Source: an uncultured Verrucomicrobiae bacterium (lineage in GTDB: Bacteria > Verrucomicrobiota > Verrucomicrobiia > Chthoniobacterales > JAFAMB01). Taken from it: a stretch of 64,000 nt of DNA. Below, one piece after another: positions 1 to 64,000 of this stretch (its first letter is position 1; each line of letters begins with the position of its first letter). The stretch lies in NCBI GenBank assembly GCA_963762565.1, contig CAVXLD010000011.1, positions 1 through 64,000 of the forward strand, read 5' to 3'. The notes under the pieces were generated by a model. That model saw nothing but the letters and a program-made list of their open reading frames with translations. It searched no databases and was not told where the DNA came from. The translations under genes and the position numbers were made by a program.

Positions 1-88
1 GCGGAAGGGGTGGGATTTGAACCCACGGTACGGTTTCCCGTACGCCTGATTTCGAGTCAGGTGCCTTCAACCGCTCAGCCACCCTTCC
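1..88 (-). tRNA. tRNA-Ser (anticodon CGA)
   Basis: The reverse complement reads GGAAGGGTGGCTGAGCGGTTGAAGGCACCTGACT-CGA-AATCAGGCGTACGGGAAACCGTACCGTGGGTTCAAATCCCACCCCTTCCGC. It has an acceptor stem, a long variable arm and a GTTCAAATC T-loop; the 3' end is at the window edge. Confidence 0.97.
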
Positions 89-92
89 TTTT

Positions 93-381
93 CCGCCTTC
101 GCTACGCTACGGCGCGACAGGCGCGAGGCTGAGGAAGATAGCGAGAAAGTCGTCGTTGTCGACTGGGAATGGGCGAAACGGCGAACGGGTGAGGGAAGTT
201 GCGTGACGGCGTTTCGGCGGATGGGGTATCGGCGTGGTCGAGGGTAATGGTGCGTCTTGGGCCCGGCTCGGCGCGCGTGTCGGCCTAGCGGATATGAGCG
301 CCTCGACACCCAGTGTTCCTTTGCTCAGCTATTATGGTCTTTCGGGAGCCTCGCCCCACCAGAAACTGCCAACCGCCAACC
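93..381. repeat. Composite intergenic repeat region
   Basis: Contains a 30-nt TCCGCCTTCGC..CTACGGCGCGACA motif, a GGCGAAAC/GGCGAACG octamer arm, CCGGCTCGGCGCGCG, and the right half TCGGGAGCCTCGCCCCACCA of the REP-like family. Confidence 0.7.
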
Positions 382-921
382 TCAATACACCTTTTCCCGT
401 TGAGGGTCGGCTTTGCGTTGGCCGAGGAACTCGTAGTTGTCGGAAAGCTTGTACATCAGCATTCGGATGAGTCCGATGACGTTTGGACGCATGGCATCGA
501 ACCATTGAGCGGCTTTGATGAAGAGGATGGTGGCGCTCAGGAAACGGCTAGCGGCGATGATACCGACGCCGGCATTCATCCATCCGACAATCGAATCAGA
601 ATCTACTGACGAAGATGCTGGCAACCAACTTGCATTCGACCAACCAGCAACAGCGACCATTCCGGACCATAACATCGCGCATTGAAGCCGATCCCGGTTG
701 AGCTCCCAATAAAATCTTTCCGGCGGCACCGGTGCTCTCCGGCTGGATAATCCTTGAAGATGAAAGCGCCCTCGCAACCGCCGGTAATCTCGCAATGCGC
801 AAATCGGAATTAGGACGCTGCCGGAGACGATCGCAGGGAATACTTGCAGGCCGCTGAGCCATTCGTACGAAACGAGGATCAGCCAGCCAAGAAAGCCGAA
901 GATACCCAATACTTCGACCAT
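382..921 (-). CDS. Hypothetical membrane protein
   Basis: Likely start is MVEVLGIFG at 921; the longer ORF-track version runs through repeats and into the next gene. About 4 hydrophobic segments. Confidence 0.7.
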   Translation of the reverse strand: MVEVLGIFGFLGWLILVSYEWLSGLQVFPAIVSGSVLIPICALRDYRRLRGRFHLQGLSSRRAPVPPERFYWELNRDRLQCAMLWSGMVAVAGWSNASWLPASSSVDSDSIVGWMNAGVGIIAASRFLSATILFIKAAQWFDAMRPNVIGLIRMLMYKLSDNYEFLGQRKADPQREKVY

Positions 922-978
922 GCCAAAAAGTATACAACGAGCCGGGTTAGAAAGAAAGCTAAACGGTCTAAGAGTTTC

Positions 979-1091
979 AACGTTTGGCGTTTGAGGTTCG
1001 GCGCGGTCGAAACGGTAGCGGTTAGGAACGCTCGCCGAATCGAGAACTAGGACGCCAAACGCCAAACGGCAAACGCCAAACGCCGAACGTT
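979..1091. repeat. Inverted heptamer bracket, GGCGTTY / RAACGCC type
   Basis: Left arm AACGTTTGGCGTTTGAGGTTCGGCG. Right arm is about five ACGCCRA units ending 2 nt from the stop codon at 1094. Confidence 0.8.
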
Positions 1092-1093
1092 CC

Positions 1094-2134
1094 TCACTTC
1101 TTGAGCTTCTTATCCAGATACAGCTGCATGTCGCTGTGCTTGCCTTTGAAAGCGACAATGAAACAGCAGTCTTCAACAGCGGTCACAGCGCCTTCCCAAT
1201 TCTCACCATCCACGATCACCCATTTCCCTTTACGCATCTTCACGCCCAGATCAGCGGGATGAAATAGGAACATAAGAACCTCTCTGTCGTTGCTCTTCGC
1301 GAGGATCTGTCCGATATCGGCTCCACTAAACTTGAAGACGCGGCAACCGAGAGTCGGGGTGTCAGCGAATTCTTTTGGCACGGCGAACCAATGCATGTCG
1401 CTTTTCAGAAAAAACCAATCTTTTAGATTTGCTGTGGTCGTGGTCGTGTCTGTAGGGACCGCCTCGAATTCGTCGCCGTTCAACTTATCGGCCGTGTTCA
1501 GTAGCTCCGTTACCTGATCGACTCCGGTGAAGCCGTTGTGCATCTGGTCCCAAACGATCCAGGCGATCAGCGCGATCGTGGCGATCAAGCCAACGCTAAC
1601 GGCTGCCATGATGGTAACTGGCCGCGCCCGGGGCGGCTCTTCTTCCTTTTCTTCTTCTTCAGCTTTCTCAGCCGCTTCTTCCGCTGCGGGTGGGGCGGTC
1701 GGTTGCCCTGCCTCCGCCTCTTTCTTTGGCTCGATTGGCGGCGATTCTTGAACCTCGGGGATTACCGTTGCTGCTGTCGCGTCGGCAATTGGAGTTTGAG
1801 GCAGAACCGGTGCCGGTGGCGCCGGAGCGGGCGCCTCATGCTTGGCCGACGTAGCTAAAGGGAGCGACGTGGCGAAGTCTGCCGGTTGAGCGGTTACCTG
1901 CGGCGGTGCCGGGGTTTCGACCGGGTTGTCCACTAGCAAATTTTCGAGCTGCTCGATCTGTTGGTCAGTGAGCGCGAGCGTTTGCAGCGCGGTGACGATC
2001 TGATCGTCAAAGGCGTTCTGATGCTCTAATTGGCTCTGAAGACCTGGGCTCTCGCTAATCGCTCTCTTGGCATCGGCGATTTCCCCTTGAGTCTCATAGA
2101 TTGGCCTAACCAAAGGAAGCAACCGTTCGGACAT
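1094..2134 (-). CDS. Single-pass membrane protein, putative anti-sigma factor
   Basis: Pro/Ala/Glu-rich linker, one TM helix (IMAAVSVGLIATIALIAWIVW) and a C-terminal domain; lies directly downstream of the ECF-like gene. Confidence 0.6.
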   Translation of the reverse strand: MSERLLPLVRPIYETQGEIADAKRAISESPGLQSQLEHQNAFDDQIVTALQTLALTDQQIEQLENLLVDNPVETPAPPQVTAQPADFATSLPLATSAKHEAPAPAPPAPVLPQTPIADATAATVIPEVQESPPIEPKKEAEAGQPTAPPAAEEAAEKAEEEEKEEEPPRARPVTIMAAVSVGLIATIALIAWIVWDQMHNGFTGVDQVTELLNTADKLNGDEFEAVPTDTTTTTANLKDWFFLKSDMHWFAVPKEFADTPTLGCRVFKFSGADIGQILAKSNDREVLMFLFHPADLGVKMRKGKWVIVDGENWEGAVTAVEDCCFIVAFKGKHSDMQLYLDKKLKK

Positions 2135-2136
2135 GG

Positions 2137-2532
2137 CTACGACAAGTGGTAATTGAGCTCTTCGCGCGCCTTTGCGACTCGCTCTGCGAGCGTATCCAGC
2201 GTGGTTTCGGTGATATCCGCAATGGTCGCGGGTGGAAGGATCTCCAGATAAAATAGAGTCATCGAAAATCGCTCGGGCTCGGGCAATTGATGAAGTTTAC
2301 GCGCCCAACCATTCAGTTCAGGTTCCGCTTGTCTCGGGTATGCATTCCGATTTCGAAAAGCCGTCCGAAACAGACCATCGAAATCCAGCCGTTCCAATTG
2401 TCTATCGGCATCTTTGAATGCCTGGATAAAGATTTCTTTCACGGCCGATTCTGCGGTTGCGGATGATCCGGATTGAACGGCAAGTAAGCGATAAAGCGCT
2501 TGCACGTAGTCGTAAGCGGTCGGCGCATTCAA
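2137..2532 (-). CDS. ECF sigma-factor-like protein (short, degenerate)
   Basis: Region-2-like YVQALYRLL..AESAVKEIFIQAF and region-4-like LHQLPEPERFSMTLFYLE..IADI..RVAKAREEL. The TTG start at 2532 is uncertain. Confidence 0.6.
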   Translation of the reverse strand: MNAPTAYDYVQALYRLLAVQSGSSATAESAVKEIFIQAFKDADRQLERLDFDGLFRTAFRNRNAYPRQAEPELNGWARKLHQLPEPERFSMTLFYLEILPPATIADITETTLDTLAERVAKAREELNYHLS

Positions 2533-2548
2533 TCCCGGAATGCTATTT

Positions 2549-2927
2549 GAGGAGTTCAAGGAGTTCAAGGAGTTCCGGAGTTCAGGAGAGGAGCCAGGAG
2601 CCAGAATCCAGGAGCCAGGAGGCGACGGGTAAGGTGAGCGCTTGCCAATAACGAGCCGCATCGTTTCAAAAAGTAATCAGTATTTCAGTGATCAGTAAAC
2701 GGAGCCGTGATTTGAACTCTCGATCCCACGGCACACTGATTATTGACGTAGCGATTACTGAATTACTTCGACCCATAGTGCATTTTCTTCCAGGCGTCGC
2801 CTAACCCCTGACCTCCTGGCTCCTGGATTCTGGCTCCTGACTCCTTCTCCTTGAACTCCTGAACTCCCGAACTCTGAACTCTCCGACTACGCAAAGCCTA
2901 CGTCGCGGCAGGCCTTGAACTCCTCCT
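2549..2927. repeat. Three-layer nested inverted tandem-repeat cassette
   Basis: Outer layer GGAGTTCA(A) / (T)TGAACTCC; middle layer AGGAGCC-AGAATCC / GGATTCT-GGCTCCT heptamers; inner layer CAGTAATC-like / ATTACTGA-like units. Confidence 0.85.
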
Positions 2928-2949
2928 CTCAGCATGGCAGTTTGCCGCC

Positions 2950-4683
2950 TTGAACCGTCAAAAGACCATACTGTTTGTTTGTACCGGGAATGTATGCAGG
3001 AGTCCGATGGCAGAAGGCCTTTTTGAAAGGATGACCGCGGAACGTGCGGATCTGCGCGTCCTGTCGGCGGGTGTCAGTACCTATCCGGGCCAGCCGCCTA
3101 GCGCGCACGCGGTTGAAGTCCTGGAGGAGCTTGGTGTCGACATCTCTCAACATCGCAGTAAGCCAATCAGTGAGAAGGTGGTCGAAGAAGCGGATTGGAT
3201 CATAGCAATGACCCGCAGTCATTTGGATTCGATTATCTATCTCTTTCCCAGGGCGGCGGAGAAAGTTTATCTACTACGTGAGTTTGAGCCGGGAGCAACC
3301 TCGCTTGATGTTGCCGACCCAATTGGCATGGGCTTGGAAGCCTATCGAGCCGCGCGTGAGATAATCCGGCATAGTTTGCCCGGGCTAATGCAGTTTATCG
3401 ATCAATATCGCCCCGGAGCTTTTTCCACTATGAGTCGAAACCCGCACAACCGTTCGTTAGAAGAAGTCGATCCCGAGATTTTTCAGGCAATCGAAGCGGA
3501 ACGGATCCGCCAGTTTGAAAATATCGAGTTAATCGCTTCGGAGAACTTTACCAGTCGCGCGGTAATGGAAGCCCAAGGATCTGTCCTGACCAACAAATAC
3601 GCGGAGGGATATCCGGGAAGACGTTGGTATGGCGGTTGCGAGAATGTGGATGTGGTGGAGCGGCTCGCTATTGATCGGGCCAGGCAGTTGTTTGGCGCCG
3701 AGCACGTCAACGTCCAAGCCCATAGCGGAAGCCAGGCGAACATGGCGGTCTATTTCAGCGTGCTAAACCCCGGGGACCGAATTTTAACGATGGACCTATC
3801 CCATGGAGGCCATCTTACTCATGGTAACAAGGCGAATTTCTCCGGACGCTTTTATTCGGTTGTACACTATGGCGTAGACCGTGAAACCGAGCGTATCGAT
3901 TACGACCAGCTGGCCCGACAAGCAGAAGAACATAAGCCGAGGATGATCACGGCCGGCGCTTCTGCCTACTCACGGATTATCGATTTCCAGAAGATGCGGC
4001 AAATCGCGAATTCAGTGGGTGCCTATTTGTTCGTGGATATCGCCCATATAGCAGGTCTGGTAGCAGCCGGCGTGCATCCCACTCCCATTGGAATCGCGGA
4101 CTTTGTCACTACCACCACGCATAAGAGTTTACGTGGTCCGCGAGGGGGGATCATCATGTGTAAACCGGAACATGCCAAGGCCATCGACAGCCTGATGTTT
4201 CCCGGAGTTCAAGGGGGACCGCTTATGCACGTGATTGCAGCGAAGGCGGTTTGTTTTCACGAAGCCTTGCAGCCGGGATTCAAAGAATACCAGGTTCAGA
4301 TTACGAACAACGCTAAGGCGTTGGCTGCCAGCCTGCACATGAAGGGTTATCGTTTGGTGTCCGGAGGAACCGACAATCATTTGATGCTGGTTGACTTGCG
4401 GCCCAAAGGATTGAACGGCAGGCAAGCCCAGGAAACCCTCGATGTCGCCGGGATCACCGTTAACAAAAATTCCATCCCCTTTGACACCGAATCTGTGGTG
4501 AAAGGCGGAGGCATCAGGATTGGAACGCCGGCTGTCACCACGCGCGGAATGAAGGAAGAGGAGATGATGGAAATCGCTGACCTCATGGACGAAGCACTCA
4601 GTTCTAACGGTGACGCATCGGTTCTTGAAAAAGTGCGCCAGAAAGTAAAGGGGCTGACCGCGAAGTATCCGCTGCCGGGTTAG
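2950..4683 (+). CDS. glyA: LMW protein Arg/Tyr phosphatase fused to serine hydroxymethyltransferase
   Basis: N-terminal CTGNVCRS P-loop and DVADPIG; from about aa 161 the SHMT motifs [17 protein letters not shown] and [13 protein letters not shown]. One continuous frame. Confidence 0.95.
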
Positions 4684-4684
4684 G

Positions 4685-5124
4685 GTTTGGCGTTCGGCGT
4701 TTGGCGTTCGGCGGTTTGGTGGGGCGAGGCTCCCGAAAGAACTAGGAGATCGAACAACGAGACTAGATTCGCCCTCACTCTATCATTTGAGACGCCGGAT
4801 CGCGCGCCGAGCCGGACGCTAGACGTGCCAACGCCTTACCGCCTCCGAGCTTTCGAGCAAGCCCTGCTTGGCCATCACCCGACGCCCCAGCGAAACCGGT
4901 GTGCATGCCGTGTCGTGGGTCCGGCTCGGCGCGCGGTTCGAGCTTGCAAATGAAAGAGCGGCGATACGTTTAATCTCTTTGATTAGCGATTCAGGTCTTT
5001 CGGGAGCCTCGCCCCACCAAATCAGCCGCCAAACCGCGCAACCGCCAAACGCCGAACCGCCGCAACCACCGCACGCCAACCGCCGAACGCCGAACGCCGA
5101 ACGCCGAACGCCGAACGCCAAACG
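4685..5124. repeat. GGCGTTY / RAACGCC bracket enclosing a REP-like doublet
   Basis: Runs from the glyA stop to the malQ stop. Inside: TGGTGGGGCGAGGCTCCCGAAAGA ... TCTTTCGGGAGCCTCGCCCCACCA, with an inner CGCGCCGAGCCGGAC / GTCCGGCTCGGCGCG pair. Confidence 0.9.
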
Positions 5125-6630
5125 CTACCTCTGATACAGCCTGGCGAGCTGCCGGAGCTGGTCTCCTCTTTGACCCCAGAGCTGATCCAATTGCTCCGAT
5201 GTGAAACGCCACCGCCAATTACCGATCGCTTGACCCGGCGTATTCATGCGGCCTTCGCTACCCAAACCGAGAAAATCTTGTAGTGGTGTGATGAAAATGC
5301 GCGATGTGGAGGCATATCCGGCATGGATCATCTCCCAAGGAACGTTCTTGGCGTCTGTCCTAAGGTATTCGCTGAAGAACCGTTTTACCTGTTCGGGTTG
5401 GGTTCTGAACCAGCCCCAGCTCGTATCATTGTCGTGGGTTCCAGGATAGAGAACGGAGTAAGGAATCGTGCTGTGCGGCAGGTACTCTGTGGCCCCTTCA
5501 AAAGCGAATTGCAGCACTTTCATCCCCGGTAAACCGACGTGCTGCATCAACCGGCGGACCGAATCGGTAATGATACCCAAGTCCTCAGCCACCAGCTTCG
5601 CGTTTGGGAAACGGCGACGTACAACCTCGAACAGCTTAAGGCCAGGCCCGGGCTCCCAAGTGTATTGGCGAGCATTCTTCGCATCAGGCGGAATCCGGCA
5701 ATACTCGTCGAACCCACGGAAATGGTCGATCCGGATCACATCGTAAAGTTCGAACGCTTTCTGCAGCCGTGCACACCACCAGGCATAATCGTCGACCGCG
5801 TGGCGGTCCCACGCGTAAAGTGGATTACCCCAAAGTTGGCCGTCAGCCGAAAAATAATCAGGTGGCACGCCGGCGACTCCGGTCGGACGGAGATCAGTGT
5901 CCATTTGAAATAAGGAGGGATGTCTCCAGACATCCGCGCTATCCATCGCAACGAAAATCGGAATATCTCCAAAGATAGAGATACCGCGCTGATTAGCGTA
6001 CGCCTTTAGAGCCGACCACTGCTGGAAGAATTTGAATTGATAGAAAGCGCAGGCTACACCCGCGCCAGTCTGCAGATCTGTCCGCTTTGTAGCCGTCCGG
6101 TACTTTCGGTAGGACCTTGGCCATTCCAGCCATGAGCGATGACCAAATTGCCCCTTAATCGCCATGAAAAGCGCGTATGAGTCTAGCCAATCGGAATTGA
6201 TTTCCCGAAACTTGTGAAAGGCGTCTTGTGATGACCGGTTCGCTGTTTCCGAAAACGTGGCGAAGGCTTTCTCCAGAATAATCCAACGCAGATCCCATTG
6301 GGCGCCGTAGTCGACGTAATCGGTGGGTAAGGTCCTTAAAGGCTCGAGATCGGCTTCCTGGAGCAGGCCCTCATTCTTAAGATCTTCGAGGTCAATCAGG
6401 TAGGGATTACCCGCGCAAGCCGAGAAACACTGATAAGGTGAGTCTCCGTACCCCGTTGGGCCTAGTGGGCAGACTTGCCAATATTTCATGCCGGTATCGG
6501 CAAGAAAATCAACAAAGCGGCGAGCCCAACGTCCAAGTGTGCCAATCCCGGTATCTCCTGGCAAAGAAGTAGGATGGAGAAGAACCCCGGCGCCGCGGGA
6601 GGTTAGCCAGTTGTAGAGGGGATCGGGCAC
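5125..6630 (-). CDS. malQ: 4-alpha-glucanotransferase (amylomaltase, GH77)
   Basis: Motifs GVLLHPTSLPG, GVPPDYFSADGQLWGNP, RIDHFRGF, AEDLG and GTHDNDT. Confidence 0.96.
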   Translation of the reverse strand: MPDPLYNWLTSRGAGVLLHPTSLPGDTGIGTLGRWARRFVDFLADTGMKYWQVCPLGPTGYGDSPYQCFSACAGNPYLIDLEDLKNEGLLQEADLEPLRTLPTDYVDYGAQWDLRWIILEKAFATFSETANRSSQDAFHKFREINSDWLDSYALFMAIKGQFGHRSWLEWPRSYRKYRTATKRTDLQTGAGVACAFYQFKFFQQWSALKAYANQRGISIFGDIPIFVAMDSADVWRHPSLFQMDTDLRPTGVAGVPPDYFSADGQLWGNPLYAWDRHAVDDYAWWCARLQKAFELYDVIRIDHFRGFDEYCRIPPDAKNARQYTWEPGPGLKLFEVVRRRFPNAKLVAEDLGIITDSVRRLMQHVGLPGMKVLQFAFEGATEYLPHSTIPYSVLYPGTHDNDTSWGWFRTQPEQVKRFFSEYLRTDAKNVPWEMIHAGYASTSRIFITPLQDFLGLGSEGRMNTPGQAIGNWRWRFTSEQLDQLWGQRGDQLRQLARLYQR

Positions 6631-6636
6631 GGGGAC

Positions 6637-7019
6637 GTGAGAGGTGATTAGTGATTAGTGATTAGTGATTGGTCAGGGGCGAGCCCTGGGCAAGCAGAAA
6701 GCTGTGTGGACTGATGGTTGGCGGGACTAGCTGTGCCGGAAAATGTACCGAGCCGTGACCCTGGCGGGCACGGCTCGGCAAGATTCTAAAATTTCCGGTA
6801 AAACTTGCGTGACCTGTGGCGCCTCTTCAGCATCTCCAACCCGCTACGCGGGTGCTTTTCGGACTTGGCGCAGTACTCCAACACTCCCACACTCCATCAC
6901 TCCGCTTGGCCGGATTCGAGGACGAGGACGACGACGAGGACGAGAACGAAGCGCCTTGTGAGCTGTTCGGCTTCGCCGAACCACCAATCACCTCTCACTA
7001 ATCACCAATCACTTCTCAC
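6637..7019. repeat. GTGATTR / YAATCAC bracket with internal repeat cargo
   Basis: Five heptamers on each side. The interior carries a 72-nt block (6830-6901) identical to 47236-47307. Confidence 0.9.
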
Positions 7020-7258
7020 TGCTGCCCAGTCTCTGGGAACGTCATCGTATCCAGCAGGAATTCCTCATACTTCTCCCGATGTTTATCCATCCATTCCTTT
7101 CGAGCTTCTTCCCAGGAGAGTTTTCGGCCCTTTTCTCCTTCGATCCATTTGTACTTCCGGATCTCCTCTTTGATCAGGTAAGTGATCCGATAAAATGGAT
7201 CGGATAACATCATCGGCGGGACCTGTACGTACTGTTCAGTATCGAGGATTTGGCGCAT
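7016..7258 (-). CDS. Small conserved protein (DUF4032-like)
   Basis: 80 aa containing EEIRKYKWIEGEKGRKLSWEEARKEW; 11 nt downstream of malK on the same strand. Confidence 0.7.
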   Translation of the reverse strand: MRQILDTEQYVQVPPMMLSDPFYRITYLIKEEIRKYKWIEGEKGRKLSWEEARKEWMDKHREKYEEFLLDTMTFPETGQQ

Positions 7259-7269
7259 AACGAGGTCGG

Positions 7270-8397
7270 TCAGCGAATCACACTCTCGGTCTCTACGTCG
7301 AACAGCGCAATTTTATCCAGATTCACGTAAACGGTGATGGGCTGGCCCATGTGATACAAGGCTTCCCCGTGGATGCGAGCGATCAGGTTGCCAGTGCCGG
7401 CCTTCATATAGACCAGTGACTCAGAGCCCATGGGTTCCGCGATATCGATCGTAGAAGAAACCGGGGCGGTAGAGCCATTCTTAGATTCTTCAGTCAGATG
7501 TTCCGGACGAATGCCAAGGACGATCGGCTTACCCACGACCTTTGACGCTACGGCTTCTACCGGTCCTTTTAACGGGATAGTCACTGCACCTTCATCCGCT
7601 GTTTCTTTGAAAGTCAGGCCGCCATCTCCTTTTTCGATTTTGCCTTTGAGCAAGTTCATCGGGGGGCTGCCAATAAACCCGGCCACAAATAAGTTCTCGG
7701 GCTGCCGATAAAGGGTTAACGGATCGGCGACCTGCATGATTAAGCCATCCTTCATGACACAGATCCGGTCGCCCATGGTCATGGCTTCGACCTGGTCGTG
7801 GGTGACGTAGATCATGGTGTTGCCCAACTGCCCATGTAGTCGCGAAATCTCTGATCGCATCTGCACGCGCATCTTCGCGTCGAGGTTTGATAACGGTTCG
7901 TCGAAGAGGAACACCTGCGGATTCCGCACGATCGCCCGGCCTAGAGCCACCCGCTGACGTTGACCGCCGGAGAGTGCCTGCGGTTTGCGTTCCAGCATAT
8001 GGTCTAGTCCCAACGCCTTCGACGTTCTCGAGACCGTCTGCTGGATGAAATCTTTTTTCTTCTTAGCCAGCTGTAGCCCGAACGCCATGTTATTGAAAAT
8101 CGACATGTGTGGATACAGCGCGTAGTTCTGGAACACCATCGCGATTCCGCGATCTTTTGGTTCCATATCGTTCACCACCCGGTCTCCGATGGCGATCGTT
8201 CCGCTGGTGATTTTCTCCAACCCGGCGACCATCCGCAGCGTTGTCGTTTTGCCGCAGCCGGAAGGCCCGACCAGGACCATGAATTCGCCGTTGTTGATTT
8301 CGAGGTTGATTTTCTTTACGGCAGTAAATGTCGGCCGACCACGATCGTCGGTATAGGTTTTTATCAGGTCTGTGATGTGTACGGCTCCATCGTTCAT
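7270..8397 (-). CDS. malK: Sugar ABC transporter ATP-binding protein (MalK/UgpC family)
   Basis: Motifs [23 protein letters not shown] and [10 protein letters not shown]; likely start MNDGAV. Confidence 0.9.
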
Positions 8398-8416
8398 GGC
8401 TGTTCGGGGGTTTGGG

Positions 8417-9325
8417 TTATTCTTTGGCGCCACCGGAGGTTAACCCGCCGATGATGAAACGCTGACATAATAAGAACATTATTGTGATCGGTACGCCACT
8501 CAAGACTGCAAGTGCAGAAAAATGACCCCAAAGTTTATCGTGCTCGTCCAACAGCGAATAGGCGCCCACCGCCAAGGTCCGGTTAGCGCTTTCTTGAAGC
8601 ACGACTGATGCAGTAGGGTATTCTGAGATCATACTGATAAACGAAAGAATGAATACTACCGCGAAAATCGGGGCGCTCATGGGCAGCAAGATCCTGATGA
8701 AAGCCTGAAATCGCGAAGCACCGTCGATCCGAGCGGAATCCTCCATGGAAGGAGAAATGGTGTCGAAATATCCTTTGATCATCCAGATATTGATCGAGAT
8801 ACCGCTCAGGTAAATAAGAATGAGTCCTGCGAATGTGTTCAGCCCCAGCCATGGGATATGCTCCCCGACGTAAGTCAGGATCCGGTAATACGCCGTCAGG
8901 GTCAATATCTGGGGGAACATTTGTAGAATAAGTAGCCCGGTCAGAATGTGGCTCCGGAATCGGAACTTCATCCTGGCAAAGGCATAGGCTGCGGTCCCGG
9001 AAAGCAGAATGATGCCAAACGAAGCGATAGACGAGACGACGAGGGAGTTCAGGAACCAGTGCAACGGTGCAACAGCCGGGGTAATAAGCGTCGTCTCGCC
9101 GGTGTTGGCATTCAACATCTCCCGGTACGGGATCCCCAGAACATATTTCCAGTGATTCAGAGTCCATTGGTCCGGATTCAGCCAAAGCGTGCTAGGCGGA
9201 AAGTTCCCCTTCCGGAACGATGCCAATACCACCATCGCGAACGGAATCAGAATCAACGCACAGGAAACGATCAGTACTGCATGCGCGATGATCTTTTTAA
9301 TCAATAGCCGTTGCCTGGGGAGCAT
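8417..9325 (-). CDS. malG: Maltose/maltodextrin ABC permease
   Basis: Motifs [27 protein letters not shown] and the EAA loop EDSARIDGA. Confidence 0.88.
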
Positions 9326-9333
9326 TGCTGCGC

Positions 9334-9575
9334 GTGAGAGGTGAGAAGTGAAAAGTGATTGGTGATTGGTGGTTGATGACGTGCGTCTGGAGGGGAGCCG
9401 CTTTATAGGTTAGCAGATCTGTCGGTTGCTTGCAGGCGGCTCCCGGGAACGTTCCAACGCGACGCGCCGAGGGTATTTTTTCCCATGCGGATCTGACGCG
9501 CCGGTTTTGAGCCGTTTCGCTGTCGTCTTGCGAACGCCAAACGCCGAACGCCAAACGCCAAACGCCAAACGCAAA
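9334..9575. repeat. Chimeric bracket: GTGAGA/GTGATTG left arm, RAACGCC right arm
   Basis: The two arms belong to different heptamer families. The interior 9386-9449 matches the left arm of the long inverted repeat at 50771. Confidence 0.85.
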
Positions 9576-11126
9576 CTATCCCCTCGCGTACCGTTTCAGA
9601 GTAAATCGCAGGTTGATCCATGACAGCGTTCCAACAATAAAAAACAATAGCGTGGCGATGGCACTGGCTAAACCGTAGTTCGCCCCTGCATCACGGAATG
9701 CCAGGTTATAAGTGTAGGTTACTAATATGTCCGTCTCGCCGGCGATCCCGCCGCCGGGCATTCTAGGTTCGCCTGCAGTCAATAAATAGATAAGCGCGAA
9801 GTTATTGAAGCTAAACGCGAAGCTCGCCACCAGCACTGGGAATAGCGGAGGCAACACCAGTGGTAGCGTTAAATAAAAGAAGTTTAGCACCGGATTACTG
9901 CCCTCGATGGCCGCGGACTCGTAGATGGTTGAAGGAATCGACTGCAACATTCCTGTGCAGATCAACATCATGTAGGGATAGCCCAGCCAGACATTCACTA
10001 ACAGGATCATGGCCCGTGCCGCCCAAGGATCGGTCTCCCAAGCAGGAGCAAACCCCAGAACCGCCTTGAGGAGTTGATTTACGGCTCCGAATTCCTGATT
10101 AAAGAGTCCTCTCAGAATCAGGAGCGATAAGATTCCGGGCACTGCGTACGGAAGAATAAGTAACGTCCGGTAAAGCTTTTTGAATTTCAGTTCTCGCCAT
10201 TCCAAAATCACTGCCAGCAAGATCCCGGCTGTAAACGTTCCCAGCACGGAGCAGATAGAGAAGGCCAGCGTCCAGACAAAGATTCGGAAAAAAGGGCCCT
10301 GGATTCGCGGGTCGGTGATGATTTGAACGTAGTTATCGAGACCAGCAAAAGACCGGAATCCGGGTCCAATCTGTTCTCCAGTTTGATCGAGAAAACGGCC
10401 TCCACGAAAGTCCGGCCGAACAACCGAGCCGTCGATCTGATTGGTCAGAGAGCCGTCCGGATTAGTTTTCCAGACCCGCCGCTGAGTAATGAAATGCTCC
10501 AAGTCGGCCTTTCCCACCAGAATGTCCCCGGGCAACTTGAAAGGGACGTTGCGCAGCGGTTGGTAGAGGCGGTCGCGAGCAATCGTACGCGGATCCAAGA
10601 CTTCCCCAGGAATCTGGTCATTGGGCGGAACTTGGTTCAGCTGGATGGTATCTTCCGAAAAAGCGCCGTCATGACCCGGGATCAGGGTGATGGGTTCCGA
10701 AACGAACCGATCTTCCGGCTTTTTTTCGTTTTTCAATTCGAGAATGAACCGCCCGTCGGCTTGGCGGTGCAGCCAGAAATTGAAAGTGTCCGAACTGGAG
10801 ACAGTGACCTCCGCCTTAAAACGGAGGAGAACGTCGGACAGGTTCAGCAGATGATTGGCGCTATACCGAGTCAGGCTGATGTAAACCACCAGGCAGATTG
10901 GGAAGATGACGAAGAGAGCGAACGCCAGTAGCCCGGGAAAAAGATAGCGATACGTTTCTGCTCTGGGATTGAGATAAATAAAAAATCCAAGGCAAGTAAC
11001 CGCTAACAGCCCGAGCGCGACCAGGTCGCCGCCAGACCGGTAGGCAGCGAGACAGAGGTAGAGCGCGGCTAAAGCCGCTACCGCCACCAGAATATTCCGG
11101 AGGGAAAAAATTGAAGGCAAATTCAC
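9576..11126 (-). CDS. malF: Maltose/maltodextrin ABC permease with large periplasmic loop
   Basis: Motifs YRYLFPG, YRTLLILPYAVP, LFNQEFG, VNVWLGYPYMM and AGETDILV. Confidence 0.92.
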   Translation of the reverse strand: MNLPSIFSLRNILVAVAALAALYLCLAAYRSGGDLVALGLLAVTCLGFFIYLNPRAETYRYLFPGLLAFALFVIFPICLVVYISLTRYSANHLLNLSDVLLRFKAEVTVSSSDTFNFWLHRQADGRFILELKNEKKPEDRFVSEPITLIPGHDGAFSEDTIQLNQVPPNDQIPGEVLDPRTIARDRLYQPLRNVPFKLPGDILVGKADLEHFITQRRVWKTNPDGSLTNQIDGSVVRPDFRGGRFLDQTGEQIGPGFRSFAGLDNYVQIITDPRIQGPFFRIFVWTLAFSICSVLGTFTAGILLAVILEWRELKFKKLYRTLLILPYAVPGILSLLILRGLFNQEFGAVNQLLKAVLGFAPAWETDPWAARAMILLVNVWLGYPYMMLICTGMLQSIPSTIYESAAIEGSNPVLNFFYLTLPLVLPPLFPVLVASFAFSFNNFALIYLLTAGEPRMPGGGIAGETDILVTYTYNLAFRDAGANYGLASAIATLLFFIVGTLSWINLRFTLKRYARG

Positions 11127-11218
11127 TTAGAGCTTTTGGGGAAACTGCAACGATACCGTTGCAGGCTCTGCGGCAGAGTCTAGCCGGATTTTTTCGTCAG
11201 CCGATGAAAAAATTTTCT

Positions 11219-11402
11219 TGGAGCGCTGCCTCGCTTGCGAGGCCGATGGTTAGCAAGGGCGAGGACGAATCAGACCGATTCTCACGCTACGCTCTCGAGC
11301 GTTATTGAAGGCAGGTTGCGACGTAGAGCGCTGACACAAGTTGGCCGTGCATCATTGATGTTCCCTTGTTCACCACGCCTCGCAAACGAGGCAGCGCTCC
11401 AC
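11219..11402. repeat. REP-like doublet, TGGAGCGCTGCCTCGCTTGCGAGGC family
   Basis: Inverted pair; related copies at 49013-49258 and half copies at 31018 and 47376. Confidence 0.8.
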
Positions 11403-11527
11403 GGCTCGCACCCAACGATCGGCCTCCTGGCGCGCGGGCCGGAACCGTTCAACCGGCTGGAATGCCGCTCAACCTGGTGGGCTGCTGGAAAAGATGTCGA
11501 GCTTGCATGCAACGTCCCTTCGCGGCA

Positions 11528-11743
11528 ATGATTTGGGCTGTGATCTGTCGAAAGCTTTTCTTGCCGATCCTCGCCTCGCTAACACTGGTCCTCTTTGTGT
11601 CCGGATGTTCCTTTGCTGCAGACAACGTGCCCGGGATAAGCGACCCGGCCAGCGCTGCTCCTGCCTCGACTCCGCAAGTGCCGGAATCAGAGAAAACCAA
11701 TGATTTCGGAAACGGAGCCCAGCCCCCGCCCCAAGGCCTCTAG
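11528..11743 (+). CDS. Putative small lipoprotein
   Basis: Basic plus hydrophobic N-terminus ending in a lipobox-like VSGC, followed by a Pro/Ala-rich tail. Confidence 0.5.
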   Translation: MIWAVICRKLFLPILASLTLVLFVSGCSFAADNVPGISDPASAAPASTPQVPESEKTNDFGNGAQPPPQGL

Positions 11744-11751
11744 AGCCCTCT

Positions 11752-11873
11752 GCTAACAGCAAATAGCGAACCAGATGCCTCAATAGGCAAGGTCTCTCGC
11801 GGGTTTTCCAAGCTTCAGCAACGGCCTTACTCCGCCGAGCGCCCAATTTGCTATCTGCTATTTGCTATTTGTC
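11752..11873. repeat. CAAATAG / CTATTTG heptamer bracket
   Basis: GCTAACAGCAAATAGCGAA ... TTTGCTATCTGCTATTTGCTATTTG. Confidence 0.65.
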
Positions 11874-11902
11874 ATTTTTTTGGGCGAGCCTAAGGCGAGC
11901 CC

Positions 11903-11938
11903 AAAAAAAATCTCCCCGCCTGTTGCCAAGCGGGGAGA
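11903..11938 (-). terminator. Rho-independent terminator of the porin gene
   Basis: On the minus strand TCTCCCCGC-loop-GCGGGGAGA is followed by T8, about 35 nt after the stop. Confidence 0.85.
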
Positions 11939-11973
11939 TCAATTTGCTGCTAACTAAGCGATATTGATTCGGT

Positions 11974-13923
11974 CTAGAAGTACCACTCAACCTGGGTGCC
12001 GAAGAGCCAACCATGATTGGTGTTGCCGTTGTACGGCGCCATGTAATCCCCGCCACCATTTTCACCAGCCGGTGTCGTCAACCCTTTAAGGGAGTCAGAC
12101 CAGATGGAGTAGGTGGCAAAGAAACGGAGCTCAGGTCTGGTATAGTAACCGCCTTTCGGCTTGATCACGGGGCCGACGCTAAAGACGCCTAACCAACCGT
12201 TTTTGCCAAAGCCCGGATAACCAGAAGCGCCGTTAAGGGTGTTGCTCTCGTAAACGCCCGCGGCATCTCCTTGGATGGCGATATTATCGGTAATCCAGAA
12301 GGCTGGACGCGTACCGAAGTCAACCCAATGGACCCGACCTGAAGCTATTTTCGACGTTACCACTGCGCCGGGGGCCACCACGTTCCCGCCGATACCAACC
12401 CCAGGTCCGGTGGTTCCACCGACCGCTGAGCCATCATAGCTTTCGTTCCAGTTGGCCCAGAGACCGACAGAGAACCATGGCTGACTTGGCGCCGGAGCTG
12501 GTGCTGGCGGTGCTACCGCTTTACCATCTTTCGACATTCCAGGAGCTGGAGCTGGCGCAGCATGGTACCACGGTAGAGCAACATAGGCTTGGAACCCTGC
12601 CCTATAAACGAACGAATGATTGATCGCGTCAGTGGTAACGGTATTGCCGCGGGTAAAATCGTCGGGTTTTCCCGCGGTGTCATGAGCTTCGGCGGTGAAG
12701 TTAGCCAGGCTTGCAGCCGCATTAATCGAGCCGAAGTCGTCGCCAGCGCCGAAGTTCGTCGCACCTCTGCCAAATAAGGCAAAAGCCGTGAACGAATTGT
12801 TTCCGCCACCGGGTCCGAACTGGACATTATAGATCGCACCGCCACCAATACCCCAGGCGGATTTCGAGTGGAGGGCGATTGGCTCGCCGTCACTGTCCGT
12901 AATCGGTACTATGGCGCCCGTAGTACTGTACGTCTGGTTAAAGGTTCCACCCCTTTCGAAGTTACCGATCAGGACCAGTGCCAAGGTACCAGGGATCGGG
13001 CCAAGCGAGATGTTCTTCAACCGGGCGTCCCATGTTTGCTTAAAGAGCGTGCCTATATTCGGAGATAGGAAGCTATCATTCAGACCACCGAGCCAGGCCA
13101 GGGAAAGTTGTCCGATCCCAGCCGGGATGTTATAGACACCAACGCCGTAACCGGAGGTATCCAGCCAGAACCAGTCATCTGGGTCGGTGTTGAACCGGTC
13201 ATAGAACCGTTCACCACCCCAGAAGGTGACCTCAGGTGCAGTCTTAAATACGTTCTTCATCTCCAGGAAAGCCTGGCGTAGAACGAATTTAAAGTCTTGC
13301 CCACCCGACTCTACTCCTTGAGCGCTGTTAACTGTGAAGGTGTTGCGGCTCTGCTGGTAAACGATAGCTGGAGTGAACGTCATGGAGACATCCATTACGT
13401 CCGGGCTATCACCCAACATGTGGGCCTGCATCCAGGTCAACTCCATGTAGGTATCGTTTTCGTTACCCAGACGCTCACGACCGCCGGGCGCGTTCGGTAT
13501 ATCGAAACTGAAGTTGCCGCCGCCCCCGTTACCGTTGAACTGGAACCCGGCACGAATGTATGTCGAGAACGTGAAGTTACGGGTCAACGACTTTAAGAAC
13601 GACTCGTCTAGCGTTGGCGCCGCCGAGACTTCCTTGCCATCGGCATCGGTTAGGATGCGGGTATTCAGGATCGAGCCGCTGTCAGCTTTGGATTCCAAAG
13701 CCTTCATCTCGGCTTCCATCGCAGTAATACGATCTTCGTACTCCTTCTGCATCTTCTGCATTTGGGTCTTTAATGCAGAAACATCATTACTCTGTTGACT
13801 GCTCTGACCAGAGTTCTGGTCAGCGTTTTGGGCAAAAAGCCCACCAGAAGCCAGCAGCGTAAGGCTCGCAGCTAGCAACGGTCTTAGACCCGGGAGTCTG
13901 GGGAAACTAACCGGAAGACACAT
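11974..13923 (-). CDS. LamB-family carbohydrate porin with N-terminal coiled coil
   Basis: Signal peptide, coiled coil, RLGNENDTYMEL, FWGGERFYDR, RPELRFFATY and C-terminal FGTQVEWYF. Confidence 0.9.
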   Translation of the reverse strand: MCLPVSFPRLPGLRPLLAASLTLLASGGLFAQNADQNSGQSSQQSNDVSALKTQMQKMQKEYEDRITAMEAEMKALESKADSGSILNTRILTDADGKEVSAAPTLDESFLKSLTRNFTFSTYIRAGFQFNGNGGGGNFSFDIPNAPGGRERLGNENDTYMELTWMQAHMLGDSPDVMDVSMTFTPAIVYQQSRNTFTVNSAQGVESGGQDFKFVLRQAFLEMKNVFKTAPEVTFWGGERFYDRFNTDPDDWFWLDTSGYGVGVYNIPAGIGQLSLAWLGGLNDSFLSPNIGTLFKQTWDARLKNISLGPIPGTLALVLIGNFERGGTFNQTYSTTGAIVPITDSDGEPIALHSKSAWGIGGGAIYNVQFGPGGGNNSFTAFALFGRGATNFGAGDDFGSINAAASLANFTAEAHDTAGKPDDFTRGNTVTTDAINHSFVYRAGFQAYVALPWYHAAPAPAPGMSKDGKAVAPPAPAPAPSQPWFSVGLWANWNESYDGSAVGGTTGPGVGIGGNVVAPGAVVTSKIASGRVHWVDFGTRPAFWITDNIAIQGDAAGVYESNTLNGASGYPGFGKNGWLGVFSVGPVIKPKGGYYTRPELRFFATYSIWSDSLKGLTTPAGENGGGDYMAPYNGNTNHGWLFGTQVEWYF

Positions 13924-14126
13924 TGTTTTGATTATGGTTACTCCTCGATATTAGGGGGATATGGTTGAAGGGCACTATACGACTACCGAAATTTGCAATG
14001 TTCTGTCGAGAGAAAATGTGAAAAATTTTTAAACATTTTTTCACCTTCCTCTGTCACCGAACTTCCCCCTCGGGAGCCTAGTGGCACGAGCGAGGTCGGA
14101 AATAGGCGCTCGGCTCCGAGCCCGAA

Positions 14127-14345
14127 TAGGACTTATGGGACCTATGGGATGCCGCCGAATGGGCGAAAGGGCGAATGGGCGAAGGGGGCGGATAGGAACC
14201 GGTGGCTCTTACGTCCGCACACCGTCACGCCCACACGCCCTTTCGCCCTTTCGCCGGTGCGCCGGTGCGCCGTTTGGTCCGCCACGCTGGCACGCTTCCC
14301 GACTTCGCAAAGCCTACGTCGCGGCCGGCCTTGAACTCCTCCTAC
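14127..14345. repeat. Nested 9-mer/8-mer bracket plus 30-nt motif
   Basis: ATGGGACCT units, GGCGAAWG / CTTTCGCC octamers, then CCGACTTCGCAAAGCCTACGTCGCGG-CCTTGAACTCCTCCT as at 2883. Confidence 0.75.
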
Positions 14346-14390
14346 TCCTCCCTGATAGGTATCCTATCGCCGACAATGGGGGGCGGTAAT

Positions 14391-15938
14391 ATGACAGATA
14401 CATTGATTGAAAATCCGTTGAGAGAAGGGCTTGTGTCTCGGGCGGCACCAGGCACGTGTGCGATCGTTATCTTTGGTGCGACCGGCGACCTGACGCACCG
14501 GAAGTTGATCCCGGCCTTATACAATTTGGCTGCCGACGGCGATCTGCCGCCAGGCTTAAGCGTTGTCGGCTTTGCTCGCCGGGACAAGAAAGACGAAGAG
14601 TTCCGGCAGGAGCTTTACGAGGCGGCTCGCAAATATTCGCGTCAGCCGGTCGATGATGCACTCTGGAAGAATTTTGCTAGCTCGATCTTTTATCATCGCA
14701 GCGAATTTTCGGACGAAGAAGGTTATCGCCGCCTGGGTGAACGTCTCGCAGAAATTGACCGGGAGCGGGGCACCCGCGGCAACCGGATCTATTATCTGTC
14801 AGCAGGTCCGGACCAGTTTGAGCCGATTCTCACTCATTTGACTGCGACCGGCCTCAATCGAGCTGCCGACGGGGCATGGGCCCGTATCATTGTGGAGAAA
14901 CCGTTCGGTGTGGATCTCGAGACTGCGCAGCGCCTCAATAGCGCAGTGAACCATGGGTTCAAAGAACAAGACACCTTCCGAATTGACCATTACCTGGGAA
15001 AAGAAACTGCTCAGAACATCATGGTTCTGCGATTTGCGAACGCGCTTTTCGAGCACCTTTGGAACCACCGCTACATTGACCACGTCCAGATTACCGCCAG
15101 CGAGAAGCTAGGCGTCGAAAACCGGGCCGGTTATTACGAGGGGGCCGGTGCGTTACGGGATATGGTGCAGAACCATTTACTGCAACTTCTCTGCTTGATC
15201 GCAATGGAGCCGCCGACGGACCTCAGCGCAGATTCAATTCGAGATGAGAAAGTAAAGGTCCTGCGTTCTCTCCGCCGGATCCGAGGGGAAACCGTGTTCC
15301 AGAATGTTGTGCGCGGCCAATACACCGATGGTTCGATCGATGGTGAGTCCGCAGTCGGTTACCGGCAGGAAAAGAACGTAAATCCCGGATCAATGACCGA
15401 GACTTATGCCGGGCTTAAAATCCTGATCGACAATTGGCGCTGGGCCGATGTGCCTTTTTATGTGCGGGTTGGGAAACGACTGCCAAAAGGCGGGACCGAG
15501 ATCGGGATCCATTTTAAGAATGCGCCGGGAGTATTGTTCAACCGTGACCAACCGAGCGGCCGGGACGGAGTCCAGAACGTTCTGGTGATCCGGATCCAGC
15601 CTGACGAAGGTGTTTCGCTCCGCATCCAATCGAAGGTACCGGGAGCGAGTGTGCAGATTCAGCCGGTAAAAATGGATTTCAGGTATGGCACCTCTTTTGG
15701 AAAAGCCAGCCCGGAGGCATACGAGCGCCTTTTACTCGATGCGATGGCAGGGGATGCCACTCTGTTTGCCCGGCGGGACGAGGTCGAAGAAGCCTGGCGA
15801 TTTATCGATGACATCGAGGCCGGCTGGCGGGAGCATGGCAACGAAAAAAACCTGGCCTTTTACTCGGCCGGGAGCTGGGGACCCGCAGAGGCGGATGCGT
15901 TGATTGAGCAGGACGGGCGGGGGTGGCGAAGACTGTGA
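14391..15938 (+). CDS. zwf: Glucose-6-phosphate 1-dehydrogenase
   Basis: Motifs IFGATGDL, EKPFG, RIDHYLGKE, RDMVQNHLLQ and AYERLLLD; likely start MTDTLIENPL. Confidence 0.97.
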   Translation: MTDTLIENPLREGLVSRAAPGTCAIVIFGATGDLTHRKLIPALYNLAADGDLPPGLSVVGFARRDKKDEEFRQELYEAARKYSRQPVDDALWKNFASSIFYHRSEFSDEEGYRRLGERLAEIDRERGTRGNRIYYLSAGPDQFEPILTHLTATGLNRAADGAWARIIVEKPFGVDLETAQRLNSAVNHGFKEQDTFRIDHYLGKETAQNIMVLRFANALFEHLWNHRYIDHVQITASEKLGVENRAGYYEGAGALRDMVQNHLLQLLCLIAMEPPTDLSADSIRDEKVKVLRSLRRIRGETVFQNVVRGQYTDGSIDGESAVGYRQEKNVNPGSMTETYAGLKILIDNWRWADVPFYVRVGKRLPKGGTEIGIHFKNAPGVLFNRDQPSGRDGVQNVLVIRIQPDEGVSLRIQSKVPGASVQIQPVKMDFRYGTSFGKASPEAYERLLLDAMAGDATLFARRDEVEEAWRFIDDIEAGWREHGNEKNLAFYSAGSWGPAEADALIEQDGRGWRRL

Positions 15939-15941
15939 AAG

Positions 15942-16552
15942 GTGATTGGTGATTAGTGATTGGTGATTGGTGGTTTATGAGCGCTGCGAGGTCATTCCGC
16001 GATCTTAGGGTTTATCAATTGGCTAGGTCCGCAGCCAGCGAGGTCCTTGAGGTTAGCAAATGCTTTCCGCGCGAGGAGCGGTATGCGTTGACAGATCAGA
16101 TTAGACGGTCGGCAAAGGCAACCAAAGCCATGATTGCCGAAGCTTGGGCTCGAAGACGATACAAAGCGGTTTTTATCAACAAACTTGATGAGGCACTAGG
16201 CGAACCGAGCGAGACTCAGTCTTGGCTCGATGATGCGCTAGATTCTGGGTACATCGATATTGATCAGTTCAGTAGAATGGATGCCACCTGGCGATCGATC
16301 GGAGGAATGGTCGGTCGCATGATTGATCGTGCAGCCGATTTTTGTAAGTACGCGTCTGATACCGACTATCGTGGAACGGTGATGGAAGGACCAGCCAGTC
16401 TGGATGAAGCGCTGTTTAATGACCTGGATGATGTTGCTACTTAAGAAGGTGAGCGAGCGACTAACCGATAAAAAGATATCTCGTTTGGCCGCGCCACTGC
16501 TCTCGGCCCGGCGCCGTCTTCCACCAATCACCAATCACTAATCACCAATCAC
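15942..16552. mobile_element. Heptamer-bracketed cassette carrying a four-helix-bundle gene
   Basis: Perfect 32-bp inverted repeat (15942-15973 with 16521-16552) built from GTGATTR units. Mobility is inferred, not shown. Confidence 0.7.
15977..16444 (+). CDS. Four helix bundle protein (23S rRNA IVP / TIGR02436 family)
   Basis: Motifs SFRDLRVYQ, FPREERYALTDQIRRSA, IAEAW.RRRY and E..ETQSWL..A..GYI. Confidence 0.92.
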   Translation: MSAARSFRDLRVYQLARSAASEVLEVSKCFPREERYALTDQIRRSAKATKAMIAEAWARRRYKAVFINKLDEALGEPSETQSWLDDALDSGYIDIDQFSRMDATWRSIGGMVGRMIDRAADFCKYASDTDYRGTVMEGPASLDEALFNDLDDVAT

Positions 16553-16557
16553 ATTTT

Positions 16558-17613
16558 ATGTCCGCCCCCACTACCCCCAGAAACATCACCCGCGGAATGC
16601 CCATCGAAATCGGCAAGATCAACCGCAGCCTAACCCAACTGTGGGAACGAGAGGGAGATCAGCTGGTCAAGGCTTCGCTCGTAAATTTTGCGGTCTATAG
16701 CGAGGCTTCTGATGCGCTGACTTATAACACCAATCTCATGGAAGAGATTACGCGGGAACACGCTTGCCGCGCCATCTTGCTTGCTGCAAACCCGCTTGCT
16801 CCAAAACGCAGGATTCAAGCTTGGATTAGCGCTCATTGTCATCTGACCGGAGGCGGCGCCCGAGAAGTTTGTAGTGAACAAATTGCGTTTCTTTTGGAAG
16901 GCACCGGACCGGAAACAATGCGCAGTGTTTTATTCAGTCACCTGGATTCCGACCTGCCTCTGTATCTATGGTGGCAAGGTCCGTTCACTGGCAGTCTTGA
17001 CGTCCAGCTTTGGAGATGGGTTGACCGATTCTTCTTCGATAGTTGTTCCTGGCGTAACCCCAGCCGCCAGATGCAGATTCTTCGCGAATCGGTTGCCAGC
17101 GCTCGTTCTCGCATTGTGTTGTGCGATCTGAACTGGCGACGTTTGATTTATCTGCGGTTAGCGATGGCCCAGATGTTTGACCAACCTTGGGCCGCGGAGA
17201 AGCTCCGCACGATTAAAGCGCTAACGATCGTGTTCCATCCTGAGTATCAAACCACTGCCGTATTACTCGTGGCCTGGTTTGCCAGCCAGCTCCGCTGGGA
17301 ATTAATCGAACACTCCGATACCGAGTTCAAATTCGCCAAGCGCGGGGCCCAGGAGCCGGTCCGAGTTATCTTACAAGCGGTGCCGGGACAATGGGTCAGC
17401 GAGGTCCGAATCGATTTCGGCGAAGGATCATTCGATCTTAACTGGTCCGGTAAATTCTTAGAATGCAGCTGGTCCGATTATCAGGGCGTAAAGCAGCTTC
17501 TCCCTGCCGGCGGCACGACCATTGCCGACCTGGTAAGCGAAGAACTGGCACGAGGCGGAGAACATGTGACCTATCTTCGCGCCTTGGGCCTGGCGGAACG
17601 ACTCTGGGACTGA
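16558..17613 (+). CDS. opcA: G6PDH assembly protein OpcA
   Basis: Motifs EHACRAIL, AWISAHCH, VCSEQI, DLPLYLWWQG and DLNWRRL; follows zwf. Confidence 0.9.
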   Translation: MSAPTTPRNITRGMPIEIGKINRSLTQLWEREGDQLVKASLVNFAVYSEASDALTYNTNLMEEITREHACRAILLAANPLAPKRRIQAWISAHCHLTGGGAREVCSEQIAFLLEGTGPETMRSVLFSHLDSDLPLYLWWQGPFTGSLDVQLWRWVDRFFFDSCSWRNPSRQMQILRESVASARSRIVLCDLNWRRLIYLRLAMAQMFDQPWAAEKLRTIKALTIVFHPEYQTTAVLLVAWFASQLRWELIEHSDTEFKFAKRGAQEPVRVILQAVPGQWVSEVRIDFGEGSFDLNWSGKFLECSWSDYQGVKQLLPAGGTTIADLVSEELARGGEHVTYLRALGLAERLWD

Positions 17614-17639
17614 TTTCCAGGAGCTAGGAGGGGCGTGTT

Positions 17640-17948
17640 GGCGAAACGGCGAATCGGCGCACCGGCGAATGGGCGCGTCGTGGCGGTAGGGCAAAAATCT
17701 CGGCGCGTCGCGGACGGACCATTCAGACCACGTGTATGCGCGCCGGATTTGAGCCGAGCCGTGGGGTTGCTACCTCGCCGGCTTCGATGGTCCACAGAAC
17801 GGTTACTCGCTGGATGTTGCAGCGTGCACGCATGGCTCAAATCCGGCGCGTAGACATCGATGGAAACGGCACGTCGTGGGCGCGCCGAGATTTTCGCCCT
17901 ACCGGCACCACGCGCCCATTCGCCGGTGCGCCGATTCGCCGTTTCGCC
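17640..17948. repeat. GGCGMAHN octamer bracket, perfect 39-bp inverted repeat
   Basis: 17640-17678 is the exact reverse complement of 17910-17948; the IR continues imperfectly inward. Confidence 0.9.
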
Positions 17949-18020
17949 CACACGGCGCCCCTTGCGTTCGCCCGACAACACGCTATCTACTGCCCAATCG
18001 CCAACCGCCAACCCCCGACG

Positions 18021-19274
18021 ATGAAAACGACTACCTCCCTCCAAACTGTCGACTCAAATCTGAAACCCTTAGTGGATGCTGCGCTGGAGCAAAGTGGAGG
18101 ATTACTCCGGTTGGCCCCTTGTTGGGTGCCGAGGTCGTTCCTGCAACCGGGCCGGCGATTAAAACTGCATCCTGACGATCTGTATGCCTATGGACTGGAT
18201 CGCGGCGGAATCGACGAACGCTGGTTTGGTTCCACCACCCCGGCCGCCAATGAAAATCGGACTCCGGACGAAGGTCTGAGTTACTGCGTATTCGATGGGA
18301 AACGTTTCACCTTGGCGGACGCGGTCCAAGAATGCGGAGCCCAGATCATCGGCGAACAGATTTGGAATAAATATCGGCGCTGGCCCGTGTACTCAAAATT
18401 CTTCGATAATATGGGGCCGATCCCGCATCACATGCATCAATCGGCAGAGTTTGCCCGACTCGTCGGCCAAGAAGGCAAACCGGAGAGCTATTATTTTCCC
18501 CCGCAACATAACCAGGTCGGAAACAACTTTCCCTATACGTTCATGGGGTTGGAACCGGGAACGACCAAGGATCAAATCAAACAATGCCTGGAGAATTGGA
18601 ACCGCGGCGATAACGGTATCCTTGATCTTTCGAAAGCGTACCGGTTGAAACCCGGCACGGGCTGGCTGATCGGGCCGGGGCTTTTACATGCGCCAGGGTC
18701 GTTAGTGACGTACGAACCACAATGGGGTTCCGATGTGTTTGCGATGTTTCAGTCCTTGGTGGAGGGCCGCGAGATTCCGCGCGAGTTGCTGGTGAAGAAT
18801 ATTCCGCCGGAAAAGCATTTTGATCTCGACTTCATCGTGAGCGAGCTGGACTGGGAGGCCAACGTTGATCCCTATTTCAAAGAGCATCATTATCTCGAAC
18901 CTATCCCGGCCGCTAAAACCGAAAACGAGGGCTATATCGATCGATGGATCGTCTACGGTGAGATCGGCGGGGAACAACTCTTTTCGGCCAAGGAACTGAC
19001 CCTCGAGCCCGGTGTAAAATGCACCGTTCGCGACAATGGAGCTTACGGACTGACCGTGGTGCAGGGCCGGGGTAAGATGAACAATCTGGTTTTGGATGCC
19101 CCCAATATGATTCGCTTTGTCGAAATGACTGACGACGAAGTGTTCTGCACTGAGGCCGCCGCTCGAGCCGGAGTGACATTCGAGAACATCAGCGCAGTAG
19201 AAAATCTCGTTCTCCTTCGCTATTTCGGCCCCGGCGTGAATCCAGAAGCACCCCGGCTCTCACGTGAGAGGTGA
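18021..19274 (+). CDS. Cupin-fold protein, phosphomannose-isomerase-like
   Basis: Motifs ERWF, KFFDNMGPIPHHMHQ, GKPESYYF and LHAPGSLVTYEPQWGSD resemble type I PMI metal-binding segments. Confidence 0.7.
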   Translation: MKTTTSLQTVDSNLKPLVDAALEQSGGLLRLAPCWVPRSFLQPGRRLKLHPDDLYAYGLDRGGIDERWFGSTTPAANENRTPDEGLSYCVFDGKRFTLADAVQECGAQIIGEQIWNKYRRWPVYSKFFDNMGPIPHHMHQSAEFARLVGQEGKPESYYFPPQHNQVGNNFPYTFMGLEPGTTKDQIKQCLENWNRGDNGILDLSKAYRLKPGTGWLIGPGLLHAPGSLVTYEPQWGSDVFAMFQSLVEGREIPRELLVKNIPPEKHFDLDFIVSELDWEANVDPYFKEHHYLEPIPAAKTENEGYIDRWIVYGEIGGEQLFSAKELTLEPGVKCTVRDNGAYGLTVVQGRGKMNNLVLDAPNMIRFVEMTDDEVFCTEAAARAGVTFENISAVENLVLLRYFGPGVNPEAPRLSRER

Positions 19275-19446
19275 GAAGTTAGAAGTGAGAGGTGATTGGT
19301 GATTGGTCGGTGGTTTACCTGGGGTAACGACGGCGCGTGCAGGGGTCCCACGCCTTCAAATCAATTGAATTGAGCAGCGATCCCATCAGTCCCATAGGTC
19401 CTATAGAGCTCGTCGCGCCGTAGGCTTGGCGAAGGCGGATCCCATC
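19264..19446. repeat. Chimeric bracket: GTGAGA/GTGATTG left arm, GTCCCAT 9-mer right arm
   Basis: The left arm supplies the upstream stop codon. The right arm is interrupted by the 30-nt motif at 19412-19439. Confidence 0.75.
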
Positions 19447-19510
19447 CGAGCCTGACCCCTCGTGTCCGCAGCGTCCCGTGCATCCCCCTGCTGAACAATT
19501 GTACAGGCCC

Positions 19511-19539
19511 TTGACGTCACCGCACTCATTCCCTATTTT
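19511..19539 (+). promoter_or_regulatory. Possible sigma70 promoter of the sugar ABC operon
   Basis: TTGACG-17 nt-TATTTT, about 190 nt upstream of the start codon. Confidence 0.35.
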
Positions 19540-19728
19540 CCTAGCGCAACCCCCCGTTTGGAAATCCCGCGAGTTTCGTTTTGGCAGCGTGATAGAATAT
19601 TCCGCCCGTTCGTAGCGTTCGCGGCGATCCCGGCGTCGGGCGATGCCGGCGGCTTATCCGTCTGTGCAGGTCCGCCCAAATCGAGCCGAGATTTCTTGGG
19701 AAAAACTGTAAATAACAGCCACTAGTCT

Positions 19729-21375
19729 ATGTCAAAGGATCGCTCCCAAGAGCATTTCAAAGAACTGACTGCCGCGTTTCTAGCGGGCAGGATCTCCCGG
19801 CGCCATTTTATTCATCAGGCGGCCAGGCTTGGCATTTCGGCGGCGTTGTTGAGTCGCATCTTGCCGCAGGCTTATGCGGCCGCTGACAACCTGGTCGACT
19901 CCGCGCCGGAGGCACCCAACGAATCGCCGATCACGAAGGAGCGGATCGAATTCCTGAAAAAGAAACCCTACAAAGGGACTACTATCAACGTGCTGGTATT
20001 AAAGGCGACTGTCGGAGACGGCCTTAAATACTGGGTCCCGAAATGGGAAGAAGAAACTGGCGGCAAGGTGAACGTCGCTGAGGTCCCTATCGATACGTTG
20101 CACCAGCAGATCTTTTCAGATCTCCAGACAACCCATCGGTACGACACCTACATGACGGGCGCCTGGTTCTATGGCGATTTCTTTGTTCCTAAAGAACCTT
20201 ACATCGTTCCGCTTGAGCCCTTCTTAAAGGACCCGAAGTATCCCTATTGGAATCCGGATGATTGGATCCCGGCAATGAAAACGCTTTATACCTGGGAAGA
20301 TAAGGTCTACGGCGCCCTCTTCGACGGCGATTGCCAGATCCTCTACTACCGGAAGGACGTATTCGATAAGCCCGAGAATCAGCAGAAGTTTAAGGACAAG
20401 ATGGGCTACGATTTTCCGAATCCTCCCAAGACGATGAAGGAGATGCAGGATGTGGCGACCTTCTATACCGGCTGGGATTGGAACGGCGACGGCAAGGATG
20501 ATTGGGGGATTTCGTTACACGCTAAGGTCAATGAGCAAGGATTCTTCCATTTCTTGACCCTCGCTGCTCCCTACGTCTGCTCGCCGAACAACAAATACTT
20601 CTGGTTTAATCCCGACACGATGAAGCCTTTGATTAACTCAGAAGGCCATCTGCGGGCATTGGAAGATTACGTCAAGTTTCTCCCCTGCGGACCCAAAGAA
20701 CAGATCAGCTGGACACTCGGTCAAGGTTGGAATCTGTTCCTTTCCGGGGATGCAGTGATGGAGCCGACCTGGGGTGACTTACCGACCTTTGCTCAGGATC
20801 CGAAACAGTCGAACCTGAAGGGCAAAATAGGGGCGGCGATCATTCCGGGAACACCTGAGGCGTATGATCCGATCAAAGGAAAATGGGACAAATTTGAGCT
20901 TAACAACTGCGGAAACGTCAACGGTGGCACCTGGCATTGCGTTATCTCCCGTTTCTCTAAGAAGAAAGAGGCCACCTATGATTTCCTGGCGTTCATGGCA
21001 AACAAGCCGAATGCGCTCTACAATTGCACCCATGGTTTCACCGGCGTGCAACCGGGGATGAAGTTCGAATATTTCCCGCCAGTCGGGACAGGAAAAGTTG
21101 AGGAATGGGTAGCACAAGGTTGGGACGCGGACGATGCGAAACGGTATCTGGACGCCTATTACCAGAACCTCACATTGCCCGTCCAGGAGTCGTACCTGCG
21201 CATACCCGGAGCTGCCGAATATTGGCACGAGCTTGATGTTCGTATCTCGGCGGTGCTGGCCGGCCAAACGCAACCCAAAGCCGCGCTGGATGACACTGCG
21301 CAGACCTGGGAGCGAATCACTGACCGATACGGACGTGATAAACAAAAGAAGCTTTATCAAGCTTCGTTCGCCTAA
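19729..21375 (+). CDS. Sugar ABC substrate-binding protein with Tat signal
   Basis: SRRHFI twin-arginine motif, ILYYRKD, SBP family 1 layout; followed by two permeases and an ATPase. Confidence 0.88.
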   Translation: MSKDRSQEHFKELTAAFLAGRISRRHFIHQAARLGISAALLSRILPQAYAAADNLVDSAPEAPNESPITKERIEFLKKKPYKGTTINVLVLKATVGDGLKYWVPKWEEETGGKVNVAEVPIDTLHQQIFSDLQTTHRYDTYMTGAWFYGDFFVPKEPYIVPLEPFLKDPKYPYWNPDDWIPAMKTLYTWEDKVYGALFDGDCQILYYRKDVFDKPENQQKFKDKMGYDFPNPPKTMKEMQDVATFYTGWDWNGDGKDDWGISLHAKVNEQGFFHFLTLAAPYVCSPNNKYFWFNPDTMKPLINSEGHLRALEDYVKFLPCGPKEQISWTLGQGWNLFLSGDAVMEPTWGDLPTFAQDPKQSNLKGKIGAAIIPGTPEAYDPIKGKWDKFELNNCGNVNGGTWHCVISRFSKKKEATYDFLAFMANKPNALYNCTHGFTGVQPGMKFEYFPPVGTGKVEEWVAQGWDADDAKRYLDAYYQNLTLPVQESYLRIPGAAEYWHELDVRISAVLAGQTQPKAALDDTAQTWERITDRYGRDKQKKLYQASFA

Positions 21376-21578
21376 GCCTACAAATCGCCACGCGGCGCCT
21401 GCCGCGAGACCGATTTGTAGGCTATGGCATTTCAATGGACGCGTATGCGTCCATTGAAATGCAAGGCTGGGTAATCGCGAATGGGTTCAGAGATGTCTTT
21501 TCAACCAAGCTGTGAAATAATCCGGCTGCAGCCGGATTATTTCGCAGCCATAGCCTGCATCGCTTAAAAAATGCAGGC
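21375..21578. repeat. AGCCTRC...GYAGGCT-ATGGC hairpin family, inverted pair
   Basis: Four hairpins, including a perfect 16-bp stem at 21427-21462; starts in the SBP stop codon. Confidence 0.8.
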
Positions 21579-21603
21579 CATTTTCTAAGCGATCCAGGCT
21601 CAA

Positions 21604-22485
21604 ATGGAAATCTTATCTGCTCAGATTAAGGCTGAACGCTCGTTCAAGTACGCGTTGCTGGCTCCGGCGGTGATCTGGGTCATCGCCTTAACTTTCTTCC
21701 CGATCTTAGCGGCGGTTCATTATAGCTTCGCCAACTATGTGCTTGGGGAGGGGATTACCAGCTATGTCGGTTTTGATAATTATGCCCGCCTGCTAACGGA
21801 CTGGAATTTCTGGTACGCGATCTTTATCACGGTCCTGTTTGTCGGGATTACCGTGCCAATCGAGGTCTGCGCCGGCTTTTTGCTAGCCTGGATCATCACC
21901 ATCGGGCTGCCCGGGAAAAGCTTCTTTCGGCCGATCCTGACCGCGCCGTTGTTCACGATGGAAGTAGCCATCGGATATCTCGGGGTCACTCTATTTACCG
22001 ATCAGGGTGGGTTAATCAGCGGTTGGCTGGCTGCGCTTGGAATTCACATTCCTTGGCTATCGACTGCCACCGGAGGACTAGCTGCGGCGATGATTTTGGA
22101 CGTTTGGATCTGGACACCATTCGTCTTTTTGATGTCTTTGGCTACACTTTCAGCCATTCCCACCGACCTGTACGACGCGGCTCTACTGGAAGCGAAAAGT
22201 CATTGGGAAGTCTTTTGGCATGTAGCTGTGCCCCTGGCCTGGCCGGTACTCACTATCGCCATTCTCTCCCGCGTGATTGAAGGGATGAAGGCTTTCGGTC
22301 TGCCCTACGCACTCACCAGCGGCGGCCCCGGCACGAGCACGCAGCTCTTCAGTATCATGGCCGATCTAACGACGATCCAATTCACCGATTTCGGTCGTGG
22401 ATCCGCCATGGGTATCCTGTACCTCATCTTAGTTTCTGTGGTGATAACCTATTTCTTCAAACAGATGCGCAAACGAATTGAATAA
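21604..22485 (+). CDS. Carbohydrate ABC permease
   Basis: Motifs VGFDNY, DVWIWTPF, LYDAA and LTSGGPG. Confidence 0.9.
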   Translation: MEILSAQIKAERSFKYALLAPAVIWVIALTFFPILAAVHYSFANYVLGEGITSYVGFDNYARLLTDWNFWYAIFITVLFVGITVPIEVCAGFLLAWIITIGLPGKSFFRPILTAPLFTMEVAIGYLGVTLFTDQGGLISGWLAALGIHIPWLSTATGGLAAAMILDVWIWTPFVFLMSLATLSAIPTDLYDAALLEAKSHWEVFWHVAVPLAWPVLTIAILSRVIEGMKAFGLPYALTSGGPGTSTQLFSIMADLTTIQFTDFGRGSAMGILYLILVSVVITYFFKQMRKRIE

Positions 22486-22557
22486 GGAGTTAGGAGCTAG
22501 AATCTAGACTCTAGTAGGAGCGATCTCCTAGCTCCTAGATTCTAGCTCCTAGCTCCT
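22485..22557. repeat. Empty AGGAGCT / AGCTCCT heptamer bracket
   Basis: The arms are separated only by CGAT; the AGAATCT/AGATTCT variant is mirrored. Confidence 0.9.
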
Positions 22558-22565
22558 GAATCGAC

Positions 22566-23420
22566 ATGGAAAACCTGTTGTGGACTAACTCCAAGAAAGG
22601 CTCGAAGGCCGTCATAATGGTGATTGCCTGTGTGGCGACCATCTGGGTAGTGATTCCTTTTTTCTGGGCGATCGTTAACTCTTTCAAGACCCCAGCCGAA
22701 ATATTCAAGCCGGGCGCTTTGATTCCATTTCTGCAATTCGCCCCAACGTTAGACACCTGGACTGAGGTTTTGGGCGACCCCCAGGCGTTGAACTGTCTAT
22801 TCAGCAGCGCTCTGGTCGGGGTGGGCACCACTTTACTGGTGCTGCTGATAGGAACACCGGCTGCGTATAGTCTGGCCCGGTTTGAGTTCAAGATGAAGAG
22901 CCGGGATATCACGCTCTGGTTTTTGTCGCAGCGCGTATTGCCGCCAGTAGTCGTGCTGACGCCGTTCTATATTCTTCTAGCCCAGGTGGGTCTGATTGAC
23001 ACTTGGATCGGTTTGATCATCCTTTATTCCACTTTTAACCTGGCTTTTTGCGTAGTCATTATGCGGGATATTTTCCGCGACGTTAGCAAAGAGGTCGAAG
23101 AAGCAGCTAGAATCGAGGGCGCCTCTCTTTGGCAAATCTTTTGGATGATCGCTCTACCGCTTTCCCTGGATGGTCTGATCGTAACCGCGTTTATCGTTTT
23201 CGCGTTTTGTTGGAATGAAGCGTTATTTGCGTCAGCGGTTACTTCGCAGCACGCGGCCACCATGCCTGCCTTTATCCTAGCTTCACGGAGCACTCGCGGA
23301 GTGGACTTTAATTATGCTGCGGTGAATACCATCCTAGCGATCACTCCGCCGGTCATCTTGTCGTTCTTTGTTCAACGCTACCTGGCGCGGGGCTTGTCGT
23401 TTGGAGCGGTGAAAGGATAA
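22566..23420 (+). CDS. Carbohydrate ABC permease
   Basis: Motifs PAAYSLARF, EVEEAARIEGA and FCWNE; ends GLSFGAVKG. Confidence 0.9.
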   Translation: MENLLWTNSKKGSKAVIMVIACVATIWVVIPFFWAIVNSFKTPAEIFKPGALIPFLQFAPTLDTWTEVLGDPQALNCLFSSALVGVGTTLLVLLIGTPAAYSLARFEFKMKSRDITLWFLSQRVLPPVVVLTPFYILLAQVGLIDTWIGLIILYSTFNLAFCVVIMRDIFRDVSKEVEEAARIEGASLWQIFWMIALPLSLDGLIVTAFIVFAFCWNEALFASAVTSQHAATMPAFILASRSTRGVDFNYAAVNTILAITPPVILSFFVQRYLARGLSFGAVKG

Positions 23421-23566
23421 GGGAGTAGGAGCTAGGAGCTAGAAGAAATCATTTTGATATGACCAAGAGGCGACGCAACGAACTTGTCAAAAAGCATTCA
23501 AAAGCCGGCGAACAGAGGTGACGCTAAGTCAACGTCCTAGCTCCTAGATTCTAGCTCCTAGCTCCT
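23421..23566. repeat. AGGAGCT / AGCTCCT heptamer bracket
   Basis: The left arm directly follows TAA; about 90 nt of interior. Confidence 0.85.
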
Positions 23567-23594
23567 TTTCTAACCCCTCTCACGTAAGCAAAGA

Positions 23595-24689
23595 ATGGCA
23601 ATCGTAGAACTAACCAACGTCCTAAAGAAATACGGCGAAGTCTTGGCCGTTGAGAGCTTCAACCTCACCACGAATGAGGGTGAATTCGTGGTGCTCGTCG
23701 GGCCTTCCGGTTGCGGAAAAACCACGACCATGCGTATGATCGCCGGCCTGGAAACCGTGACTGGCGGCGAAATCAAAATCGCGGGGAAAAATGTCGTTGG
23801 GATGATACCGCGGGAACGGGATGTCGCCATGGTGTTCCAAAACTACGCTCTATTCCCGCATATGAACGTTTTTGGGAATATGTCTTTCGGGCTAAGACTC
23901 CGGAAACTTCCTCGAGAGAAGATCGAGAGCCGGGTGCGCGAGGCGGCGAATATTCTCGGTATCGAACATTTGTTGAGCCGCAAACCGAAAGAGCTTTCTG
24001 GGGGCGAGAGGCAACGGGTTGCGCTAGGGCGGGCGATCGTCAGAGAGCCTCAGGTATTCCTGATGGATGAACCCTTATCGAACATCGACGCGAAGCTACG
24101 GGTAGAGATGCGTGCCGAAATCATTAAGCTGCAACGTCGCCTCGGAGTTACCACCTTCTACGTCACCCATGACCAGGTTGAAGCCCTCAGCATGGGTGAC
24201 CGCATTGTGGTGATGTCTAAAGGCAAGGTACAACAAGTCGGAACGCCCAGGGAGCTTTACCAAAATCCACAAAACCTTTTTGTGGCAGGCTTTATTGGGA
24301 GCCCGTCGATGAATTTTATTCGGGTGCAGGTCAGCGACAAAGGAACGCTCTCAGCCGGAGAAGATTTTAAGGTTGGTTTACCGGGTCAACTGGCAGACGC
24401 GGTCCGTGCGAAGGGGCTGCGCGAAGTAATTTTGGGTGTGCGCCCAGAACATCTCCGGCTAGTAGGAGACGGAGCGGCCGAAAACAGAATCCCTGGTGTG
24501 GTCGACATCGTTGAACCACAAGGGTCGACCACCATTCTGCAAGTGAGCGTCGGTGCTGACACCAAGATCATAGCCCAGGTGGCCGAACAATGGGGCCGTC
24601 AGCCCGGTGAACGTCTACAGCTTTCGATCCCGCCTGACGCGATTCATTTGTTTGATCCGGCGACGGATGAGCGAGTCGGTGAAAAGTGA
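23595..24689 (+). CDS. Sugar ABC ATP-binding protein (MalK/UgpC family)
   Basis: Motifs [23 protein letters not shown] and YVTHDQVEA. Confidence 0.93.
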   Translation: MAIVELTNVLKKYGEVLAVESFNLTTNEGEFVVLVGPSGCGKTTTMRMIAGLETVTGGEIKIAGKNVVGMIPRERDVAMVFQNYALFPHMNVFGNMSFGLRLRKLPREKIESRVREAANILGIEHLLSRKPKELSGGERQRVALGRAIVREPQVFLMDEPLSNIDAKLRVEMRAEIIKLQRRLGVTTFYVTHDQVEALSMGDRIVVMSKGKVQQVGTPRELYQNPQNLFVAGFIGSPSMNFIRVQVSDKGTLSAGEDFKVGLPGQLADAVRAKGLREVILGVRPEHLRLVGDGAAENRIPGVVDIVEPQGSTTILQVSVGADTKIIAQVAEQWGRQPGERLQLSIPPDAIHLFDPATDERVGEK

Positions 24690-25022
24690 TTAGTGATTGG
24701 TGAGTGGTGAGTGGTGAGTCGTGATTGGTAGGGCTCAAGCCTGGTAGGGCGAGGCTCCCGCAAGACCGAGCGATTGACCAAGGCGCAGGTGCGTAAACCT
24801 CACCGGTCAACGAGCCATGTATATAAAACGCGCCGAGCCGTGGTCTATCCTGGGCCACGGCTCGGCGCGTCTGTTGGATCTGCTCGATGATAGGTCCAGT
24901 GGAGGCGATCTCCCTTGTTTGAGCGGGCTCTTTCGGGAGCGGCGCCCTACCAGGCCTCAGCCCCACCAATCACCGATCACCAATCACCAATCACCAATCA
25001 CGCCTCACTTTTCCCCTCTCAC
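24679..25022. repeat. GTGATTR / YAATCAC bracket enclosing a REP-like doublet
   Basis: Seven to eight heptamers per arm; both convergent genes end (GEK*) inside the arms. Confidence 0.9.
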
Positions 25023-26135
25023 CGCCTCCGGCACCGCCGGGGACGGCGCGTATTTTTCTTGGTAAAGCTGTTCTAACACCTTAAGGGTGTCCGCCACGTT
25101 GCGTTCGATCATGTATTCGTGACCTTTCTCGGCGCAGGCTGCCCGGAGCTCCGGTTTTTGGCAGAGCGTGGTCCACCGATCGATAGCGTCTGCCAGAGCA
25201 GCCACGTCTTCCGGGTCTTTCAAGATTTCTCCATGCACGCCGTTTTCAATAATCTCCGAGAAACCGTTGTTCACCGTTGTAATGACCGGTGTGCCCGCCG
25301 CCAGCGCTTCCAGACAGGCATTTGAAAACGGGTCGTATAAGGTCGGCAATACGAAAATATCTGCTGCTACCGAGAGCGAATGCATATCCTCGACCGGGCC
25401 CAAAAATCGGATCGATTTCGGCGTGAACGACGGCTTTTTACCCTCTCCGGCAACTAAGAGCTTAATATGGCGATTGTTCAGTTTCAGAACCGCATCAATA
25501 GCAAAGCGCAACCCTTTACGTTCCCAGCCCGAACCGGCAAAGAGAATGCCGATGTCCAAGTCCGTCAGGCCCCAGTCATACCGATGATCCCAACGGGAAC
25601 CAGGCTTCTTTTTGAAATCGGTGTCTGCGATTCCGTTATAGATGACGGATATATGCTCCGCCGGATAATTAAACTCTGAGATGATTTCACGCTTAATCAT
25701 CTCTGAATTCGTAATCACCCGGGTGGCTTTCTTTTCCCCGAGAAGGCCTTGCTCCAGGTCCACCAACTCATTGTGTTTCCCATTCATGAAACGGAGCGAT
25801 TTACGCCACTTGGGCTCGAATGCTTCCCGTTTCTCGAGCCAGATCCGGTGCACCCCATCGCCGGCGCGATAGCAGTCGCATTCGAGAATCCGCTCAAGGC
25901 TGAACAAGATTTCGACCGAGTGGCGAGCTGCCGCCACTGCATTGGCAAAGCCTAAGGGAGACGATTCCTTAAAGCGGACCAAATGACCGTATGGCCATTC
26001 CGCAGCCGGCCATTCCTCAGTCGCAAGGAGAGTCAATTGATGTCCGGCATCCGATAATGCACGCCCCAACCGCTTCAGGTAACCCTCGGCACCCCCGGTG
26101 CGGGAGAAACCCCTACGTACAAGTCCGATCTTCAT
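25005..26135 (-). CDS. Glycosyltransferase family 4 (WaaG/RfaG-like)
   Basis: Motifs GGAEGY, YRAGDGVH, FAGSGWERKGL and PTLYDPFSNACLEALA. Confidence 0.9.
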   Translation of the reverse strand: MKIGLVRRGFSRTGGAEGYLKRLGRALSDAGHQLTLLATEEWPAAEWPYGHLVRFKESSPLGFANAVAAARHSVEILFSLERILECDCYRAGDGVHRIWLEKREAFEPKWRKSLRFMNGKHNELVDLEQGLLGEKKATRVITNSEMIKREIISEFNYPAEHISVIYNGIADTDFKKKPGSRWDHRYDWGLTDLDIGILFAGSGWERKGLRFAIDAVLKLNNRHIKLLVAGEGKKPSFTPKSIRFLGPVEDMHSLSVAADIFVLPTLYDPFSNACLEALAAGTPVITTVNNGFSEIIENGVHGEILKDPEDVAALADAIDRWTTLCQKPELRAACAEKGHEYMIERNVADTLKVLEQLYQEKYAPSPAVPEAVRGEK

Positions 26136-26193
26136 TTATGTCTGATCGAAAGATTCTACAGCATTTCCGAGGCTAATAAAGAGAAACGGAATT

Positions 26194-26455
26194 TGGTGGG
26201 GCGAGGCTCCCGAATGGCCGTTTGAAGTCCGCGAAGGAATTGAGGTTTCTGGGAGATTTGACTAGGCTGGTTCTAGACGCTCGCCGAGCCGCGATCGAGC
26301 GTGTGCCAGCGTGAAAAGATCGGCACAAGATTGTCGAACTTGGTCAGCGCTGGGTCCGGCTCGGCGCGCGTATTGGCATAGGTCACAATTTTGCGCCGCA
26401 GAAGGTCTTTAGCTCGGCGAAAACAATCCGGTTGTTCGAGAGCCTCGCCCCACCA
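26194..26455. repeat. REP-like doublet (GGGCGAGGCTCCCG family)
   Basis: TGGTGGGGCGAGGCTCCCGAA ... TTCGAGAGCCTCGCCCCACCA with an inner GCCGAGCCG / CGGCTCGGC pair. Confidence 0.85.
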
Positions 26456-26505
26456 GTGTACCCGGCGTTGACGGCGCTCCCGCTCGGGTTGACCTTTCGC
26501 CCCTA

Positions 26506-27789
26506 TTGACCGACCTAGATTTTCTACCGAAGAGCGTTCTTTATGCGACATCTGCACGGATTGGAGGTGTGGGACTCGACGCAGTTGCCCTGGAAACGCT
26601 GCGCGGCCTGAAAAGCCAGCTGGGCATGGCTATCGGCTTCGGCTTGCGAACAGCCTCAGGCGACGGTGAGCTCTCTGATTCCGATGCTTGGCTCAGACAA
26701 CGCCACTTAGTCAAGAATCTCAGCTGGCATCCGGTACGCCTGCTTTCGAACCTGCAAAGCCGATATTACTACGCTGCCAAGAAACGAGCGGTCGATAGCG
26801 TGGCGGCCAAATGCCTTCGAACTGGGCGCTTCGACCTTTTCCATGGCTGGTCTGGCGAAGCCTTACAATCGTTGCAGGCTGCAAAATCCCTTGGAATTCC
26901 GACATTGCTGGAAGTCCCCACTTGGCATCGTCAAAAAGGAAAGAGTCTGCCGCCTAGAACTGAGCAAGAGCTCGCCATGGAAAACGCGCCCGTTCCCCAG
27001 CGGTGGCTCAACCGTTTGTTGATCAGCCGCCAGGAAAGCCTCGTGGAATACGACACAGCCGATCTCTTGTTGGTGCTTTCTGAGAAAGCCGCCGAAACCT
27101 TTACGGTGTTGGGTACGCCAAAAGAGAAGCTCTATCCGATTTCGCGTGGAGTCGATGTCAACCGTTTTGTCCCAGGCCCTAAGCCGGCAATCTTCCGGGC
27201 CGTTTTCGTGGGCGCGCTGATCAAGCGAAAGGGGGTTCATTGGCTAATCGAGGCTTGGCGCCGGCTAAAACTCCCCTCGGCGGAGCTGTGGTTGGCCGGA
27301 CATCCGCATCCAGAGATCCAGCCGTTTCTCAAGGATCTGCCGGAAAACGTTAAACTTCTCGGGTTCACCAAAGAGATTGTGAAAGTATATCAAACCTGTT
27401 CGCTTCACATTTTTCCTTCTGAATGCGAAGGCAGCGCCAAATCAACCTATGAGGCAGCCGCTTGCGGGCTCGCTCAGATCACCACCCGTGAGTCTGGCGA
27501 TGTGGTGGTGAATGGGGAGAATGGTCTGTTGGTGCCGCCCAACAATGTGGAGGCCTTGATGGCGGCAATCACCAAGCTTTATGAGAACCCAAAGCTAAGA
27601 GAGGAATTCGGGCAACGGGGTCGCCAACGTGTGGTCGACAATTTTACCTGGGACCATTTCCGCGAACGGCTCCAAGGTGCGTACCGCACCGCACTTAAAC
27701 TAAAGTCCAATCACCCGCGAATGGACACGAATCGACGCGAACAGAAAATACAAATCCAACCGCAGATTAACGCAGATGAACGCAGATAG
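26506..27789 (+). CDS. Glycosyltransferase family 4
   Basis: Motifs GVDVNRF, FVGALIKRKG and PSECEGSAKSTYEAAACG; the C-terminal tail is encoded by repeat DNA. Confidence 0.88.
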   Translation: MTDLDFLPKSVLYATSARIGGVGLDAVALETLRGLKSQLGMAIGFGLRTASGDGELSDSDAWLRQRHLVKNLSWHPVRLLSNLQSRYYYAAKKRAVDSVAAKCLRTGRFDLFHGWSGEALQSLQAAKSLGIPTLLEVPTWHRQKGKSLPPRTEQELAMENAPVPQRWLNRLLISRQESLVEYDTADLLLVLSEKAAETFTVLGTPKEKLYPISRGVDVNRFVPGPKPAIFRAVFVGALIKRKGVHWLIEAWRRLKLPSAELWLAGHPHPEIQPFLKDLPENVKLLGFTKEIVKVYQTCSLHIFPSECEGSAKSTYEAAACGLAQITTRESGDVVVNGENGLLVPPNNVEALMAAITKLYENPKLREEFGQRGRQRVVDNFTWDHFRERLQGAYRTALKLKSNHPRMDTNRREQKIQIQPQINADERR

Positions 27790-27940
27790 ATTTATAAAGC
27801 GTCGCCGCCATGATTTACCGCGTACCATCTGCGTCAGTCAGTGTGCATCTGTGGTTTGCTTTCATCTTCGCGTCTATTCGTGTGCATTCGCGGTTTATTG
27901 TGGTCTTTCCTCTGTGCCGCTCTGTGTCTCTGTGGTGAAA
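27713..27940. repeat. Nested 10-mer brackets (CRCGAAT / ATTCGYG; CGCAGATGAA / ATCTGYG) plus an unpaired CTCTGTG arm
   Basis: Two nested inverted layers and an extra right arm ending 5 nt before the ATG at 27946. Confidence 0.85.
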
Positions 27941-27945
27941 TCAGG

Positions 27946-28989
27946 ATGAAATCGATCCTTATCGTACAACTTAAACGGTTAGGTGATTTGATCCTCACCA
28001 CGCCGGCGCTGGCAGCCTTACGGGAAAAATATCCAGGATCGCAAGTTACAATTTTGATCGATCATTACAGCCGGGATCTGGCGCCCGCTCTTCAACATAT
28101 CGATGAGGTCTTAGTCTATGAACGGAAGCGTTCGTTTCCTGTCTGGTTCCAACTGCTCCGGCGAGAGTTCGATCTTTGTATTGACTGTACCGGGACCGAT
28201 CGGTCCGCGCTGATCTGTTTTCTATCGAAGGCATCTCATCGCGTGATTTTCCGCTCAGTTGCCCGGCACCGGTTCCGTTCTTGGGTCTACACAGAGCTGG
28301 TGGACGTTTCCGTTCGCAACTGCCACACGATCGATCTCTATTTGAGCTTGGTCCGGTCGGGAAACCACCTGTCGCGCAGTAGCGAAGCGGAGGCGGATGC
28401 ACCTCAACATGGCCTAGAACTCTCCTTGCCGGAAGCAACCGTAAGGTCGGCTCAAAAAGTGAAGTCGAAGCTGGGTGTCTCCGGGCAGTTTTTTGTGGTG
28501 CATCCCGGAACGGCCAGGCGGGAGAAGTACTGGGTACCAGAGCGCTGGGCCGAAGTTCTCCGCTACCTGCAAGATCGGTTACAGCTTCCCGTTGTCATTA
28601 CCGGCGGCATAGATTCCGAGGAATCGAAACATATCGACACAATAAAAAGCTTTCTCAGTCCTGGATTCCCGGTATCGAATGTAGCCGGACGGATCGACTT
28701 CCTGCTCACCGCAGCCTTGATTCGTGAAGCCGCTTTTTTTATTGGGGTGGACACCGCGGCCGCCCACGTTGCCTCTGCCTTTGCCCGTCCACAGGTCGTT
28801 CTCTTCGGGCCAACCAACCCCTATCACTGGCATCCTACCCATTCGGGGAGCCGGGTAGTTAGAGCCGGATTTGGCGAAAATTACGAACCAAGTAATCCCA
28901 GAGAAAAAGGCGGACCGATGACTGATCTATCGACCAGCACGGTGATCAATGCTATTGAAAGTGTCTTGAAGACAGGAGCTAGGAGCTAG
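27946..28989 (+). CDS. Glycosyltransferase family 9 (LPS heptosyltransferase-like)
   Basis: Motifs RLGDLILTTP, HPGTARREKYW and GVDTAAAHVASAF..PQVVLFGPT. Confidence 0.92.
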   Translation: MKSILIVQLKRLGDLILTTPALAALREKYPGSQVTILIDHYSRDLAPALQHIDEVLVYERKRSFPVWFQLLRREFDLCIDCTGTDRSALICFLSKASHRVIFRSVARHRFRSWVYTELVDVSVRNCHTIDLYLSLVRSGNHLSRSSEAEADAPQHGLELSLPEATVRSAQKVKSKLGVSGQFFVVHPGTARREKYWVPERWAEVLRYLQDRLQLPVVITGGIDSEESKHIDTIKSFLSPGFPVSNVAGRIDFLLTAALIREAAFFIGVDTAAAHVASAFARPQVVLFGPTNPYHWHPTHSGSRVVRAGFGENYEPSNPREKGGPMTDLSTSTVINAIESVLKTGARS

Positions 28990-29166
28990 AATCTAGGAGC
29001 TAGTAGGGGCGCCGTTATCTCGATAGCGGGAACAAGAAATTGAAATGAACTTTTTTAGAGCGATTGATGGACCAGTTGATTGAAGATGCTGAAGGATCTA
29101 ACTCGCCCGAGACCAAACAGTGATCCTCCTAGCTCCTAGCTCCTAGATTCTAGCTCCTAGCTCCTG
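28973..29166. repeat. AGGAGCT / AGCTCCT heptamer bracket
   Basis: Perfect 31-bp IR (28973-29003 with 29136-29166). It encodes the upstream GARS* end and stops 5 nt before the msbA ATG. Confidence 0.92.
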
Positions 29167-29171
29167 CCTTA

Positions 29172-31001
29172 ATGAGTAAACCGAAATTTTCGCTTCGCGA
29201 GACCTTCCGAACTGCCATCGGTCCGTACCGCGACCTATATCCCTTTCTAAAGCCTTACAGAGTCCAGTTTATCCTGGCGCTGGTTTTTGGAGCATTGTTT
29301 GGAGCGGCTACCGGACTGTTCCCTTTGGTGATGAATCACGTGAATTCCTACGTGTTTCCCCACGGGCACAACTGGAAGGATCTTTCGCAAAGTAATGCGG
29401 GCAGCGGAGCCGATGTCAACCTCGCCTTACTCTATTGCTCAGCAATTCCTTTCATTTTTATTCTCCGCAGCGGCTTCGATTTCTTGAATAGCTATCTGAT
29501 GGCTTGGGTCAGCCTGCGAGTGTTGACCGATCTCCGCTGCAAGCTCTACCAGCATATTCTTGCCCAATCACTTGAGTTCTTTAATCGCGAACGAGCAGGT
29601 AACCTGATGTCGCGGGTGATTAACGATACTCGCCAGGCGCAGACCGCTCTCACCAGTATTAGTAGCGATCTCATTAAACAGCCAATCACTATTGTTACTG
29701 CAATGGGTACGCTGCTCTATCTCGATTGGAGATTTACCATCGGCAGCCTGGTGTTATTTCCAGCCTTTTTAGTTCCGATTCTCTTGTTTGGTAAACGAGT
29801 CAAAAAACAGGGCAAACTTGAAGAGCAAAAAGTCGGTTTCATGATGACGGCGCTCCAGGAAGCATTCTCCGGAATTCGGGTTATCAAGGCGTTCGCTCGT
29901 GAAGATCGGGAATCGGCTCATTTTAGCCAGTTGAGCGAAGAGGGTTTTCGCAACGCTGCCAGAGTAAGAAAAGCCATAGAAGTGGTGAGTCCGTTGGTAG
30001 AGGCAGTCGGCGCCGTCGGCGTTGGGTTAGCGCTTTTCTATGTTTGGTATTTTCATTTAAGCGCTCCCAGGTTGATCGCTTTGCTGATGGCCATGTTTTT
30101 CCTGTATGACCCAGCAAAAAAACTGAGCCGTATTCATCTGGTCATGCAGCAATGCTTTGTGGCGACTACCAACGTCTTTGAGATCATGCGGATGAAGCCG
30201 GCTATTGAGGATCGGCCTGGCTCCGTTGCTATCTCCGAAAGCAAAGGTGATATCCGGTTCGAAAACGTTATGTTTCGTTATCGCCCCGAATTGCCGACGG
30301 CGCTGAATAGTCTCAACCTTCATATTGAGCCCGGGAAATATTTCGCTTTAGTCGGCGCCAGTGGAGCCGGAAAGAGCACGATCCTTTCGCTCCTGCTTCG
30401 CTTCTATGAGCCTGAAGCCGGCGCGGTACTACTGGACGGCACTGATACCCGTACCATCACCCAACAGTCGTTGCGCAACCAGATCGGGATTGTGACCCAG
30501 GATACGTTCCTCTTTCACGATAGCATCTTGAATAATATTCGTTATGGCCGTCTCAATGCTACCGAGGAGGAAGTGATTACCGCGGCCAAGAGCGCCTTTG
30601 CTCACAATTTCATTATGCAACAACCCAATGGCTACAACACGGTTATTGGGGATAAGGGTTGTCTTCTGTCCGGGGGTCAGCAGCAGCGGGTTTCAATTGC
30701 TCGCGCCTTGCTAAAGAACGCTCCCGTTCTTCTGCTAGACGAGGCAATGTCCGCGCTGGATTCTGAGGCCGAACGCGAAATCCAAGAAGCCTTGGAGCGG
30801 CTAAGCCAGGGCCGGACGGTGATTGCCATCGCGCATCGCCTTTCCACGGTGTTGAAAGCGGATCAAATCGTCGTCATGGATCGCGGCGAGATTCGTGAAA
30901 TGGGAACCCATCGGCAATTGTTGGAAAGATCAACTTTGTATCGCCGCCTTTACGACCTGCAATTTAATGTCCAGGCCGAAGAGCTGGTCGATGTGGCGTA
31001 G
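29172..31001 (+). CDS. msbA: Lipid A flippase-type ABC exporter
   Basis: TMD plus NBD with GASGAGKST and LSGGQQQR; LPS gene context. Confidence 0.8.
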   Translation: MSKPKFSLRETFRTAIGPYRDLYPFLKPYRVQFILALVFGALFGAATGLFPLVMNHVNSYVFPHGHNWKDLSQSNAGSGADVNLALLYCSAIPFIFILRSGFDFLNSYLMAWVSLRVLTDLRCKLYQHILAQSLEFFNRERAGNLMSRVINDTRQAQTALTSISSDLIKQPITIVTAMGTLLYLDWRFTIGSLVLFPAFLVPILLFGKRVKKQGKLEEQKVGFMMTALQEAFSGIRVIKAFAREDRESAHFSQLSEEGFRNAARVRKAIEVVSPLVEAVGAVGVGLALFYVWYFHLSAPRLIALLMAMFFLYDPAKKLSRIHLVMQQCFVATTNVFEIMRMKPAIEDRPGSVAISESKGDIRFENVMFRYRPELPTALNSLNLHIEPGKYFALVGASGAGKSTILSLLLRFYEPEAGAVLLDGTDTRTITQQSLRNQIGIVTQDTFLFHDSILNNIRYGRLNATEEEVITAAKSAFAHNFIMQQPNGYNTVIGDKGCLLSGGQQQRVSIARALLKNAPVLLLDEAMSALDSEAEREIQEALERLSQGRTVIAIAHRLSTVLKADQIVVMDRGEIREMGTHRQLLERSTLYRRLYDLQFNVQAEELVDVA

Positions 31002-31017
31002 GGGGGTGGCGCCATTT

Positions 31018-31250
31018 GTGGAGCGCTGGCTTCTCGCGGCCGCGTGGCAGCTGCCGGACCCAGCGCCGGGAGGGATCGCGTCCCCGCGATCCGTTGTTCT
31101 CGAAGCCCACGACAGACCCGAGGGAGCGTTATGCTATGTCCACAATTATAGGCCGGTTCCCGGCGCGCGGGGACGCGCGCCCTCCCCTCGTCAGGTGCCT
31201 ACGCAATTTCCTTGGGTTGACGCGCATGCGCGGCCGCGGGACGAGGCCGG
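31018..31250. repeat. REP-like composite (GGAGGGCGCGCGTCCCCGCGCGCCG family)
   Basis: 31064-31186 is homologous to 47048-47234 and forms an inverted GGAGGG-type doublet. Confidence 0.75.
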
Positions 31251-31295
31251 GGCGAGCAGCGCGATAGCGTTACTCACGCTATAAACTTTTCGCTC

Positions 31296-31733
31296 CTACG
31301 GAGCTGGCGACGACGTGTCAAATCGCAATTTTCGCAGGCGATCGAACGCTTTTTGCACGTCGGGATCCGAAATATATTTCTGAGCCTGCTCGGCCAGCTT
31401 CGTACCGACGGCATTCAGCTCGGCGGCAAACGCGACGAGTCTCTCTTGGGCCCGCTCACAGGTTGGTAAGGAAGCGTTGCTATGGGTTTGGGAGAGGCTG
31501 GTCACTTGCGGGCTGAGCCCTCGAAGTGTGGCAGTTAACTCCTCGGTTGCTGAAGTGAAAAGGTTCACAGCGTCGGCGAACTGATGCCCATCTGTTGCCT
31601 GGTCGAGCTTCTGGCTGGATTGCCGAATTGCCTGAATATATTGGTCGACCGCATGGGCGTAGTCGTCGCAGGGATCAGCCAGGGCACAGCTTGCCATCAA
31701 TCCCCAGGCAATAAATAACATTCCTCGATTCAT
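31296..31733 (-). CDS. Secreted helical hypothetical protein
   Basis: Signal peptide ending ALA, two Cys, amphipathic helices. Confidence 0.7.
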   Translation of the reverse strand: MNRGMLFIAWGLMASCALADPCDDYAHAVDQYIQAIRQSSQKLDQATDGHQFADAVNLFTSATEELTATLRGLSPQVTSLSQTHSNASLPTCERAQERLVAFAAELNAVGTKLAEQAQKYISDPDVQKAFDRLRKLRFDTSSPAP

Positions 31734-31843
31734 GTTATGATTATGCCACTCTGTCTAACAGCGCCGAGGCTATCGGTCAAATCATAAACCAGCGACAACG
31801 GTCAGCCTTCGGTACCGTTCCCGCTCGTTCAGGGCGCTTCCGC

Positions 31844-32761
31844 TCATTGCAAAACCAAGTCTGGATGATGTTTTCGCCAGTACCGGCACAATCCGGTAAC
31901 ACTCATGGCGGCTGGGTCCGCCTGTTCGTATGCCAGCAGATCCGATGGAGAAGCCCCGACGGCAAGCAACTGGTCCTCGGTAAAACGGCGGAATTCAGGG
32001 AGGATCTGCTCTTCAGATTTGCCTTCTAACAATCGCTCTTTCATCCAAGCCGCCCAATCTATAAGCCGGGTTTCCAGCTCTGCCAGGTGGGCCTCTGGTT
32101 TCTCGCGTACCCCGAAGTGAGTAAGAACGAGTTGTGCCGGGCTAAGCGCACGAATCCGGTTCATTGATTCCTTCCATTTTTCAATGTTTACGTCCGGCGG
32201 AGGACAAGGTGGAAATATTGGTCCTTTTCCAATGGCCACACCGGCAACATCCCCTGCAAACAGGGTCTTAGTTGGCTCGAACCAAAAGGCGTTGTGATGT
32301 TGCGCGTGTCCGGGCGTTTCTAAGACGGTCAGCTTCAAGTCTGCCACTTGGATTTCTTGGTTGTCGGCTGTTACCGCAACGGAAGCCGCTGGGAGTCCCT
32401 GAATTTCGCCCCAGAGATGACCCATTCGCTCGCCGTAAATTCGAGTCGCACTCGCCACCAATTTACCCGGATCGATCATATGCGGCGCCCCAATAGGGTG
32501 AACGTGGACGGTTGTGCCGAACTCCCGCTGCCAGCGCCAAGCGCCGCCATTATGATCGAGATGAATATGGCTGGCCAGAAGGTGTTTTACATTCGCAGCA
32601 CCTAAACCGCGCTGATCCAGTTCGCGAACTACGTTTTCGAACACGGTTTCCGGTCCGCAATCGATCATGACCAAGGTGCCGTCTGCCGCTTCCAGTACCG
32701 CGACGCAAATCACATTGGGCGTGTTTAAGTGGAGCGCATCAATCAGGTGAAGCATGGCCAA
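31844..32761 (-). CDS. MBL-fold metallo-hydrolase
   Basis: Motifs SHIHLDHNGG, TPGHAQHH, LFAGD and THFG. Confidence 0.92.
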   Translation of the reverse strand: MAMLHLIDALHLNTPNVICVAVLEAADGTLVMIDCGPETVFENVVRELDQRGLGAANVKHLLASHIHLDHNGGAWRWQREFGTTVHVHPIGAPHMIDPGKLVASATRIYGERMGHLWGEIQGLPAASVAVTADNQEIQVADLKLTVLETPGHAQHHNAFWFEPTKTLFAGDVAGVAIGKGPIFPPCPPPDVNIEKWKESMNRIRALSPAQLVLTHFGVREKPEAHLAELETRLIDWAAWMKERLLEGKSEEQILPEFRRFTEDQLLAVGASPSDLLAYEQADPAAMSVTGLCRYWRKHHPDLVLQ

Positions 32762-32800
32762 TCGACTACCCCAAGTACTGGATCGAGTCTAGGGCAGACC

Positions 32801-33025
32801 GTGTCTGGCGTGTGGGCGTACGGGCGTATGCGGAGGCGCTGGGCCCTGCGAATGGATGGGACCTATGGGACTCATGGGACTAATCGGACTAATGGGACAC
32901 GACCCATTGGTCTTATCGGTTCCTATAAGTCCCATTCGGTCGCAGGGCGGATACGCGGTATCGTGTGCTGCTAATTGGCAACGCCGACACGCCGAACAAA
33001 CGCCGAACGCCAAACGCCAAACGCC
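32801..33025. repeat. Nested 8-mer / 9-mer / 7-mer bracket
   Basis: GGCGTRYG left arm, ATGGGACYN / GTCCCAT inner pair, ACGCCGAC plus RAACGCC right arm. Confidence 0.8.
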
Positions 33026-33077
33026 TCCGCAGCACGTTTCCACTTGCCTCCAGCCTCAGACCAACAAAAACTCAGAA

Positions 33078-33842
33078 ATGGATTTCAGTGCGAAAACCGT
33101 TCTCGTTACCGGCGCTGGAAGTGGAATTGGTCGGGCCATCGCTGAGACCTTTTCGCGCCTTAAGGCTCGAGTGCTTCTTCACGATATCAATCCCGCGGCT
33201 GCTGATTTGGCGGGTAAGATTGGCGCAGAGTTTTGCCCCGGTGACTTAAGTGATCCCAGTGCGGTTCGCCGACTTGCCTCGGCCGCCCTCGAAAAGGGTG
33301 GGGGTAGAATCGATATCCTGGTGAACAATGCCGGCTTTCAGCACATCGCTAAGGTCGAGGAATTCCCCGAGGAAGCTTTTATCACCATGATTCAGGTGAT
33401 GTTGATAGCGCCATTCCAGCTCATTCGGGCGCTGTTGCCGGGTATGAAAGAGAACGGCTGGGGGCGAATCATCAATGTGGCCAGCATCCACGCCGTTGTC
33501 GCCAGCCCTTTCAAGTCGGCCTACATCAGTGCTAAACATGGTCTCCTGGGTTTGACTCGATGTGTCGCCTTAGAGGCGGCCCCGTTCGGAGTGACGGTCA
33601 ACGCCCTTTGTCCTGCTTATGTGCGAACACCGCTGGTCGAGAAACAGATTGCGGATCAAGCCCGGGAACATGGACTGACGGCGGACGAAGTCGTGCAAAA
33701 GATCATGCTCGAGCCGGCGGCTATAAAACGCTTGATTGAGCCTTCCGAAATCGCTGATTTTGTCTTGTATCTCTGTTCTGAGCCTGGGGCGATTATCACC
33801 GGTAGCGCACAGATGCTCGACCTGGGGTGGACCGCCAGATAA
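33078..33842 (+). CDS. 3-hydroxybutyrate dehydrogenase (SDR)
   Basis: Motifs TGAGSGIG, NNAGFQH, SPFKSAYISAKHG and VRTPLVEKQI. Confidence 0.88.
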   Translation: MDFSAKTVLVTGAGSGIGRAIAETFSRLKARVLLHDINPAAADLAGKIGAEFCPGDLSDPSAVRRLASAALEKGGGRIDILVNNAGFQHIAKVEEFPEEAFITMIQVMLIAPFQLIRALLPGMKENGWGRIINVASIHAVVASPFKSAYISAKHGLLGLTRCVALEAAPFGVTVNALCPAYVRTPLVEKQIADQAREHGLTADEVVQKIMLEPAAIKRLIEPSEIADFVLYLCSEPGAIITGSAQMLDLGWTAR

Positions 33843-34149
33843 GCCTGCGACCCGGCAAATGTAAGACGCATTTGCCGGGTTGCAGGCTATGGCAGCCGAA
33901 CACTCCGGCTACGCCGGAACACTGGGCTGCTGTTTTCGCAAAAAACAAGGAATTTGGATCGTCGCTTTTCTTGAATCGGGGTAATAAGACCGTGCCTGCT
34001 TAGATCCATATCACGTGCATTTTGTCGTAAATTTACCAAAAACTCGTAGGCGAAGGATCCGTCTCCGCGATGTCGCGGAGACGGGTCCTTCGCCTGTCAT
34101 AGCCTGCATCGCGTACAAATGCCTGACGCATTTGTACGCGATGCAGGCT
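33842..34149. repeat. AGCCTGC...GCAGGCT hairpin family, inverted pair
   Basis: Hairpins at 33842-33888 and 34101-34149. Confidence 0.85.
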
Positions 34150-34194
34150 TGCGTACAGAGGGGCAAATCCTTTATCGATAGCCAGTACCACCAG

Positions 34195-34821
34195 ATGAAA
34201 CACTTACTTCACGGCCTGAGCGCTTGCCGTTTTTGTCTTTTTCTAGCCTTTTTAGTGCTTGGTTGGGTGCCAGCGCAGGCTGACTTTCTATGGTTCAAGC
34301 AGCAGCAGAAGGCTCAGGTGACGCCTCCGAGCCAGTTGCTCAATAAGCAACAGCCCGCCATCTTCAATCGCGAAGTTTACGACCGCCTGAACCCCGAGAA
34401 TGTAAACATTCTGGTGTCCCTCTCCCGGCAACGTCTGTACGTGACACTCGGGCAGGATGTCGCCATTGATAGCCCGATCTCTTCCGGCAAAGCTGCCCGT
34501 AGAACCCCGAGCGGCAATTTCACCGTTCTGCAAAAAGATCCAGACCATCGTTCGAGCGTGTACGGTAATTTCGTTGATTCCAGCGGGCGGATCGTGCGAG
34601 GTGGAGTCAGCGCACTAATCGATGCGGCTCCGAGCGGTAGCCATTTTGAAGGCGCACCCATGAGATGGTTCATGCGGTTAACCTGGGAAGGTGTAGGGAT
34701 GCACGTAGGAATACTACCGGGTTATGCTGCCTCCCATGGTTGTATCCGGCTTCCCGCAGAGGTCGCTCAAGCGTTATACGCCAAAGTGAAGGTTGGTACT
34801 CCCGTAAAGGTAGTCGACTAA
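34195..34821 (+). CDS. L,D-transpeptidase (YkuD family)
   Basis: Motifs SPISSGK..TPSG and GMHVG..ASHGCIRL; N-terminal signal-like segment. Confidence 0.9.
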   Translation: MKHLLHGLSACRFCLFLAFLVLGWVPAQADFLWFKQQQKAQVTPPSQLLNKQQPAIFNREVYDRLNPENVNILVSLSRQRLYVTLGQDVAIDSPISSGKAARRTPSGNFTVLQKDPDHRSSVYGNFVDSSGRIVRGGVSALIDAAPSGSHFEGAPMRWFMRLTWEGVGMHVGILPGYAASHGCIRLPAEVAQALYAKVKVGTPVKVVD

Positions 34822-34823
34822 GC

Positions 34824-35108
34824 AGCCTGCGCCGCTGCTAAATGCGTCAGGCATTTAGCAGCGGCGCAGGCTATGGCAAGAGACGGTCCTAACGGCGGGA
34901 CCATCTCTTGCAGTCCCGATGAGACTAACCGTCACGACTGACCTAGCAACACCGCGCCCGATGTTAGCTTTGTCGCTCAGAATCCCCCTATTTCGAATGT
35001 CCTTCTTTTCAAAACCAAGCCGCAGAATGCTCGGCGTAGTCCGGGCATTCTGCGGTTACAGCCTGCGCCTTTCGCAAATGACAGATGCATTTGCGAAAGG
35101 CGCAGGCT
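34824..35108. repeat. AGCCTGC...GCAGGCT hairpin family, inverted pair
   Basis: Hairpins at 34824-34872 and 35060-35108. Confidence 0.85.
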
Positions 35109-35147
35109 CTTGACAGATCTAGTTCCCCAATTGATAGGGTTCGTTTG

Positions 35148-36302
35148 ATGTCATCTCCCCTCAGGTTCAATTTCTCCAAATTCCCAGAAGGTGGTCTAAT
35201 AATTGTAATACTAGTTTTGGGAATCTTGCTGTCGATTTTCGGCGGTGAGGTGCAGCGTCCGAAAATGATAATGGGGCCTGACGGTCATCTGACCAGGGCC
35301 ATGGAAAAGGACGCCTCTGGCCAAGAAACCCCTGCATTCATCAAGGTAAATAACTTCTTTAACGCCGAAACGCTGACCCAGATTGCCAAAGACACTAGCT
35401 TCTTCGCGATCATGGCGGTCGGTGTGACCATAGTGATCATCACCGCTGGCATCGATCTCTCTGTCGGCTCGGTCTATGCTTTGGCTGCCGTGGGCGGCGC
35501 TATGTTCATGAACCAATTTGGTTCTGATGGTGGGCCGGCGGGTGCTCTGGGAGGTGTCTTGGTTACCCTTTTAGTAGCCTTTGTTTGTGGGGCGCTTAAC
35601 GGGATCATGATCGTCGGGTTCAACGTACACCCATTTATTATCACCCTTGGCACTATGGCGATCTATCGGGGAATTGCCTTTGTGCTGACCAACGGCCAAT
35701 CGATAGGCGGCTTTCCCCAAGACTTCCGCGACTTTGTACGGCAAGGGGTAATCGGTGATCTGAGCTTGGTGCCTTTAATTGTGATGATACTGGTGTGCAT
35801 TGTCGGCGGAATCTTCCTAGCGAGAATGGCCATCGGTCGCAAAGTTTATGCGATTGGAGGCAACGAAACCGCGAGCCGGTATAGCGGGATCAGAGTAGCG
35901 AGAGTTAAACTACTAGCCTACATAATCAGTGGACTCACCGCTGGTATTGCCGCCGTACTAGCCCTGGGATACTATGGAGCTGCATCTTCCGGGGACGGTC
36001 AGGGTTACGAGTTAACCGTGATAGCCGGAGCGGTAGTAGGCGGCGCCTCGCTGTTCGGAGGTAAAGGCAGCGCCCTGGGAGCGGTGTTAGGCGCTATCAT
36101 CTTACAGATGATTGCAACCGGCATCGTTATCATCGGAATTCCCCAAAGCTATAGCCAAATCGTAACCGGCGTCGTCGTGATAACGGCGGTATTGCTCGAC
36201 CAATTCAATCGTTGGATCAGCGATCGGCGACTGCTGGCCCAGACGGCCCATATCAAGAAAGAGGTCGTGGAAGCGTCCGACACTCCGGTTTCCGTCAACT
36301 AG
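35148..36302 (+). CDS. Monosaccharide ABC permease (RbsC family)
   Basis: Motifs GIDLSVGS, PFIITLGT, YAIGGNE and GYELTVIAGAVVGG. Confidence 0.92.
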   Translation: MSSPLRFNFSKFPEGGLIIVILVLGILLSIFGGEVQRPKMIMGPDGHLTRAMEKDASGQETPAFIKVNNFFNAETLTQIAKDTSFFAIMAVGVTIVIITAGIDLSVGSVYALAAVGGAMFMNQFGSDGGPAGALGGVLVTLLVAFVCGALNGIMIVGFNVHPFIITLGTMAIYRGIAFVLTNGQSIGGFPQDFRDFVRQGVIGDLSLVPLIVMILVCIVGGIFLARMAIGRKVYAIGGNETASRYSGIRVARVKLLAYIISGLTAGIAAVLALGYYGAASSGDGQGYELTVIAGAVVGGASLFGGKGSALGAVLGAIILQMIATGIVIIGIPQSYSQIVTGVVVITAVLLDQFNRWISDRRLLAQTAHIKKEVVEASDTPVSVN

Positions 36303-36327
36303 TCTTTCCTAACAACCCCCAAAAAAC

Positions 36328-37290
36328 ATGATAAAAAAAATAACATTAACGGTTACAAGCCTCGTTGGCTTGTTGGCAGCAACTGGTTTTGCTGCCGAAA
36401 AAACGTACGTATTCGGCATTGTTGCCAAGTCCAACAATAACCCCGTCTTCCAAGCCGCGAAGACCGGAGCCGAAGACGAAGCTAAGAAACTAAGCGCGGA
36501 ACACGGAGTTAACGTCAAGGTCGATTGGCGCACACCAAATGAGGAAGATCCTCAGAAGCAGGTGCAGGCAATCGAACAGTTAGTTAACGAGGGAGCCGCC
36601 GGCATTGCCGTCAGCTGTTCGGACGCGAACAAATTGACCGACGCTATCAATAGCGCCGTGGCCAAAGGTGTTCCGGTGGTTTGCTTCGACTCCGATGCTC
36701 CTAAGAGCAAGCGCTTAGCGGACTTTGGTACCGACGACATCGATTGCGGTCACAAAGTGATGGAACAACTCGCCAAAGAAATGGGCGAGAAAGGTGTTGT
36801 GGCTATCCTAGCCGGTAACCAGAATGCACCGAACCTGCAGAAGCGAGTGGCAGGTGTTAAAGAGGTAGCCAAGAATTATCCGGGCATCAAAATCCTTGAT
36901 ACCTTCTACCATAAGGAAACCCCGCAGGACGCAGCCGCCGAAGTAGAAACCGTGCAACAAGCGCATCCGGAGATCACTGGATGGGCGATGGTTGGCGGTT
37001 GGCCGCTCTTCACTGACAATGCGCTAAAGTTTGCGCCAGGCTCAGTAAAGGTAGTCGCAGTCGACGCGTTACCCGCCGAGTTGGGTTACCTGCGTGACGG
37101 TCACGTTCAAGTGCTATTGGCCCAACAGGTTTACGAGTGGGGTACCACTTCTGTTGATCTGCTGTATGCCAAAGCTGCCGAGAACAAGAATCCGCCATCG
37201 AGCTTCGTCAAAGGTCAATTGATCCCTGTGACCAAAGATAACGTCGACGAGTACGCTAAGAACTGGGATAAGTGGCTGCCAAAGAAGTAG
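36328..37290 (+). CDS. Monosaccharide ABC substrate-binding protein (RbsB family)
   Basis: Signal peptide, NPVF and GVPVVCFDSD. Confidence 0.9.
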   Translation: MIKKITLTVTSLVGLLAATGFAAEKTYVFGIVAKSNNNPVFQAAKTGAEDEAKKLSAEHGVNVKVDWRTPNEEDPQKQVQAIEQLVNEGAAGIAVSCSDANKLTDAINSAVAKGVPVVCFDSDAPKSKRLADFGTDDIDCGHKVMEQLAKEMGEKGVVAILAGNQNAPNLQKRVAGVKEVAKNYPGIKILDTFYHKETPQDAAAEVETVQQAHPEITGWAMVGGWPLFTDNALKFAPGSVKVVAVDALPAELGYLRDGHVQVLLAQQVYEWGTTSVDLLYAKAAENKNPPSSFVKGQLIPVTKDNVDEYAKNWDKWLPKK

Positions 37291-37316
37291 GCACGCAATA
37301 CTAACCTACTAACATT

Positions 37317-37349
37317 TGCTCCCGGAGTTCGTGCTGAGCTCCGGGAGCA
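37317..37349 (+). other. Stem-loop after the binding-protein gene
   Basis: TGCTCCCGGAGTTC / GAGCTCCGGGAGCA with no clear U-tract; may stabilise or attenuate the mRNA. Confidence 0.5.
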
Positions 37350-37360
37350 GTCTTGAAAAG

Positions 37361-37487
37361 GTGATTAGTGATTGGTGATTGGTGATTAGTGGAAGATCCC
37401 GCATGGCGGAATGTCGATACGAAACTCGAGCTCGCTAGCTAGTCACACCCGTCTTCCACCAATCACCAATCACCAATCACTTCTCAC
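37361..37487. repeat. GTGATTR / YAATCAC bracket
   Basis: The right arm ends 2 nt before the ATG at 37490 and shares CCGTCTTCCACCAATCAC with the four-helix-bundle cassette. Confidence 0.9.
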
Positions 37488-37489
37488 TA

Positions 37490-38965
37490 ATGCCCTTCCT
37501 CTCGGTCTCAAAAATTACTAAATACTTCCCGGGTGTTCGGGCGTTAGACGACGTCTCTGTTGATTTTGAGAAAGGGACAGTTCACGCGTTAATGGGTGAG
37601 AATGGTGCCGGCAAGAGTACGCTCGGCAAAATCATTGCCGGGATTTATACGGCGGACCAAGGAACTATCCATATCGAAGGAGAAGAGGTCCGGCCGACGG
37701 ATCCATTGACTGCCCAAAAGCTAGGTATCGCCATCGTCCATCAGGAACTAGCATTCTGCCCAAACTTAAGCGTGGCCGAGAATCTACAACTCGGGACGAT
37801 GCCGACCAGTAGAGGGTTTGTACGGCGAGACCGCTTACGGGAGCGGGCTCGAGAATTGATGCATGAAATCGGAGTCGATATGGATGTTACCACCCCGGTT
37901 GCGCAGCTCACGACTGGCCAAGAACAAATGGTACAGATTGCGGCGGCAGTCGGCGTGAACGCGCGGATTATTATTTTCGACGAACCAACCAGCTCGCTTT
38001 CAGTTCACGAGAGTGAGCAACTGTTTAGTCTGATGCGACGCCTGAAGGCGCGAGGCGCTACGTTGATCTACGTCTCGCATCGGATGGAGGAAATCTTTCA
38101 GTTAGCCGATACCGTAACCGTGCTACGGGATGGACAGCATGTGGCCACAGAACCTGTCACTAACCTGAGCCGGGAAAAACTGATTCGCCAAATGGTCGGA
38201 CGCGATGTGCTGGCTCATCGTCCAAACCACCTGGATCTTGCCCCGGGAGAGGAGATCCTGCGAATTGAGCACCTTTCGTCCATTGGGCAGTTTGAAAACG
38301 TTGGTTTCTCGGTGCGTCGCAACGAAATCGTCGGTATGGCCGGTCTAGTGGGAGCCGGCCGGACGGCGGTGGCCAAAGCGATTTTCGGATTGGATAAACG
38401 GGCGACAGGCCAGGTCTTTATCAAAGGTAACCCGGTTGCTTTAGGTAATGTTAATCGGTCGATGAAGAACCGCATCGGCTATCTCCCTGAGGACCGAAAG
38501 AAAGAGGGATTAGTATTGTCCTTGAATATCTCGGACAACGTCTCGTTGCCGCACATCGACACATTTAGCCGGTTTGGATTTGTGGATCATCGTCGAGAGC
38601 TTCAGGAGGTTGAGCGACTAACAAAACGGCTAAGGGTCAAGGCGCCCTCGATCGATTCCATTACAGCCGGCCTCAGCGGTGGCAATCAACAAAAGGTGGC
38701 GATTGCAAAATGGTTGGCGCGAAGTTGCGACCTTCTGATCGTGGATGAGCCGACCAGAGGAGTCGATGTCGGCGCCAAGGCTGAGATCTATCAATTGCTG
38801 GATGAAGTGACCTGCCAAGGGCTAGCCGTTCTCATGATTTCTTCTGAGTTACCCGAGTTACTCAGCTTGAGCCGCCGAATCATCGTCATGCGCGAAGGTT
38901 ACGTAACCGGCGAACTAGCCCATGAGCAGTTTTCGCAGGAAAACGTCCTCAATTTGATGGCGTAG
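37490..38965 (+). CDS. Monosaccharide ABC ATP-binding protein (RbsA family)
   Basis: Two NBDs with GENGAGKST, LSGGNQQK and DEPTRGVDVGAK. Confidence 0.93.
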   Translation: MPFLSVSKITKYFPGVRALDDVSVDFEKGTVHALMGENGAGKSTLGKIIAGIYTADQGTIHIEGEEVRPTDPLTAQKLGIAIVHQELAFCPNLSVAENLQLGTMPTSRGFVRRDRLRERARELMHEIGVDMDVTTPVAQLTTGQEQMVQIAAAVGVNARIIIFDEPTSSLSVHESEQLFSLMRRLKARGATLIYVSHRMEEIFQLADTVTVLRDGQHVATEPVTNLSREKLIRQMVGRDVLAHRPNHLDLAPGEEILRIEHLSSIGQFENVGFSVRRNEIVGMAGLVGAGRTAVAKAIFGLDKRATGQVFIKGNPVALGNVNRSMKNRIGYLPEDRKKEGLVLSLNISDNVSLPHIDTFSRFGFVDHRRELQEVERLTKRLRVKAPSIDSITAGLSGGNQQKVAIAKWLARSCDLLIVDEPTRGVDVGAKAEIYQLLDEVTCQGLAVLMISSELPELLSLSRRIIVMREGYVTGELAHEQFSQENVLNLMA

Positions 38966-39265
38966 TTTGGTGGGGCGAGGCTCCTGAATTCCTTGGTAGG
39001 GCGAGGCTCCCGATTGTACTGACACGGTTCGCAGCGTCGCACCGCTTATCCGATCGCCGGTCGCGCTATTTCGAGCGACCGCCGAGCCGTCGCCCAGCGC
39101 GTGCCATGTTCCTCGGTCAAACATGCTGCCACGTCGAGGAAGCGGCTCGGCGATCTCTTCGGCGTTATACACGACAAGGCTATTCAAGCCGCCGTTCTCT
39201 GCGAACTCTGTCAGGCCATTCGGGAGCCTCGCCCTACCAATGCACTGGAGCCTCGCCCTACCAAA
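38966..39265. repeat. REP-like element with doubled ends
   Basis: Two TGGTRGGGCGAGGCTCC units on the left and two GGAGCCTCGCCCTACCAA units on the right; fills the gap exactly from stop to stop. Confidence 0.9.
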
Positions 39266-40492
39266 TCAGCGCCGCAACAATCGCTTCCTCAACAAATCTA
39301 ACGCCGACTGTGTTACCATCTGCTTAAACGTCGCCCGATCTGTCGGAAAAAATAGGCTTTCGACCTGCGACGGTCCGTCAGCCGCTGCCAGTCCAACGAA
39401 TACCGTGCCAACTGGCTTCTCCGGTGTCCCGCCGTCCGGTCCAGCAATGCCGGTTGTCGACAAAGCATAGGTCGTACCGGCGCGAGCTCGAGCGCCTTCG
39501 GCCATGGCTAAAGCCACCTCTTTGCTGACCGCGCCCACCCGATTCAAGAGCTCCGTTGAGACGCCCAGGGTACGAGTTTTTGCGGCATTCGAGTAGGTCA
39601 CATTCCCTTCCAGAAACACCGCCGACGCTCCCGGAACATTCGTGAAGCGATTTGCCAGTAATCCACCCGTACACGATTCGGCCACGGCGATCGTTGCTCC
39701 TTGCTGTGAGAGCAGCCGTACCACAACCGCTTCTAATTCGCTTCCGTCCTCACTGACGATGTGGTCGGAAAGACGGGCCCGAACGATTTGGGTCCCGTGA
39801 AGCACGCTTTCCAAAGACCCAATCAGCCGAAGATCCAATTCACCGATTCGGGCGCAATAACCAAGCTCCAAACCTTCGATGGCGGCGAGATCTGCCCCAA
39901 TCAATTCCTGAGCAAGCGATTCACCTAGCCCCACCGTTTTAAACACAGCCGCCGTCAGATCGGTAGTTCCCACTAACGTTCGAATGAGCGGGCTTGCATA
40001 TCGGTCAAACATCGGGCGCAACTCTCGAGGTGGACCGGGCAAGAGTATCAGATGCGGCAGTTTTGCGGTGGCGGGAACATAAAGACCAGGCGCGGTACCA
40101 TGATCGTTCGGCAGAACCTGGGCGCCTTTCGGGACGTAAGCCTGTCGAGAGATAGGATCTGTCAGCCTCAACCCTCGTTTCTCAAATCTTTCTCTGATTT
40201 TAGCGAAGATCGTTTCGTCATGCTCCAAGGAGCGCCCAGTTAGCTCGGCTACTATTTCGCGGGTGACATCGTCGGTGGTAGGTCCGAGCCCTCCGGTGAT
40301 CAGAATCAATTGACACCGTGGCGCGGCTTCGAGAATTGCATCCCGGATAGCATTCCCATCGGGAACGGTCGTTTGGCGCGAGATCCTTAACCCCAGCGAG
40401 AACAGTTGTTGCCCGAGAAATGCGAGGTGCGTGTTCACCACCGAACCGAAAAGAAGCTCCGTGCCGGTATTGACTAGTTCGGTAGCCTGCAT
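39266..40492 (-). CDS. cinA: Competence/damage-inducible protein A (MoCF-like plus PncC)
   Basis: Motifs GTELLFG, GGLGPTTDDVT, AESCTGG, GAVS and TGIAGPDGG. Confidence 0.93.
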   Translation of the reverse strand: MQATELVNTGTELLFGSVVNTHLAFLGQQLFSLGLRISRQTTVPDGNAIRDAILEAAPRCQLILITGGLGPTTDDVTREIVAELTGRSLEHDETIFAKIRERFEKRGLRLTDPISRQAYVPKGAQVLPNDHGTAPGLYVPATAKLPHLILLPGPPRELRPMFDRYASPLIRTLVGTTDLTAAVFKTVGLGESLAQELIGADLAAIEGLELGYCARIGELDLRLIGSLESVLHGTQIVRARLSDHIVSEDGSELEAVVVRLLSQQGATIAVAESCTGGLLANRFTNVPGASAVFLEGNVTYSNAAKTRTLGVSTELLNRVGAVSKEVALAMAEGARARAGTTYALSTTGIAGPDGGTPEKPVGTVFVGLAAADGPSQVESLFFPTDRATFKQMVTQSALDLLRKRLLRR

Positions 40493-40573
40493 CGCTCACA
40501 AATGCGTCAGGCATTTGTGAGCGATGCAGGCTACGGCGATAGAATGACCCGGCTACGCCGGAACATTCTATCG
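40484..40573. repeat. AGCCTGC...GCAGGCT hairpin family, single unit
   Basis: Perfect 22-bp stem with a GTCAG loop, then a CCGGCTACGCCGG hairpin. Confidence 0.88.
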
Positions 40574-40616
40574 GCTTTTAGAGTAGAGAATCTGAAACAG
40601 TTCTTCATTTTCAGGC

Positions 40617-41441
40617 TCATGAGTCTTTAACCAATGATAACCAATTGGAGACCATGCCGCGGTATTCCTGATGTTCTTCGTGTTCTAGGATATAAAGCAG
40701 ATTGGAAAGGATATGGGCTAGGATCACTTTCGGTGAGACTACAGCCGAGATGGCAGCAACTGATTCATCCCTTTTGTCGCGCAGAGCTTTCAGACAATCT
40801 TGATAGCGCAAAATGCAGCCTCCTTCGAAAGGATCGAACAGTTGACCTTGATAACGCACCAGGAAATGCCCCGGTAAGTCCACTCCCGTAATGACGAGGC
40901 CGGCTCGCCTGCCAACAAAGAGATAAATCAGGGCTAATGATGTCGGTATACCTCGTCGCGAATCGATTACACAAGGCAGCAGCGAGTTCCGGATGCTATA
41001 ATAATCGTCGGAATTGCCGCGAAAGCCCAAGTAACTACCGAAAAAGTCAGTCAGAAATCCAGTCTGCTCAGCTTCAGAACTTAAATTCTCACTCCGGTGC
41101 CGCATTTCTGCAGCCCATTCGTCCAACAAACGCCGGTAACGGGACAAATCGATGCCCGGAAGGAAAACTTTGGCCAGCAGCCAGCAAATCTCCTCGAGAT
41201 CGTCCAGAGAAGAGATAGAAGCACAGGTTTTTGTGAATTGTTGGCGCGCGTCGGTGACCTCAATCTCTGTTACCAGCTCGCGAACGACTTTGGCTAGTTT
41301 TCCGCTCGTAGCGCCCATGAGATCAAGCAGGTCCGCAATATTCCTAGCTCCTCCTGCCAGGAGCTGCTGCTTAGTCAATTCGACCGTCGCCGGATCGTCA
41401 TCCAACAACAGCTTTGCGATAGCCTTATGCTGGGGGAACAT
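40617..41441 (-). CDS. SirB1 / transglutaminase-like protein
   Basis: Motifs LGFRGNSDDYY..NS, RRGIPTSL, LPGHFL and DPFEGG. Confidence 0.85.
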   Translation of the reverse strand: MFPQHKAIAKLLLDDDPATVELTKQQLLAGGARNIADLLDLMGATSGKLAKVVRELVTEIEVTDARQQFTKTCASISSLDDLEEICWLLAKVFLPGIDLSRYRRLLDEWAAEMRHRSENLSSEAEQTGFLTDFFGSYLGFRGNSDDYYSIRNSLLPCVIDSRRGIPTSLALIYLFVGRRAGLVITGVDLPGHFLVRYQGQLFDPFEGGCILRYQDCLKALRDKRDESVAAISAVVSPKVILAHILSNLLYILEHEEHQEYRGMVSNWLSLVKDS

Positions 41442-41448
41442 AGGAAAA

Positions 41449-41544
41449 CGGTTTGTGGTTAGCGGTTTGTAGTTTCCTGTTGCCGGTTTGCGGTCTTACC
41501 CACCAGTCACCAATCACTAATCACCTCTCACTTTTCACTCTCAC
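41449..41544. repeat. Chimeric heptamer bracket
   Basis: The left arm is made of GGTTTGY-like units; the right arm of YAATCAC/TCTCAC units. Confidence 0.7.
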
Positions 41545-41548
41545 GCCG

Positions 41549-41890
41549 TTATAGCGCGAGCTTAGGCGCGTCGCTCCATAAATTTTCCAAAGCATAAAAT
41601 TCACGTTTATCGCTGTGGAAAATATGCACTAACACGTCGGAATAATCGATTACGATCCACTGGCTATTTGGTGACCCCTCTGAGGCCAAAGGCGATAAGC
41701 CGTAGTCTTTGTGGAGGCCCTCCCGAATGCCCGAACTGACCGCCTTCAAATGTGGTTCGGATGTCGCCGAACAAATAACGAAATAGTCGGTGAAACTAGA
41801 AATGCCACGGAGGTCGAGAATAATGATATCCTCCGCCTTCTTATCTCCCGCCAGTTCCGCACACTGGCGCGCTAACTCCTCAGGGCCGAT
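41549..41890 (-). CDS. rsfS: Ribosome silencing factor RsfS (start codon non-canonical or frameshifted)
   Basis: Manual translation gives IGPEELARQCAELAGDKKAEDIIILDLRGISSFTDYFVICSATSEPHLKAV...WIVIDYSDVLVHIF..REFYALENLW; follows nadD. Confidence 0.9.
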   Translation of the reverse strand: MGPEELARQCAELAGDKKAEDIIILDLRGISSFTDYFVICSATSEPHLKAVSSGIREGLHKDYGLSPLASEGSPNSQWIVIDYSDVLVHIFHSDKREFYALENLWSDAPKLAL

Positions 41891-42453
41891 ACGCGCTCTC
41901 CATGGTAAAGTTGGTGCTGCTCAATGTAACGTTTAACCGACTCCGGAACCAAATAAGTGATCGATTCCTGGTTCGCAACTCGGTTTCTGATCTCGGTCGA
42001 TGAGATTTCTATCCTGCGCTGCACCACTGGATATTCGGGAGACTGAAAGTCTTCGGAGCGACTGAGAACCACAAAACAGACAAGTTTTTTGAGTTCTTCG
42101 AAGCGGTGCCATTCGGTGAAGCGGTCAGCATTGTCTTCTCCGACCAGGAAGAAAAGTTCTGCTTTTGGATCCCGGCTGCGGAACATTTTGATGGTGTCGA
42201 TGGAATAAGAAATTCCACCCCGCTCGATCTCAACTGGGTCGACTGAGAAACAGTTCTCATCGGCAATGGCCAAGCTGAGCATGGCCAACCGATCGGCGGC
42301 GGGCACGGTATGATTGTGGATCTTGAACGGGGATTCAGCCGCCGGAACAAAAATGACCCGATCCAGTTTGAACTCCTCTAAAGCCTGCCGGGCTAAGATC
42401 AAATGCCCGTGGTGAACCGGGTCAAAAGTGCCACCGTAAATCCCGATCCTCAT
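41872..42453 (-). CDS. nadD: Nicotinate-nucleotide adenylyltransferase
   Basis: Motifs GGTFDPVHHGH, SYSIDT and ISSTEIR. Confidence 0.96.
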   Translation of the reverse strand: MRIGIYGGTFDPVHHGHLILARQALEEFKLDRVIFVPAAESPFKIHNHTVPAADRLAMLSLAIADENCFSVDPVEIERGGISYSIDTIKMFRSRDPKAELFFLVGEDNADRFTEWHRFEELKKLVCFVVLSRSEDFQSPEYPVVQRRIEISSTEIRNRVANQESITYLVPESVKRYIEQHQLYHGERVSALRS

Positions 42454-42489
42454 ATACCAACACGGTCAGCGCCGCCAAGAGCAGAGGAA

Positions 42490-42623
42490 TAGCCGCGAAA
42501 GAACACAAAGAACGCAAAAAATAGGGAAGCGGAAGAGGGTACATTTACTGTCGGGCTCTTAATCAACCTCATCTGAAATTGTTTCCTGTCTATTTTTGCG
42601 ATCTTTGTGCTCTTTTGCGGCTA
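42490..42623. repeat. TAGCCGC-AAAGAACRC / GYGNTCTTT-GCGGCTA bracket
   Basis: Inverted 9-mer arms; a related bracket lies at 50714-51118. Confidence 0.8.
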
Positions 42624-42917
42624 GTGTCCTGTTCCATAAATAACGTGGCTTTCGTTGCGATCAAAATGGGCCGCCGGCAAGGCGGTCCGAGCCGGACTGG
42701 CGGTAAGAGGGCGCATATCTACATCGATACGTAACCGACGAGCAACGCAGCCGCCGGCCCATTTTCATCGCAACCCTCCGGGCCGTGGCCAGTTGGCTGT
42801 TTTTCCACGTTGCTCGCTCGACCCGTATGAACCAGATATGGGCGCTTCGCTCGCGCCTTGAAAAACAGCTAACTGACCGACGGCGAAAGCCACGTTATTT
42901 ATGGGACAGGGCACTTG
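42621..42917. mobile_element. MITE-like element
   Basis: 34-bp terminal inverted repeats (CTAGTGTCCTGTTCCATAAATAACGTGGCTTTCG, 3 mismatches) and no transposase. Confidence 0.75.
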
Positions 42918-42977
42918 TAATCAGTTTTTTTCTAATGGTCAACGCTCGGCGTTCCCGTATCATTCTCCCCCAAGCGT

Positions 42978-44078
42978 ATGGAACGAAACCGTTTGGGTCA
43001 ACTGCTGCTGGTGGGAGTTCCCACGCCGGAGCTGGATGTCGAAACTGCAAAACTATTTCGTCGAATTCAGCCGGGTGGCTTTGTTTTGTTTGGGCGAAAC
43101 GTGAAATCCGCCAAGCAGCTAAGACAGTTGGTGGATGATTTACGAGATTTGAGCGAAGAGGAACCAATCGTCGCCATCGACCAGGAAGGTGGCCGGGTTT
43201 CGCGTCTGAAAATGATCGGGAACGAGCCGCCGAACGCCCAGCAGTTGCGAGACAAAGGCGACCAGTCGCTCATCCGGACTCATGGCGAACTTACTGGAGA
43301 GTTGCTGCGGCTGTTCGGTTTTAATCTCGACCTCTGCCCTGTGCTCGATATCTCGTTTGACGATGAGGCTGACAATTCGCTGCGGGGCCGTTGTTGGGGA
43401 ACCAGTGTTCCCCAGGTCGTCCGCTTTGCCGGGATCTTCAACCAAGCCCTGCTTTCAACGGGTGTCCTGAGTTGCGGCAAGCATTTTCCCGGTTACGCGG
43501 CAGCGGCGCTTGATCCTCACCATGATTTGCCAAGAATCGACCGATCCAAAGCTGAGCTCGAGGAATGCGAGCTAGCAATTTTCCGGGCATTCCGAGATCA
43601 GATCAGCAGCATGATGGTTGGGCACGCCTGGTACAGCGCATTCGATTCAGAAAAAATGCCGGCTTCCCTCTCAGTCAACGTGATTACCAGGCTTCTTAAG
43701 GAGGATCTGGGATTCGAGGGGTTAACGATGACGGACGACCTGGATATGGGCGCAATCATCAATGAATTGGGGTTCGCAGAAACGATTTCGCGTGCAATGG
43801 CAGCCGGCAACGACATTGCGATGATCTGCCATCGGGTTGCCATGGCCGAAGAAGCCATGACAATTCTGGGTCAACTCGACCGCTCACTGATTGATCGCGC
43901 CTTAGCCGCAGTGGCTGGTTTCAAGAGGGCGCTAGTATCACCCGCGATCTTCTCGGAAACGCGGTTTCATGAGCTCGACCAACAAGTCTGGAATCTGAGA
44001 GTCGCAACGCTCGGAGAAGAAAAGGCCGCCCAGCGCAGCCCCGACGACGGTAAACGATCTCCGGTAGAGGTGTATTAG
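42978..44078 (+). CDS. nagZ: GH3 beta-N-acetylhexosaminidase
   Basis: Motifs DQEGGRVSR, KHFPG..A..DPHH and TDDLDMGA. Confidence 0.85.
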   Translation: MERNRLGQLLLVGVPTPELDVETAKLFRRIQPGGFVLFGRNVKSAKQLRQLVDDLRDLSEEEPIVAIDQEGGRVSRLKMIGNEPPNAQQLRDKGDQSLIRTHGELTGELLRLFGFNLDLCPVLDISFDDEADNSLRGRCWGTSVPQVVRFAGIFNQALLSTGVLSCGKHFPGYAAAALDPHHDLPRIDRSKAELEECELAIFRAFRDQISSMMVGHAWYSAFDSEKMPASLSVNVITRLLKEDLGFEGLTMTDDLDMGAIINELGFAETISRAMAAGNDIAMICHRVAMAEEAMTILGQLDRSLIDRALAAVAGFKRALVSPAIFSETRFHELDQQVWNLRVATLGEEKAAQRSPDDGKRSPVEVY

Positions 44079-44218
44079 CGTTTGGCGTTCGGCGTTCGGC
44101 GGAGCAGTGCCCGTTGCCTCCCTCGTCCACTCAGTCCTATAGGGCCTATCAGTCCCTACAGGTCCCATTCGTTGCCAGCCCCCTAGCGCGTTTCCCGCCG
44201 AACGCCAAACGCCAAACC
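44078..44218. repeat. GGCGTTY / RAACGCC bracket
   Basis: Starts at the nagZ stop; the interior has GTCCYAT 9-mers. Confidence 0.85.
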
Positions 44219-44278
44219 GCGAACTGCTAGCCACCAATCCTTGAACTACGGTCATCAATACCTATTATATAGGCAAGG

Positions 44279-44977
44279 ATGCTGCCTGAAATCGAACTGT
44301 TGTTGGCCGTTCAGGATCACGATACAAACATCAAAGCGCTGGAAAACGAGCTCCAAACGCTTCCATTCGAACGAACCCGATTGGAAAAAGCGATTGAGGA
44401 TCGCACCGCATCTTTAGAACGCAGCCGGCAGCGGGCAAAAGAGATTGAGGTCGAACGAAAGAAGCTTGAGCTGGACGCTAGCACCCGTCGCGACCAGATC
44501 GCCAAATATAAGACGCAACAGTATCAGACTCGAAAAAACGACGAATTCCAGGCTCTGGGCAACGAGATTGCAGGCCTAGAAAAAGAAATCAACCAAATCG
44601 AAGATCACGAAATCGATCTCATGGAGCAGGCCGAGAACGCCGGCCGGGAAATCAAACGCGCTGAATCCGATTTCAAGGTCGAGCAGGCCCAACTCCAACA
44701 ACAACTCGCCTCCCTAAAACAGAAGGGTGAGCTTCTGACCAAGGCGCTCGAGGAAACCAAGACGGCCCGAGCAAAAGCGGCAGCCGCGTTTACCGATCCG
44801 GAGCTGCTGTCGCGTTACGAGCGCATTTTCCATTCCAAAGGCGGCAACGCAGTGGTGCCGATCGAGCACGAAGTTTGCATGGGTTGCCACATGAAGAACA
44901 CCACCACAAATGTTCATCGCGCAAAACTGGCCCGGGAGATAGTTTACTGCGAGCAATGTGGCCGGATGCTCTATTGA
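44279..44977 (+). CDS. Coiled-coil protein with C4 zinc ribbon (DUF164 family)
   Basis: Long coiled coil ending in CMGCH...CEQCGRMLY. Confidence 0.9.
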   Translation: MLPEIELLLAVQDHDTNIKALENELQTLPFERTRLEKAIEDRTASLERSRQRAKEIEVERKKLELDASTRRDQIAKYKTQQYQTRKNDEFQALGNEIAGLEKEINQIEDHEIDLMEQAENAGREIKRAESDFKVEQAQLQQQLASLKQKGELLTKALEETKTARAKAAAAFTDPELLSRYERIFHSKGGNAVVPIEHEVCMGCHMKNTTTNVHRAKLAREIVYCEQCGRMLY

Positions 44978-44990
44978 TACCTGATACCCA

Positions 44991-45605
44991 ATGTCTCAAC
45001 CGCCCCAACGCAGCGGATGCGGCTGCTGCGGTTGCCTCGGCTGCTTAGGTACGGTTGTATTGGTCCTGGTGCTCGTGGTAGCCGCGGTGGTTTTCCTTTT
45101 GTACCAGACCGCTACGAGTGATCGTCCAGCCAGGCCGCCGGCCTGGGCGGCAAATCCGCAGCTCTACAGCTCAGCGCGGAAAAAATGGGACGATTTCGGT
45201 CGGGATAACTCTGTTCGTGCCCTGACTCTCTCCGATGCGGAGATCAATTCGCTGCTCGCGAAAGCGCCCGAACTCGGCTTCCTCGCCGGAGGGGCCACCG
45301 TGACCTCGCGCGAAAACGGAATTCAGCTGCAGCTTAGTGTGCCGGTGAAAATTATCCCGTTTTATACAAAATATATTAACGCCGATGTTTTCCTGCGTCC
45401 GATCATCACCGGAGAAAACGTAGACCTCAATGTCTATGGAGTCGACGCAGACGGGCGTCCGCTGGATGCAGCCTCCCTACAACGCTTCAAATCTCAGGCC
45501 CAGCCCGCCATTAACATGTTTCTCACCGGCGCGAACCAATTCGAAGGTCCTCGCGCGATCCACGAGATCCGGCTCCAAAGCGGATCAATCGTGTTGTTGA
45601 GGTAG
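44991..45605 (+). CDS. Membrane-anchored hypothetical protein
   Basis: GCGCCGCLGC precedes a single TM helix; 13 nt after the previous gene. Confidence 0.75.
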   Translation: MSQPPQRSGCGCCGCLGCLGTVVLVLVLVVAAVVFLLYQTATSDRPARPPAWAANPQLYSSARKKWDDFGRDNSVRALTLSDAEINSLLAKAPELGFLAGGATVTSRENGIQLQLSVPVKIIPFYTKYINADVFLRPIITGENVDLNVYGVDADGRPLDAASLQRFKSQAQPAINMFLTGANQFEGPRAIHEIRLQSGSIVLLR

Positions 45606-45607
45606 AT

Positions 45608-45837
45608 TTGGTAGGGCGAGGCTCCAAAAACGTGCCCTGTCGGTGGCAAATTGACAATCAGGTGGGGACCTTGCTTCAGGTGTAGCAGCATGGCCGAGCC
45701 GCTGCCTTGCGCCACCCCCGGCTCGGCCATGTTGCATCACTCGCTGGGAAGAGCCCATATCCGGCAGCCTAATTGGCCAGGGATTGGACACGTCTTGGAG
45801 CCTCGCCCTACCAACTCCTTGAACTTCTAGAACTCCT
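45608..45837. repeat. REP-like doublet plus a TTGAACTYC right arm
   Basis: TTGGTAGGGCGAGGCTCCAA ... TTGGAGCCTCGCCCTACCAA with an inner GCCGAGCCG / CGGCTCGGC pair. Confidence 0.85.
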
Positions 45838-45853
45838 GCCTTATCCCGCTTCA

Positions 45854-47011
45854 GTGGCGACCCAACGCAAGACAAAGAGCCAGCCTGGTCCAAATATCCG
45901 GTTTTTCGCGGTAGTCGGCTCCGACGAGGGGGCGGTGAAAAAGCGGGCTCACGAACTGGGTAAGGAGCTCGCTCCAAAAGACGCAGGTGATTTTGGCGTC
46001 GATCTTCTAGATGGCGCCGTTGAAAATGTGGACCAGGCTGTAAGCCGGATCCACGAGACCGTCCAGGCTATCCAGACCTTGCCATTCTTCGGCTCAGAAA
46101 AACTGGTTTGGCTAAAGGATGTGAATTTCCTGAGCGATTCGCAGGTCGGCCGGTCCGCCCAGGTACAAGCCGCCTTGGAATACTTGAAAGAGCTTCTAAA
46201 CGATGGTTTGCCTGCGGATGTAACCGTCTTGTTGAGCGCAACCGACGTTGATAAACGGCGCGCTTTTTATAAGGCGATCTCTAAGCTCGGGCGATTCGAG
46301 CAGTTTGATCGTATCGACACGAGTAAGTCCGGTTGGGAAGAAGCGGTCGAGGGATTAGCTCAACATATGGCTGGTGAGCGAGGACTCAGATTCGAGGCAG
46401 AGGCGCTGGAGGCTTTTGCTAGACTGGCGGGAGCGGATTCGCGGCAGATCGAGAACGAAATCGAGAAGATCGATCTGTTTCTCGGCGACGACCTCCCAAC
46501 ATCTTCGCAACCTCGGCAGACCAGAGACATCAGCCTTGAGGTCGTTCGCCGGCTGGTCGCAAAGACGGCAACCGGGGTGATCTGGGAGTTAGGTAATGCT
46601 ATTGCCCGCCGGAACCTGCGTGAAGCTTTGGATTTGCTGCAACAACTTCTGTTTCAAGGGGAAACAGCGATGGGTATTCTGTTTGCCGCGATTATTCCAA
46701 CCATGCGGAATCTTCTGGCAGCAAAGGAACTATGCCTGAGCAACGGATTAAGACCGCCGCAAGCCCCGTTCCAGTTCGGGCCCATGATCAACCGGCTCCC
46801 GGAATCATCCGTCGCCTTTCTTCCCAGGAAAAAAGACGGAAACATTAACACCTATGCTTTGGGATTAGCGGCCTGCGAGATTCATCGGTTTTCTATCGAG
46901 GAACTCCAACAAGGATTAAAAGATTGCCTCGCGGCTAATATCCGCCTGGTGACCACTCAGCTGGAGCCAAAGCTGATCCTCAGCGACCTTTTAGTGAAGC
47001 TCCTGGCCTGA
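45854..47011 (+). CDS. holA: DNA polymerase III subunit delta
   Basis: Motifs TLPFFG..KLVW, DKRR.FYK, NEIEKIDLF and IWELGNAI; the GTG start is inferred. Confidence 0.88.
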   Translation: MATQRKTKSQPGPNIRFFAVVGSDEGAVKKRAHELGKELAPKDAGDFGVDLLDGAVENVDQAVSRIHETVQAIQTLPFFGSEKLVWLKDVNFLSDSQVGRSAQVQAALEYLKELLNDGLPADVTVLLSATDVDKRRAFYKAISKLGRFEQFDRIDTSKSGWEEAVEGLAQHMAGERGLRFEAEALEAFARLAGADSRQIENEIEKIDLFLGDDLPTSSQPRQTRDISLEVVRRLVAKTATGVIWELGNAIARRNLREALDLLQQLLFQGETAMGILFAAIIPTMRNLLAAKELCLSNGLRPPQAPFQFGPMINRLPESSVAFLPRKKDGNINTYALGLAACEIHRFSIEELQQGLKDCLAANIRLVTTQLEPKLILSDLLVKLLA

Positions 47012-47047
47012 GAAGCGGACTTCGTTTTCGAATTGAACACGGCCCAT

Positions 47048-47465
47048 GCGCCGGGAGGGATCGCTGCCCGTCCGCCATAGCCCTGGCATTAATCACCGTT
47101 TTCTTAAACAAGATGGCGACGGCGGATCCTCGCGATCAGTGCTTCTCGAAGTCCACGACAGACCCCATCCAGCGTCACACTAGATCCGAAATTATAGACT
47201 TGGGGCCGCGGCGCGCGGGGACGCGCGCCCTCCCTGCATCTCCAACCCGCTACGCGGGTGCTTTTCGGACTTGGCGCAGTACTCCAACACTCCCACACTC
47301 CATCACTTCGCGTGGCCGATTCGAGGACAGCCTGTCAGACGAAGCCCATGGTATATGTTGCCAACCGCTGGAAGTCGGCCTCGCAAGCGAGGCGCGCTCC
47401 ACAACCGGAAAGTTTGGCGAAGTCGGAAGGACGACGACGAGGACGAGAACGAAGCGCCTTGTGAG
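47048..47465. repeat. Multi-family nested repeat composite
   Basis: GGAGGG-type doublet followed by a copy of the 6830-6962 element carrying an insertion of about 100 nt. Confidence 0.85.
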
Positions 47466-47675
47466 GAACAGTGCGTTCTGCAATCCCGGCGGCCCTTCGC
47501 CGAGCATCTTGCACCTCCTTCGAAACGATCCATCCGTTGTGACGTGCCCACCCTTGTGTTAGATTTTTTTAACGAAAATGATTTCAACGTTGGGTTTGAA
47601 GGCCTTAGGGCTCTCAATTCTTCTGCGCCAATTTAATACTCCGGTTAGTTCTCTTGTTTCTCGGAGAACTTCCTG

Positions 47676-48977
47676 ATGGAAACGCATCCTGTGGCGAATT
47701 TAAGTTCTGTGTTTTCCGAGAAACTGAGGATAGCGACGTTTTTATCCCGAAGCGCCTTCAACCGGGTTTGCAATACACTGTTGACCGCTTTTGAGCAGGT
47801 CACACGGGCCGGTCGCCGCCCAAACGTCAGTACCCTGCTTTCGATCGCCGAACGTCAGACCGGGCTAAACGATTTCGGTGACCACCGGTTTTTGGAGCCG
47901 ATGGCGTTTCTATTAGAATCAGTCGAAAAGGAAGCCAAATTGAACGCGCTCGGGCGGTTCGTTTTTGTTGAACATGTTGTTCAGCTCCTCCGCAACCGGC
48001 TTTACCTGGAACTCGATTGGAAGCTCGATCCCACGATCGCTCGCCGGAAAATTCCCAAGCCTGTTTTTATCACTGGGTTGCCGCGAACGGGGACGACTTT
48101 ATTACACAGCTTGCTCGCCCAGGATTCGGAGATATTTGCCGCTCCCTTAACTTGGGAAGTCATTTATCCCTCAGCAGCCCAAGGTGACGACCACCAACGC
48201 ATTCGCCGGACAGAGCGGCAATTGAAATGGTTCGAGTTACTCGTACCAGGAATTAAGACGATTCATCCGGTTGCAGCCGAGCTACCACAGGAATGTGTCG
48301 CGATCATGAGCCATTGCTTTGTGAGCGAAGAATTCGACACAATGTTCGACCTCCCTGGGTATGAGTTTTGGGTGGAGGAACAAGACCAACGCGAAATCTA
48401 CTCTTTTCACAAACGCTTTCTCCAACACTTACGTCCGGGAGCCCGCGACCGCCGATTTGTGCTGAAAGCGCCGGCCCATCTTCGTGCGGTGGAAGCCATC
48501 CTAGACGTTTATCCGGATGCGCATATCGTTCACACCTATCGCCATCCGGCCCAGGTAGTCGCTTCCCTATCGAACTTGATTATGACTTTGAAGGGTGCGT
48601 TCAGCTACAATATTAAGCCGTTTGAAGTCGGGCCAAGCGTCATCGACTACTGCTCGAGGAACCTGCGCAGATTTTTCGCCAGCACCGCCCGGCTCCAGGC
48701 TAACGTTTACACCGACGTGGCTTATCTCGACCTGGTCCGGAATCCGATGGGGGTGGTGCGCCGGATTTACGCCAGACTTGGTGAGCACCTGACCCCTGAG
48801 GCCGAGGCAAAAATGGAACGCTTCTTGGCCGAAAATCCCCAAGGGAAATGGGGCCGCCATACCTATTCCCTGGGCAAATTTGGCCTGGAACCGGGTGCAA
48901 TCGCCGAACAATTCCGTTTCTATACGCAGCGATTCGACATGGATACCCATTCCTCGAAAGAGGCGATATCAAAGTAA
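47676..48977 (+). CDS. Sulfotransferase family protein
   Basis: PAPS-binding PVFITGLPRTGTT, VLKAPAH and RHPAQVVAS. Confidence 0.9.
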   Translation: METHPVANLSSVFSEKLRIATFLSRSAFNRVCNTLLTAFEQVTRAGRRPNVSTLLSIAERQTGLNDFGDHRFLEPMAFLLESVEKEAKLNALGRFVFVEHVVQLLRNRLYLELDWKLDPTIARRKIPKPVFITGLPRTGTTLLHSLLAQDSEIFAAPLTWEVIYPSAAQGDDHQRIRRTERQLKWFELLVPGIKTIHPVAAELPQECVAIMSHCFVSEEFDTMFDLPGYEFWVEEQDQREIYSFHKRFLQHLRPGARDRRFVLKAPAHLRAVEAILDVYPDAHIVHTYRHPAQVVASLSNLIMTLKGAFSYNIKPFEVGPSVIDYCSRNLRRFFASTARLQANVYTDVAYLDLVRNPMGVVRRIYARLGEHLTPEAEAKMERFLAENPQGKWGRHTYSLGKFGLEPGAIAEQFRFYTQRFDMDTHSSKEAISK

Positions 48978-49280
48978 GGGAGTTGTGGGCGGGACGCGCC
49001 GGTAGCGGCGATTTCGGTCGGAACTGTGGAGCGTTGCCTTGCTTGCAAGGCCGTGGTAAGCAGGGAGACTTCTGTCATATCGCCCTTCCTCGTGCAACGC
49101 TCTATCGTCCAGTATTTGAGCAGGATCAGATAGTAGTCTGGATCCTGAGCTGAACCTGCGCGGTACAGAGCGCAGATAAAGGTATGGCGTCGTAAGACCA
49201 TATCGCCCTGTTCACCACGGCCTTGCAAGCAAGGCAGCGCTCCACGGTTCCGACCGAACCGGCACTTCCCGCCGCACTCC
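48978..49280. repeat. Long inverted repeat, GTGGAGCGYTGCCTTGCTTGCAAGGC family
   Basis: 49013-49068 pairs with 49203-49258, with an imperfect outer extension. Confidence 0.85.
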
Positions 49281-49372
49281 TCTCACTTGCATCACCCAGT
49301 TCCTCAGCCGAGCTTACCCTCCAGCGGTAACCGGGAATAAGTTGGCAGCCTGGATGCTCAATTAGGTAGGCT

Positions 49373-49900
49373 ATGATTCGTCAGCTCTGCCTCTTCGCCG
49401 GTATCGCAACTTTATTAGGTCCCGGCCTGGTCTGGGGCCAGTCCATGAATCACCCTAAAGATATGTCAAAGCTTTCTGACGACGAACTGAAAAAGAATCT
49501 GACTCCCGAGCAATATTATGTAACCCGACAGGCGGGGACCGAACCTCCGTTTAACAATGCCTATTGGAACAATCACGCCGAAGGTCTCTACGTCGACGTC
49601 ATTTCCGGTAAACCATTGTTTACCTCAAAAGATAAATTCGATTCGGGCACCGGTTGGCCCAGTTTTACCAAACCGATCGATCCGCAGGCAGTGGTTGCCA
49701 AACAAGATAGCTCCCAGGGAATGATCCGAGACGAGGTGGTCGGCGCTGAAAGTAACGCTCACCTAGGCCACGTCTTCGATGACGGGCCGCAACCCACTGG
49801 GCTACGTTACTGTATGAATTCCGCCGCCCTGCGCTTTATTCCCGTTGATAAACTGGAAGAAGAGGGCTACGGCCAGTACCTGCCCCTCTTCAAGAAGTGA
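49373..49900 (+). CDS. msrB: Peptide methionine (R)-sulfoxide reductase with signal peptide
   Basis: Motifs [24 protein letters not shown] and RYCMNS. Confidence 0.95.
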
Positions 49901-49907
49901 TCAGCTA

Positions 49908-50081
49908 GGTTCACCGTTCACTGTGCGCCGTTCGCAGTCAGAAACTCCGGGCGGCGAAGCGCAGACGACATAAGTCCCATGAGTCCAATAACTCCCATCC
50001 GCGTCGCGCTGACAGGCGTAGCGACGTTCTACTGCAAACCGTGAACCGCAAACCGTGAACCGCAACCGTGAACCACGAACC
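49908..50081. repeat. GGTTCRC / GYRAACC heptamer bracket
   Basis: The right arm has about seven GTGAACC/GCAAACC units and ends 8 nt before the msrA ATG. Confidence 0.8.
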
Positions 50082-50089
50082 CTAACCCC

Positions 50090-50713
50090 ATGCGACCCTT
50101 AAGCTTCTTCGCCGCTTGTTTTCTCAGCAGCCTAACACCAATATTCGTTAATATGAGTGACGCTCAAAATGTGACCCGGACCGAAACTGCAGTTTTTGGT
50201 GGCGGGTGTTTTTGGTGTCTTGACGCCCAATTCAAATTAGTGCCCGGCGTCACAAAAGTTACGTCCGGCTATGCAGGCGGACACACCGAAAACCCGACGT
50301 ATGAACAGGTTTGTTCGGATCAAACCGGGCACGCCGAGGTGATCCAGGTCGAATTTGATCCTTCAAAGATCAGCTACGCAGAATTGCTCCATAAGTTCTT
50401 TTATGCCCATGATCCGACCACCCTGAATCGCCAGGGTGCGGACGTTGGGACTCAATATCGCTCGATTATTCTGTATCTGAGCGATGAACAGAAGCAGACA
50501 GCGGAAAAGGCTAAGGCCGAGGCTCAGCAGGATTGGCCCAACCCGATTGTGACCGAGATTGCGCCATTAAAACATTTCTATGCTGCTGAAGACTATCACC
50601 AAGACTATTTCGCCAAGAATCCGACCCAGGGATACTGTCAGTTGGTGGTTGCTCCCAAGGTGAAAAAGTTCCAGCAACACCAGGCGGCGGAAAAAGCGCA
50701 AGCAGGGAATTAA
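50090..50713 (+). CDS. msrA: Peptide methionine (S)-sulfoxide reductase with signal-like N-terminus
   Basis: Motifs GGGCFWC, TGHAEV, HDPTTLNRQG.DVGTQYRS, AEDYHQ and GYC. Confidence 0.95.
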   Translation: MRPLSFFAACFLSSLTPIFVNMSDAQNVTRTETAVFGGGCFWCLDAQFKLVPGVTKVTSGYAGGHTENPTYEQVCSDQTGHAEVIQVEFDPSKISYAELLHKFFYAHDPTTLNRQGADVGTQYRSIILYLSDEQKQTAEKAKAEAQQDWPNPIVTEIAPLKHFYAAEDYHQDYFAKNPTQGYCQLVVAPKVKKFQQHQAAEKAQAGN

Positions 50714-51118
50714 TTAGCCGCAAAAACTTGTCGCGCCGTAGGCTTGGCGGAGGCGGAAGGCGCAAAAAGATCTGGAGGGGAGCCGCTTTGTAGCGTGGCG
50801 GCTCTGTCGGTATCTAGCAGGCGGCTCCCGGGAAGAACCCAGTGTGTTTGCCGGGTCCGGGGCTTCGTTGCGAACGTGTCTCTACGCTCGCAGGCCACGG
50901 TCAGGGACAATGGCAAGTCTGGGGTTGGTCCCGGGAGCCGCCTGCTAGAAACCCATAGAGCTGCCACCCGGCAAAGCGGCTCCCCTCCAAGCGCTGGGTG
51001 CTTCATCTGTCCAAGGTCGGGCTCCCATCCTCGCCTTTCTTTTGCGCTTTTTTGCGGCTAGTCCGTCTTCCCCTACCAACTCCTTTTTGTTTGCCTTCTT
51101 CGCGCTCTTTTGCGGCAA
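50714..51118. repeat. GCCGCAAAAA / TTTTGCGGC bracket enclosing a roughly 70-bp inverted repeat
   Basis: Inner GGAGGGGAGCCGCTTTG...CCCAG (50774-50842) pairs with 50919-50988. Confidence 0.85.
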
Positions 51119-51138
51119 TTCATTTCCAGGAAGACGCG

Positions 51139-53997
51139 ATGATGACCAACAAATGGGTATTGAGTCTGACGTTAGCCGGCGGGTTCTGCTTACCATGGCC
51201 CGCATCCGCGAAGGAAGAGCCCACTATAACTTCGGGAGGCCAGATGCTCCCGACTGGGCAAAACATTTCCCCACTAAGTGCGCCGGGCGCCAAAATCCAA
51301 GAGCTCAATCCGGGTTTAACAGACTTACCGAATTTTGTCGCCGGAGGCGGGGTTACCACGGTGCTCAGTCCCGACCAAAAGACCCTTCTAGTACTGACCA
51401 GCGGATACAATCTGGTTAGTTCCGCCACTAGCGATAAGAAGTCGCGAGAAGCGGATCAATACGTTTTTGTGTTCAATGCCTCTGGCGAACAACCGCAACA
51501 GAAGCAAGTGATCCGTGTCCCCAACACTTTCGCCGGGATCGCTTTTGATCCGTCCGGACAGAAATTTTACCTGGGCGGAGGTAAGGACGATAACATCCAT
51601 GTTTATTTACTAAAGGACGGTTCTTGGCAGGAGGAAGCGTCGCCCATTTCCTTAGCCCACAATGGCGGTAACGGCCTCCCCCGGAAAGAGACTCTCCCGG
51701 TCACAGCCGGTTTAGCGGTGACCGCTGATGGTCAGACTTTAGTGGTCGCCAACATTCAAAACGATTCCGTTTCCATCATTGATCTTTCGGCGGAAATCGT
51801 AAAACAAGAGCTGGATCTTCGCCCTGGGAAAATCGATTCTCGCCATCAAGGAGAAGCCGGTGGTGAGTACCCATTTTGGGTAACTACTAAGGGAAACGAG
51901 ATAGCTTACGTATCGAGCTTGCGCGACCGCGAAGTCGACGTGATCAGTCTTAAGCCCCCAGTCGATGTGCTGGCGCCGTCGGACGCTCCAGCGAAACCTG
52001 ACGCCATCGTATTGGCGAGGATCAAGGTGCCCGGCAATCCCAATCGCATGCTGCTGGACCGCGCCGGCCGCTACTTGTTCGTGGCCGAAGACAACAGCGA
52101 CAGCGTGGAGGTGATTGATACCCAATCGAACAAAGTAGTGAAATCGATAAAGGTCGCTGGCCCGGGAGACGTTCTGCCCGATCGGCTAATGCATTATCGG
52201 GGGCTTTCGCCAAATAGCCTCGCTCTTTCTGCCGACGAGCGCGTCCTTTATGTGACCGAAGGAGGAGCAAATTGTGTCGCCGTCATCGATTTATCGTCCG
52301 ACCTGTCCGCTGTACTCCCGCCTCGCGGGACGAAGGAGGAAGTCTCAGCGAAGGGGACAAGAACTCTGCAGCCCAAGGTAGTGGGGTTAATCCCAACGAC
52401 CTTCTATCCCAACTGTGTGGTTGTAAGCGGAGACGGACAGCGCCTCTATATTGTTAACGGAAAGAGCGAGACCGGTCCGAACCCCGGTTATTTCGAGCGC
52501 AAGAATCCTAACCAATACGTTTTGGAACTTTTGCATTCCTCGCTCTTAACAATCCCGATCCCGACCAAGGAACAACTAGTCGATACCACCAAAGCCGTGG
52601 TTGAGAACAATCAATTTTCGGCAAAGCCGCTCGACTCGGATCGCTTCCTGATGGCGTACCTCCGGCGCCAGGTGAAACACGTGATTTATATTGTAAAAGA
52701 GAACCGGACCTATGATCAAATCTTGGGCGATTTAGATCGAGGCAACGGCGATCGGTCTCTTACCCAGTTCGGTTCGGCCATAACCCCTAACTTTCATCAT
52801 CTGGCGCAGCAATTTGTGTGTCTCGACAATTTTTATGATTCCGGAGATGTCAGCGCTAATGGCTGGCCTTGGAGCACCGCAGGCCGCGAGAGTGATTTTG
52901 GCGTGAAAGCGGTTGTGCTCAGCTATGCGGAGCGCGGCCTGACCTATGATTTCGAAGGAACAGACCGGAATATCAATGTTGGGCTACCCTCGTTAGCGGA
53001 TCGGGCTGCGGCAAATCCGCTAAACCCGGAAGATCCCGATCTGTTGCCCGGAACCGCGGATGTGGCGGCGCCAGACGGAGCAACCAATGCGGAGGAGGGC
53101 ATGGGCTATCTTTGGAACCTTGCTCTGAAAGCGGGAAAGAGCGTGCGGAATTACGGCTTTTTTTGTGACTTGAGCCGGTACGAAGAACCGCCTCCCGAAC
53201 AGATCCCGCTCGAGCGACACCCATTCGACAAGAAACTGCAGGTGGCCTACCCGACAAAAGCAGCTCTTATGGAGCTGACGGACCGCTATTTTCGCGGCTT
53301 TGATACGGCTTTTCCAGACTATTGGCGCGAGATCGAATGGGAACGAGAATTCGATAGGTTTGTTCGGGACGGTGAGTTGCCTGATCTCTGCCTAGTTCGC
53401 TTTATGGAGGATCACATGGGTTCCTTCAAAAAGGCAATCGATGGCATCAACACCCCGGAGCGCCAGCAGGCCGACAACGATTATGCCGTAGGACGGTTAG
53501 TCGAAAAAATCGGGTCGAGCCCTTTCAAGGATAACACTCTCATTTTTGTGGTTGAGGATGACGCCCAGAACGGGGCCGATCATGTCGATTCTCATCGGTC
53601 TACGGCCTACGTAGTCGGACCTTTTGTTAAACAAGGCCAGGTCGTTTCCCAATTTTATACGACGGTAAACCTTCTTCGCACCATCGAAGACATCTTGGGT
53701 ACCGACCATCTCAATATCCATACCGCCACCGCACGTCCAATGTCTGAGGTATTCGATCTCAAACAGGAAACCTGGAAGTTCAAGGCCGAGCCTTCGGCTT
53801 ATCTCAAGGATACGGAGCTACCGCTTGCTAACAAAACCGGAGCGATGCAACCAACCCATGACGCAGCTTACTGGGCAGCAGCAACGGCCCAGTTCGATTT
53901 CTCCAAGGAAGACAATCTTGGCGACCCCGATGCGTTCAACCGGATCATCTGGAAAGGCTTGAAGGGTGATGTGCCATATCCCGGCGATCGAAGGTGA
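51139..53997 (+). CDS. Secreted YVTN beta-propeller plus phosphoesterase (alkaline phosphatase superfamily) protein
   Basis: Signal peptide, propeller repeats, KHVIYIVKENRTYDQILGD and EDDAQNGADHVDSHRS. Confidence 0.88.
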   Translation: MMTNKWVLSLTLAGGFCLPWPASAKEEPTITSGGQMLPTGQNISPLSAPGAKIQELNPGLTDLPNFVAGGGVTTVLSPDQKTLLVLTSGYNLVSSATSDKKSREADQYVFVFNASGEQPQQKQVIRVPNTFAGIAFDPSGQKFYLGGGKDDNIHVYLLKDGSWQEEASPISLAHNGGNGLPRKETLPVTAGLAVTADGQTLVVANIQNDSVSIIDLSAEIVKQELDLRPGKIDSRHQGEAGGEYPFWVTTKGNEIAYVSSLRDREVDVISLKPPVDVLAPSDAPAKPDAIVLARIKVPGNPNRMLLDRAGRYLFVAEDNSDSVEVIDTQSNKVVKSIKVAGPGDVLPDRLMHYRGLSPNSLALSADERVLYVTEGGANCVAVIDLSSDLSAVLPPRGTKEEVSAKGTRTLQPKVVGLIPTTFYPNCVVVSGDGQRLYIVNGKSETGPNPGYFERKNPNQYVLELLHSSLLTIPIPTKEQLVDTTKAVVENNQFSAKPLDSDRFLMAYLRRQVKHVIYIVKENRTYDQILGDLDRGNGDRSLTQFGSAITPNFHHLAQQFVCLDNFYDSGDVSANGWPWSTAGRESDFGVKAVVLSYAERGLTYDFEGTDRNINVGLPSLADRAAANPLNPEDPDLLPGTADVAAPDGATNAEEGMGYLWNLALKAGKSVRNYGFFCDLSRYEEPPPEQIPLERHPFDKKLQVAYPTKAALMELTDRYFRGFDTAFPDYWREIEWEREFDRFVRDGELPDLCLVRFMEDHMGSFKKAIDGINTPERQQADNDYAVGRLVEKIGSSPFKDNTLIFVVEDDAQNGADHVDSHRSTAYVVGPFVKQGQVVSQFYTTVNLLRTIEDILGTDHLNIHTATARPMSEVFDLKQETWKFKAEPSAYLKDTELPLANKTGAMQPTHDAAYWAAATAQFDFSKEDNLGDPDAFNRIIWKGLKGDVPYPGDRR

Positions 53998-54128
53998 GAA
54001 GTGAGAAGTGAGAGGCGGCTGCAAAAATGTGGTGGGGTGAGGACTCCCGATCTTCCGTGGAGGTTGCACGGGGCGATCGGATCTCTGCAATCTGCAGTGC
54101 CCCGTGTCTTACGGTTGCCGAGCCGCGG
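53994..54128. repeat. GTGAGAR left arm plus left half of the REP-like element
   Basis: GTGAGAA-GTGAGAA-GTGAGAG begins in the stop codon; then TGGTGGGGTGAGGACTCCCGA and GCCGAGCCG. Confidence 0.7.
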
Positions 54129-54139
54129 TCCAGGGCGTG

Positions 54140-54245
54140 CTAGTGTCCTGTCCCATAAATAGCATGGCTTTCGTCCGGCAACTGGCGGACCGGCGGCCCA
54201 TTTTGATCGCAACGAAACCCAGTTATTTATGGCACAGGACACTGG
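54140..54245. mobile_element. Short MITE-like copy
   Basis: Same TIRs as 42621-42917, in inverted orientation and internally deleted. Confidence 0.75.
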
Positions 54246-54348
54246 ACCGGACGCGGCTTTGTCCTTCCCGTTTTGCTCCAGCTACGCCGCTTTGTGCCCC
54301 TTTGAGATCTTCTTGTGAAACTACACGGGTATATTCTAACCTCGAGCC

Positions 54349-55242
54349 ATGTTCCGGCTTCTTTTGCTTACCTATACAGCCGCGGTCCTACTTGCGGCCC
54401 TGACATCAGCGGCTCAGTCAGCCCAACATATCTGCTTCAGCCGGGACCGAGGGATTTGGATCGCCAATACTGATGGGACTGGCGCTCACAAGATCGTGAC
54501 TGGTGACGATCCGGCGATTTCTCCGGATGGTGCGCGCATTGCCTATACGGAGTCGGGAAAGGGGAAGGGACCTATTCGGCACATCGCAGTAATAGAGGTT
54601 AGCTCCGGGAAGAAAATGGTGTTTGGCAATCTTCCCAGTGACAACGCCTATGGGCCGGTCTGGTCACCCGACGGCAAACATCTCTTGTTTAATATCTTCA
54701 CCGGAGAGCATTGGCGCTTTGGGCTAATCGGTGTGGACGGCACCGGATTTCAATTTGTACCGGCGCCTCCGGCCATAACGGCGGATCTTTTTTCGCCCGC
54801 TTGGGCCGTCGATGGCAAAAGCATATACGCTGAGGATCTCACCAACATTTATCAGACCGACTTAACCGGGAAGACGTTAGCACAATGGAAAATCTCCGAC
54901 GCATTGCCAAATGCCGACATGAATAGCAACAACCGCATTGTGCCTTCCGATGATGGCAAGACATTCCTCGTAGATGCCGACCTGGATGAGGAAGGGCAAA
55001 TCAAATCTTGGGACGGACCGCCTCCAGGCGTCTTCCTCTTTGACATCGACAGCGGCAAAGCTCATCGGGTTTCGCCGGCTAAGGTGTACGCCTGGGATCC
55101 TTCCTGGCTTAACGCCCAGCAGTACCTTTTCACCAGCACCATCGATGGCCGGCATTTTGGCATCTACAAAACAACATTGTCCGGCGAAAAACCGCAGCTC
55201 ATTGTCAATAACGCTTCGTCGGTAACCGTGTCGACTCAATAG
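54349..55242 (+). CDS. Secreted TolB-like (PD40) beta-propeller protein
   Basis: Signal peptide; repeats PAISPDG, PVWSPDG and PAWAVDG. Confidence 0.82.
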   Translation: MFRLLLLTYTAAVLLAALTSAAQSAQHICFSRDRGIWIANTDGTGAHKIVTGDDPAISPDGARIAYTESGKGKGPIRHIAVIEVSSGKKMVFGNLPSDNAYGPVWSPDGKHLLFNIFTGEHWRFGLIGVDGTGFQFVPAPPAITADLFSPAWAVDGKSIYAEDLTNIYQTDLTGKTLAQWKISDALPNADMNSNNRIVPSDDGKTFLVDADLDEEGQIKSWDGPPPGVFLFDIDSGKAHRVSPAKVYAWDPSWLNAQQYLFTSTIDGRHFGIYKTTLSGEKPQLIVNNASSVTVSTQ

Positions 55243-55287
55243 TTCGTATTTCTGACCGCGCCGATGATCACCGAGCTCAGCGCGACT

Positions 55288-57693
55288 TCACGATAGAGTT
55301 ATCCGAAGTTCTCGCTGGGCCCCCAAAGAACTATCGGAGACAATGGAGCCGCCTTGGAGATCGATTGGCCGCATTTCCTGACGCGGCAGAAACAGAATGG
55401 TTTGTCCAGGTTGGGGACATCCATCCCCGCGGCGCTCAATCTTTACCGATAGATCGGAACGAGAACCCACTATTTGTAAACGCCATGTCCAATATTTCCC
55501 GTCCCGGTACGCTTCGCTTTCACCGTCATCCTCAAAGCACTCGTACTCGAACTCGGTATCGTTACGACTTGGGAACAGATAAAATCCGCGTTGATCGGCC
55601 GGCTTTGCGAAGTGCTGTTCAGCAACGTTCAGCGGAATAGCACTGTCTGCTCTAGCCAATAGCGGTGGACGATCCCACGGTGCAGGCAACAAGATCTCTT
55701 GACCGCCGGTGTAGTAATCGCCGCTCCAAAAATCGTACCAGCCACTACCGGCAGGTAGGTAAACCTGGCGCGCACGTTGACCCGGTTCCACGACCGCTGC
55801 TACTAGGAGATTCGCTCCAAGTAACATATCGTCGTTTTCCAGGTAGCAGTGGTCGTCCTGCGGAAAGTCATGGAATGTCGGCCGGATAATAGGTGCATAA
55901 TCACGATGCGAGCGCCACAACAGGTCGTAAAAATAGGGGATTAGCCGATACCGGAACTTGATCAAATCACGAATGTAGGCGGTGATCTCCGGATACATCC
56001 AGGGTTCGTTAGCCGTCTGATCATCGTTCCACGAGTGGATGCTGAACCGCGGCATGAAGATACCAAATTGAACCCAACGTAATAAGAGTTCTGTATCGGG
56101 AGCAGGTCCGGAAAAACCGCCGACATCGTGACCAACATTCGATACCCCCGAGAGAGCCAGCCCGATACCCATTTTGATGTTGTAACGCAACGTTTCCCAA
56201 GAGGTATAATTGTCGCCAGACCAGGTCTGAACATAGCGATGCATACCAACGGCGCCGGAGCGCGTGACCAGAAAAGGTCTCTTGTCGGGAGCGAATTCAC
56301 GCTGGGCGTCACGCGATGCGCGTATCATCAAAAGAGTTTGGAGTGTCTTTGCCTTGACCGCTCGCCGCGACTGTCCAAAACCATTGATCCGCGCCCTTTT
56401 ATCCCAAACTTCAAACTCGTTATTGTCATTCCACGTGGCTACCACTCCGTATTTTAACAACGACTCGGCAACTCTCGATTTCCACCAGATCACCGTCTTC
56501 GGATTCGTAAAATCGAGATAGGCGCCAACTTCATCCCAAAATTGAACCATGGTGGGTTTTCCATCTTCATCTTGGATGAAGAGTCCCTCCGTTTCCGCTT
56601 CTTTAAAGCGGGGATGGTCCCGCAATAGACAGGGTTTAATGTTGGGACACAGACGGATTCCATGTGCCAAATAATGTCGAACGAAAGCTTCCGGGTCCGG
56701 AAACTTGGATCGATCCCAGTTGAACACATAACGCTTGCCGCTAATCGACGTATAACCGGAAGAGAGATGGAACGAGTCACAGAGGATATCGTGCTCCGCA
56801 CAACGTGACAGAAACTCATTCATCTGCTCCTGAGCATTGGGCGCGTCTGTGTAGGCCATGGTCGAGCCTGAGTAACCCAGGCTCCATTTCGGGGTGAATG
56901 CCGGCCGGCCGGTCAACCAAGTATAGCGCCGAACCACTTGCGCCATATCAGGGCCCGCGATGAAGTAGTAATCCAGGTCACCATAGTCAGCGGCGAAATA
57001 ACGATAGGGGCCATGATAGTTATCCAGTTCGCGCCCGAGGTCGAAAGTACAATCCGCATTGGTATCGTAGAATAAGCCGTAGGCCAACCTCGTCTTACTC
57101 TTCCAAGTCAGATAGAAGGGGATATGCTTGTACAAAGGGTCAGTGGTCCGGGCGTTGTAACCCATCGCATCGACATTCGTCATGCGATAATTTTGACCAG
57201 CCCGGTTAGTACTTCCGGCTCGCTCGCCCAAGCCGAAGTACATTTCATCTGGCTCGCGTTTTAAGTAATGGTAAATACGTTCATCCCACCAACCGAAATT
57301 GTAGTTTTGGGTAGAGCGGTCTACCGCGGCGAATTCAAAGCGCCCGTCCGCTAGTACTTCCCATTGACAATATAAACCTTGCAAATGGATCGTTAGACGA
57401 ATGCGGTTAGTCACTAACCGAATCGTACCCGGCTCCTCTTCGAACTGGAAAGCGGGCAACGAAAAGCCATCGAGCTGAAATCGGTCCCTGCCTTCAAGGG
57501 GAACATCTTCCTGCCCCGGCGCTACCGCCCAGGTCCGCGGGAAATAAAGGGTACCCCCAGGCAGTACCATGACGCGCAGAATATCTTCTTCCAGAATAAA
57601 GAGATGGGCGATATGGCCCTCGTCGCTCTGCAAGGTGATTCGGGCGCCCGCCCGTTCAGTGACCCGAAATATTGGAATAGTAGCAAGTGACAT
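55288..57693 (-). CDS. GH31 alpha-glucosidase
   Basis: Motifs DPLYKHIPF, WNDNNE, WSGDN and GHDVGGF. Confidence 0.93.
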   Translation of the reverse strand: MSLATIPIFRVTERAGARITLQSDEGHIAHLFILEEDILRVMVLPGGTLYFPRTWAVAPGQEDVPLEGRDRFQLDGFSLPAFQFEEEPGTIRLVTNRIRLTIHLQGLYCQWEVLADGRFEFAAVDRSTQNYNFGWWDERIYHYLKREPDEMYFGLGERAGSTNRAGQNYRMTNVDAMGYNARTTDPLYKHIPFYLTWKSKTRLAYGLFYDTNADCTFDLGRELDNYHGPYRYFAADYGDLDYYFIAGPDMAQVVRRYTWLTGRPAFTPKWSLGYSGSTMAYTDAPNAQEQMNEFLSRCAEHDILCDSFHLSSGYTSISGKRYVFNWDRSKFPDPEAFVRHYLAHGIRLCPNIKPCLLRDHPRFKEAETEGLFIQDEDGKPTMVQFWDEVGAYLDFTNPKTVIWWKSRVAESLLKYGVVATWNDNNEFEVWDKRARINGFGQSRRAVKAKTLQTLLMIRASRDAQREFAPDKRPFLVTRSGAVGMHRYVQTWSGDNYTSWETLRYNIKMGIGLALSGVSNVGHDVGGFSGPAPDTELLLRWVQFGIFMPRFSIHSWNDDQTANEPWMYPEITAYIRDLIKFRYRLIPYFYDLLWRSHRDYAPIIRPTFHDFPQDDHCYLENDDMLLGANLLVAAVVEPGQRARQVYLPAGSGWYDFWSGDYYTGGQEILLPAPWDRPPLLARADSAIPLNVAEQHFAKPADQRGFYLFPSRNDTEFEYECFEDDGESEAYRDGKYWTWRLQIVGSRSDLSVKIERRGDGCPQPGQTILFLPRQEMRPIDLQGGSIVSDSSLGAQRELRITLS

Positions 57694-57708
57694 AGCAGAC
57701 TCCCGTAA

Positions 57709-58984
57709 TCAGCGAATCGTAGCCGGGGATTCATCTTTGCGTCCGCGCACCAGCACAATCACGATGATCGCACCGACGATGTCGAAGACCGCTAGGCAGG
57801 CAAATAGCGGTCCGTAACCGATGGTGGTTGCCAGGGCGCCGACTACCAACGTGAACAGCAACCCGCCGGTCCACGACGCAGTGCCGGTAAAGCCGTTGGC
57901 GGTCGCCACTTCATTCGCATCAAATACATCGGCGCACAGCGTATTCAGTAGGGCTGAGATCATTTGGTGGGCGAACCCCCCAATGCAGAAAAGCCCAATC
58001 GCCAGGTATGGGTTATTAGCCAACCCAATCGATCCCGGACCGATCATTAGCAACGCTCCCAGTACGATCCCCGCGATTCTCGAATCGATCAGCTTGATAT
58101 GGAAGTACTTCATCAATAACGGTGACAAGTAACCGCCAAAGATTCCGCCGAGATCGGCCGCCAGAAAAGGAAGCCAGGCGAATATGGCGATCTCTTTAAT
58201 ATCCATGTGCCGCACCGTGGCCAAGTACAGGGGAATCCAAAAGTTGAAAGTTTGCCATGCCGGCTCTGCTAAGAAGCGGGGTAGGGCGATGCCCCAGAAT
58301 CGCCTGGAAGACAAAATCTTCTTTACCGACGGCGGTTTTCTTTCCCCTGCGCTCGCGATCTTATCCGGTTCTTGACCCTGTAGGATATACGCACGCTCAC
58401 CTTCCGTTAGTGACTTATGCTTGCTGGGGGAGCGATAGAATACCCACCATAAGCCTGCCCAGATAAAACCGAGGCACCCGGTCACCACGAAAGCCATCTG
58501 CCAGCTAGACTGCAACAAAACCCAAACCACTAAGGGCGGAGCTAATAACGCGCCGAGAGAAGTGCCGGCGTAAAATAACCGACTGCCACAGAGCGTTCCT
58601 TGGCCGGAAACCACTCAGAGATCGCTTTGATGCCGGCCGGGATGCTGAAGCCTCGCTTAAGCCAAGGAGCCCCCTAAAAAAAGCTAACGAGCCCCAGCCT
58701 CCAGCGAACGCATGTAAGACATTGAAAGAGACCAAGCCAAAGCGAAAAGCGCGAACCCAAGTTGGAGCCCCAAAAAGTCAAGGATGAAGCCGCAGACCGA
58801 CTGCATGACGGTGTAGCCGATCTGAAAGGCGGCGACGATGTACGAATACTCTTGAGTTGAGAATTGCAGTTTCTTCTGTAGCTCAGGCGCCAAGACCGCG
58901 AGCGAATCCGCGCCAGATAGTTAATGATCGTACCGAGACAAATAAGACCTATGATCCACCAACGCAGTCCTTTGATTGTTTCAT
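57709..58984 (-). pseudogene. MFS sugar transporter (ExuT-like), frameshifted in this assembly
   Basis: Segments IKGLRWWII, APEL..QEYSYIV, FRGLLG, EWFPAKER and AGTSLGA lie in successive frames, implying five 1-nt deletions. Confidence 0.8.
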
Positions 58985-59228
58985 ACTGGGGGGAGAGTCG
59001 GACCGACTATGGCAGGCTCCTCTAAAATTAGGCCTAGCGGTATTGTAATCGGCGAAAAATAATTCTGTCGAGATTTTGTGGTGCGAGGTGCACTGTTATC
59101 GGTCTCAACATCATAAGTGGAAGGTCTCATTAGAAGTTGAGAGAGGAGATGGAGTAGTAGAGCTGCGTAGCGTCGGCGGGAGGTATGACGATTTCTAGTG
59201 CCGCGGTGTGCCCCGGCCGCCGGAAGCC

Positions 59229-59256
59229 TTTCATCTTTCACTTTTCACTTTTCACC
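59229..59256. repeat. Unpaired TTTTCAC heptamer right arm
   Basis: TTTCATCTTTCACTTTTCACTTTTCACC lies 16 nt before the ATG. Confidence 0.6.
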
Positions 59257-59272
59257 TTAGAGTGACCGCTCC

Positions 59273-61138
59273 ATGCTCACGATCTCCCAGGTTACAAAGT
59301 CCTTCGGGGCCGATGTTCTCTTCGAAGAGGTATCTCTTCAGGTTAACCGCGGGGATCGGCTTGGGTTGATTGGCGCCAATGGATCCGGCAAGTCGACGCT
59401 GCTATCCTTAATTCTAAGGCGTGACGAACCTGACAGCGGCTCGATCCAATTGCAGAGGAATGCGCGGGTTGGGTTTCTGCCACAGGAAAATGCTCCGGTT
59501 GGAGAGGAGACCGTCCTCCAATTGGCGACCCTGCGGGACATGCGCAGCTTAGACGGCACCCAGACCAGTCCCGACCCGACAGAGGGCGATTTTGAACGCG
59601 AGGCCAAAGCCAAGCGCATACTCTCTGGTTTGGCCTTTCGCGTAAAAGATTTTGATCGACCGGCAAAAGAGTTTAGCGGCGGCTGGATTATGCGTGCGCA
59701 CTTGGCGCGTCTGCTTGTTGACGAGCCCGATTTGCTCCTACTCGACGAACCGACGAATCATCTCGACCTAGAGACGGTCGTTTGGCTGCAGAAATATCTC
59801 CAAACTTACGCCGGCGCGCTGCTTCTGATCTCGCATGACCGGGCTTTTCTCAATTCTCTGGTGACACGGATCGTCGAGCTCGACCGGCAACGACTCTCGT
59901 CGTACGCCGGCAATTATGACGATTTTGTTGTCCAGAAAGAGGCGCGTCGTTCACAGCAATTGGCGGCTTACAAAAATCAGCAACGGCGGATTGAGCAGCT
60001 ACAGACGTTTATCGACCGGTTTGGCGCAAAGAATACCAAAGCGTCACAGGCTCAAAGCAAACGAAAAGAGATCGCACGCATGGAGCGAATCGATGCGCCG
60101 GAAAAAGACTCGGCGCCGATTCACTTCAGGTTTCCGCAGCCAAGCCGGAGCGGCGCCAGAGTAATCACTCTGGCACATATCAGCCACGCCTACGGGGAGA
60201 CCAAGGTCTATACTGATCTGAATCTCGAGATCGAGCGGGGGCAACGCACCGTCTTAGTCGGTCCGAACGGAGCAGGTAAATCGACCTTGCTAAAGCTAGT
60301 GGCAGGCGTGCTACCGGTACAAAGCGGTCGCCGCGAATTGGGGTATAACGTCGAACTCGGCTATTTTTCTCAACATCGGGTCGAGATGTTTGACCTTCGC
60401 CGGACCGTTCTGGCAGAGGCTAGCGACATCTCGGCGCCTGTGAGCGAACAAACGGTCAGAAGCCAGTTGGGCGCTTTTCTTTTCAGTGGCGATGATGTGT
60501 TTAAGCCCGTCTCCGTGCTCAGCGGTGGCGAGAAGAGCCGCCTCGCCCTGGCTAAGTTATTGTTGGACCCGCCTAATTTCCTAGTGATGGATGAACCTAC
60601 CACGCACTTGGATATGAGGAGTATCGAAGCGTTGGTCTTCGCGCTGAGCCAGTACGCTGGAACTCTGGCGTTTGTGAGTCACGACGTTCATTTCATCCGC
60701 TCAATTGCGAACTCGGTTCTGCATGTGAGGCAAGGCCAAATCAAGTTCTATCCGGGTGGCTACGATTATTTTATTGAAAAAACCGCATCAGATTCGGATC
60801 AGCTTAGCAGCCCGAATGGAGACGCTCCGGCGCCGCCAGTTCAATCTGCTCCCCGCAGCCAAGAGAAAGAGCGGAAACGCTTGGAAGCCGAAGCGCGCCA
60901 GCAACGTTCACAAGAGGAACGGGCGCTTCGCGCAAAGTTACAGCAAATCGAGACGCGGATCCTGAAGTTAGAAGAACGGCAACAAGAGTTAGTTGCTGCC
61001 TTACAGGAATCGAATGCGTCAACCTCCGAGCAGAGTTTGGAGTTAAAGAGGGTCGCCGACGAGCTAGCTACGTTAATGCCGGAATGGGACCGGTTGGTGG
61101 AGGAGAGTAAGGAGCTGCGGGCGGTGGCTGAGGGGTGA
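59273..61138 (+). CDS. ABC-F family ATPase
   Basis: Two NBDs (GANGSGKST, GPNGAGKST), DEPTNHLD, no TM segments, C-terminal coiled coil. Confidence 0.93.
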   Translation: MLTISQVTKSFGADVLFEEVSLQVNRGDRLGLIGANGSGKSTLLSLILRRDEPDSGSIQLQRNARVGFLPQENAPVGEETVLQLATLRDMRSLDGTQTSPDPTEGDFEREAKAKRILSGLAFRVKDFDRPAKEFSGGWIMRAHLARLLVDEPDLLLLDEPTNHLDLETVVWLQKYLQTYAGALLLISHDRAFLNSLVTRIVELDRQRLSSYAGNYDDFVVQKEARRSQQLAAYKNQQRRIEQLQTFIDRFGAKNTKASQAQSKRKEIARMERIDAPEKDSAPIHFRFPQPSRSGARVITLAHISHAYGETKVYTDLNLEIERGQRTVLVGPNGAGKSTLLKLVAGVLPVQSGRRELGYNVELGYFSQHRVEMFDLRRTVLAEASDISAPVSEQTVRSQLGAFLFSGDDVFKPVSVLSGGEKSRLALAKLLLDPPNFLVMDEPTTHLDMRSIEALVFALSQYAGTLAFVSHDVHFIRSIANSVLHVRQGQIKFYPGGYDYFIEKTASDSDQLSSPNGDAPAPPVQSAPRSQEKERKRLEAEARQQRSQEERALRAKLQQIETRILKLEERQQELVAALQESNASTSEQSLELKRVADELATLMPEWDRLVEESKELRAVAEG

Positions 61139-61194
61139 TTTGTCTGGGGCGGGGGAAACCCTGGGGCATGTAAAGGGTGATTAGTGATTGGTGG
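61135..61194. repeat. Unpaired GTGATTR left arm
   Basis: GTGATT at the stop codon and GTGATTAGTGATTGGTGG at 61177. Confidence 0.55.
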
Positions 61195-61485
61195 TAGCGA
61201 TGGTTCAGCCCCAAATCGGGGCGTTGCATTCCGGGTGGCACTTCAACCACTCATCGACGCCGACAATACGTTCCACCCCGCGTCTTTCCGAACCAGGGAG
61301 GCTGCCATGTTCGCCGGCGTCGATAGGCTCGTCGTGTATGGGCGTTGTTGATCTGTGCCGTGAAAAACTCGAGGAAGCGTCGTGCGGCTTTTCGCGTTGG
61401 CGCAAACACTGGCGCCGGCCGGAGGTCTTCTGAAGGCGCGACAACGCCGCCCTACCGATCTACTACCGTGTTAGATTACGGAAGG

Positions 61486-62184
61486 CTAGTCGTTCGTATC
61501 TCCTGCATCGGCCCCGCCGCTGAAAGTCGTCGTGCAACCCGAAGTGGTACAAAAACGATACTTGTCAGTTGAGCTGTTAGAGAAACCGAATTGACAGTTT
61601 GAAGCCATGTTTGAAAGGAAATAACAGTAGCCGTCCGATTGATAACCAAATTCCGCGCCGGTCACTTGATTGTAACTGACTCGGTTTCCGCCGATCGATT
61701 GAGTCAGGGAGATGCCGGCTCCGTTTGCACCGCCATTGATGATGTTCCGTTGAATCAGGCAAATCGTAGGATTAATCACCACAATTCCGTACTGAGGTGC
61801 AGAATTGATTTGGAGGTCTTGGGCGATCTCGGCTACGTTCTGTAGGTTTTGGGAGGACGGCGAGTCGAAATCAACGCCGGTGCGAAACCCAGTGATCACG
61901 CCGTTTTGGACGGTGACATTACTGAAGTTGTCGACATAAACGGCGATGGTCGGTGAGATATTGTCCTGGCAGGAAAGCGTAAAACCCTGAAGATCGATGA
62001 TCACATCGGAAGCCTTGACTGTAATCGCCTTACTTTTTCCGGAATAAGCCAGGTTCGCGGTTAGCACATAAGTGCCAGGGGCTTTGATCGTGTGCGGTAG
62101 AGACGATATCACGGTTTGGCCCGGCGCCGCGGCTGCAGCAAGTAAGGAACACAACCCGCAAAGGACATACTTTAAAGGATTCAT
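61486..62184 (-). CDS. Secreted right-handed beta-helix protein
   Basis: Signal peptide, ISSLPHTIKAPGTYVL, DVIIDLQGF and NVTVQNGVITGF. Confidence 0.8.
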   Translation of the reverse strand: MNPLKYVLCGLCSLLAAAAAPGQTVISSLPHTIKAPGTYVLTANLAYSGKSKAITVKASDVIIDLQGFTLSCQDNISPTIAVYVDNFSNVTVQNGVITGFRTGVDFDSPSSQNLQNVAEIAQDLQINSAPQYGIVVINPTICLIQRNIINGGANGAGISLTQSIGGNRVSYNQVTGAEFGYQSDGYCYFLSNMASNCQFGFSNSSTDKYRFCTTSGCTTTFSGGADAGDTND

Positions 62185-62233
62185 TGGATCGAGAATATTC
62201 AACATTAGAAATCGGTTTAGCGCTCGTCTGCCC

Positions 62234-62938
62234 TTAATTACTGGAGCCATTTAATGGCGTGCCGCCGCTGTATGCAGTGGAACAGAGATCAGTCACATTG
62301 AAACGATATTTGTCGTTAGATAAGGCGAACCCAGTTAAGCCGTTAACGACAAAGTTGTTTTCAAAATAGCTGGGTGCCGGCGCATCACTAAAGACGATAG
62401 CATTGGTGGGATTGCCGTATGCTTGGTTGTCGCGGACGAAGTTCGGTCCTTGCCCATTGAAGATATCGATTAACGTTCCGCCTGAGCTCGTCGACAGGAT
62501 AAGGTTTCGTTGAACGGTGCAGCCGGATCCCCCGGCGATCTGTACGGCGATGATCGCGTAAATCCGCATGTCCTGGACCGTGATTGCCGTATAGGCTTGA
62601 CCGCCGATACCGGCATTAACCGAGACTCCATAAGTAAAATTCTCTATTGTTCCATTCTTGATCGTGACATCACTCTGGTTTGCTTGCGTAAAGGCGACCC
62701 CCTTAGTTCCGCTCGCACTGTTGGTAGCGATTAAGCGATGGCCTGCGAAATCGAGCGTCACATCGGACGCGGTAATCGTGATGGCATTAGCGGCGCCGCC
62801 ATAGGATAGGTTTTTGCCAAGGGCATAGGTGCCGGACGCGCTGATGGTCTGCGGCACCGAATTAATGATGGTCTGAGCATGACTTGCCTGAGTAGTCAGG
62901 AAACCCAGAGTAGTTATTATAATTGCTAGAACTTTCAT
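62234..62938 (-). CDS. Secreted right-handed beta-helix protein (paralog of the previous gene)
   Basis: Signal peptide, INSVPQTISASGTYAL, DVTLDFAGH and DVTIKNGTIENF. Confidence 0.8.
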   Translation of the reverse strand: MKVLAIIITTLGFLTTQASHAQTIINSVPQTISASGTYALGKNLSYGGAANAITITASDVTLDFAGHRLIATNSASGTKGVAFTQANQSDVTIKNGTIENFTYGVSVNAGIGGQAYTAITVQDMRIYAIIAVQIAGGSGCTVQRNLILSTSSGGTLIDIFNGQGPNFVRDNQAYGNPTNAIVFSDAPAPSYFENNFVVNGLTGFALSNDKYRFNVTDLCSTAYSGGTPLNGSSN

Positions 62939-63203
62939 TTTGTGAAGTGCGGTACGGTAGCGTGGGGGTGCTGGGCATCTTACAAATCTTGATCGCGAAA
63001 TGTCAAAACTATAACGACACGAACTAGATAGGCTCAGTCCATCAAGCCGAAAGCAATGAAAATGGCATATAGGAAATAACAAACAGGGAACTCAACCAAT
63101 GCTGTAAATCGCGCAATAAGGCGCCGTCTTAATGATACCGGTTTCTAAGGAGCCAAGGGAGGCTTCAGTCCAAGCAGCCGCGCTTAGCCTTCAAGAGGCG
63201 CTT

Positions 63204-64000
63204 TCAGGCTTCCGCCATTTCTGTTTGGCCGCCCCAGTTCGCAATCAACCCTGGAAACCGGCAAGCTCGACAATCACTCCGGTCGTTTAAACAGAAGTCT
63301 TCGAAGATCTGTAGCAGACCCTGCTGCTGATAGAGAAAATGAATGTACTGCTGGCCGCGATCGGCGTCCCCGAATAAGCGTAGACACACGATCTCTAGAA
63401 GTGTGTTCCCGAGTTCAGCTCGGATGGACTTGAATGCACTCCAATCAGCATTGCCCGAGATCATCAATAGGGGAAACAATACATTGGCTACGATGTCTTT
63501 AACCCGCGAAGCGCCGATAAGACTGATCCGGCGTGGGGCGGCTGCTGACTGCAAGCTGTAGTGAAAGTCCCAAAATGGATGCGATAGCTTCTGGAACCAC
63601 TCACCGGCTCCGTCCAAGTCGACGCTTAGTTTTCGAAACTCCGACCAGCCAGAGGCGATTTGAGCTAGCGCCCCCAGTCGCCGATGCGGATGATTATTCG
63701 GCCTGCTGCCGCCTAGCCGCCAAAGGTCAGTGCGCAATACCAAATCGTGCAATTCACTTCTCATCTTCCACCAGTGAGTCCACAGAGCGTTCAAATAGCG
63801 GTCATCCTGTTGGGAGGCAGAAAGCGATCGTTCCAGAAAACCGGATAGACCGAACAGGATTGCTTCTGCAGCCGCTCGATCTGATCGAAGCCGGACGAGT
63901 GTGGCTCTCTGTGCGATGATGAGAAAAGGAATCTTGTTCCATTTATAACCAAGACCGATCGCCAGAGCTTGGAAAAGAGCTTCATCGATCCCGTGGATCC
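63204..64000 (-). CDS. DUF2851 family protein (5' end outside the window)
   Basis: The frame is open to the window end; LGYKWNK.PF, EAILFG, RPNNHPHRRL and QQGLLQI..DFC..C..C. Confidence 0.85.
   Translation of the reverse strand, partial: IHGIDEALFQALAIGLGYKWNKIPFLIIAQRATLVRLRSDRAAAEAILFGLSGFLERSLSASQQDDRYLNALWTHWWKMRSELHDLVLRTDLWRLGGSRPNNHPHRRLGALAQIASGWSEFRKLSVDLDGAGEWFQKLSHPFWDFHYSLQSAAAPRRISLIGASRVKDIVANVLFPLLMISGNADWSAFKSIRAELGNTLLEIVCLRLFGDADRGQQYIHFLYQQQGLLQIFEDFCLNDRSDCRACRFPGLIANWGGQTEMAEA

Follow-up and report, generated by a model that had tools for sequence, protein, structure and literature searches.

Inverted short-tandem-repeat brackets at gene junctions of a Chthoniobacterales bacterium and their likeness to 23S rRNA intervening sequences

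Paired short repeats in other bacteria

The 23S rRNA intervening sequences (IVSs) with S23p, found in Coxiella, Leptospira, Azospirillum and others, have a long terminal inverted-repeat stem and a PF05635 open reading frame (ORF) in the loop, and ORF-less forms exist. The Coxiella IVS carries such an ORF, and RNase III cuts its stem at the first of two to three tandem heptamers, the number of which varies between strains (PMC4990558). S23p is described in the same report as a homopentameric toroid. Intergenic heptamers of the GGGAATC and GGGGAYT types, known from Xanthomonas and Nostoc, form arrays of about four units, and Xanthomonas has 70–75 convergent inverted pairs in each genome (Rehm et al., 2015, PMC4692102). 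The arrays are found up to 50 bp downstream of stop codons, on the sense strand, or up to 50 bp upstream of start codons, on the antisense strand; some overlap the stop codon, and they are transcribed (PMC4692102). One four-unit array overlaps the start of the Xanthomonas S23p gene XCC0516 (PMC4692102 supplement). Geobacter metallireducens has 24, 21 and 8 paired sites of three to five tandem 7–9-mer units (Aklujkar et al., 2009, PMC2700814), and in Beggiatoaceae, cyanobacteria and Bacteroidetes direct repeats of TAACTGA, two to six heptamers long, lie only a few nucleotides ahead of start codons and are patchily distributed among phyla (MacGregor, 2015, PMC4679880).

The window analysed here is a 64-kb stretch (64,000 nt) from a soil bacterium of the Verrucomicrobiota, Chthoniobacterales. 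Its arrays resemble those of Xanthomonas in having about four heptamers next to stop and start codons, often as convergent pairs. They differ in that the window holds many families and a much higher paired share, whereas Xanthomonas has one G-tract family, read by the authors as G-quadruplex DNA or RNA; the portion of that report used here draws no link to IVSs or their proteins (PMC4692102). A G-quadruplex takes at least four G-tracts, and the main units of the window (GTGATTR, AGGAGCY, and GGCGTTY) have no GGG runs. In the Geobacter pairs, likewise, the two sites are on opposite strands with variable spacing and occur in intergenic DNA, including operon junctions; the authors read them as binding sites of an IHF/HU-type regulator (PMC2700814). 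The TAACTGA arrays share the position next to start codons, but are nearly all unpaired (169 direct sets versus one indirect; PMC4679880). The paired form, of which the initial annotation of this DNA knew no mechanistic account, is in print for Xanthomonas, with the same polarity (PMC4692102), and for Geobacter metallireducens (PMC2700814). Different from the 23S rRNA IVSs, the elements of the window lie between protein-coding genes and not in helix 25 or 45 of 23S rRNA, and they occupy about half of all gaps, in at least seven arm families. The only Rfam match in the window is a tRNA.

Arrays and brackets in the window

Tandem Repeats Finder gave 76 rows, which were merged by overlap into 50 arrays with a period of 6–10 and at least 2.5 copies. 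First-order Markov simulations (n = 50) produced a mean of 1.0 array (sd 1.0, maximum 4). Thirty-two of the 50 arrays have a period of 7, and the copy number has a median of 4.1 (quartiles 3.1–4.7, maximum 11.4). Gene cores, hand-trimmed to Pfam or homology starts, cover 79.5% of the window, and 44 arrays are outside them (binomial p = 2e-24), 20 of these 44 at most 15 nt from a gene end (KS versus uniform, p = 1e-3). Arrays are present in 24 of 43 gaps, and brackets also occur in divergent (4/6) and convergent (2/6) gaps. The short-unit arrays that the initial annotation placed between genes are thus real and crowd the gene ends, and all of its families were found at their places, namely GTGATTR, GGCGTTY, AGGAGCY, GGTTCRC, CAAATAG, GGCGAAHN, ATGGGACYN, GGAGTTCAA, and CGCAGATGAA.

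Among same-family pairs no more than 3 kb apart, 13 are inverted and two direct. Each of the 11 pairs confined to a single gap is inverted and has its G-rich arm (G > C) on the left; genes lie between the arms of the remaining two inverted pairs and of both direct pairs. A fixed polarity per family, as first proposed, therefore holds for every same-gap pair, but an arm followed by its reverse complement reads identically from either strand, so that this polarity amounts to a single binary choice per family. Relative to the genes, the sense strand is G-rich in 14 of 14 arrays that follow a stop codon by no more than 60 nt and C-rich in 13 of 14 that precede a start codon by no more than 60 nt, which is the bias described for Xanthomonas and Nostoc (PMC4692102). 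Start codons occur inside 12 of the 14 arrays after stops versus four of the 14 before starts. An inverted repeat spans 22 of the 38 gaps of at least 60 nt, and seven of the 22 lack tandem arrays; the tandem arms are a subset of a broader habit of gap-spanning inverted repeats. Predicted folds have z ≤ −3.6 at 12 of 14 junctions (lowest −23.7), and the predicted stems of 20–100 bp enclose the element. These very stable predicted stems, with their bases at stop and start codons, support the proposed long stems at gene boundaries.

The bracket interior ranges from 7 nt (22518–22524) to a whole gene (15976–16444). The minimal bracket (AGGAGCY/RGCTCCT, 22485..22557, outer pair 22485–22557, z −6.9) has its 7-nt loop between two permease genes. 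Its family recurs as AGGAGCT/AGCTCCT at a permease–ATPase junction (23422..23566, 92-nt interior, z −2.5) and at 28974..29166 (z −9.0), where the left arm provides the stop codon of a heptosyltransferase gene and 6 nt separate the right arm from the next ATG. Between divergent genes, a double bracket (2550..2886, z −16.9) has GGAGTTCAA (4.6 copies) followed by AGGAGCC (4.7 copies) on the left and their mirror on the right (2813–2886); its arms are a compensatory C/G subfamily of AGGAGCY, with a cognate score of 53 versus 25.

GGCGTTY arms form three brackets. In the first (977..1089; arms 977–1003 and 1052–1089), 5 nt separate the end of the right arm from the stop codon of the minus-strand ORF 1094–2134. 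In the second (GGCGTTY/RAACGCC, 4681..5127, z −12.9), the arms touch both stop codons of convergent genes, the right one with 11.4 copies, and a MITE-like element (4710–5019) is inside. The left arm of the third (GGCGTTY/RAACGCC, 44078..44217, z −6.2) begins inside a stop codon. GTGATTR arms bracket the malQ–malK junction (GTGATTR/YAATCAC, 6637..7019, z −6.9), a convergent gap (GTGATTR/GTGAGTG with CAATCAC, 24679..25016, z −15.3) with a MITE-like element at 24735–24952, and a 55-nt interior at 37361..37487 (GTGATTR/CAATCAC, z −8.2) whose right arm ends 2 nt before an ATG. The malQ–malK interior contains an orphan ACTCCAAC array (6875–6903) and a CGAGGA array (6917–6949); a second composite of the two lies at 47281..47452, and 47225–47318 is 93% identical to 6819–6912. 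The longest bracket (17623..17965, z −23.7), between opcA and the next gene, has 101-nt arms that are 85% complementary and include GGCGAAHN arrays at 17640–17675 and 17913–17948. Upstream of zwf (14129..14272, z −3.6), ATGGGACYN and GGCGAAHN on the left face CGCCCTTT/CGCCGGTG on the right. An ATGGGACYN array (32856–32898) folds on the next 40 nt and is followed by an orphan RAACGCC array (32980–33025; 32856..33025, z −4.8).

Other junctions combine different families. GTGAGAA/GTGATTG (9334–9379) and RAACGCC (9533–9576) share the malG–malF gap (9334..9576), where no stem is predicted (z −0.2), yet the polarity is obeyed. At 19264..19406, a GTGAGAR/GTGATTG left arm overlapping the stop codon is followed on the right by an array of another family, TCCCATAGG (19381–19406), and at 41449..41544 a CGGTTTG array directly precedes non-cognate CAATCAC/CTCTCAC arrays. 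Two junctions with non-cognate arms that are unable to pair still obey the polarity. A glycosyltransferase ORF has the 10-mer arrays CGCGAATCGA and CGCAGATGAA at its 3′ end (27716..27787), and these have no tandem partner. Orphan arrays are ATTTGCT (11846..11877, the CAAATAG of the initial annotation), the right-arm-type AACTCCTAG (45813..45837), which adjoins a MITE-like element (45602–45813), AACCGTG (50037..50074, formerly GGTTCRC), 16 nt before the msrA start, GTGAGAA (53994..54013), overlapping a stop codon, CTTTCAC (59228..59255), 18 nt before the ABC-F start, and GTGATTR (61173..61194), 35 nt after the ABC-F stop.

The families had been seen as unrelated sequences merely sharing an architecture. 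Within a family this does not stand, as the arms are near-identical dispersed copies in which the order of variant units is kept (families D6 and D17). Specifically, AGGAGCY arms at four loci have the same variant-unit order; the two closest copies are 100% and 94% identical over 34 nt, and the fourth 82%. Within a family, cognate arms resemble each other only a little more than non-cognate ones do.

Dispersed intergenic palindromes able to fold in mRNA include REP/BIME, REPIN, and MITE elements, and tandem heptamers are known as the STRRs of heterocystous cyanobacteria. REPs and REPINs depend on RAYT transposases and have arms without a tandem-array structure, and MITEs have conserved interiors and target duplications. 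An identity with MITEs was rejected because the interiors of same-family brackets are unrelated and no duplication distinguishes the filled from the empty sites between zwf and opcA. Intrinsic terminators, in which a short GC-rich stem precedes a T-run, were rejected as well: 21 terminator-like sites versus 18.8 expected were found in 14000–30000, none at a bracket.

The IVP gene and the zwf–opcA junction

The full cassette (15938..16556) extends from the zwf stop to the opcA start. Its GTGATTG arms (15938–15973 and 16521–16556) are 97% complementary, and in the predicted fold the outer pair 15936–16558 brings the stop and start codons together. The cargo (15976–16444, plus strand) is an intact gene for a 23S-rRNA-intervening-sequence protein (IVP; PF05635, TIGR02436), a four-helix-bundle protein of the S23p/Avd-like type. 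The inner end of the right arm of the 37361..37487 bracket matches the right end of this cassette (32 nt, 97%). A search for IVP remnants in the other bracket interiors of the window found none; the gene is in one of about 25 brackets, and the rest have no ORF.

A search with an HMM of diverse IVPs found 12 genes or fragments in the window and 80 related loci. All 12 lie between inverted 7–8-nt tandem arrays, the arms of the two Udaeobacter-clade copies (L010 and L007) being judged by eye. Reversed polarity occurs in this Udaeobacter cassette, and also at two other loci (L048 and L013). Among 14 plasmid homologues fetched from 38 tblastn-matched records, 11 have flanking inverted arms of period 7–9 (z 3.9 to 30), and one of the 11, the Azospirillum locus L092 with period-7 arms, is within LSU rRNA, a true 23S rRNA intervening sequence. 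The arms of cyanobacterial IVPs contain GGG runs. The IVP has a dN/dS of 0.06–0.09 at a dS of 0.9–1.9, which indicates that the gene at 15976–16444 is under strong purifying selection, in contrast to the Coxiella ORF, reported as decaying. Despite this divergence the arms remain GTGATTG and complementary.

In 18 of 24 relatives the zwf–opcA junction is empty, with 3–7 nt from stop to start. A cassette of about 620 nt is present in the window and three relatives (L001, L002, and L008), and the Udaeobacter-clade locus L010 has a plain 165-nt palindrome. In the clade of the window, this junction is occupied by three distinct IVP alleles, each with an arm unit of its own, with left/right array copies among relatives of 4.6/4.4, 2.6/3.6, and 4.4/5.6. 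Orthologous junctions exchange entire arm families, and five IVP allele groups match five arm families. This comparison supports the initial idea of brackets as inserted cassettes. The cassettes sit exactly between the stop codon and the next start codon, are replaced by other arm families over time, and have arm and gene allele travelling together. No target duplication is visible between filled and empty zwf–opcA sites, and the 51 ORFs scanned in 64 kb of genome gave no transposase-like Pfam match or other mobility gene.

Ordinary microsatellites, grown by slippage in non-coding DNA without shared origin or role, could produce the copy numbers varying among relatives at zwf–opcA and arrays that occupy the non-coding DNA right to the ends of genes. 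Such an origin is difficult to reconcile with an array count of 50 where about one is expected, 11 of 11 same-gap pairs inverted with a single polarity, identical variant order at separate loci, and a link to one gene family that holds across phyla. We consider it highly improbable; one common architecture beyond plain slippage, as the initial annotation argued, accords with these counts.

Proposed intervening-sequence-type cassettes and competing explanations

The brackets may be hairpin cassettes of the 23S rRNA IVS type placed between protein-coding genes, with stems that loop out a mostly ORF-less insert, a reading to which we assign a probability of about one half. Such a cassette would comprise two complementary arms, each of about four imperfect 7–9-nt tandem units, flanking a variable loop; the full form would hold the IVP gene in the loop, and most copies in this genome have no ORF. 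In the operon transcript, the arms would pair as a 20–100-bp stem, loop the insert out, and make the stop and start codons adjacent again. By analogy with the rRNA IVSs, this stem would be a substrate of RNase III and is probably cut by it, and the cutting would render the insertion tolerable. G/T-rich arms after stops and C/A-rich arms before starts may be the only orientation that spares the next leader false start codons. As a counter-point, the juxtaposition of stop and start is meaningless at the divergent and convergent bracketed gaps.

An RNA stem that loops out or processes its cargo, as first suggested, has a tested precedent in the 23S rRNA IVS (PMC4990558), but a wobble test on 19 stems whose sense is known gave no RNA-level signature. 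These contain 18 G-U versus 25 A-C mismatches (p = 0.36) and 51 transversions. As G-U is not in excess over A-C, there is no sign of RNA-level filtering of single mismatches. The tandem units may arise by slippage, and copying at the DNA level, rather than base-by-base RNA selection, may keep the arms complementary.

Complementarity that seems to be kept by copying would also suit elements acting as DNA with no RNA role, through cruciform or non-B extrusion or as hotspots of recombination or replication slippage that exchange cassettes. The swapped arm families, the three alleles at zwf–opcA, palindromes nested within palindromes, and the G-quadruplexes formed in vitro by Xanthomonas and Nostoc units (PMC4692102) fit this explanation. 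However, the units of the window are mostly without G-runs, the arms are at codon-level distance from stop and start codons, and the polarity tracks gene orientation and start-codon content, which a pure DNA role does not predict. We regard it as improbable.

The absent wobble signature is also consistent with arrays that are binding sites of an oligomeric protein, in which a multimer reads an arm of about four units and regulates translation or the fate of the mRNA at the ends of genes, arm pairing being secondary. Candidate binders are the IVP itself, as a pentamer, or a general RNA/DNA-binding protein such as S1, Csp, CsrA, or IHF/HU. The copy number clusters at its median of 4.1, and four units are usual in Xanthomonas (PMC4692102). 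The PDB relatives of the window IVP, 2rld and 2gsc (the latter being XCC0516), have five chains each, in line with the pentameric S23p (PMC4990558). IVP alleles co-vary with arm families, gene-relative polarity is obeyed even by non-cognate and orphan arms, and regulator binding was proposed for the Geobacter pairs (PMC2700814) and the TAACTGA repeats (PMC4679880). With at least seven arm families and one IVP gene in 64 kb, however, most arms have no cognate protein nearby; complementarity runs past the tandem part in the 101-nt arms at 17623–17965, and seven of the 22 gap-spanning hairpins lack tandem units altogether. Protein binding is thus a possible but unlikely primary role.

The association of the brackets with IVP genes is new and is seen across phyla. 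The design shared with rRNA spacer elements joins several puzzling bacterial repeats into one class.

Tandem-repeat arms at gene ends

TRF rows (76) were merged and restricted to a period of 6–10 and at least 2.5 copies, which left 50 arrays in the window compared with 1.0±1.0 (maximum 4) in 50 Markov simulations. The period is 7 in 32 of the 50 arrays, and the median copy number is 4.1. An earlier strict detector had returned 13 arrays only (0 in simulations), and TRF on shuffles was used in its place. Gene cores, hand-trimmed to Pfam or homology starts, occupy 79.5% of the window. Outside them lie 44 of the 50 arrays, 20 of these 44 no more than 15 nt from a gene end, and 24 of 43 gaps carry arrays. 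Several arms overlap or even provide the stop codon, for instance at 19264, 28974, 44078, and 53994. Same-family pairs up to 3 kb apart are inverted in 13 cases and direct in two, while pairs sharing a gap are inverted without exception (11/11), the left arm being the G-rich one. Hence, the repeat brackets recorded in the initial annotation are real, and their density is striking. The fixed polarity claimed for each family holds in these same-gap pairs, but it amounts to one binary choice only: an arm followed by its reverse complement reads the same on either strand, and the polarity can equally be stated relative to the genes. Arrays no more than 60 nt past a stop codon are G-rich on the sense strand in 14 of 14 cases, and those no more than 60 nt ahead of a start codon are C-rich there in 13 of 14. 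ATG, GTG, or TTG occurs within four of the 14 C/A-rich arms ahead of starts versus 12 of the 14 G/T-rich arms past stops. Three-frame stop codons were rejected as the cause of polarity, as they are present in only 6/14 post-stop arrays.

Inverted repeats spanning the gap (z≥4) were found in 22 of the 38 gaps of at least 60 nt, 15 with tandem arrays and seven without; a MITE-like element and plain palindromes are among the latter. The tandem arms are a subset of this broader habit of gap-spanning inverted repeats. The MITE-like element (270–310 nt) has terminal inverted repeats of ~23 nt and a conserved inner GC-rich hairpin, and is present in at least six copies (4710–5019, 24735–24952, 26187–26455, 38961–39270, 45602–45813, and ~60–361), two of which sit within tandem brackets as palindromes nested in palindromes. 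A REP-like family of near-perfect ~49-nt palindromes occurs at 34101–34160, 34824–34883, 35060–35119, and 40484–40543. At 21360–21600, several more short palindromes take up the space that separates the solute-binding-protein gene from the first permease gene. Long non-tandem inverted repeats cover whole gaps at 48985–49286 (84-nt arms), 50773–50989 (68 nt), and 42623–42915 (32 nt); 50771–50834 is 86% identical to 9386–9449. Intrinsic terminators were considered as the identity of the brackets, but over 14000–30000 they are not enriched and none lies at a bracket. No Rfam family was detected at the brackets, either at the gathering threshold or at E≤0.05.

The setting is otherwise unremarkable, with a GC content of 52–55% throughout and an ordinary gene content of maltodextrin transport, zwf-opcA, glycosyltransferases, and ABC transporters. 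A single 577-residue ORF (2950–4683) joins a low-molecular-weight phosphatase (residues 7–146) in frame with a serine hydroxymethyltransferase (residues 170–545). The ORF calls at 14202, 17736, 32856, and 45773 run upstream into arrays, where ATGGGAC units offer in-frame ATGs. As mechanical ORF calls reach into arrays, automatic annotation of such genomes likely over-extends N-termini.

Turnover at orthologous junctions

A reference-genome scan with the zwf product, glucose-6-phosphate dehydrogenase, yielded 80 loci, among which four Verrucomicrobiota/Chthoniobacterales MAG contigs are nearest (L001, L002, L003, and L008; 94–95% protein identity), followed by L024 at 80% and a large Candidatus Udaeobacter-like group at ~70%. 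These four contigs are syntenic with the window; genes share 77–86% nucleotide identity, but intergenic stretches do not align. A LamB-type porin gene (11974–13923) is shared with L003 and is missing at the same place in the other three. The contigs of the relatives L001, L002, L003, L024, and L046 are short (4.6–18 kb), several terminating in or beside arrays, and that of L008 begins within a GTGATTG arm. This suggests that the arrays break short-read assemblies.

The initial annotation had proposed comparing orthologous junctions, and the one between zwf and opcA proved informative. Both genes are present in 24 Verrucomicrobial loci, 18 of which have only a few bases between them (typically TAA-CCN-ATG). 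A cassette of ~620 nt lies exactly at this junction in the window, L001, L002, and L008. L024 has a third allele in opposite orientation, L010 a plain 165-nt palindrome whose stem likewise runs from stop to start, and the spacing is 225 nt in L022 and 36 nt in L066. Because the junction is empty in most loci and differently filled in others, the brackets are shown to be insertions between stop and start codons, and this junction has been struck repeatedly. Elsewhere the bracket is kept and the arm family is swapped: GTGATTA versus GTAAGCA/TGATTAC between malQ and malK, AGGAGCT versus GTAATCA between the permease genes, and GGCGAAHN versus GGTTAGC versus AGGAGYT between opcA and the next gene. 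Same-family arms at separate loci are near-identical over 34 nt (100% and 94%), including the place of the variant unit AGAATCT. As they agree even in where a variant unit sits, they are dispersed copies rather than independent products of slippage.

The IVP gene and its arms

The sole whole gene inside a window bracket (15976–16444) lies between zwf and opcA and encodes a 23S-rRNA-intervening-sequence protein (IVP; PF05635, TIGR02436 'four helix bundle protein'), which is distantly Avd-like and has 2rld and 2gsc as PDB relatives. A jackhmmer search, followed by an HMM built from diverse members, identified 12 IVP genes or fragments in the window and the 80 loci. All 12 lie between inverted tandem arrays of 7–8-nt units, and the unit differs by copy group. 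It is GTGATTG in the window, L001, and L002; GTAATCA around the full gene of L008 and GTGAGAA around its truncated gene between the permease and ATPase genes; GGCGTATC around one copy of L024 and GGAGTRWT around two others and that of L046; CAATGTT/TGAACAT in the Chitinophagales contig L048, where PF05635 was confirmed; and ATCCCAA/TTGGGAT in L010 and L007 of the Udaeobacter clade, where the arms were judged by eye. The Udaeobacter-clade cassette (L010 55–560, L007 1000–1500) has the opposite polarity, with a C/A-rich 5' arm and a G/T-rich 3' arm, and its L007 copy appears frameshifted. Outside the clade of the window, a few families have such reversed polarity.

Five IVP allele groups correspond to five arm families, and arms and IVP alleles are shown to be co-inherited. 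IVP is under purifying selection (dN/dS 0.06–0.09). The GTGATTG arms keep 21–35 of 24–36 positions complementary across genomes between which IVP has reached saturation at silent sites (dS 0.9–1.9). No IVP remnant was detected in the ORF-less window brackets, where tblastn matched translated arrays only; a weak match at 2323–2511 was rejected as a sigma-70 region-4-like ORF. Two 94-nt stretches (6819–6912 and 47225–47318) are 93% identical, each with a ACTCCAAC array followed by a CGAGGA array, and the latter copy has an additional insert of ~130 nt. In L024 and L046, the GGAGTRWT brackets around IVP genes have ACTCCAAC as their right-arm type.

A tblastn search with IVP matched 38 plasmid records, mostly from Nostocales, and 14 of them were inspected for arms. 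Flanking inverted arms of 17–40 nt with an internal period of 7–9 (z 3.9–30) are present at 11 of the 14 loci, the G-rich arm always being 5', with 0–46 nt to the ATG and 0–64 nt to the stop codon. Such arms were not found at the remaining three (L083, L085, and L094); the IVP gene of L085 is flanked on both sides by directly oriented G-rich arrays. One armed locus, from Azospirillum, lies inside LSU rRNA and is therefore a genuine intervening sequence (IVS). Two IVP genes reside within CRISPR-Cas operons, one between cas10 and cmr3 with inverted arms (L093, Picosynechococcus) and one past cas2 without them (L094, Pseudanabaena). Tandem-arm hairpins lacking IVP also occur beside gene ends in Chitinophagaceae and Chlamydiae loci. 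The architecture is found in Verrucomicrobiota, Cyanobacteriota, Bacteroidota, and one alphaproteobacterium.

Predicted stem pairing and a possible common origin of the arms

Fourteen junctions were folded as RNA, and 12 gave z ≤ −3.6, the lowest being −23.7. The exceptions are malG–malF (z −0.2), whose arms come from different families, and permease–ATPase (z −2.5). The outermost predicted pair is usually at the codons themselves; in the IVP cassette, it joins 15936 in the zwf stop codon with 16558 in the opcA ATG. Pairing of the arms in the operon RNA would loop out the insert and bring stop and start back to their ancestral closeness. The observed polarity would be the sole orientation of a complementary pair that keeps the leader of the next gene without false starts. 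Stems of such length are substrates of RNase III. Cutting by this enzyme has been demonstrated for IVS stems (PMC4990558). The mismatches in 19 stems of known sense do not bear out selection on RNA, with 18 G-U versus 25 A-C and 51 transversions. As G-U is not in excess and transversions are many, arm complementarity seems to be maintained by DNA-level copying. Locus-specific co-evolution of arms is weak, 2550–2886 excepted. Non-cognate and orphan arms follow the polarity although unable to pair, and brackets are present at divergent and convergent gaps too. Together with the missing G-U excess and the reversed families, these observations argue against an RNA-only view. Both mechanisms of the initial annotation were partly right: the predicted folds agree with its RNA stem, if not as the whole explanation, and the empty and filled zwf–opcA junctions with its mobile or recombinogenic cassette.

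This kind of finding is already partly in print. The Coxiella IVS is described as containing an S23p ORF and as having a stem that RNase III cleaves at the first of two to three tandem heptamers, whose number varies among strains; S23p is a homopentameric toroid (PMC4990558). Two Xanthomonas species are reported to have 186 and 183 GGGAATC arrays, most of four units, with 70–75 forming convergent pairs; they cluster no more than 50 bp past stops on the sense strand and ahead of starts on the antisense strand, and the majority are transcribed (PMC4692102). Published data extend the tandem-arm architecture to two gammaproteobacteria. Array #15 overlaps the start of XCC0516 (PMC4692102), whose protein is deposited in the PDB as 2gsc. 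Pairs of tandem 7–9-mer sites on opposite strands (24, 21, and 8) in Geobacter metallireducens were read by their authors as regulator sites (PMC2700814), and TAACTGA direct repeats are described immediately upstream of start codons (PMC4679880). In the open-access literature, we found no publication that connects inverted tandem arms with PF05635 genes located outside rRNA. New here are the link between IVP genes and the intervening sequences of rRNA, and the clean evidence from empty sites.

A bolder reading, to which we give roughly one chance in five, is that IVP cassettes are a distinct class of mobile element found across phyla. The pentameric four-helix-bundle protein would read the tandem units of its own arms, about one per subunit, and then drive either insertion of the cassette, into the tips of rRNA helices as well as stop/start junctions, or its processing out of RNA. 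The ORF-less brackets of the window, the Xanthomonas GGGAATC pairs, the cyanobacterial G-rich heptamers, and rRNA intervening sequences would be products or relics of this one system. 

Three puzzles have stood for decades and are handled separately in the literature searched: intergenic heptamer repeats, intervening sequences that fragment 23S rRNA, and the very widespread 'four helix bundle/S23p' proteins. Here, one architecture unites them, complementary tandem-repeat arms that enclose either an IVP gene or nothing. If this link holds, all three would gain a model that is concrete and can be tested. It would also provide an annotation rule for real gene starts and stops in such genomes, where several window ORFs are over-extended into arrays, and, with the stem looping them out, it would account for the tolerance of a compact genome to operon inserts several hundred bases long.

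Follow-up and report, generated by a model that had tools for sequence, protein, structure and literature searches.

A heptamer-framed IVP gene separates zwf and opcA

The window, the whole 64,000-nt stretch of DNA that was analysed, carries a small gene of the IVP family between zwf and opcA, framed by a G-rich and a C-rich array of heptamers. The features of the locus are as follows:

14202..15938, + strand: zwf (glucose-6-phosphate dehydrogenase), given as the longest ORF; TIGR00871 (E 4.7e-198), PF00479 and PF02781
15942..15973, + strand: G-rich 5′ arm, GTGATTG GTGATTA GTGATTG GTGATTG GTGG; TRF period 7, 4.6 copies
15977..16444, + strand: IVP gene, 155 aa, four-helix-bundle protein; PF05635 and TIGR02436
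16445..16520, + strand: non-coding stretch from the IVP stop to the 3′ arm
16521..16552, + strand: C-rich 3′ arm, CCAC CAATCAC CAATCAC TAATCAC CAATCAC; TRF period 7, 4.4 copies
16558..17613, + strand: opcA (G6PD assembly protein); PF10128 and PF20171, each over its cutoff

The zwf family match begins only at residue 85, so ATG 14376 or ATG 14391 is the probable true start. In a profile search, opcA scored 60.7 bits against the TIGR00534 equivalog, under its cutoff of 256. A sequence-only reading of this DNA had described a perfect 32-bp stem around the enclosed gene, and a direct check confirmed it: 15942-15973 is the exact reverse complement of 16521-16552 (32/32). The placement of the stem also held, with 3 nt separating the zwf TGA (15936-15938) from the 5′ arm and the opcA ATG (16558) following 5 nt past the 3′ arm. 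Inside the stem, the IVP ATG (15977) lies 3 nt past the 5′ arm and the TAA occupies 16442-16444. Another unit, GTGAAAG (15935-15941), directly precedes the 5′ arm and spans the zwf stop codon.

A repeat search extended the arm pair to 36 nt at 97% identity (15938-15973 with 16521-16556), enclosing 547 nt. The perfection of the match is largely due to both arms being low-complexity arrays of one unit; agreement of two in-register GTGATTN arrays at all four variable unit ends has p ∼0.016, computed from the 76 GTGATTN units of the window. With up to 2 mismatches allowed, the window contains 39 occurrences of the motif GTGATTGGTGATT, compared with 1.15 expected and a maximum of 4 in 100 shuffles. 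The heptamer-framed IVP gene between zwf and opcA is confirmed as a real feature.

The enclosed protein belongs to the IVP family

The family assignment, first made from the letters alone, held in profile HMM searches, in which the enclosed ORF scored 88.3 bits with PF05635 (E 4.7e-25; cutoff 33.8; residues 8-112) and 80.6 bits with TIGR02436 (E 8.7e-23; cutoff 24; residues 12-118). Past the domain, the protein is extended by an acidic C-terminal tail of 37 residues. It matches solved members of the family by sequence (PDB 2rld, 2.3e-6; 2gsc, 5.2e-5), each deposited with five chains per entry, and relatives are pentamers according to PMC10053308. Compared with L001 and L002, the loci of the closest relatives (loci are labelled in this way throughout), the IVP gene gave a dN/dS of 0.06-0.09, comparable to 0.07-0.09 for opcA, and these values indicate that the protein is under purifying selection. 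Profile searches found no nuclease, recombinase or transposase domain in the protein, and no IVP homolog was found in phage records. To our knowledge, no function has been found for the IVP/S23p family in the roughly thirty years since it was first seen in rRNA intervening sequences.

We also tried, and rejected, an identification of the protein as Avd, the accessory protein of diversity-generating retroelements. The two are remotely similar in sequence and have the four-helix-bundle fold class in common, but the IVP protein falls below both curated Avd cutoffs (NF033474, 27.6 bits against 80; PF22296, 17.7 against 40) and no reverse transcriptase, template or variable repeats were seen nearby.

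Gene and inverted heptamer arms recur in many phyla

The cassette was compared across 80 loci with the nearest relatives of one protein (88-42% identity), mostly from MAGs and spanning about 10 phyla as labelled; the sample is not representative of all PF05635. Period-7 arrays detected by TRF adjoined the IVP gene in 65 of these loci, the remaining 15 being without a TRF array beside the gene, and the background elsewhere in the 80 loci was 0.68-2.9 such arrays per 10 kb, and only 0.68-0.85 in the two main heptamer classes. An inverted-repeat score of at least 14 was found around the IVP gene at 38/80 loci versus 13/958 other ORFs from the same DNA; when period-7 character was added, the counts were 35/80 and 7/958. 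Scores fell below 12 in 25 of the 80 loci, and an upstream array alone was seen at several (L009, L013, L021, L030, L035, L040, L045, L048 and L052). Arm polarity was uniform, with G exceeding C in the 5′ arm at 58/58 loci and C exceeding G in the 3′ arm at 41/41. Median unit numbers were 4.3 (5′) and 4.1 (3′) per arm, the mode of 4 being partly a detection effect because the TRF score floor cuts off low copy numbers, and the median gap between array and start codon was 6.5 nt.

All four cyanobacterial plasmid IVP genes examined were bracketed as well. Among seven extra IVP paralogs in locus flanks, four were clearly bracketed, and two IVP copies in one locus carry different heptamers. In agreement with the earlier view of gene and arms as one element, this comparison shows a conserved unit that is found in many phyla and on cyanobacterial plasmids and is no mere coincidence in one genome. 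The recurrence of the gene-plus-repeat package in so many phyla makes a conserved insertion cassette probable, comparable to the intervening sequences known from rRNA genes.

A correspondence between heptamer type and protein clade, raised in the sequence-only reading, was borne out: the types required 18 label changes on the protein tree versus 45.4 in shuffles, none of 200 of which was as low. Heptamer type accorded with protein clade and not with host phylum. The GArGATn type was present in 8 named phyla (and at one locus without an assigned phylum), with 13 Verrucomicrobiota loci among them, and the GTGAnnn type at 33 Verrucomicrobiota loci and 1 Lentisphaerota locus. Some types do not resemble a Shine-Dalgarno (SD) sequence, for example AAATTTT/AAATTGT (L075:6673-7032) and GATGACA (L065, L069). 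Because physical linkage alone predicts tracking of this kind, it is no demonstration that the protein recognises the repeats.

Cassettes lie in operon junctions and differ in history from their flanks

Of 72 loci, 59 had an upstream neighbour co-directional with the IVP gene and 42 had co-directional genes on both sides; cassettes usually lie between co-directional genes of conserved operons. The sites were zwf-opcA (window, L001, L002), moxR-DUF58 (21 loci), rplS-rnhB (2), ABC ATPase-permease (2) and others. Stable synteny of the gene at zwf-opcA, which would have spoken against an inserted element, was not observed, as only L001 and L002 have this site in common with the window and 21 loci have the moxR-DUF58 site. 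An empty zwf-opcA site was also sought and no clean one was found; the sole relative seen to have zwf-opcA without the gene, L004, has a 420-nt spacer that holds a weak 20-nt inverted repeat.

Between L001 and L002, zwf was 0.90-1.00 identical and most of opcA 0.83-0.98, compared with 0.48-0.87 inside the cassette, and the drop falls at the cassette arms. Among orthologous loci, divergence within the cassette was greatest in the stretch from the IVP stop to the 3′ arm (L001-L002 identity 0.48). Likewise, dS was 1.87 for the IVP gene versus 0.34 for zwf and 0.41 for opcA. These comparisons show that the history of the cassette, bounded by its arms, is separate from that of the flanks. No target-site duplication or direct repeat was visible by eye at the outer arm edges in the window, L001 or L002, and the window ORFs scanned included no transposase or RAYT gene. 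No Rfam family, rRNA included, matched 15500-17000 at E ≤1, and none of seven related loci with distant neighbours scanned with Rfam lies in an rRNA gene.

As a whole, this picture of a conserved unit with a clade-specific heptamer, operon sites, purifying selection and a separate history is very probably correct. The IVP gene is thereby shown to travel with a cognate inverted heptamer pair as a discrete unit, in operons as well as in rRNA. A full-text literature search, limited to papers other than those in subscription journals, turned up no account of a bracketed IVP gene except in rRNA.

Gene-less brackets share the arm ends of the cassette

The window contains 29 further period-7 arrays (4.6 per 10 kb), and the two closest relatives have 3.5 (L001) and 5.4 (L002) per 10 kb. 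The outer unit GTGARAG and the inner end GGTGG are found again in the window's other GTGATTG arms, and the 3′ arm together with its preceding 8 nt (CCGTCTTCCACCAATCACC...) recurs at a gene-less bracket (37449-37480; 31/32 identical). Further bracket families have AGGAGCT, GTTCGGC and GTGAGAA units. The proposal that the IVP cassette is the gene-bearing form of the bracket element stood in part: the gene-less GTGATTG brackets share its arm-end architecture, but no gene remnant was detectable inside them. A search of six-frame fragments with an HMM of 81 proteins found no decayed IVP gene at E ≤0.01 in the gene-less brackets of the window or in the L004 zwf-opcA spacer. Elsewhere, arms in two successive spacers (22484-22514 and 23537-23567) frame a permease gene, and two G-array/C-array pairs are non-complementary (9334-9379 with 9533-9576; 41449-41494 with 41501-41525) and are unexplained by a pure stem model.

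Predicted RNA pairing and likeness to rRNA intervening sequences

In our best explanation, 15938-16556 would be a self-contained cassette, consisting of a PF05635 gene with a G-rich array of ∼4.5 heptamers upstream and an inverted C-rich array downstream, integrated into an otherwise short zwf-opcA intercistronic junction. It would lack a promoter and terminator of its own and be co-transcribed with zwf and opcA. In the RNA, the arms would pair perfectly over 32 bp or more. This duplex would loop out the IVP cistron, hide the SD-like GGUGG with which the 5′ arm ends on its inner side, and place the zwf stop beside the opcA start. RNase III would then cut the duplex, as in 23S rRNA intervening sequences, and cutting would let operons tolerate the insertion as rRNA does. 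More speculatively, the ring-forming IVP protein may act on its cognate heptamer array. We give this explanation as a whole, from cassette through RNA duplex and RNase III processing to protein action, an even chance of being right.

When 15925-16570 was folded for minimum energy, the predicted structure (−255.3 kcal/mol; z −6.5; 0/20 shuffles as good) had the entire element enclosed by the terminal stem, and a consensus scan found no promoter- or terminator-like site inside the element. Arm mismatches in 56 elements were symmetric: G·U pairing could accommodate 63 in the sense RNA and a further 60 only in the antisense RNA, and 103 were of other kinds (binomial p 0.86). Because strong selection on the sense helix would skew the mismatches toward G·U, they lend no support to selection at the RNA level. 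Most arms are imperfect, and 32/32 complementarity was found only in the window and L004. Complementarity of an arm to its own partner exceeded that to other elements of the same class modestly (means 15.5 versus 12.0 and 18.0 versus 15.9; the window's own score of 15 in this comparison is an artefact of a 3′ arm scored short), and the own arm was the best partner in 6/34 and 5/29 cases. Given this modest excess, the motif, rather than the pairing, may be what is conserved.

The cassette resembles the 23S rRNA intervening sequences with an S23p/IVP ORF of Coxiella, Leptospira and others, as they are described in PMC4990558. The protein family is the same, terminal inverted repeats form a long stem with the ORF in its loop, tandem heptamers whose copy number varies between strains directly precede the ATG, and the element is transcribed within a host RNA, as would be the case for the window cassette. 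According to the same paper, the Coxiella element has a 28-bp terminal stem with three tandem GACAGAT heptamers directly before the S23p ATG, is cleaved by RNase III in vitro at a site mapped to the first repeat, and carries an ORF reported as decaying and probably untranslated (PMC4990558). The systems differ in that the host RNA there is rRNA and here the mRNA of the zwf-opcA operon, in that the window ORF is under purifying selection whereas the Coxiella ORF is reported as decaying, and in that RNase III cleavage has been demonstrated for Coxiella and would be expected by analogy here. The earlier suggestion that the element behaves like an intervening sequence in an mRNA is thus matched in anatomy and gene family, but processing of the mRNA is a prediction and the arms have no G·U bias. 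By this analogy, RNase III processing of the zwf-IVP-opcA mRNA is conceivable, at slightly less than an even chance.

Alternative readings of the arms

The arms might instead work on DNA, as transposon-like inverted terminal arrays of binding sites in which an IVP pentamer or a host factor recognises the cognate heptamer and helps the cassette and its gene-less derivatives to be inserted, replaced or copied, with RNA pairing incidental. Such a role would fit the lack of G·U bias and the retention of the heptamer motif in both arms while degenerate positions vary independently. It would also fit the finding that paralogs of one genome each have a heptamer of their own, the discordant L001/L002 divergence over a cassette-sized block that stops at the arms, the arm ends common to the gene-less brackets, and the occurrence of a single protein clade across many phyla as well as on conjugative or mobilizable plasmids. 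The median unit numbers of the arms can be set beside the five chains of the solved relatives, but the modal 4 units come partly from the TRF floor. Clade-heptamer tracking is expected from linkage alone. The protein is without a nuclease, recombinase or transposase domain, no target-site duplication was visible by eye at the three zwf-opcA junctions, and sites such as moxR-DUF58 are stable over many species. On balance we regard action on DNA as somewhat unlikely.

A role of the 5′ units as reiterated SD-plus-spacer modules that drive or tune IVP translation, with the 3′ array as an anti-SD-like decoy that either sequesters them or determines how the gene downstream is translated, would account for the SD-like cores in 5′ units (GGTGAT, GAGGA, GGAGG, AGGAG) and for the short distances to the start codon, including the window GGTGG that stops 3 nt before the IVP ATG. 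In many GArGATn loci, the start codon even closes the last unit (GAGGATG), with a preceding GAGGA 7 nt upstream (L022, L025, L026, L029, L051). This role is nevertheless improbable, as the heptamers of L065, L069 and L075 are not SD-like and the same architecture is present in 23S rRNA, where translation is doubtful (PMC4990558). Coincidence, with an unrelated small gene caught by chance inside one of the generic, REP-like heptamer hairpins of this lineage's spacers, draws on the abundance of period-7 arrays in the window, L001 and L002 and on the framed permease gene. It is very improbable given that IVP relatives are bracketed in array-poor genomes and on cyanobacterial plasmids, with arrays beside the gene at 65/80 loci and only 13/958 control ORFs bracketed. 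That the cassette is what is left of a diversity-generating retroelement, with the IVP protein as its Avd factor, is scarcely credible: the similarity to Avd models (NF033474, E 2.7e-6; PF22296, E 0.005) is weak and far under the curated cutoffs, the 57 window ORFs scanned contain no reverse transcriptase domain, and no template/variable repeat pair was seen.

Relation to other intergenic repeats

Like REP/BIME elements and MITEs, the gene-less brackets are short palindromic or inverted elements spread across the intergenic spacers of one genome, and the window cassette has terminal inverted repeats as MITEs and other non-autonomous transposons do. The window arms differ from these in being tandem arrays and not unique sequence, and no RAYT or transposase gene and no target-site duplication was seen. 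Cyanobacterial STRRs are tandem 7-nt intergenic direct repeats near start codons whose function is unexplained and suspected to be post-transcriptional. The GCAGGGG-type heptamers that frame the cyanobacterial plasmid IVP genes hint at a link to them. According to PMC4679880, the TAACTGA direct repeats of Beggiatoaceae are likewise intergenic heptamers near start codons with a suspected post-transcriptional role, and one inverted set is reported among 170. Both families are described as direct repeats without an enclosed gene, whereas the arrays described here are inverted G-rich/C-rich pairs around one gene family.

A broader reading would have PF05635 rings bind their own heptamer arrays sequence-specifically, with gene and arrays forming widespread autonomous 'hairpin cassettes' that enter transcribed DNA (operon junctions, rRNA helices), are removed at the RNA level and seed gene-less brackets. 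It would give a common origin to 23S intervening sequences, the heptamer brackets of this Chthoniobacterales lineage and perhaps STRRs; taken whole, we consider it unlikely. Two puzzles, the function of IVP/S23p proteins and the nature of intergenic heptamer families, nonetheless become testable questions, namely whether RNase III cuts these operon mRNAs and whether the protein binds the repeats. For annotation, the cassette explains why gene pairs that are otherwise closely coupled, zwf-opcA and moxR-DUF58 among them, can show a split junction.

A heptamer-bounded cassette separates zwf from opcA

Between zwf (TIGR00871, E 4.7e-198) and an OpcA-family gene (PF10128 and PF20171 above cutoff, the NCBIfam equivalog below its cutoff), the window carries a four-helix-bundle (IVP) gene flanked by two inverted heptamer arrays:

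15936–15938, zwf stop, 3 nt before the left arm
15942–15973, left (5′) arm, GTGATTG GTGATTA GTGATTG GTGATTG GTGG
15977–16444, IVP ORF, 155 aa, ATG 3 nt after the left arm
16521–16552, right (3′) arm
16558, opcA ATG, 5 nt after the right arm

The perfect 32-bp stem that the sequence-only reading had placed at this junction was confirmed, since the arms are exact reverse complements (32/32); a repeat search lengthened each arm to 36 nt (97% match) and put 547 nt between them. The heptamer motif is over-represented in the window (39 matches versus 1.15 expected). A perfect match is less striking here than it would be for a random 32-mer, as both arms repeat a single unit; once two arrays of this kind are in register, all four variable unit ends would agree with a probability of ∼0.016.

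The family assignment made in the same reading also held, the enclosed protein clearly belonging to PF05635/TIGR02436 (88.3 and 80.6 bits). Its solved relatives, 2rld and 2gsc, have five chains per deposited entry. Identity as Avd, the accessory protein of diversity-generating retroelements, was rejected, with scores under both curated Avd cutoffs. A conserved acidic C-terminal tail of ∼37 residues lies past the four-helix-bundle domain (window 16089–16444; residues 119–155 of IVP); it is typical of the 146–160-aa Chthoniobacterales clade and absent from the 124–132-aa GArGATn clade.

IVP genes are commonly bracketed by heptamer arrays

Databases hold thousands of IVP relatives (65–97% identity among the 120 best matches listed). 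In 26 fetched as proteins, picked mainly for length >155 aa, over-called N-termini or read-through C-termini spelled out heptamer arrays in 16 (e.g. VIGDWW, ...PPPITNH). We then scored the best 80 of 145 confirmed genomic loci (88–42% identity, all MAG contigs, drawn from genomes other than the source genome) by the highest-scoring ungapped inverted repeat within 200 nt upstream and 300 nt downstream of the gene. A score of at least 14 was reached in 38 of these 80 loci compared with 13 of 958 other ORFs of the same DNA; several of the 13 were either a second IVP paralog or ORFs next to a cassette whose arm they share. Requiring period-7 character as well left 35/80 versus 7/958, and softer scoring (12) captured 55/80. 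Tandem-repeat finder (TRF) placed period-7 arrays next to the gene in 65 of the 80; the remainder of those loci held 0.68–2.9 arrays per 10 kb. Array polarity was fixed among the 80, with G>C on the 5′ side (58/58) and C>G on the 3′ side (41/41), and median copy numbers were 4.3 and 4.1, respectively. Units varied, including GTGATYR, GTGAGAG, GArGATn, GTAARTG, GATGACR, CAGAAGG, GTAGRWG, GGCAGGA and CGGAGRN.

The flanks of four loci contained 7 additional paralog matches. Bracketing was clear for four:

L065:13589–13877
L075:6673–7032
L078:25–402
L079:3882–4286

It was only partial for a tandem pair (L075:2139–2558 and 2548–2982), and a weak match (L079:5052–5528) had no bracket. In L075, L078 and L079 the paralog carries a different heptamer from the locus's first copy. 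At L065:13500–14100, an IVP copy with a frameshift or an internal duplication has kept long GATGACR and complementary arrays on either side. GATGACR is similar to a rotation of GACAGAT, the repeat reported for the Coxiella intervening sequence (IVS; PMC4990558).

Heptamer class follows protein clade

In a rapid maximum-likelihood tree (81 proteins, 130 columns, with many forks unresolved), heptamer class required 18 changes versus 45.4 in shuffles (0/200 as low). Among the best 80 of 145 loci, GTGAnnn occurred in 33 Verrucomicrobiota loci and one from Lentisphaerota. GArGATn occurred in 13 Verrucomicrobiota loci, including Chthoniobacterales, and in Planctomycetota, Binatota, Chloroflexota, Acidobacteriota, Rhodothermota, Thermodesulfobacteriota, one bin labelled Actinomycetota and one further locus without a phylum, where single bin labels may be wrong. 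The bracket thus tracks protein clade, not host, and physical linkage alone would suffice to produce this.

Insertion sites were mostly junctions of co-directional genes (upstream neighbour in 59/72 loci, both neighbours in 42/72, by crude ORF calls).

Sites occupied by IVP cassettes
zwf|opcA: window, L001 and L002 only (among the window and the best 80 of 145 loci)
moxR|DUF58: 21 loci, plus L005, where the contig ends
rplS|rnhB: 2 loci
ABC ATPase|permease: 2 loci
Pup ligase upstream: 3 loci
SDR/NMT1 pair: 7 loci
tRNA synthetase|GATase: 3 loci

In L004, no IVP gene intervenes between zwf and opcA; their 420-nt spacer contains nothing more than a weak inverted repeat of 20 nt. The L004 IVP gene, with GTGAGAG arms (32/32), is found 2.7 kb further along. 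The moxR-DUF58-BatA operon holds cassettes of different clades (L033, L039, L043, L044 and L051 versus L006–L020), at the moxR|DUF58 junction in some loci and after DUF58 in others. Some of these loci are from other phyla, with MoxR only 42–48% identical. This occupancy points to site preference or whole-operon transfer.

The cassette diverges as a block

IVP dN/dS was 0.06–0.09 across the window, L001 and L002, and opcA was alike. Between L001 and L002, dS was 0.34 for zwf, 0.41 for opcA and 1.87 for IVP. In a three-way alignment (window coordinates 15904–16611), their identity fell from 0.90–1.00 outside to 0.48–0.87 exactly between the arms, with the breakpoints at the arms. Window–L001 identity within the cassette was no lower than in the flanks. 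The protein tree joins L001 with the window; the L001 flanks join L002. Such arm-bounded divergence indicates that the cassette was swapped as a block or mutated several-fold faster than its flanks. Under either history the arms have been retained despite near-saturation at synonymous sites.

Heptamer arrays crowd the window

Period-7 arrays crowd the intergenic spacers of the window (54% G+C). Besides the cassette arms, TRF found 29, representing four or more unit types (GTGATTG, GTGAGAA, AGGAGCT, GTTCGGC). Array density (4.6 per 10 kb) was similar in L001 and L002, the closest relatives, and ∼5-fold lower in most others. G-rich arrays always precede C-rich ones, usually as complementary pairs.

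Intergenic inverted heptamer brackets without an IVP gene
2589–2845
4681–5127
6627–7022
22480–22562
23422–23567
24678–25016
28964–29175
37361–37487
44075–44217

A scan of 57 window ORFs identified a single PF05635 gene and no reverse transcriptase or transposase. The internal order of the cassette arm (outer GTGARAG, then GTGATTR units, inner GGTGG) recurs in the other GTGATTG-type arms, and decayed IVP coding sequence was undetectable inside these brackets of the window. For two of these arms the similarity extends by a few bases past the arm: 9354–9379 matches the cassette ATG region (25/26), and 37449–37480 matches the 3′ arm plus the 8 nt preceding it (31/32).

In two hybrid spacers (9334–9379 with 9533–9576; 41449–41494 with 41501–41525), a G-rich array is followed by a non-complementary C-rich array of another type; these may have arisen by deletions between neighbouring brackets, or the arrays may function without pairing. 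A second palindromic family, with core GGTAGGGCGAGGCTCCCG and its complement, is nested within heptamer brackets twice (4715–4743/4993–5021 and 24741–24765/24929–24955) and stands alone once (38993–39034/39199–39240). The longest inverted repeat of the window (17623–17723/17865–17965; 101 nt, 85%) consists of 8-nt units of the GGCGAATC type just downstream of opcA. AGGAGCT-type arms in two successive spacers (22484–22514/23537–23567) frame an ABC permease gene (22566–23420), so non-IVP genes can be enclosed where each spacer has its own hairpin.

Possible RNA processing or heptamer recognition

Intervening sequences with an IVP ORF in rRNA genes are already known, and the ORF was reportedly first described in 1993. 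In the full-text literature searched, we found no account of a gene-plus-heptamer-stem package in mRNA operons, nor of clade-specific heptamers or fixed array polarity for IVP cassettes.

No promoter-like or terminator-like site was found inside the element which, with its co-orientation with the flanks, makes co-transcription with zwf-opcA likely. When 15925–16570 was folded as RNA, an arm–arm stem closed the element (−255.3 kcal/mol, z −6.5). This stem would bury the GGUGG preceding the IVP start and place the zwf stop beside the opcA start. In the Coxiella 23S rRNA IVS (PMC4990558), an IVP-family gene occupies the loop closed by a terminal stem of 28 bp, and three GACAGAT heptamers stand in tandem immediately ahead of its ATG. 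Their copy number varies among strains, and the site of RNase III cleavage was mapped to the first of them. Gene family, terminal stem and heptamers before the ATG are common to both elements. On this precedent we tentatively favour, at a little below an even chance, a role in which RNase III would process the operon transcript at the arms.

In the main rival model, recognition would be of the heptamer itself, as DNA or as RNA, and the pentameric IVP protein may be what binds it. Four observations favour this model and weigh against RNase III processing, though the data are compatible with both: mismatches in the arms are not skewed towards G·U (63 versus 60), arms of one element match each other only slightly better than those of other elements, the window contains non-complementary array pairs, and one arm or both are missing from a minority of loci.

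Plasmid copies

Homologs were absent from phage records and present in 31 plasmid records, mostly Nostocales. All four plasmid copies examined (Tolypothrix, Nostoc, Leptolyngbya and Oscillatoria) were framed by inverted heptamer arrays, of GCAGGGG or GGAGAKA type:

L081:1434–1949
L082:1411–1911
L083:1443–1950
L084:1265–2297

STRR are the classical cyanobacterial heptamer repeats, and the plasmid brackets suggest a possible link to them.
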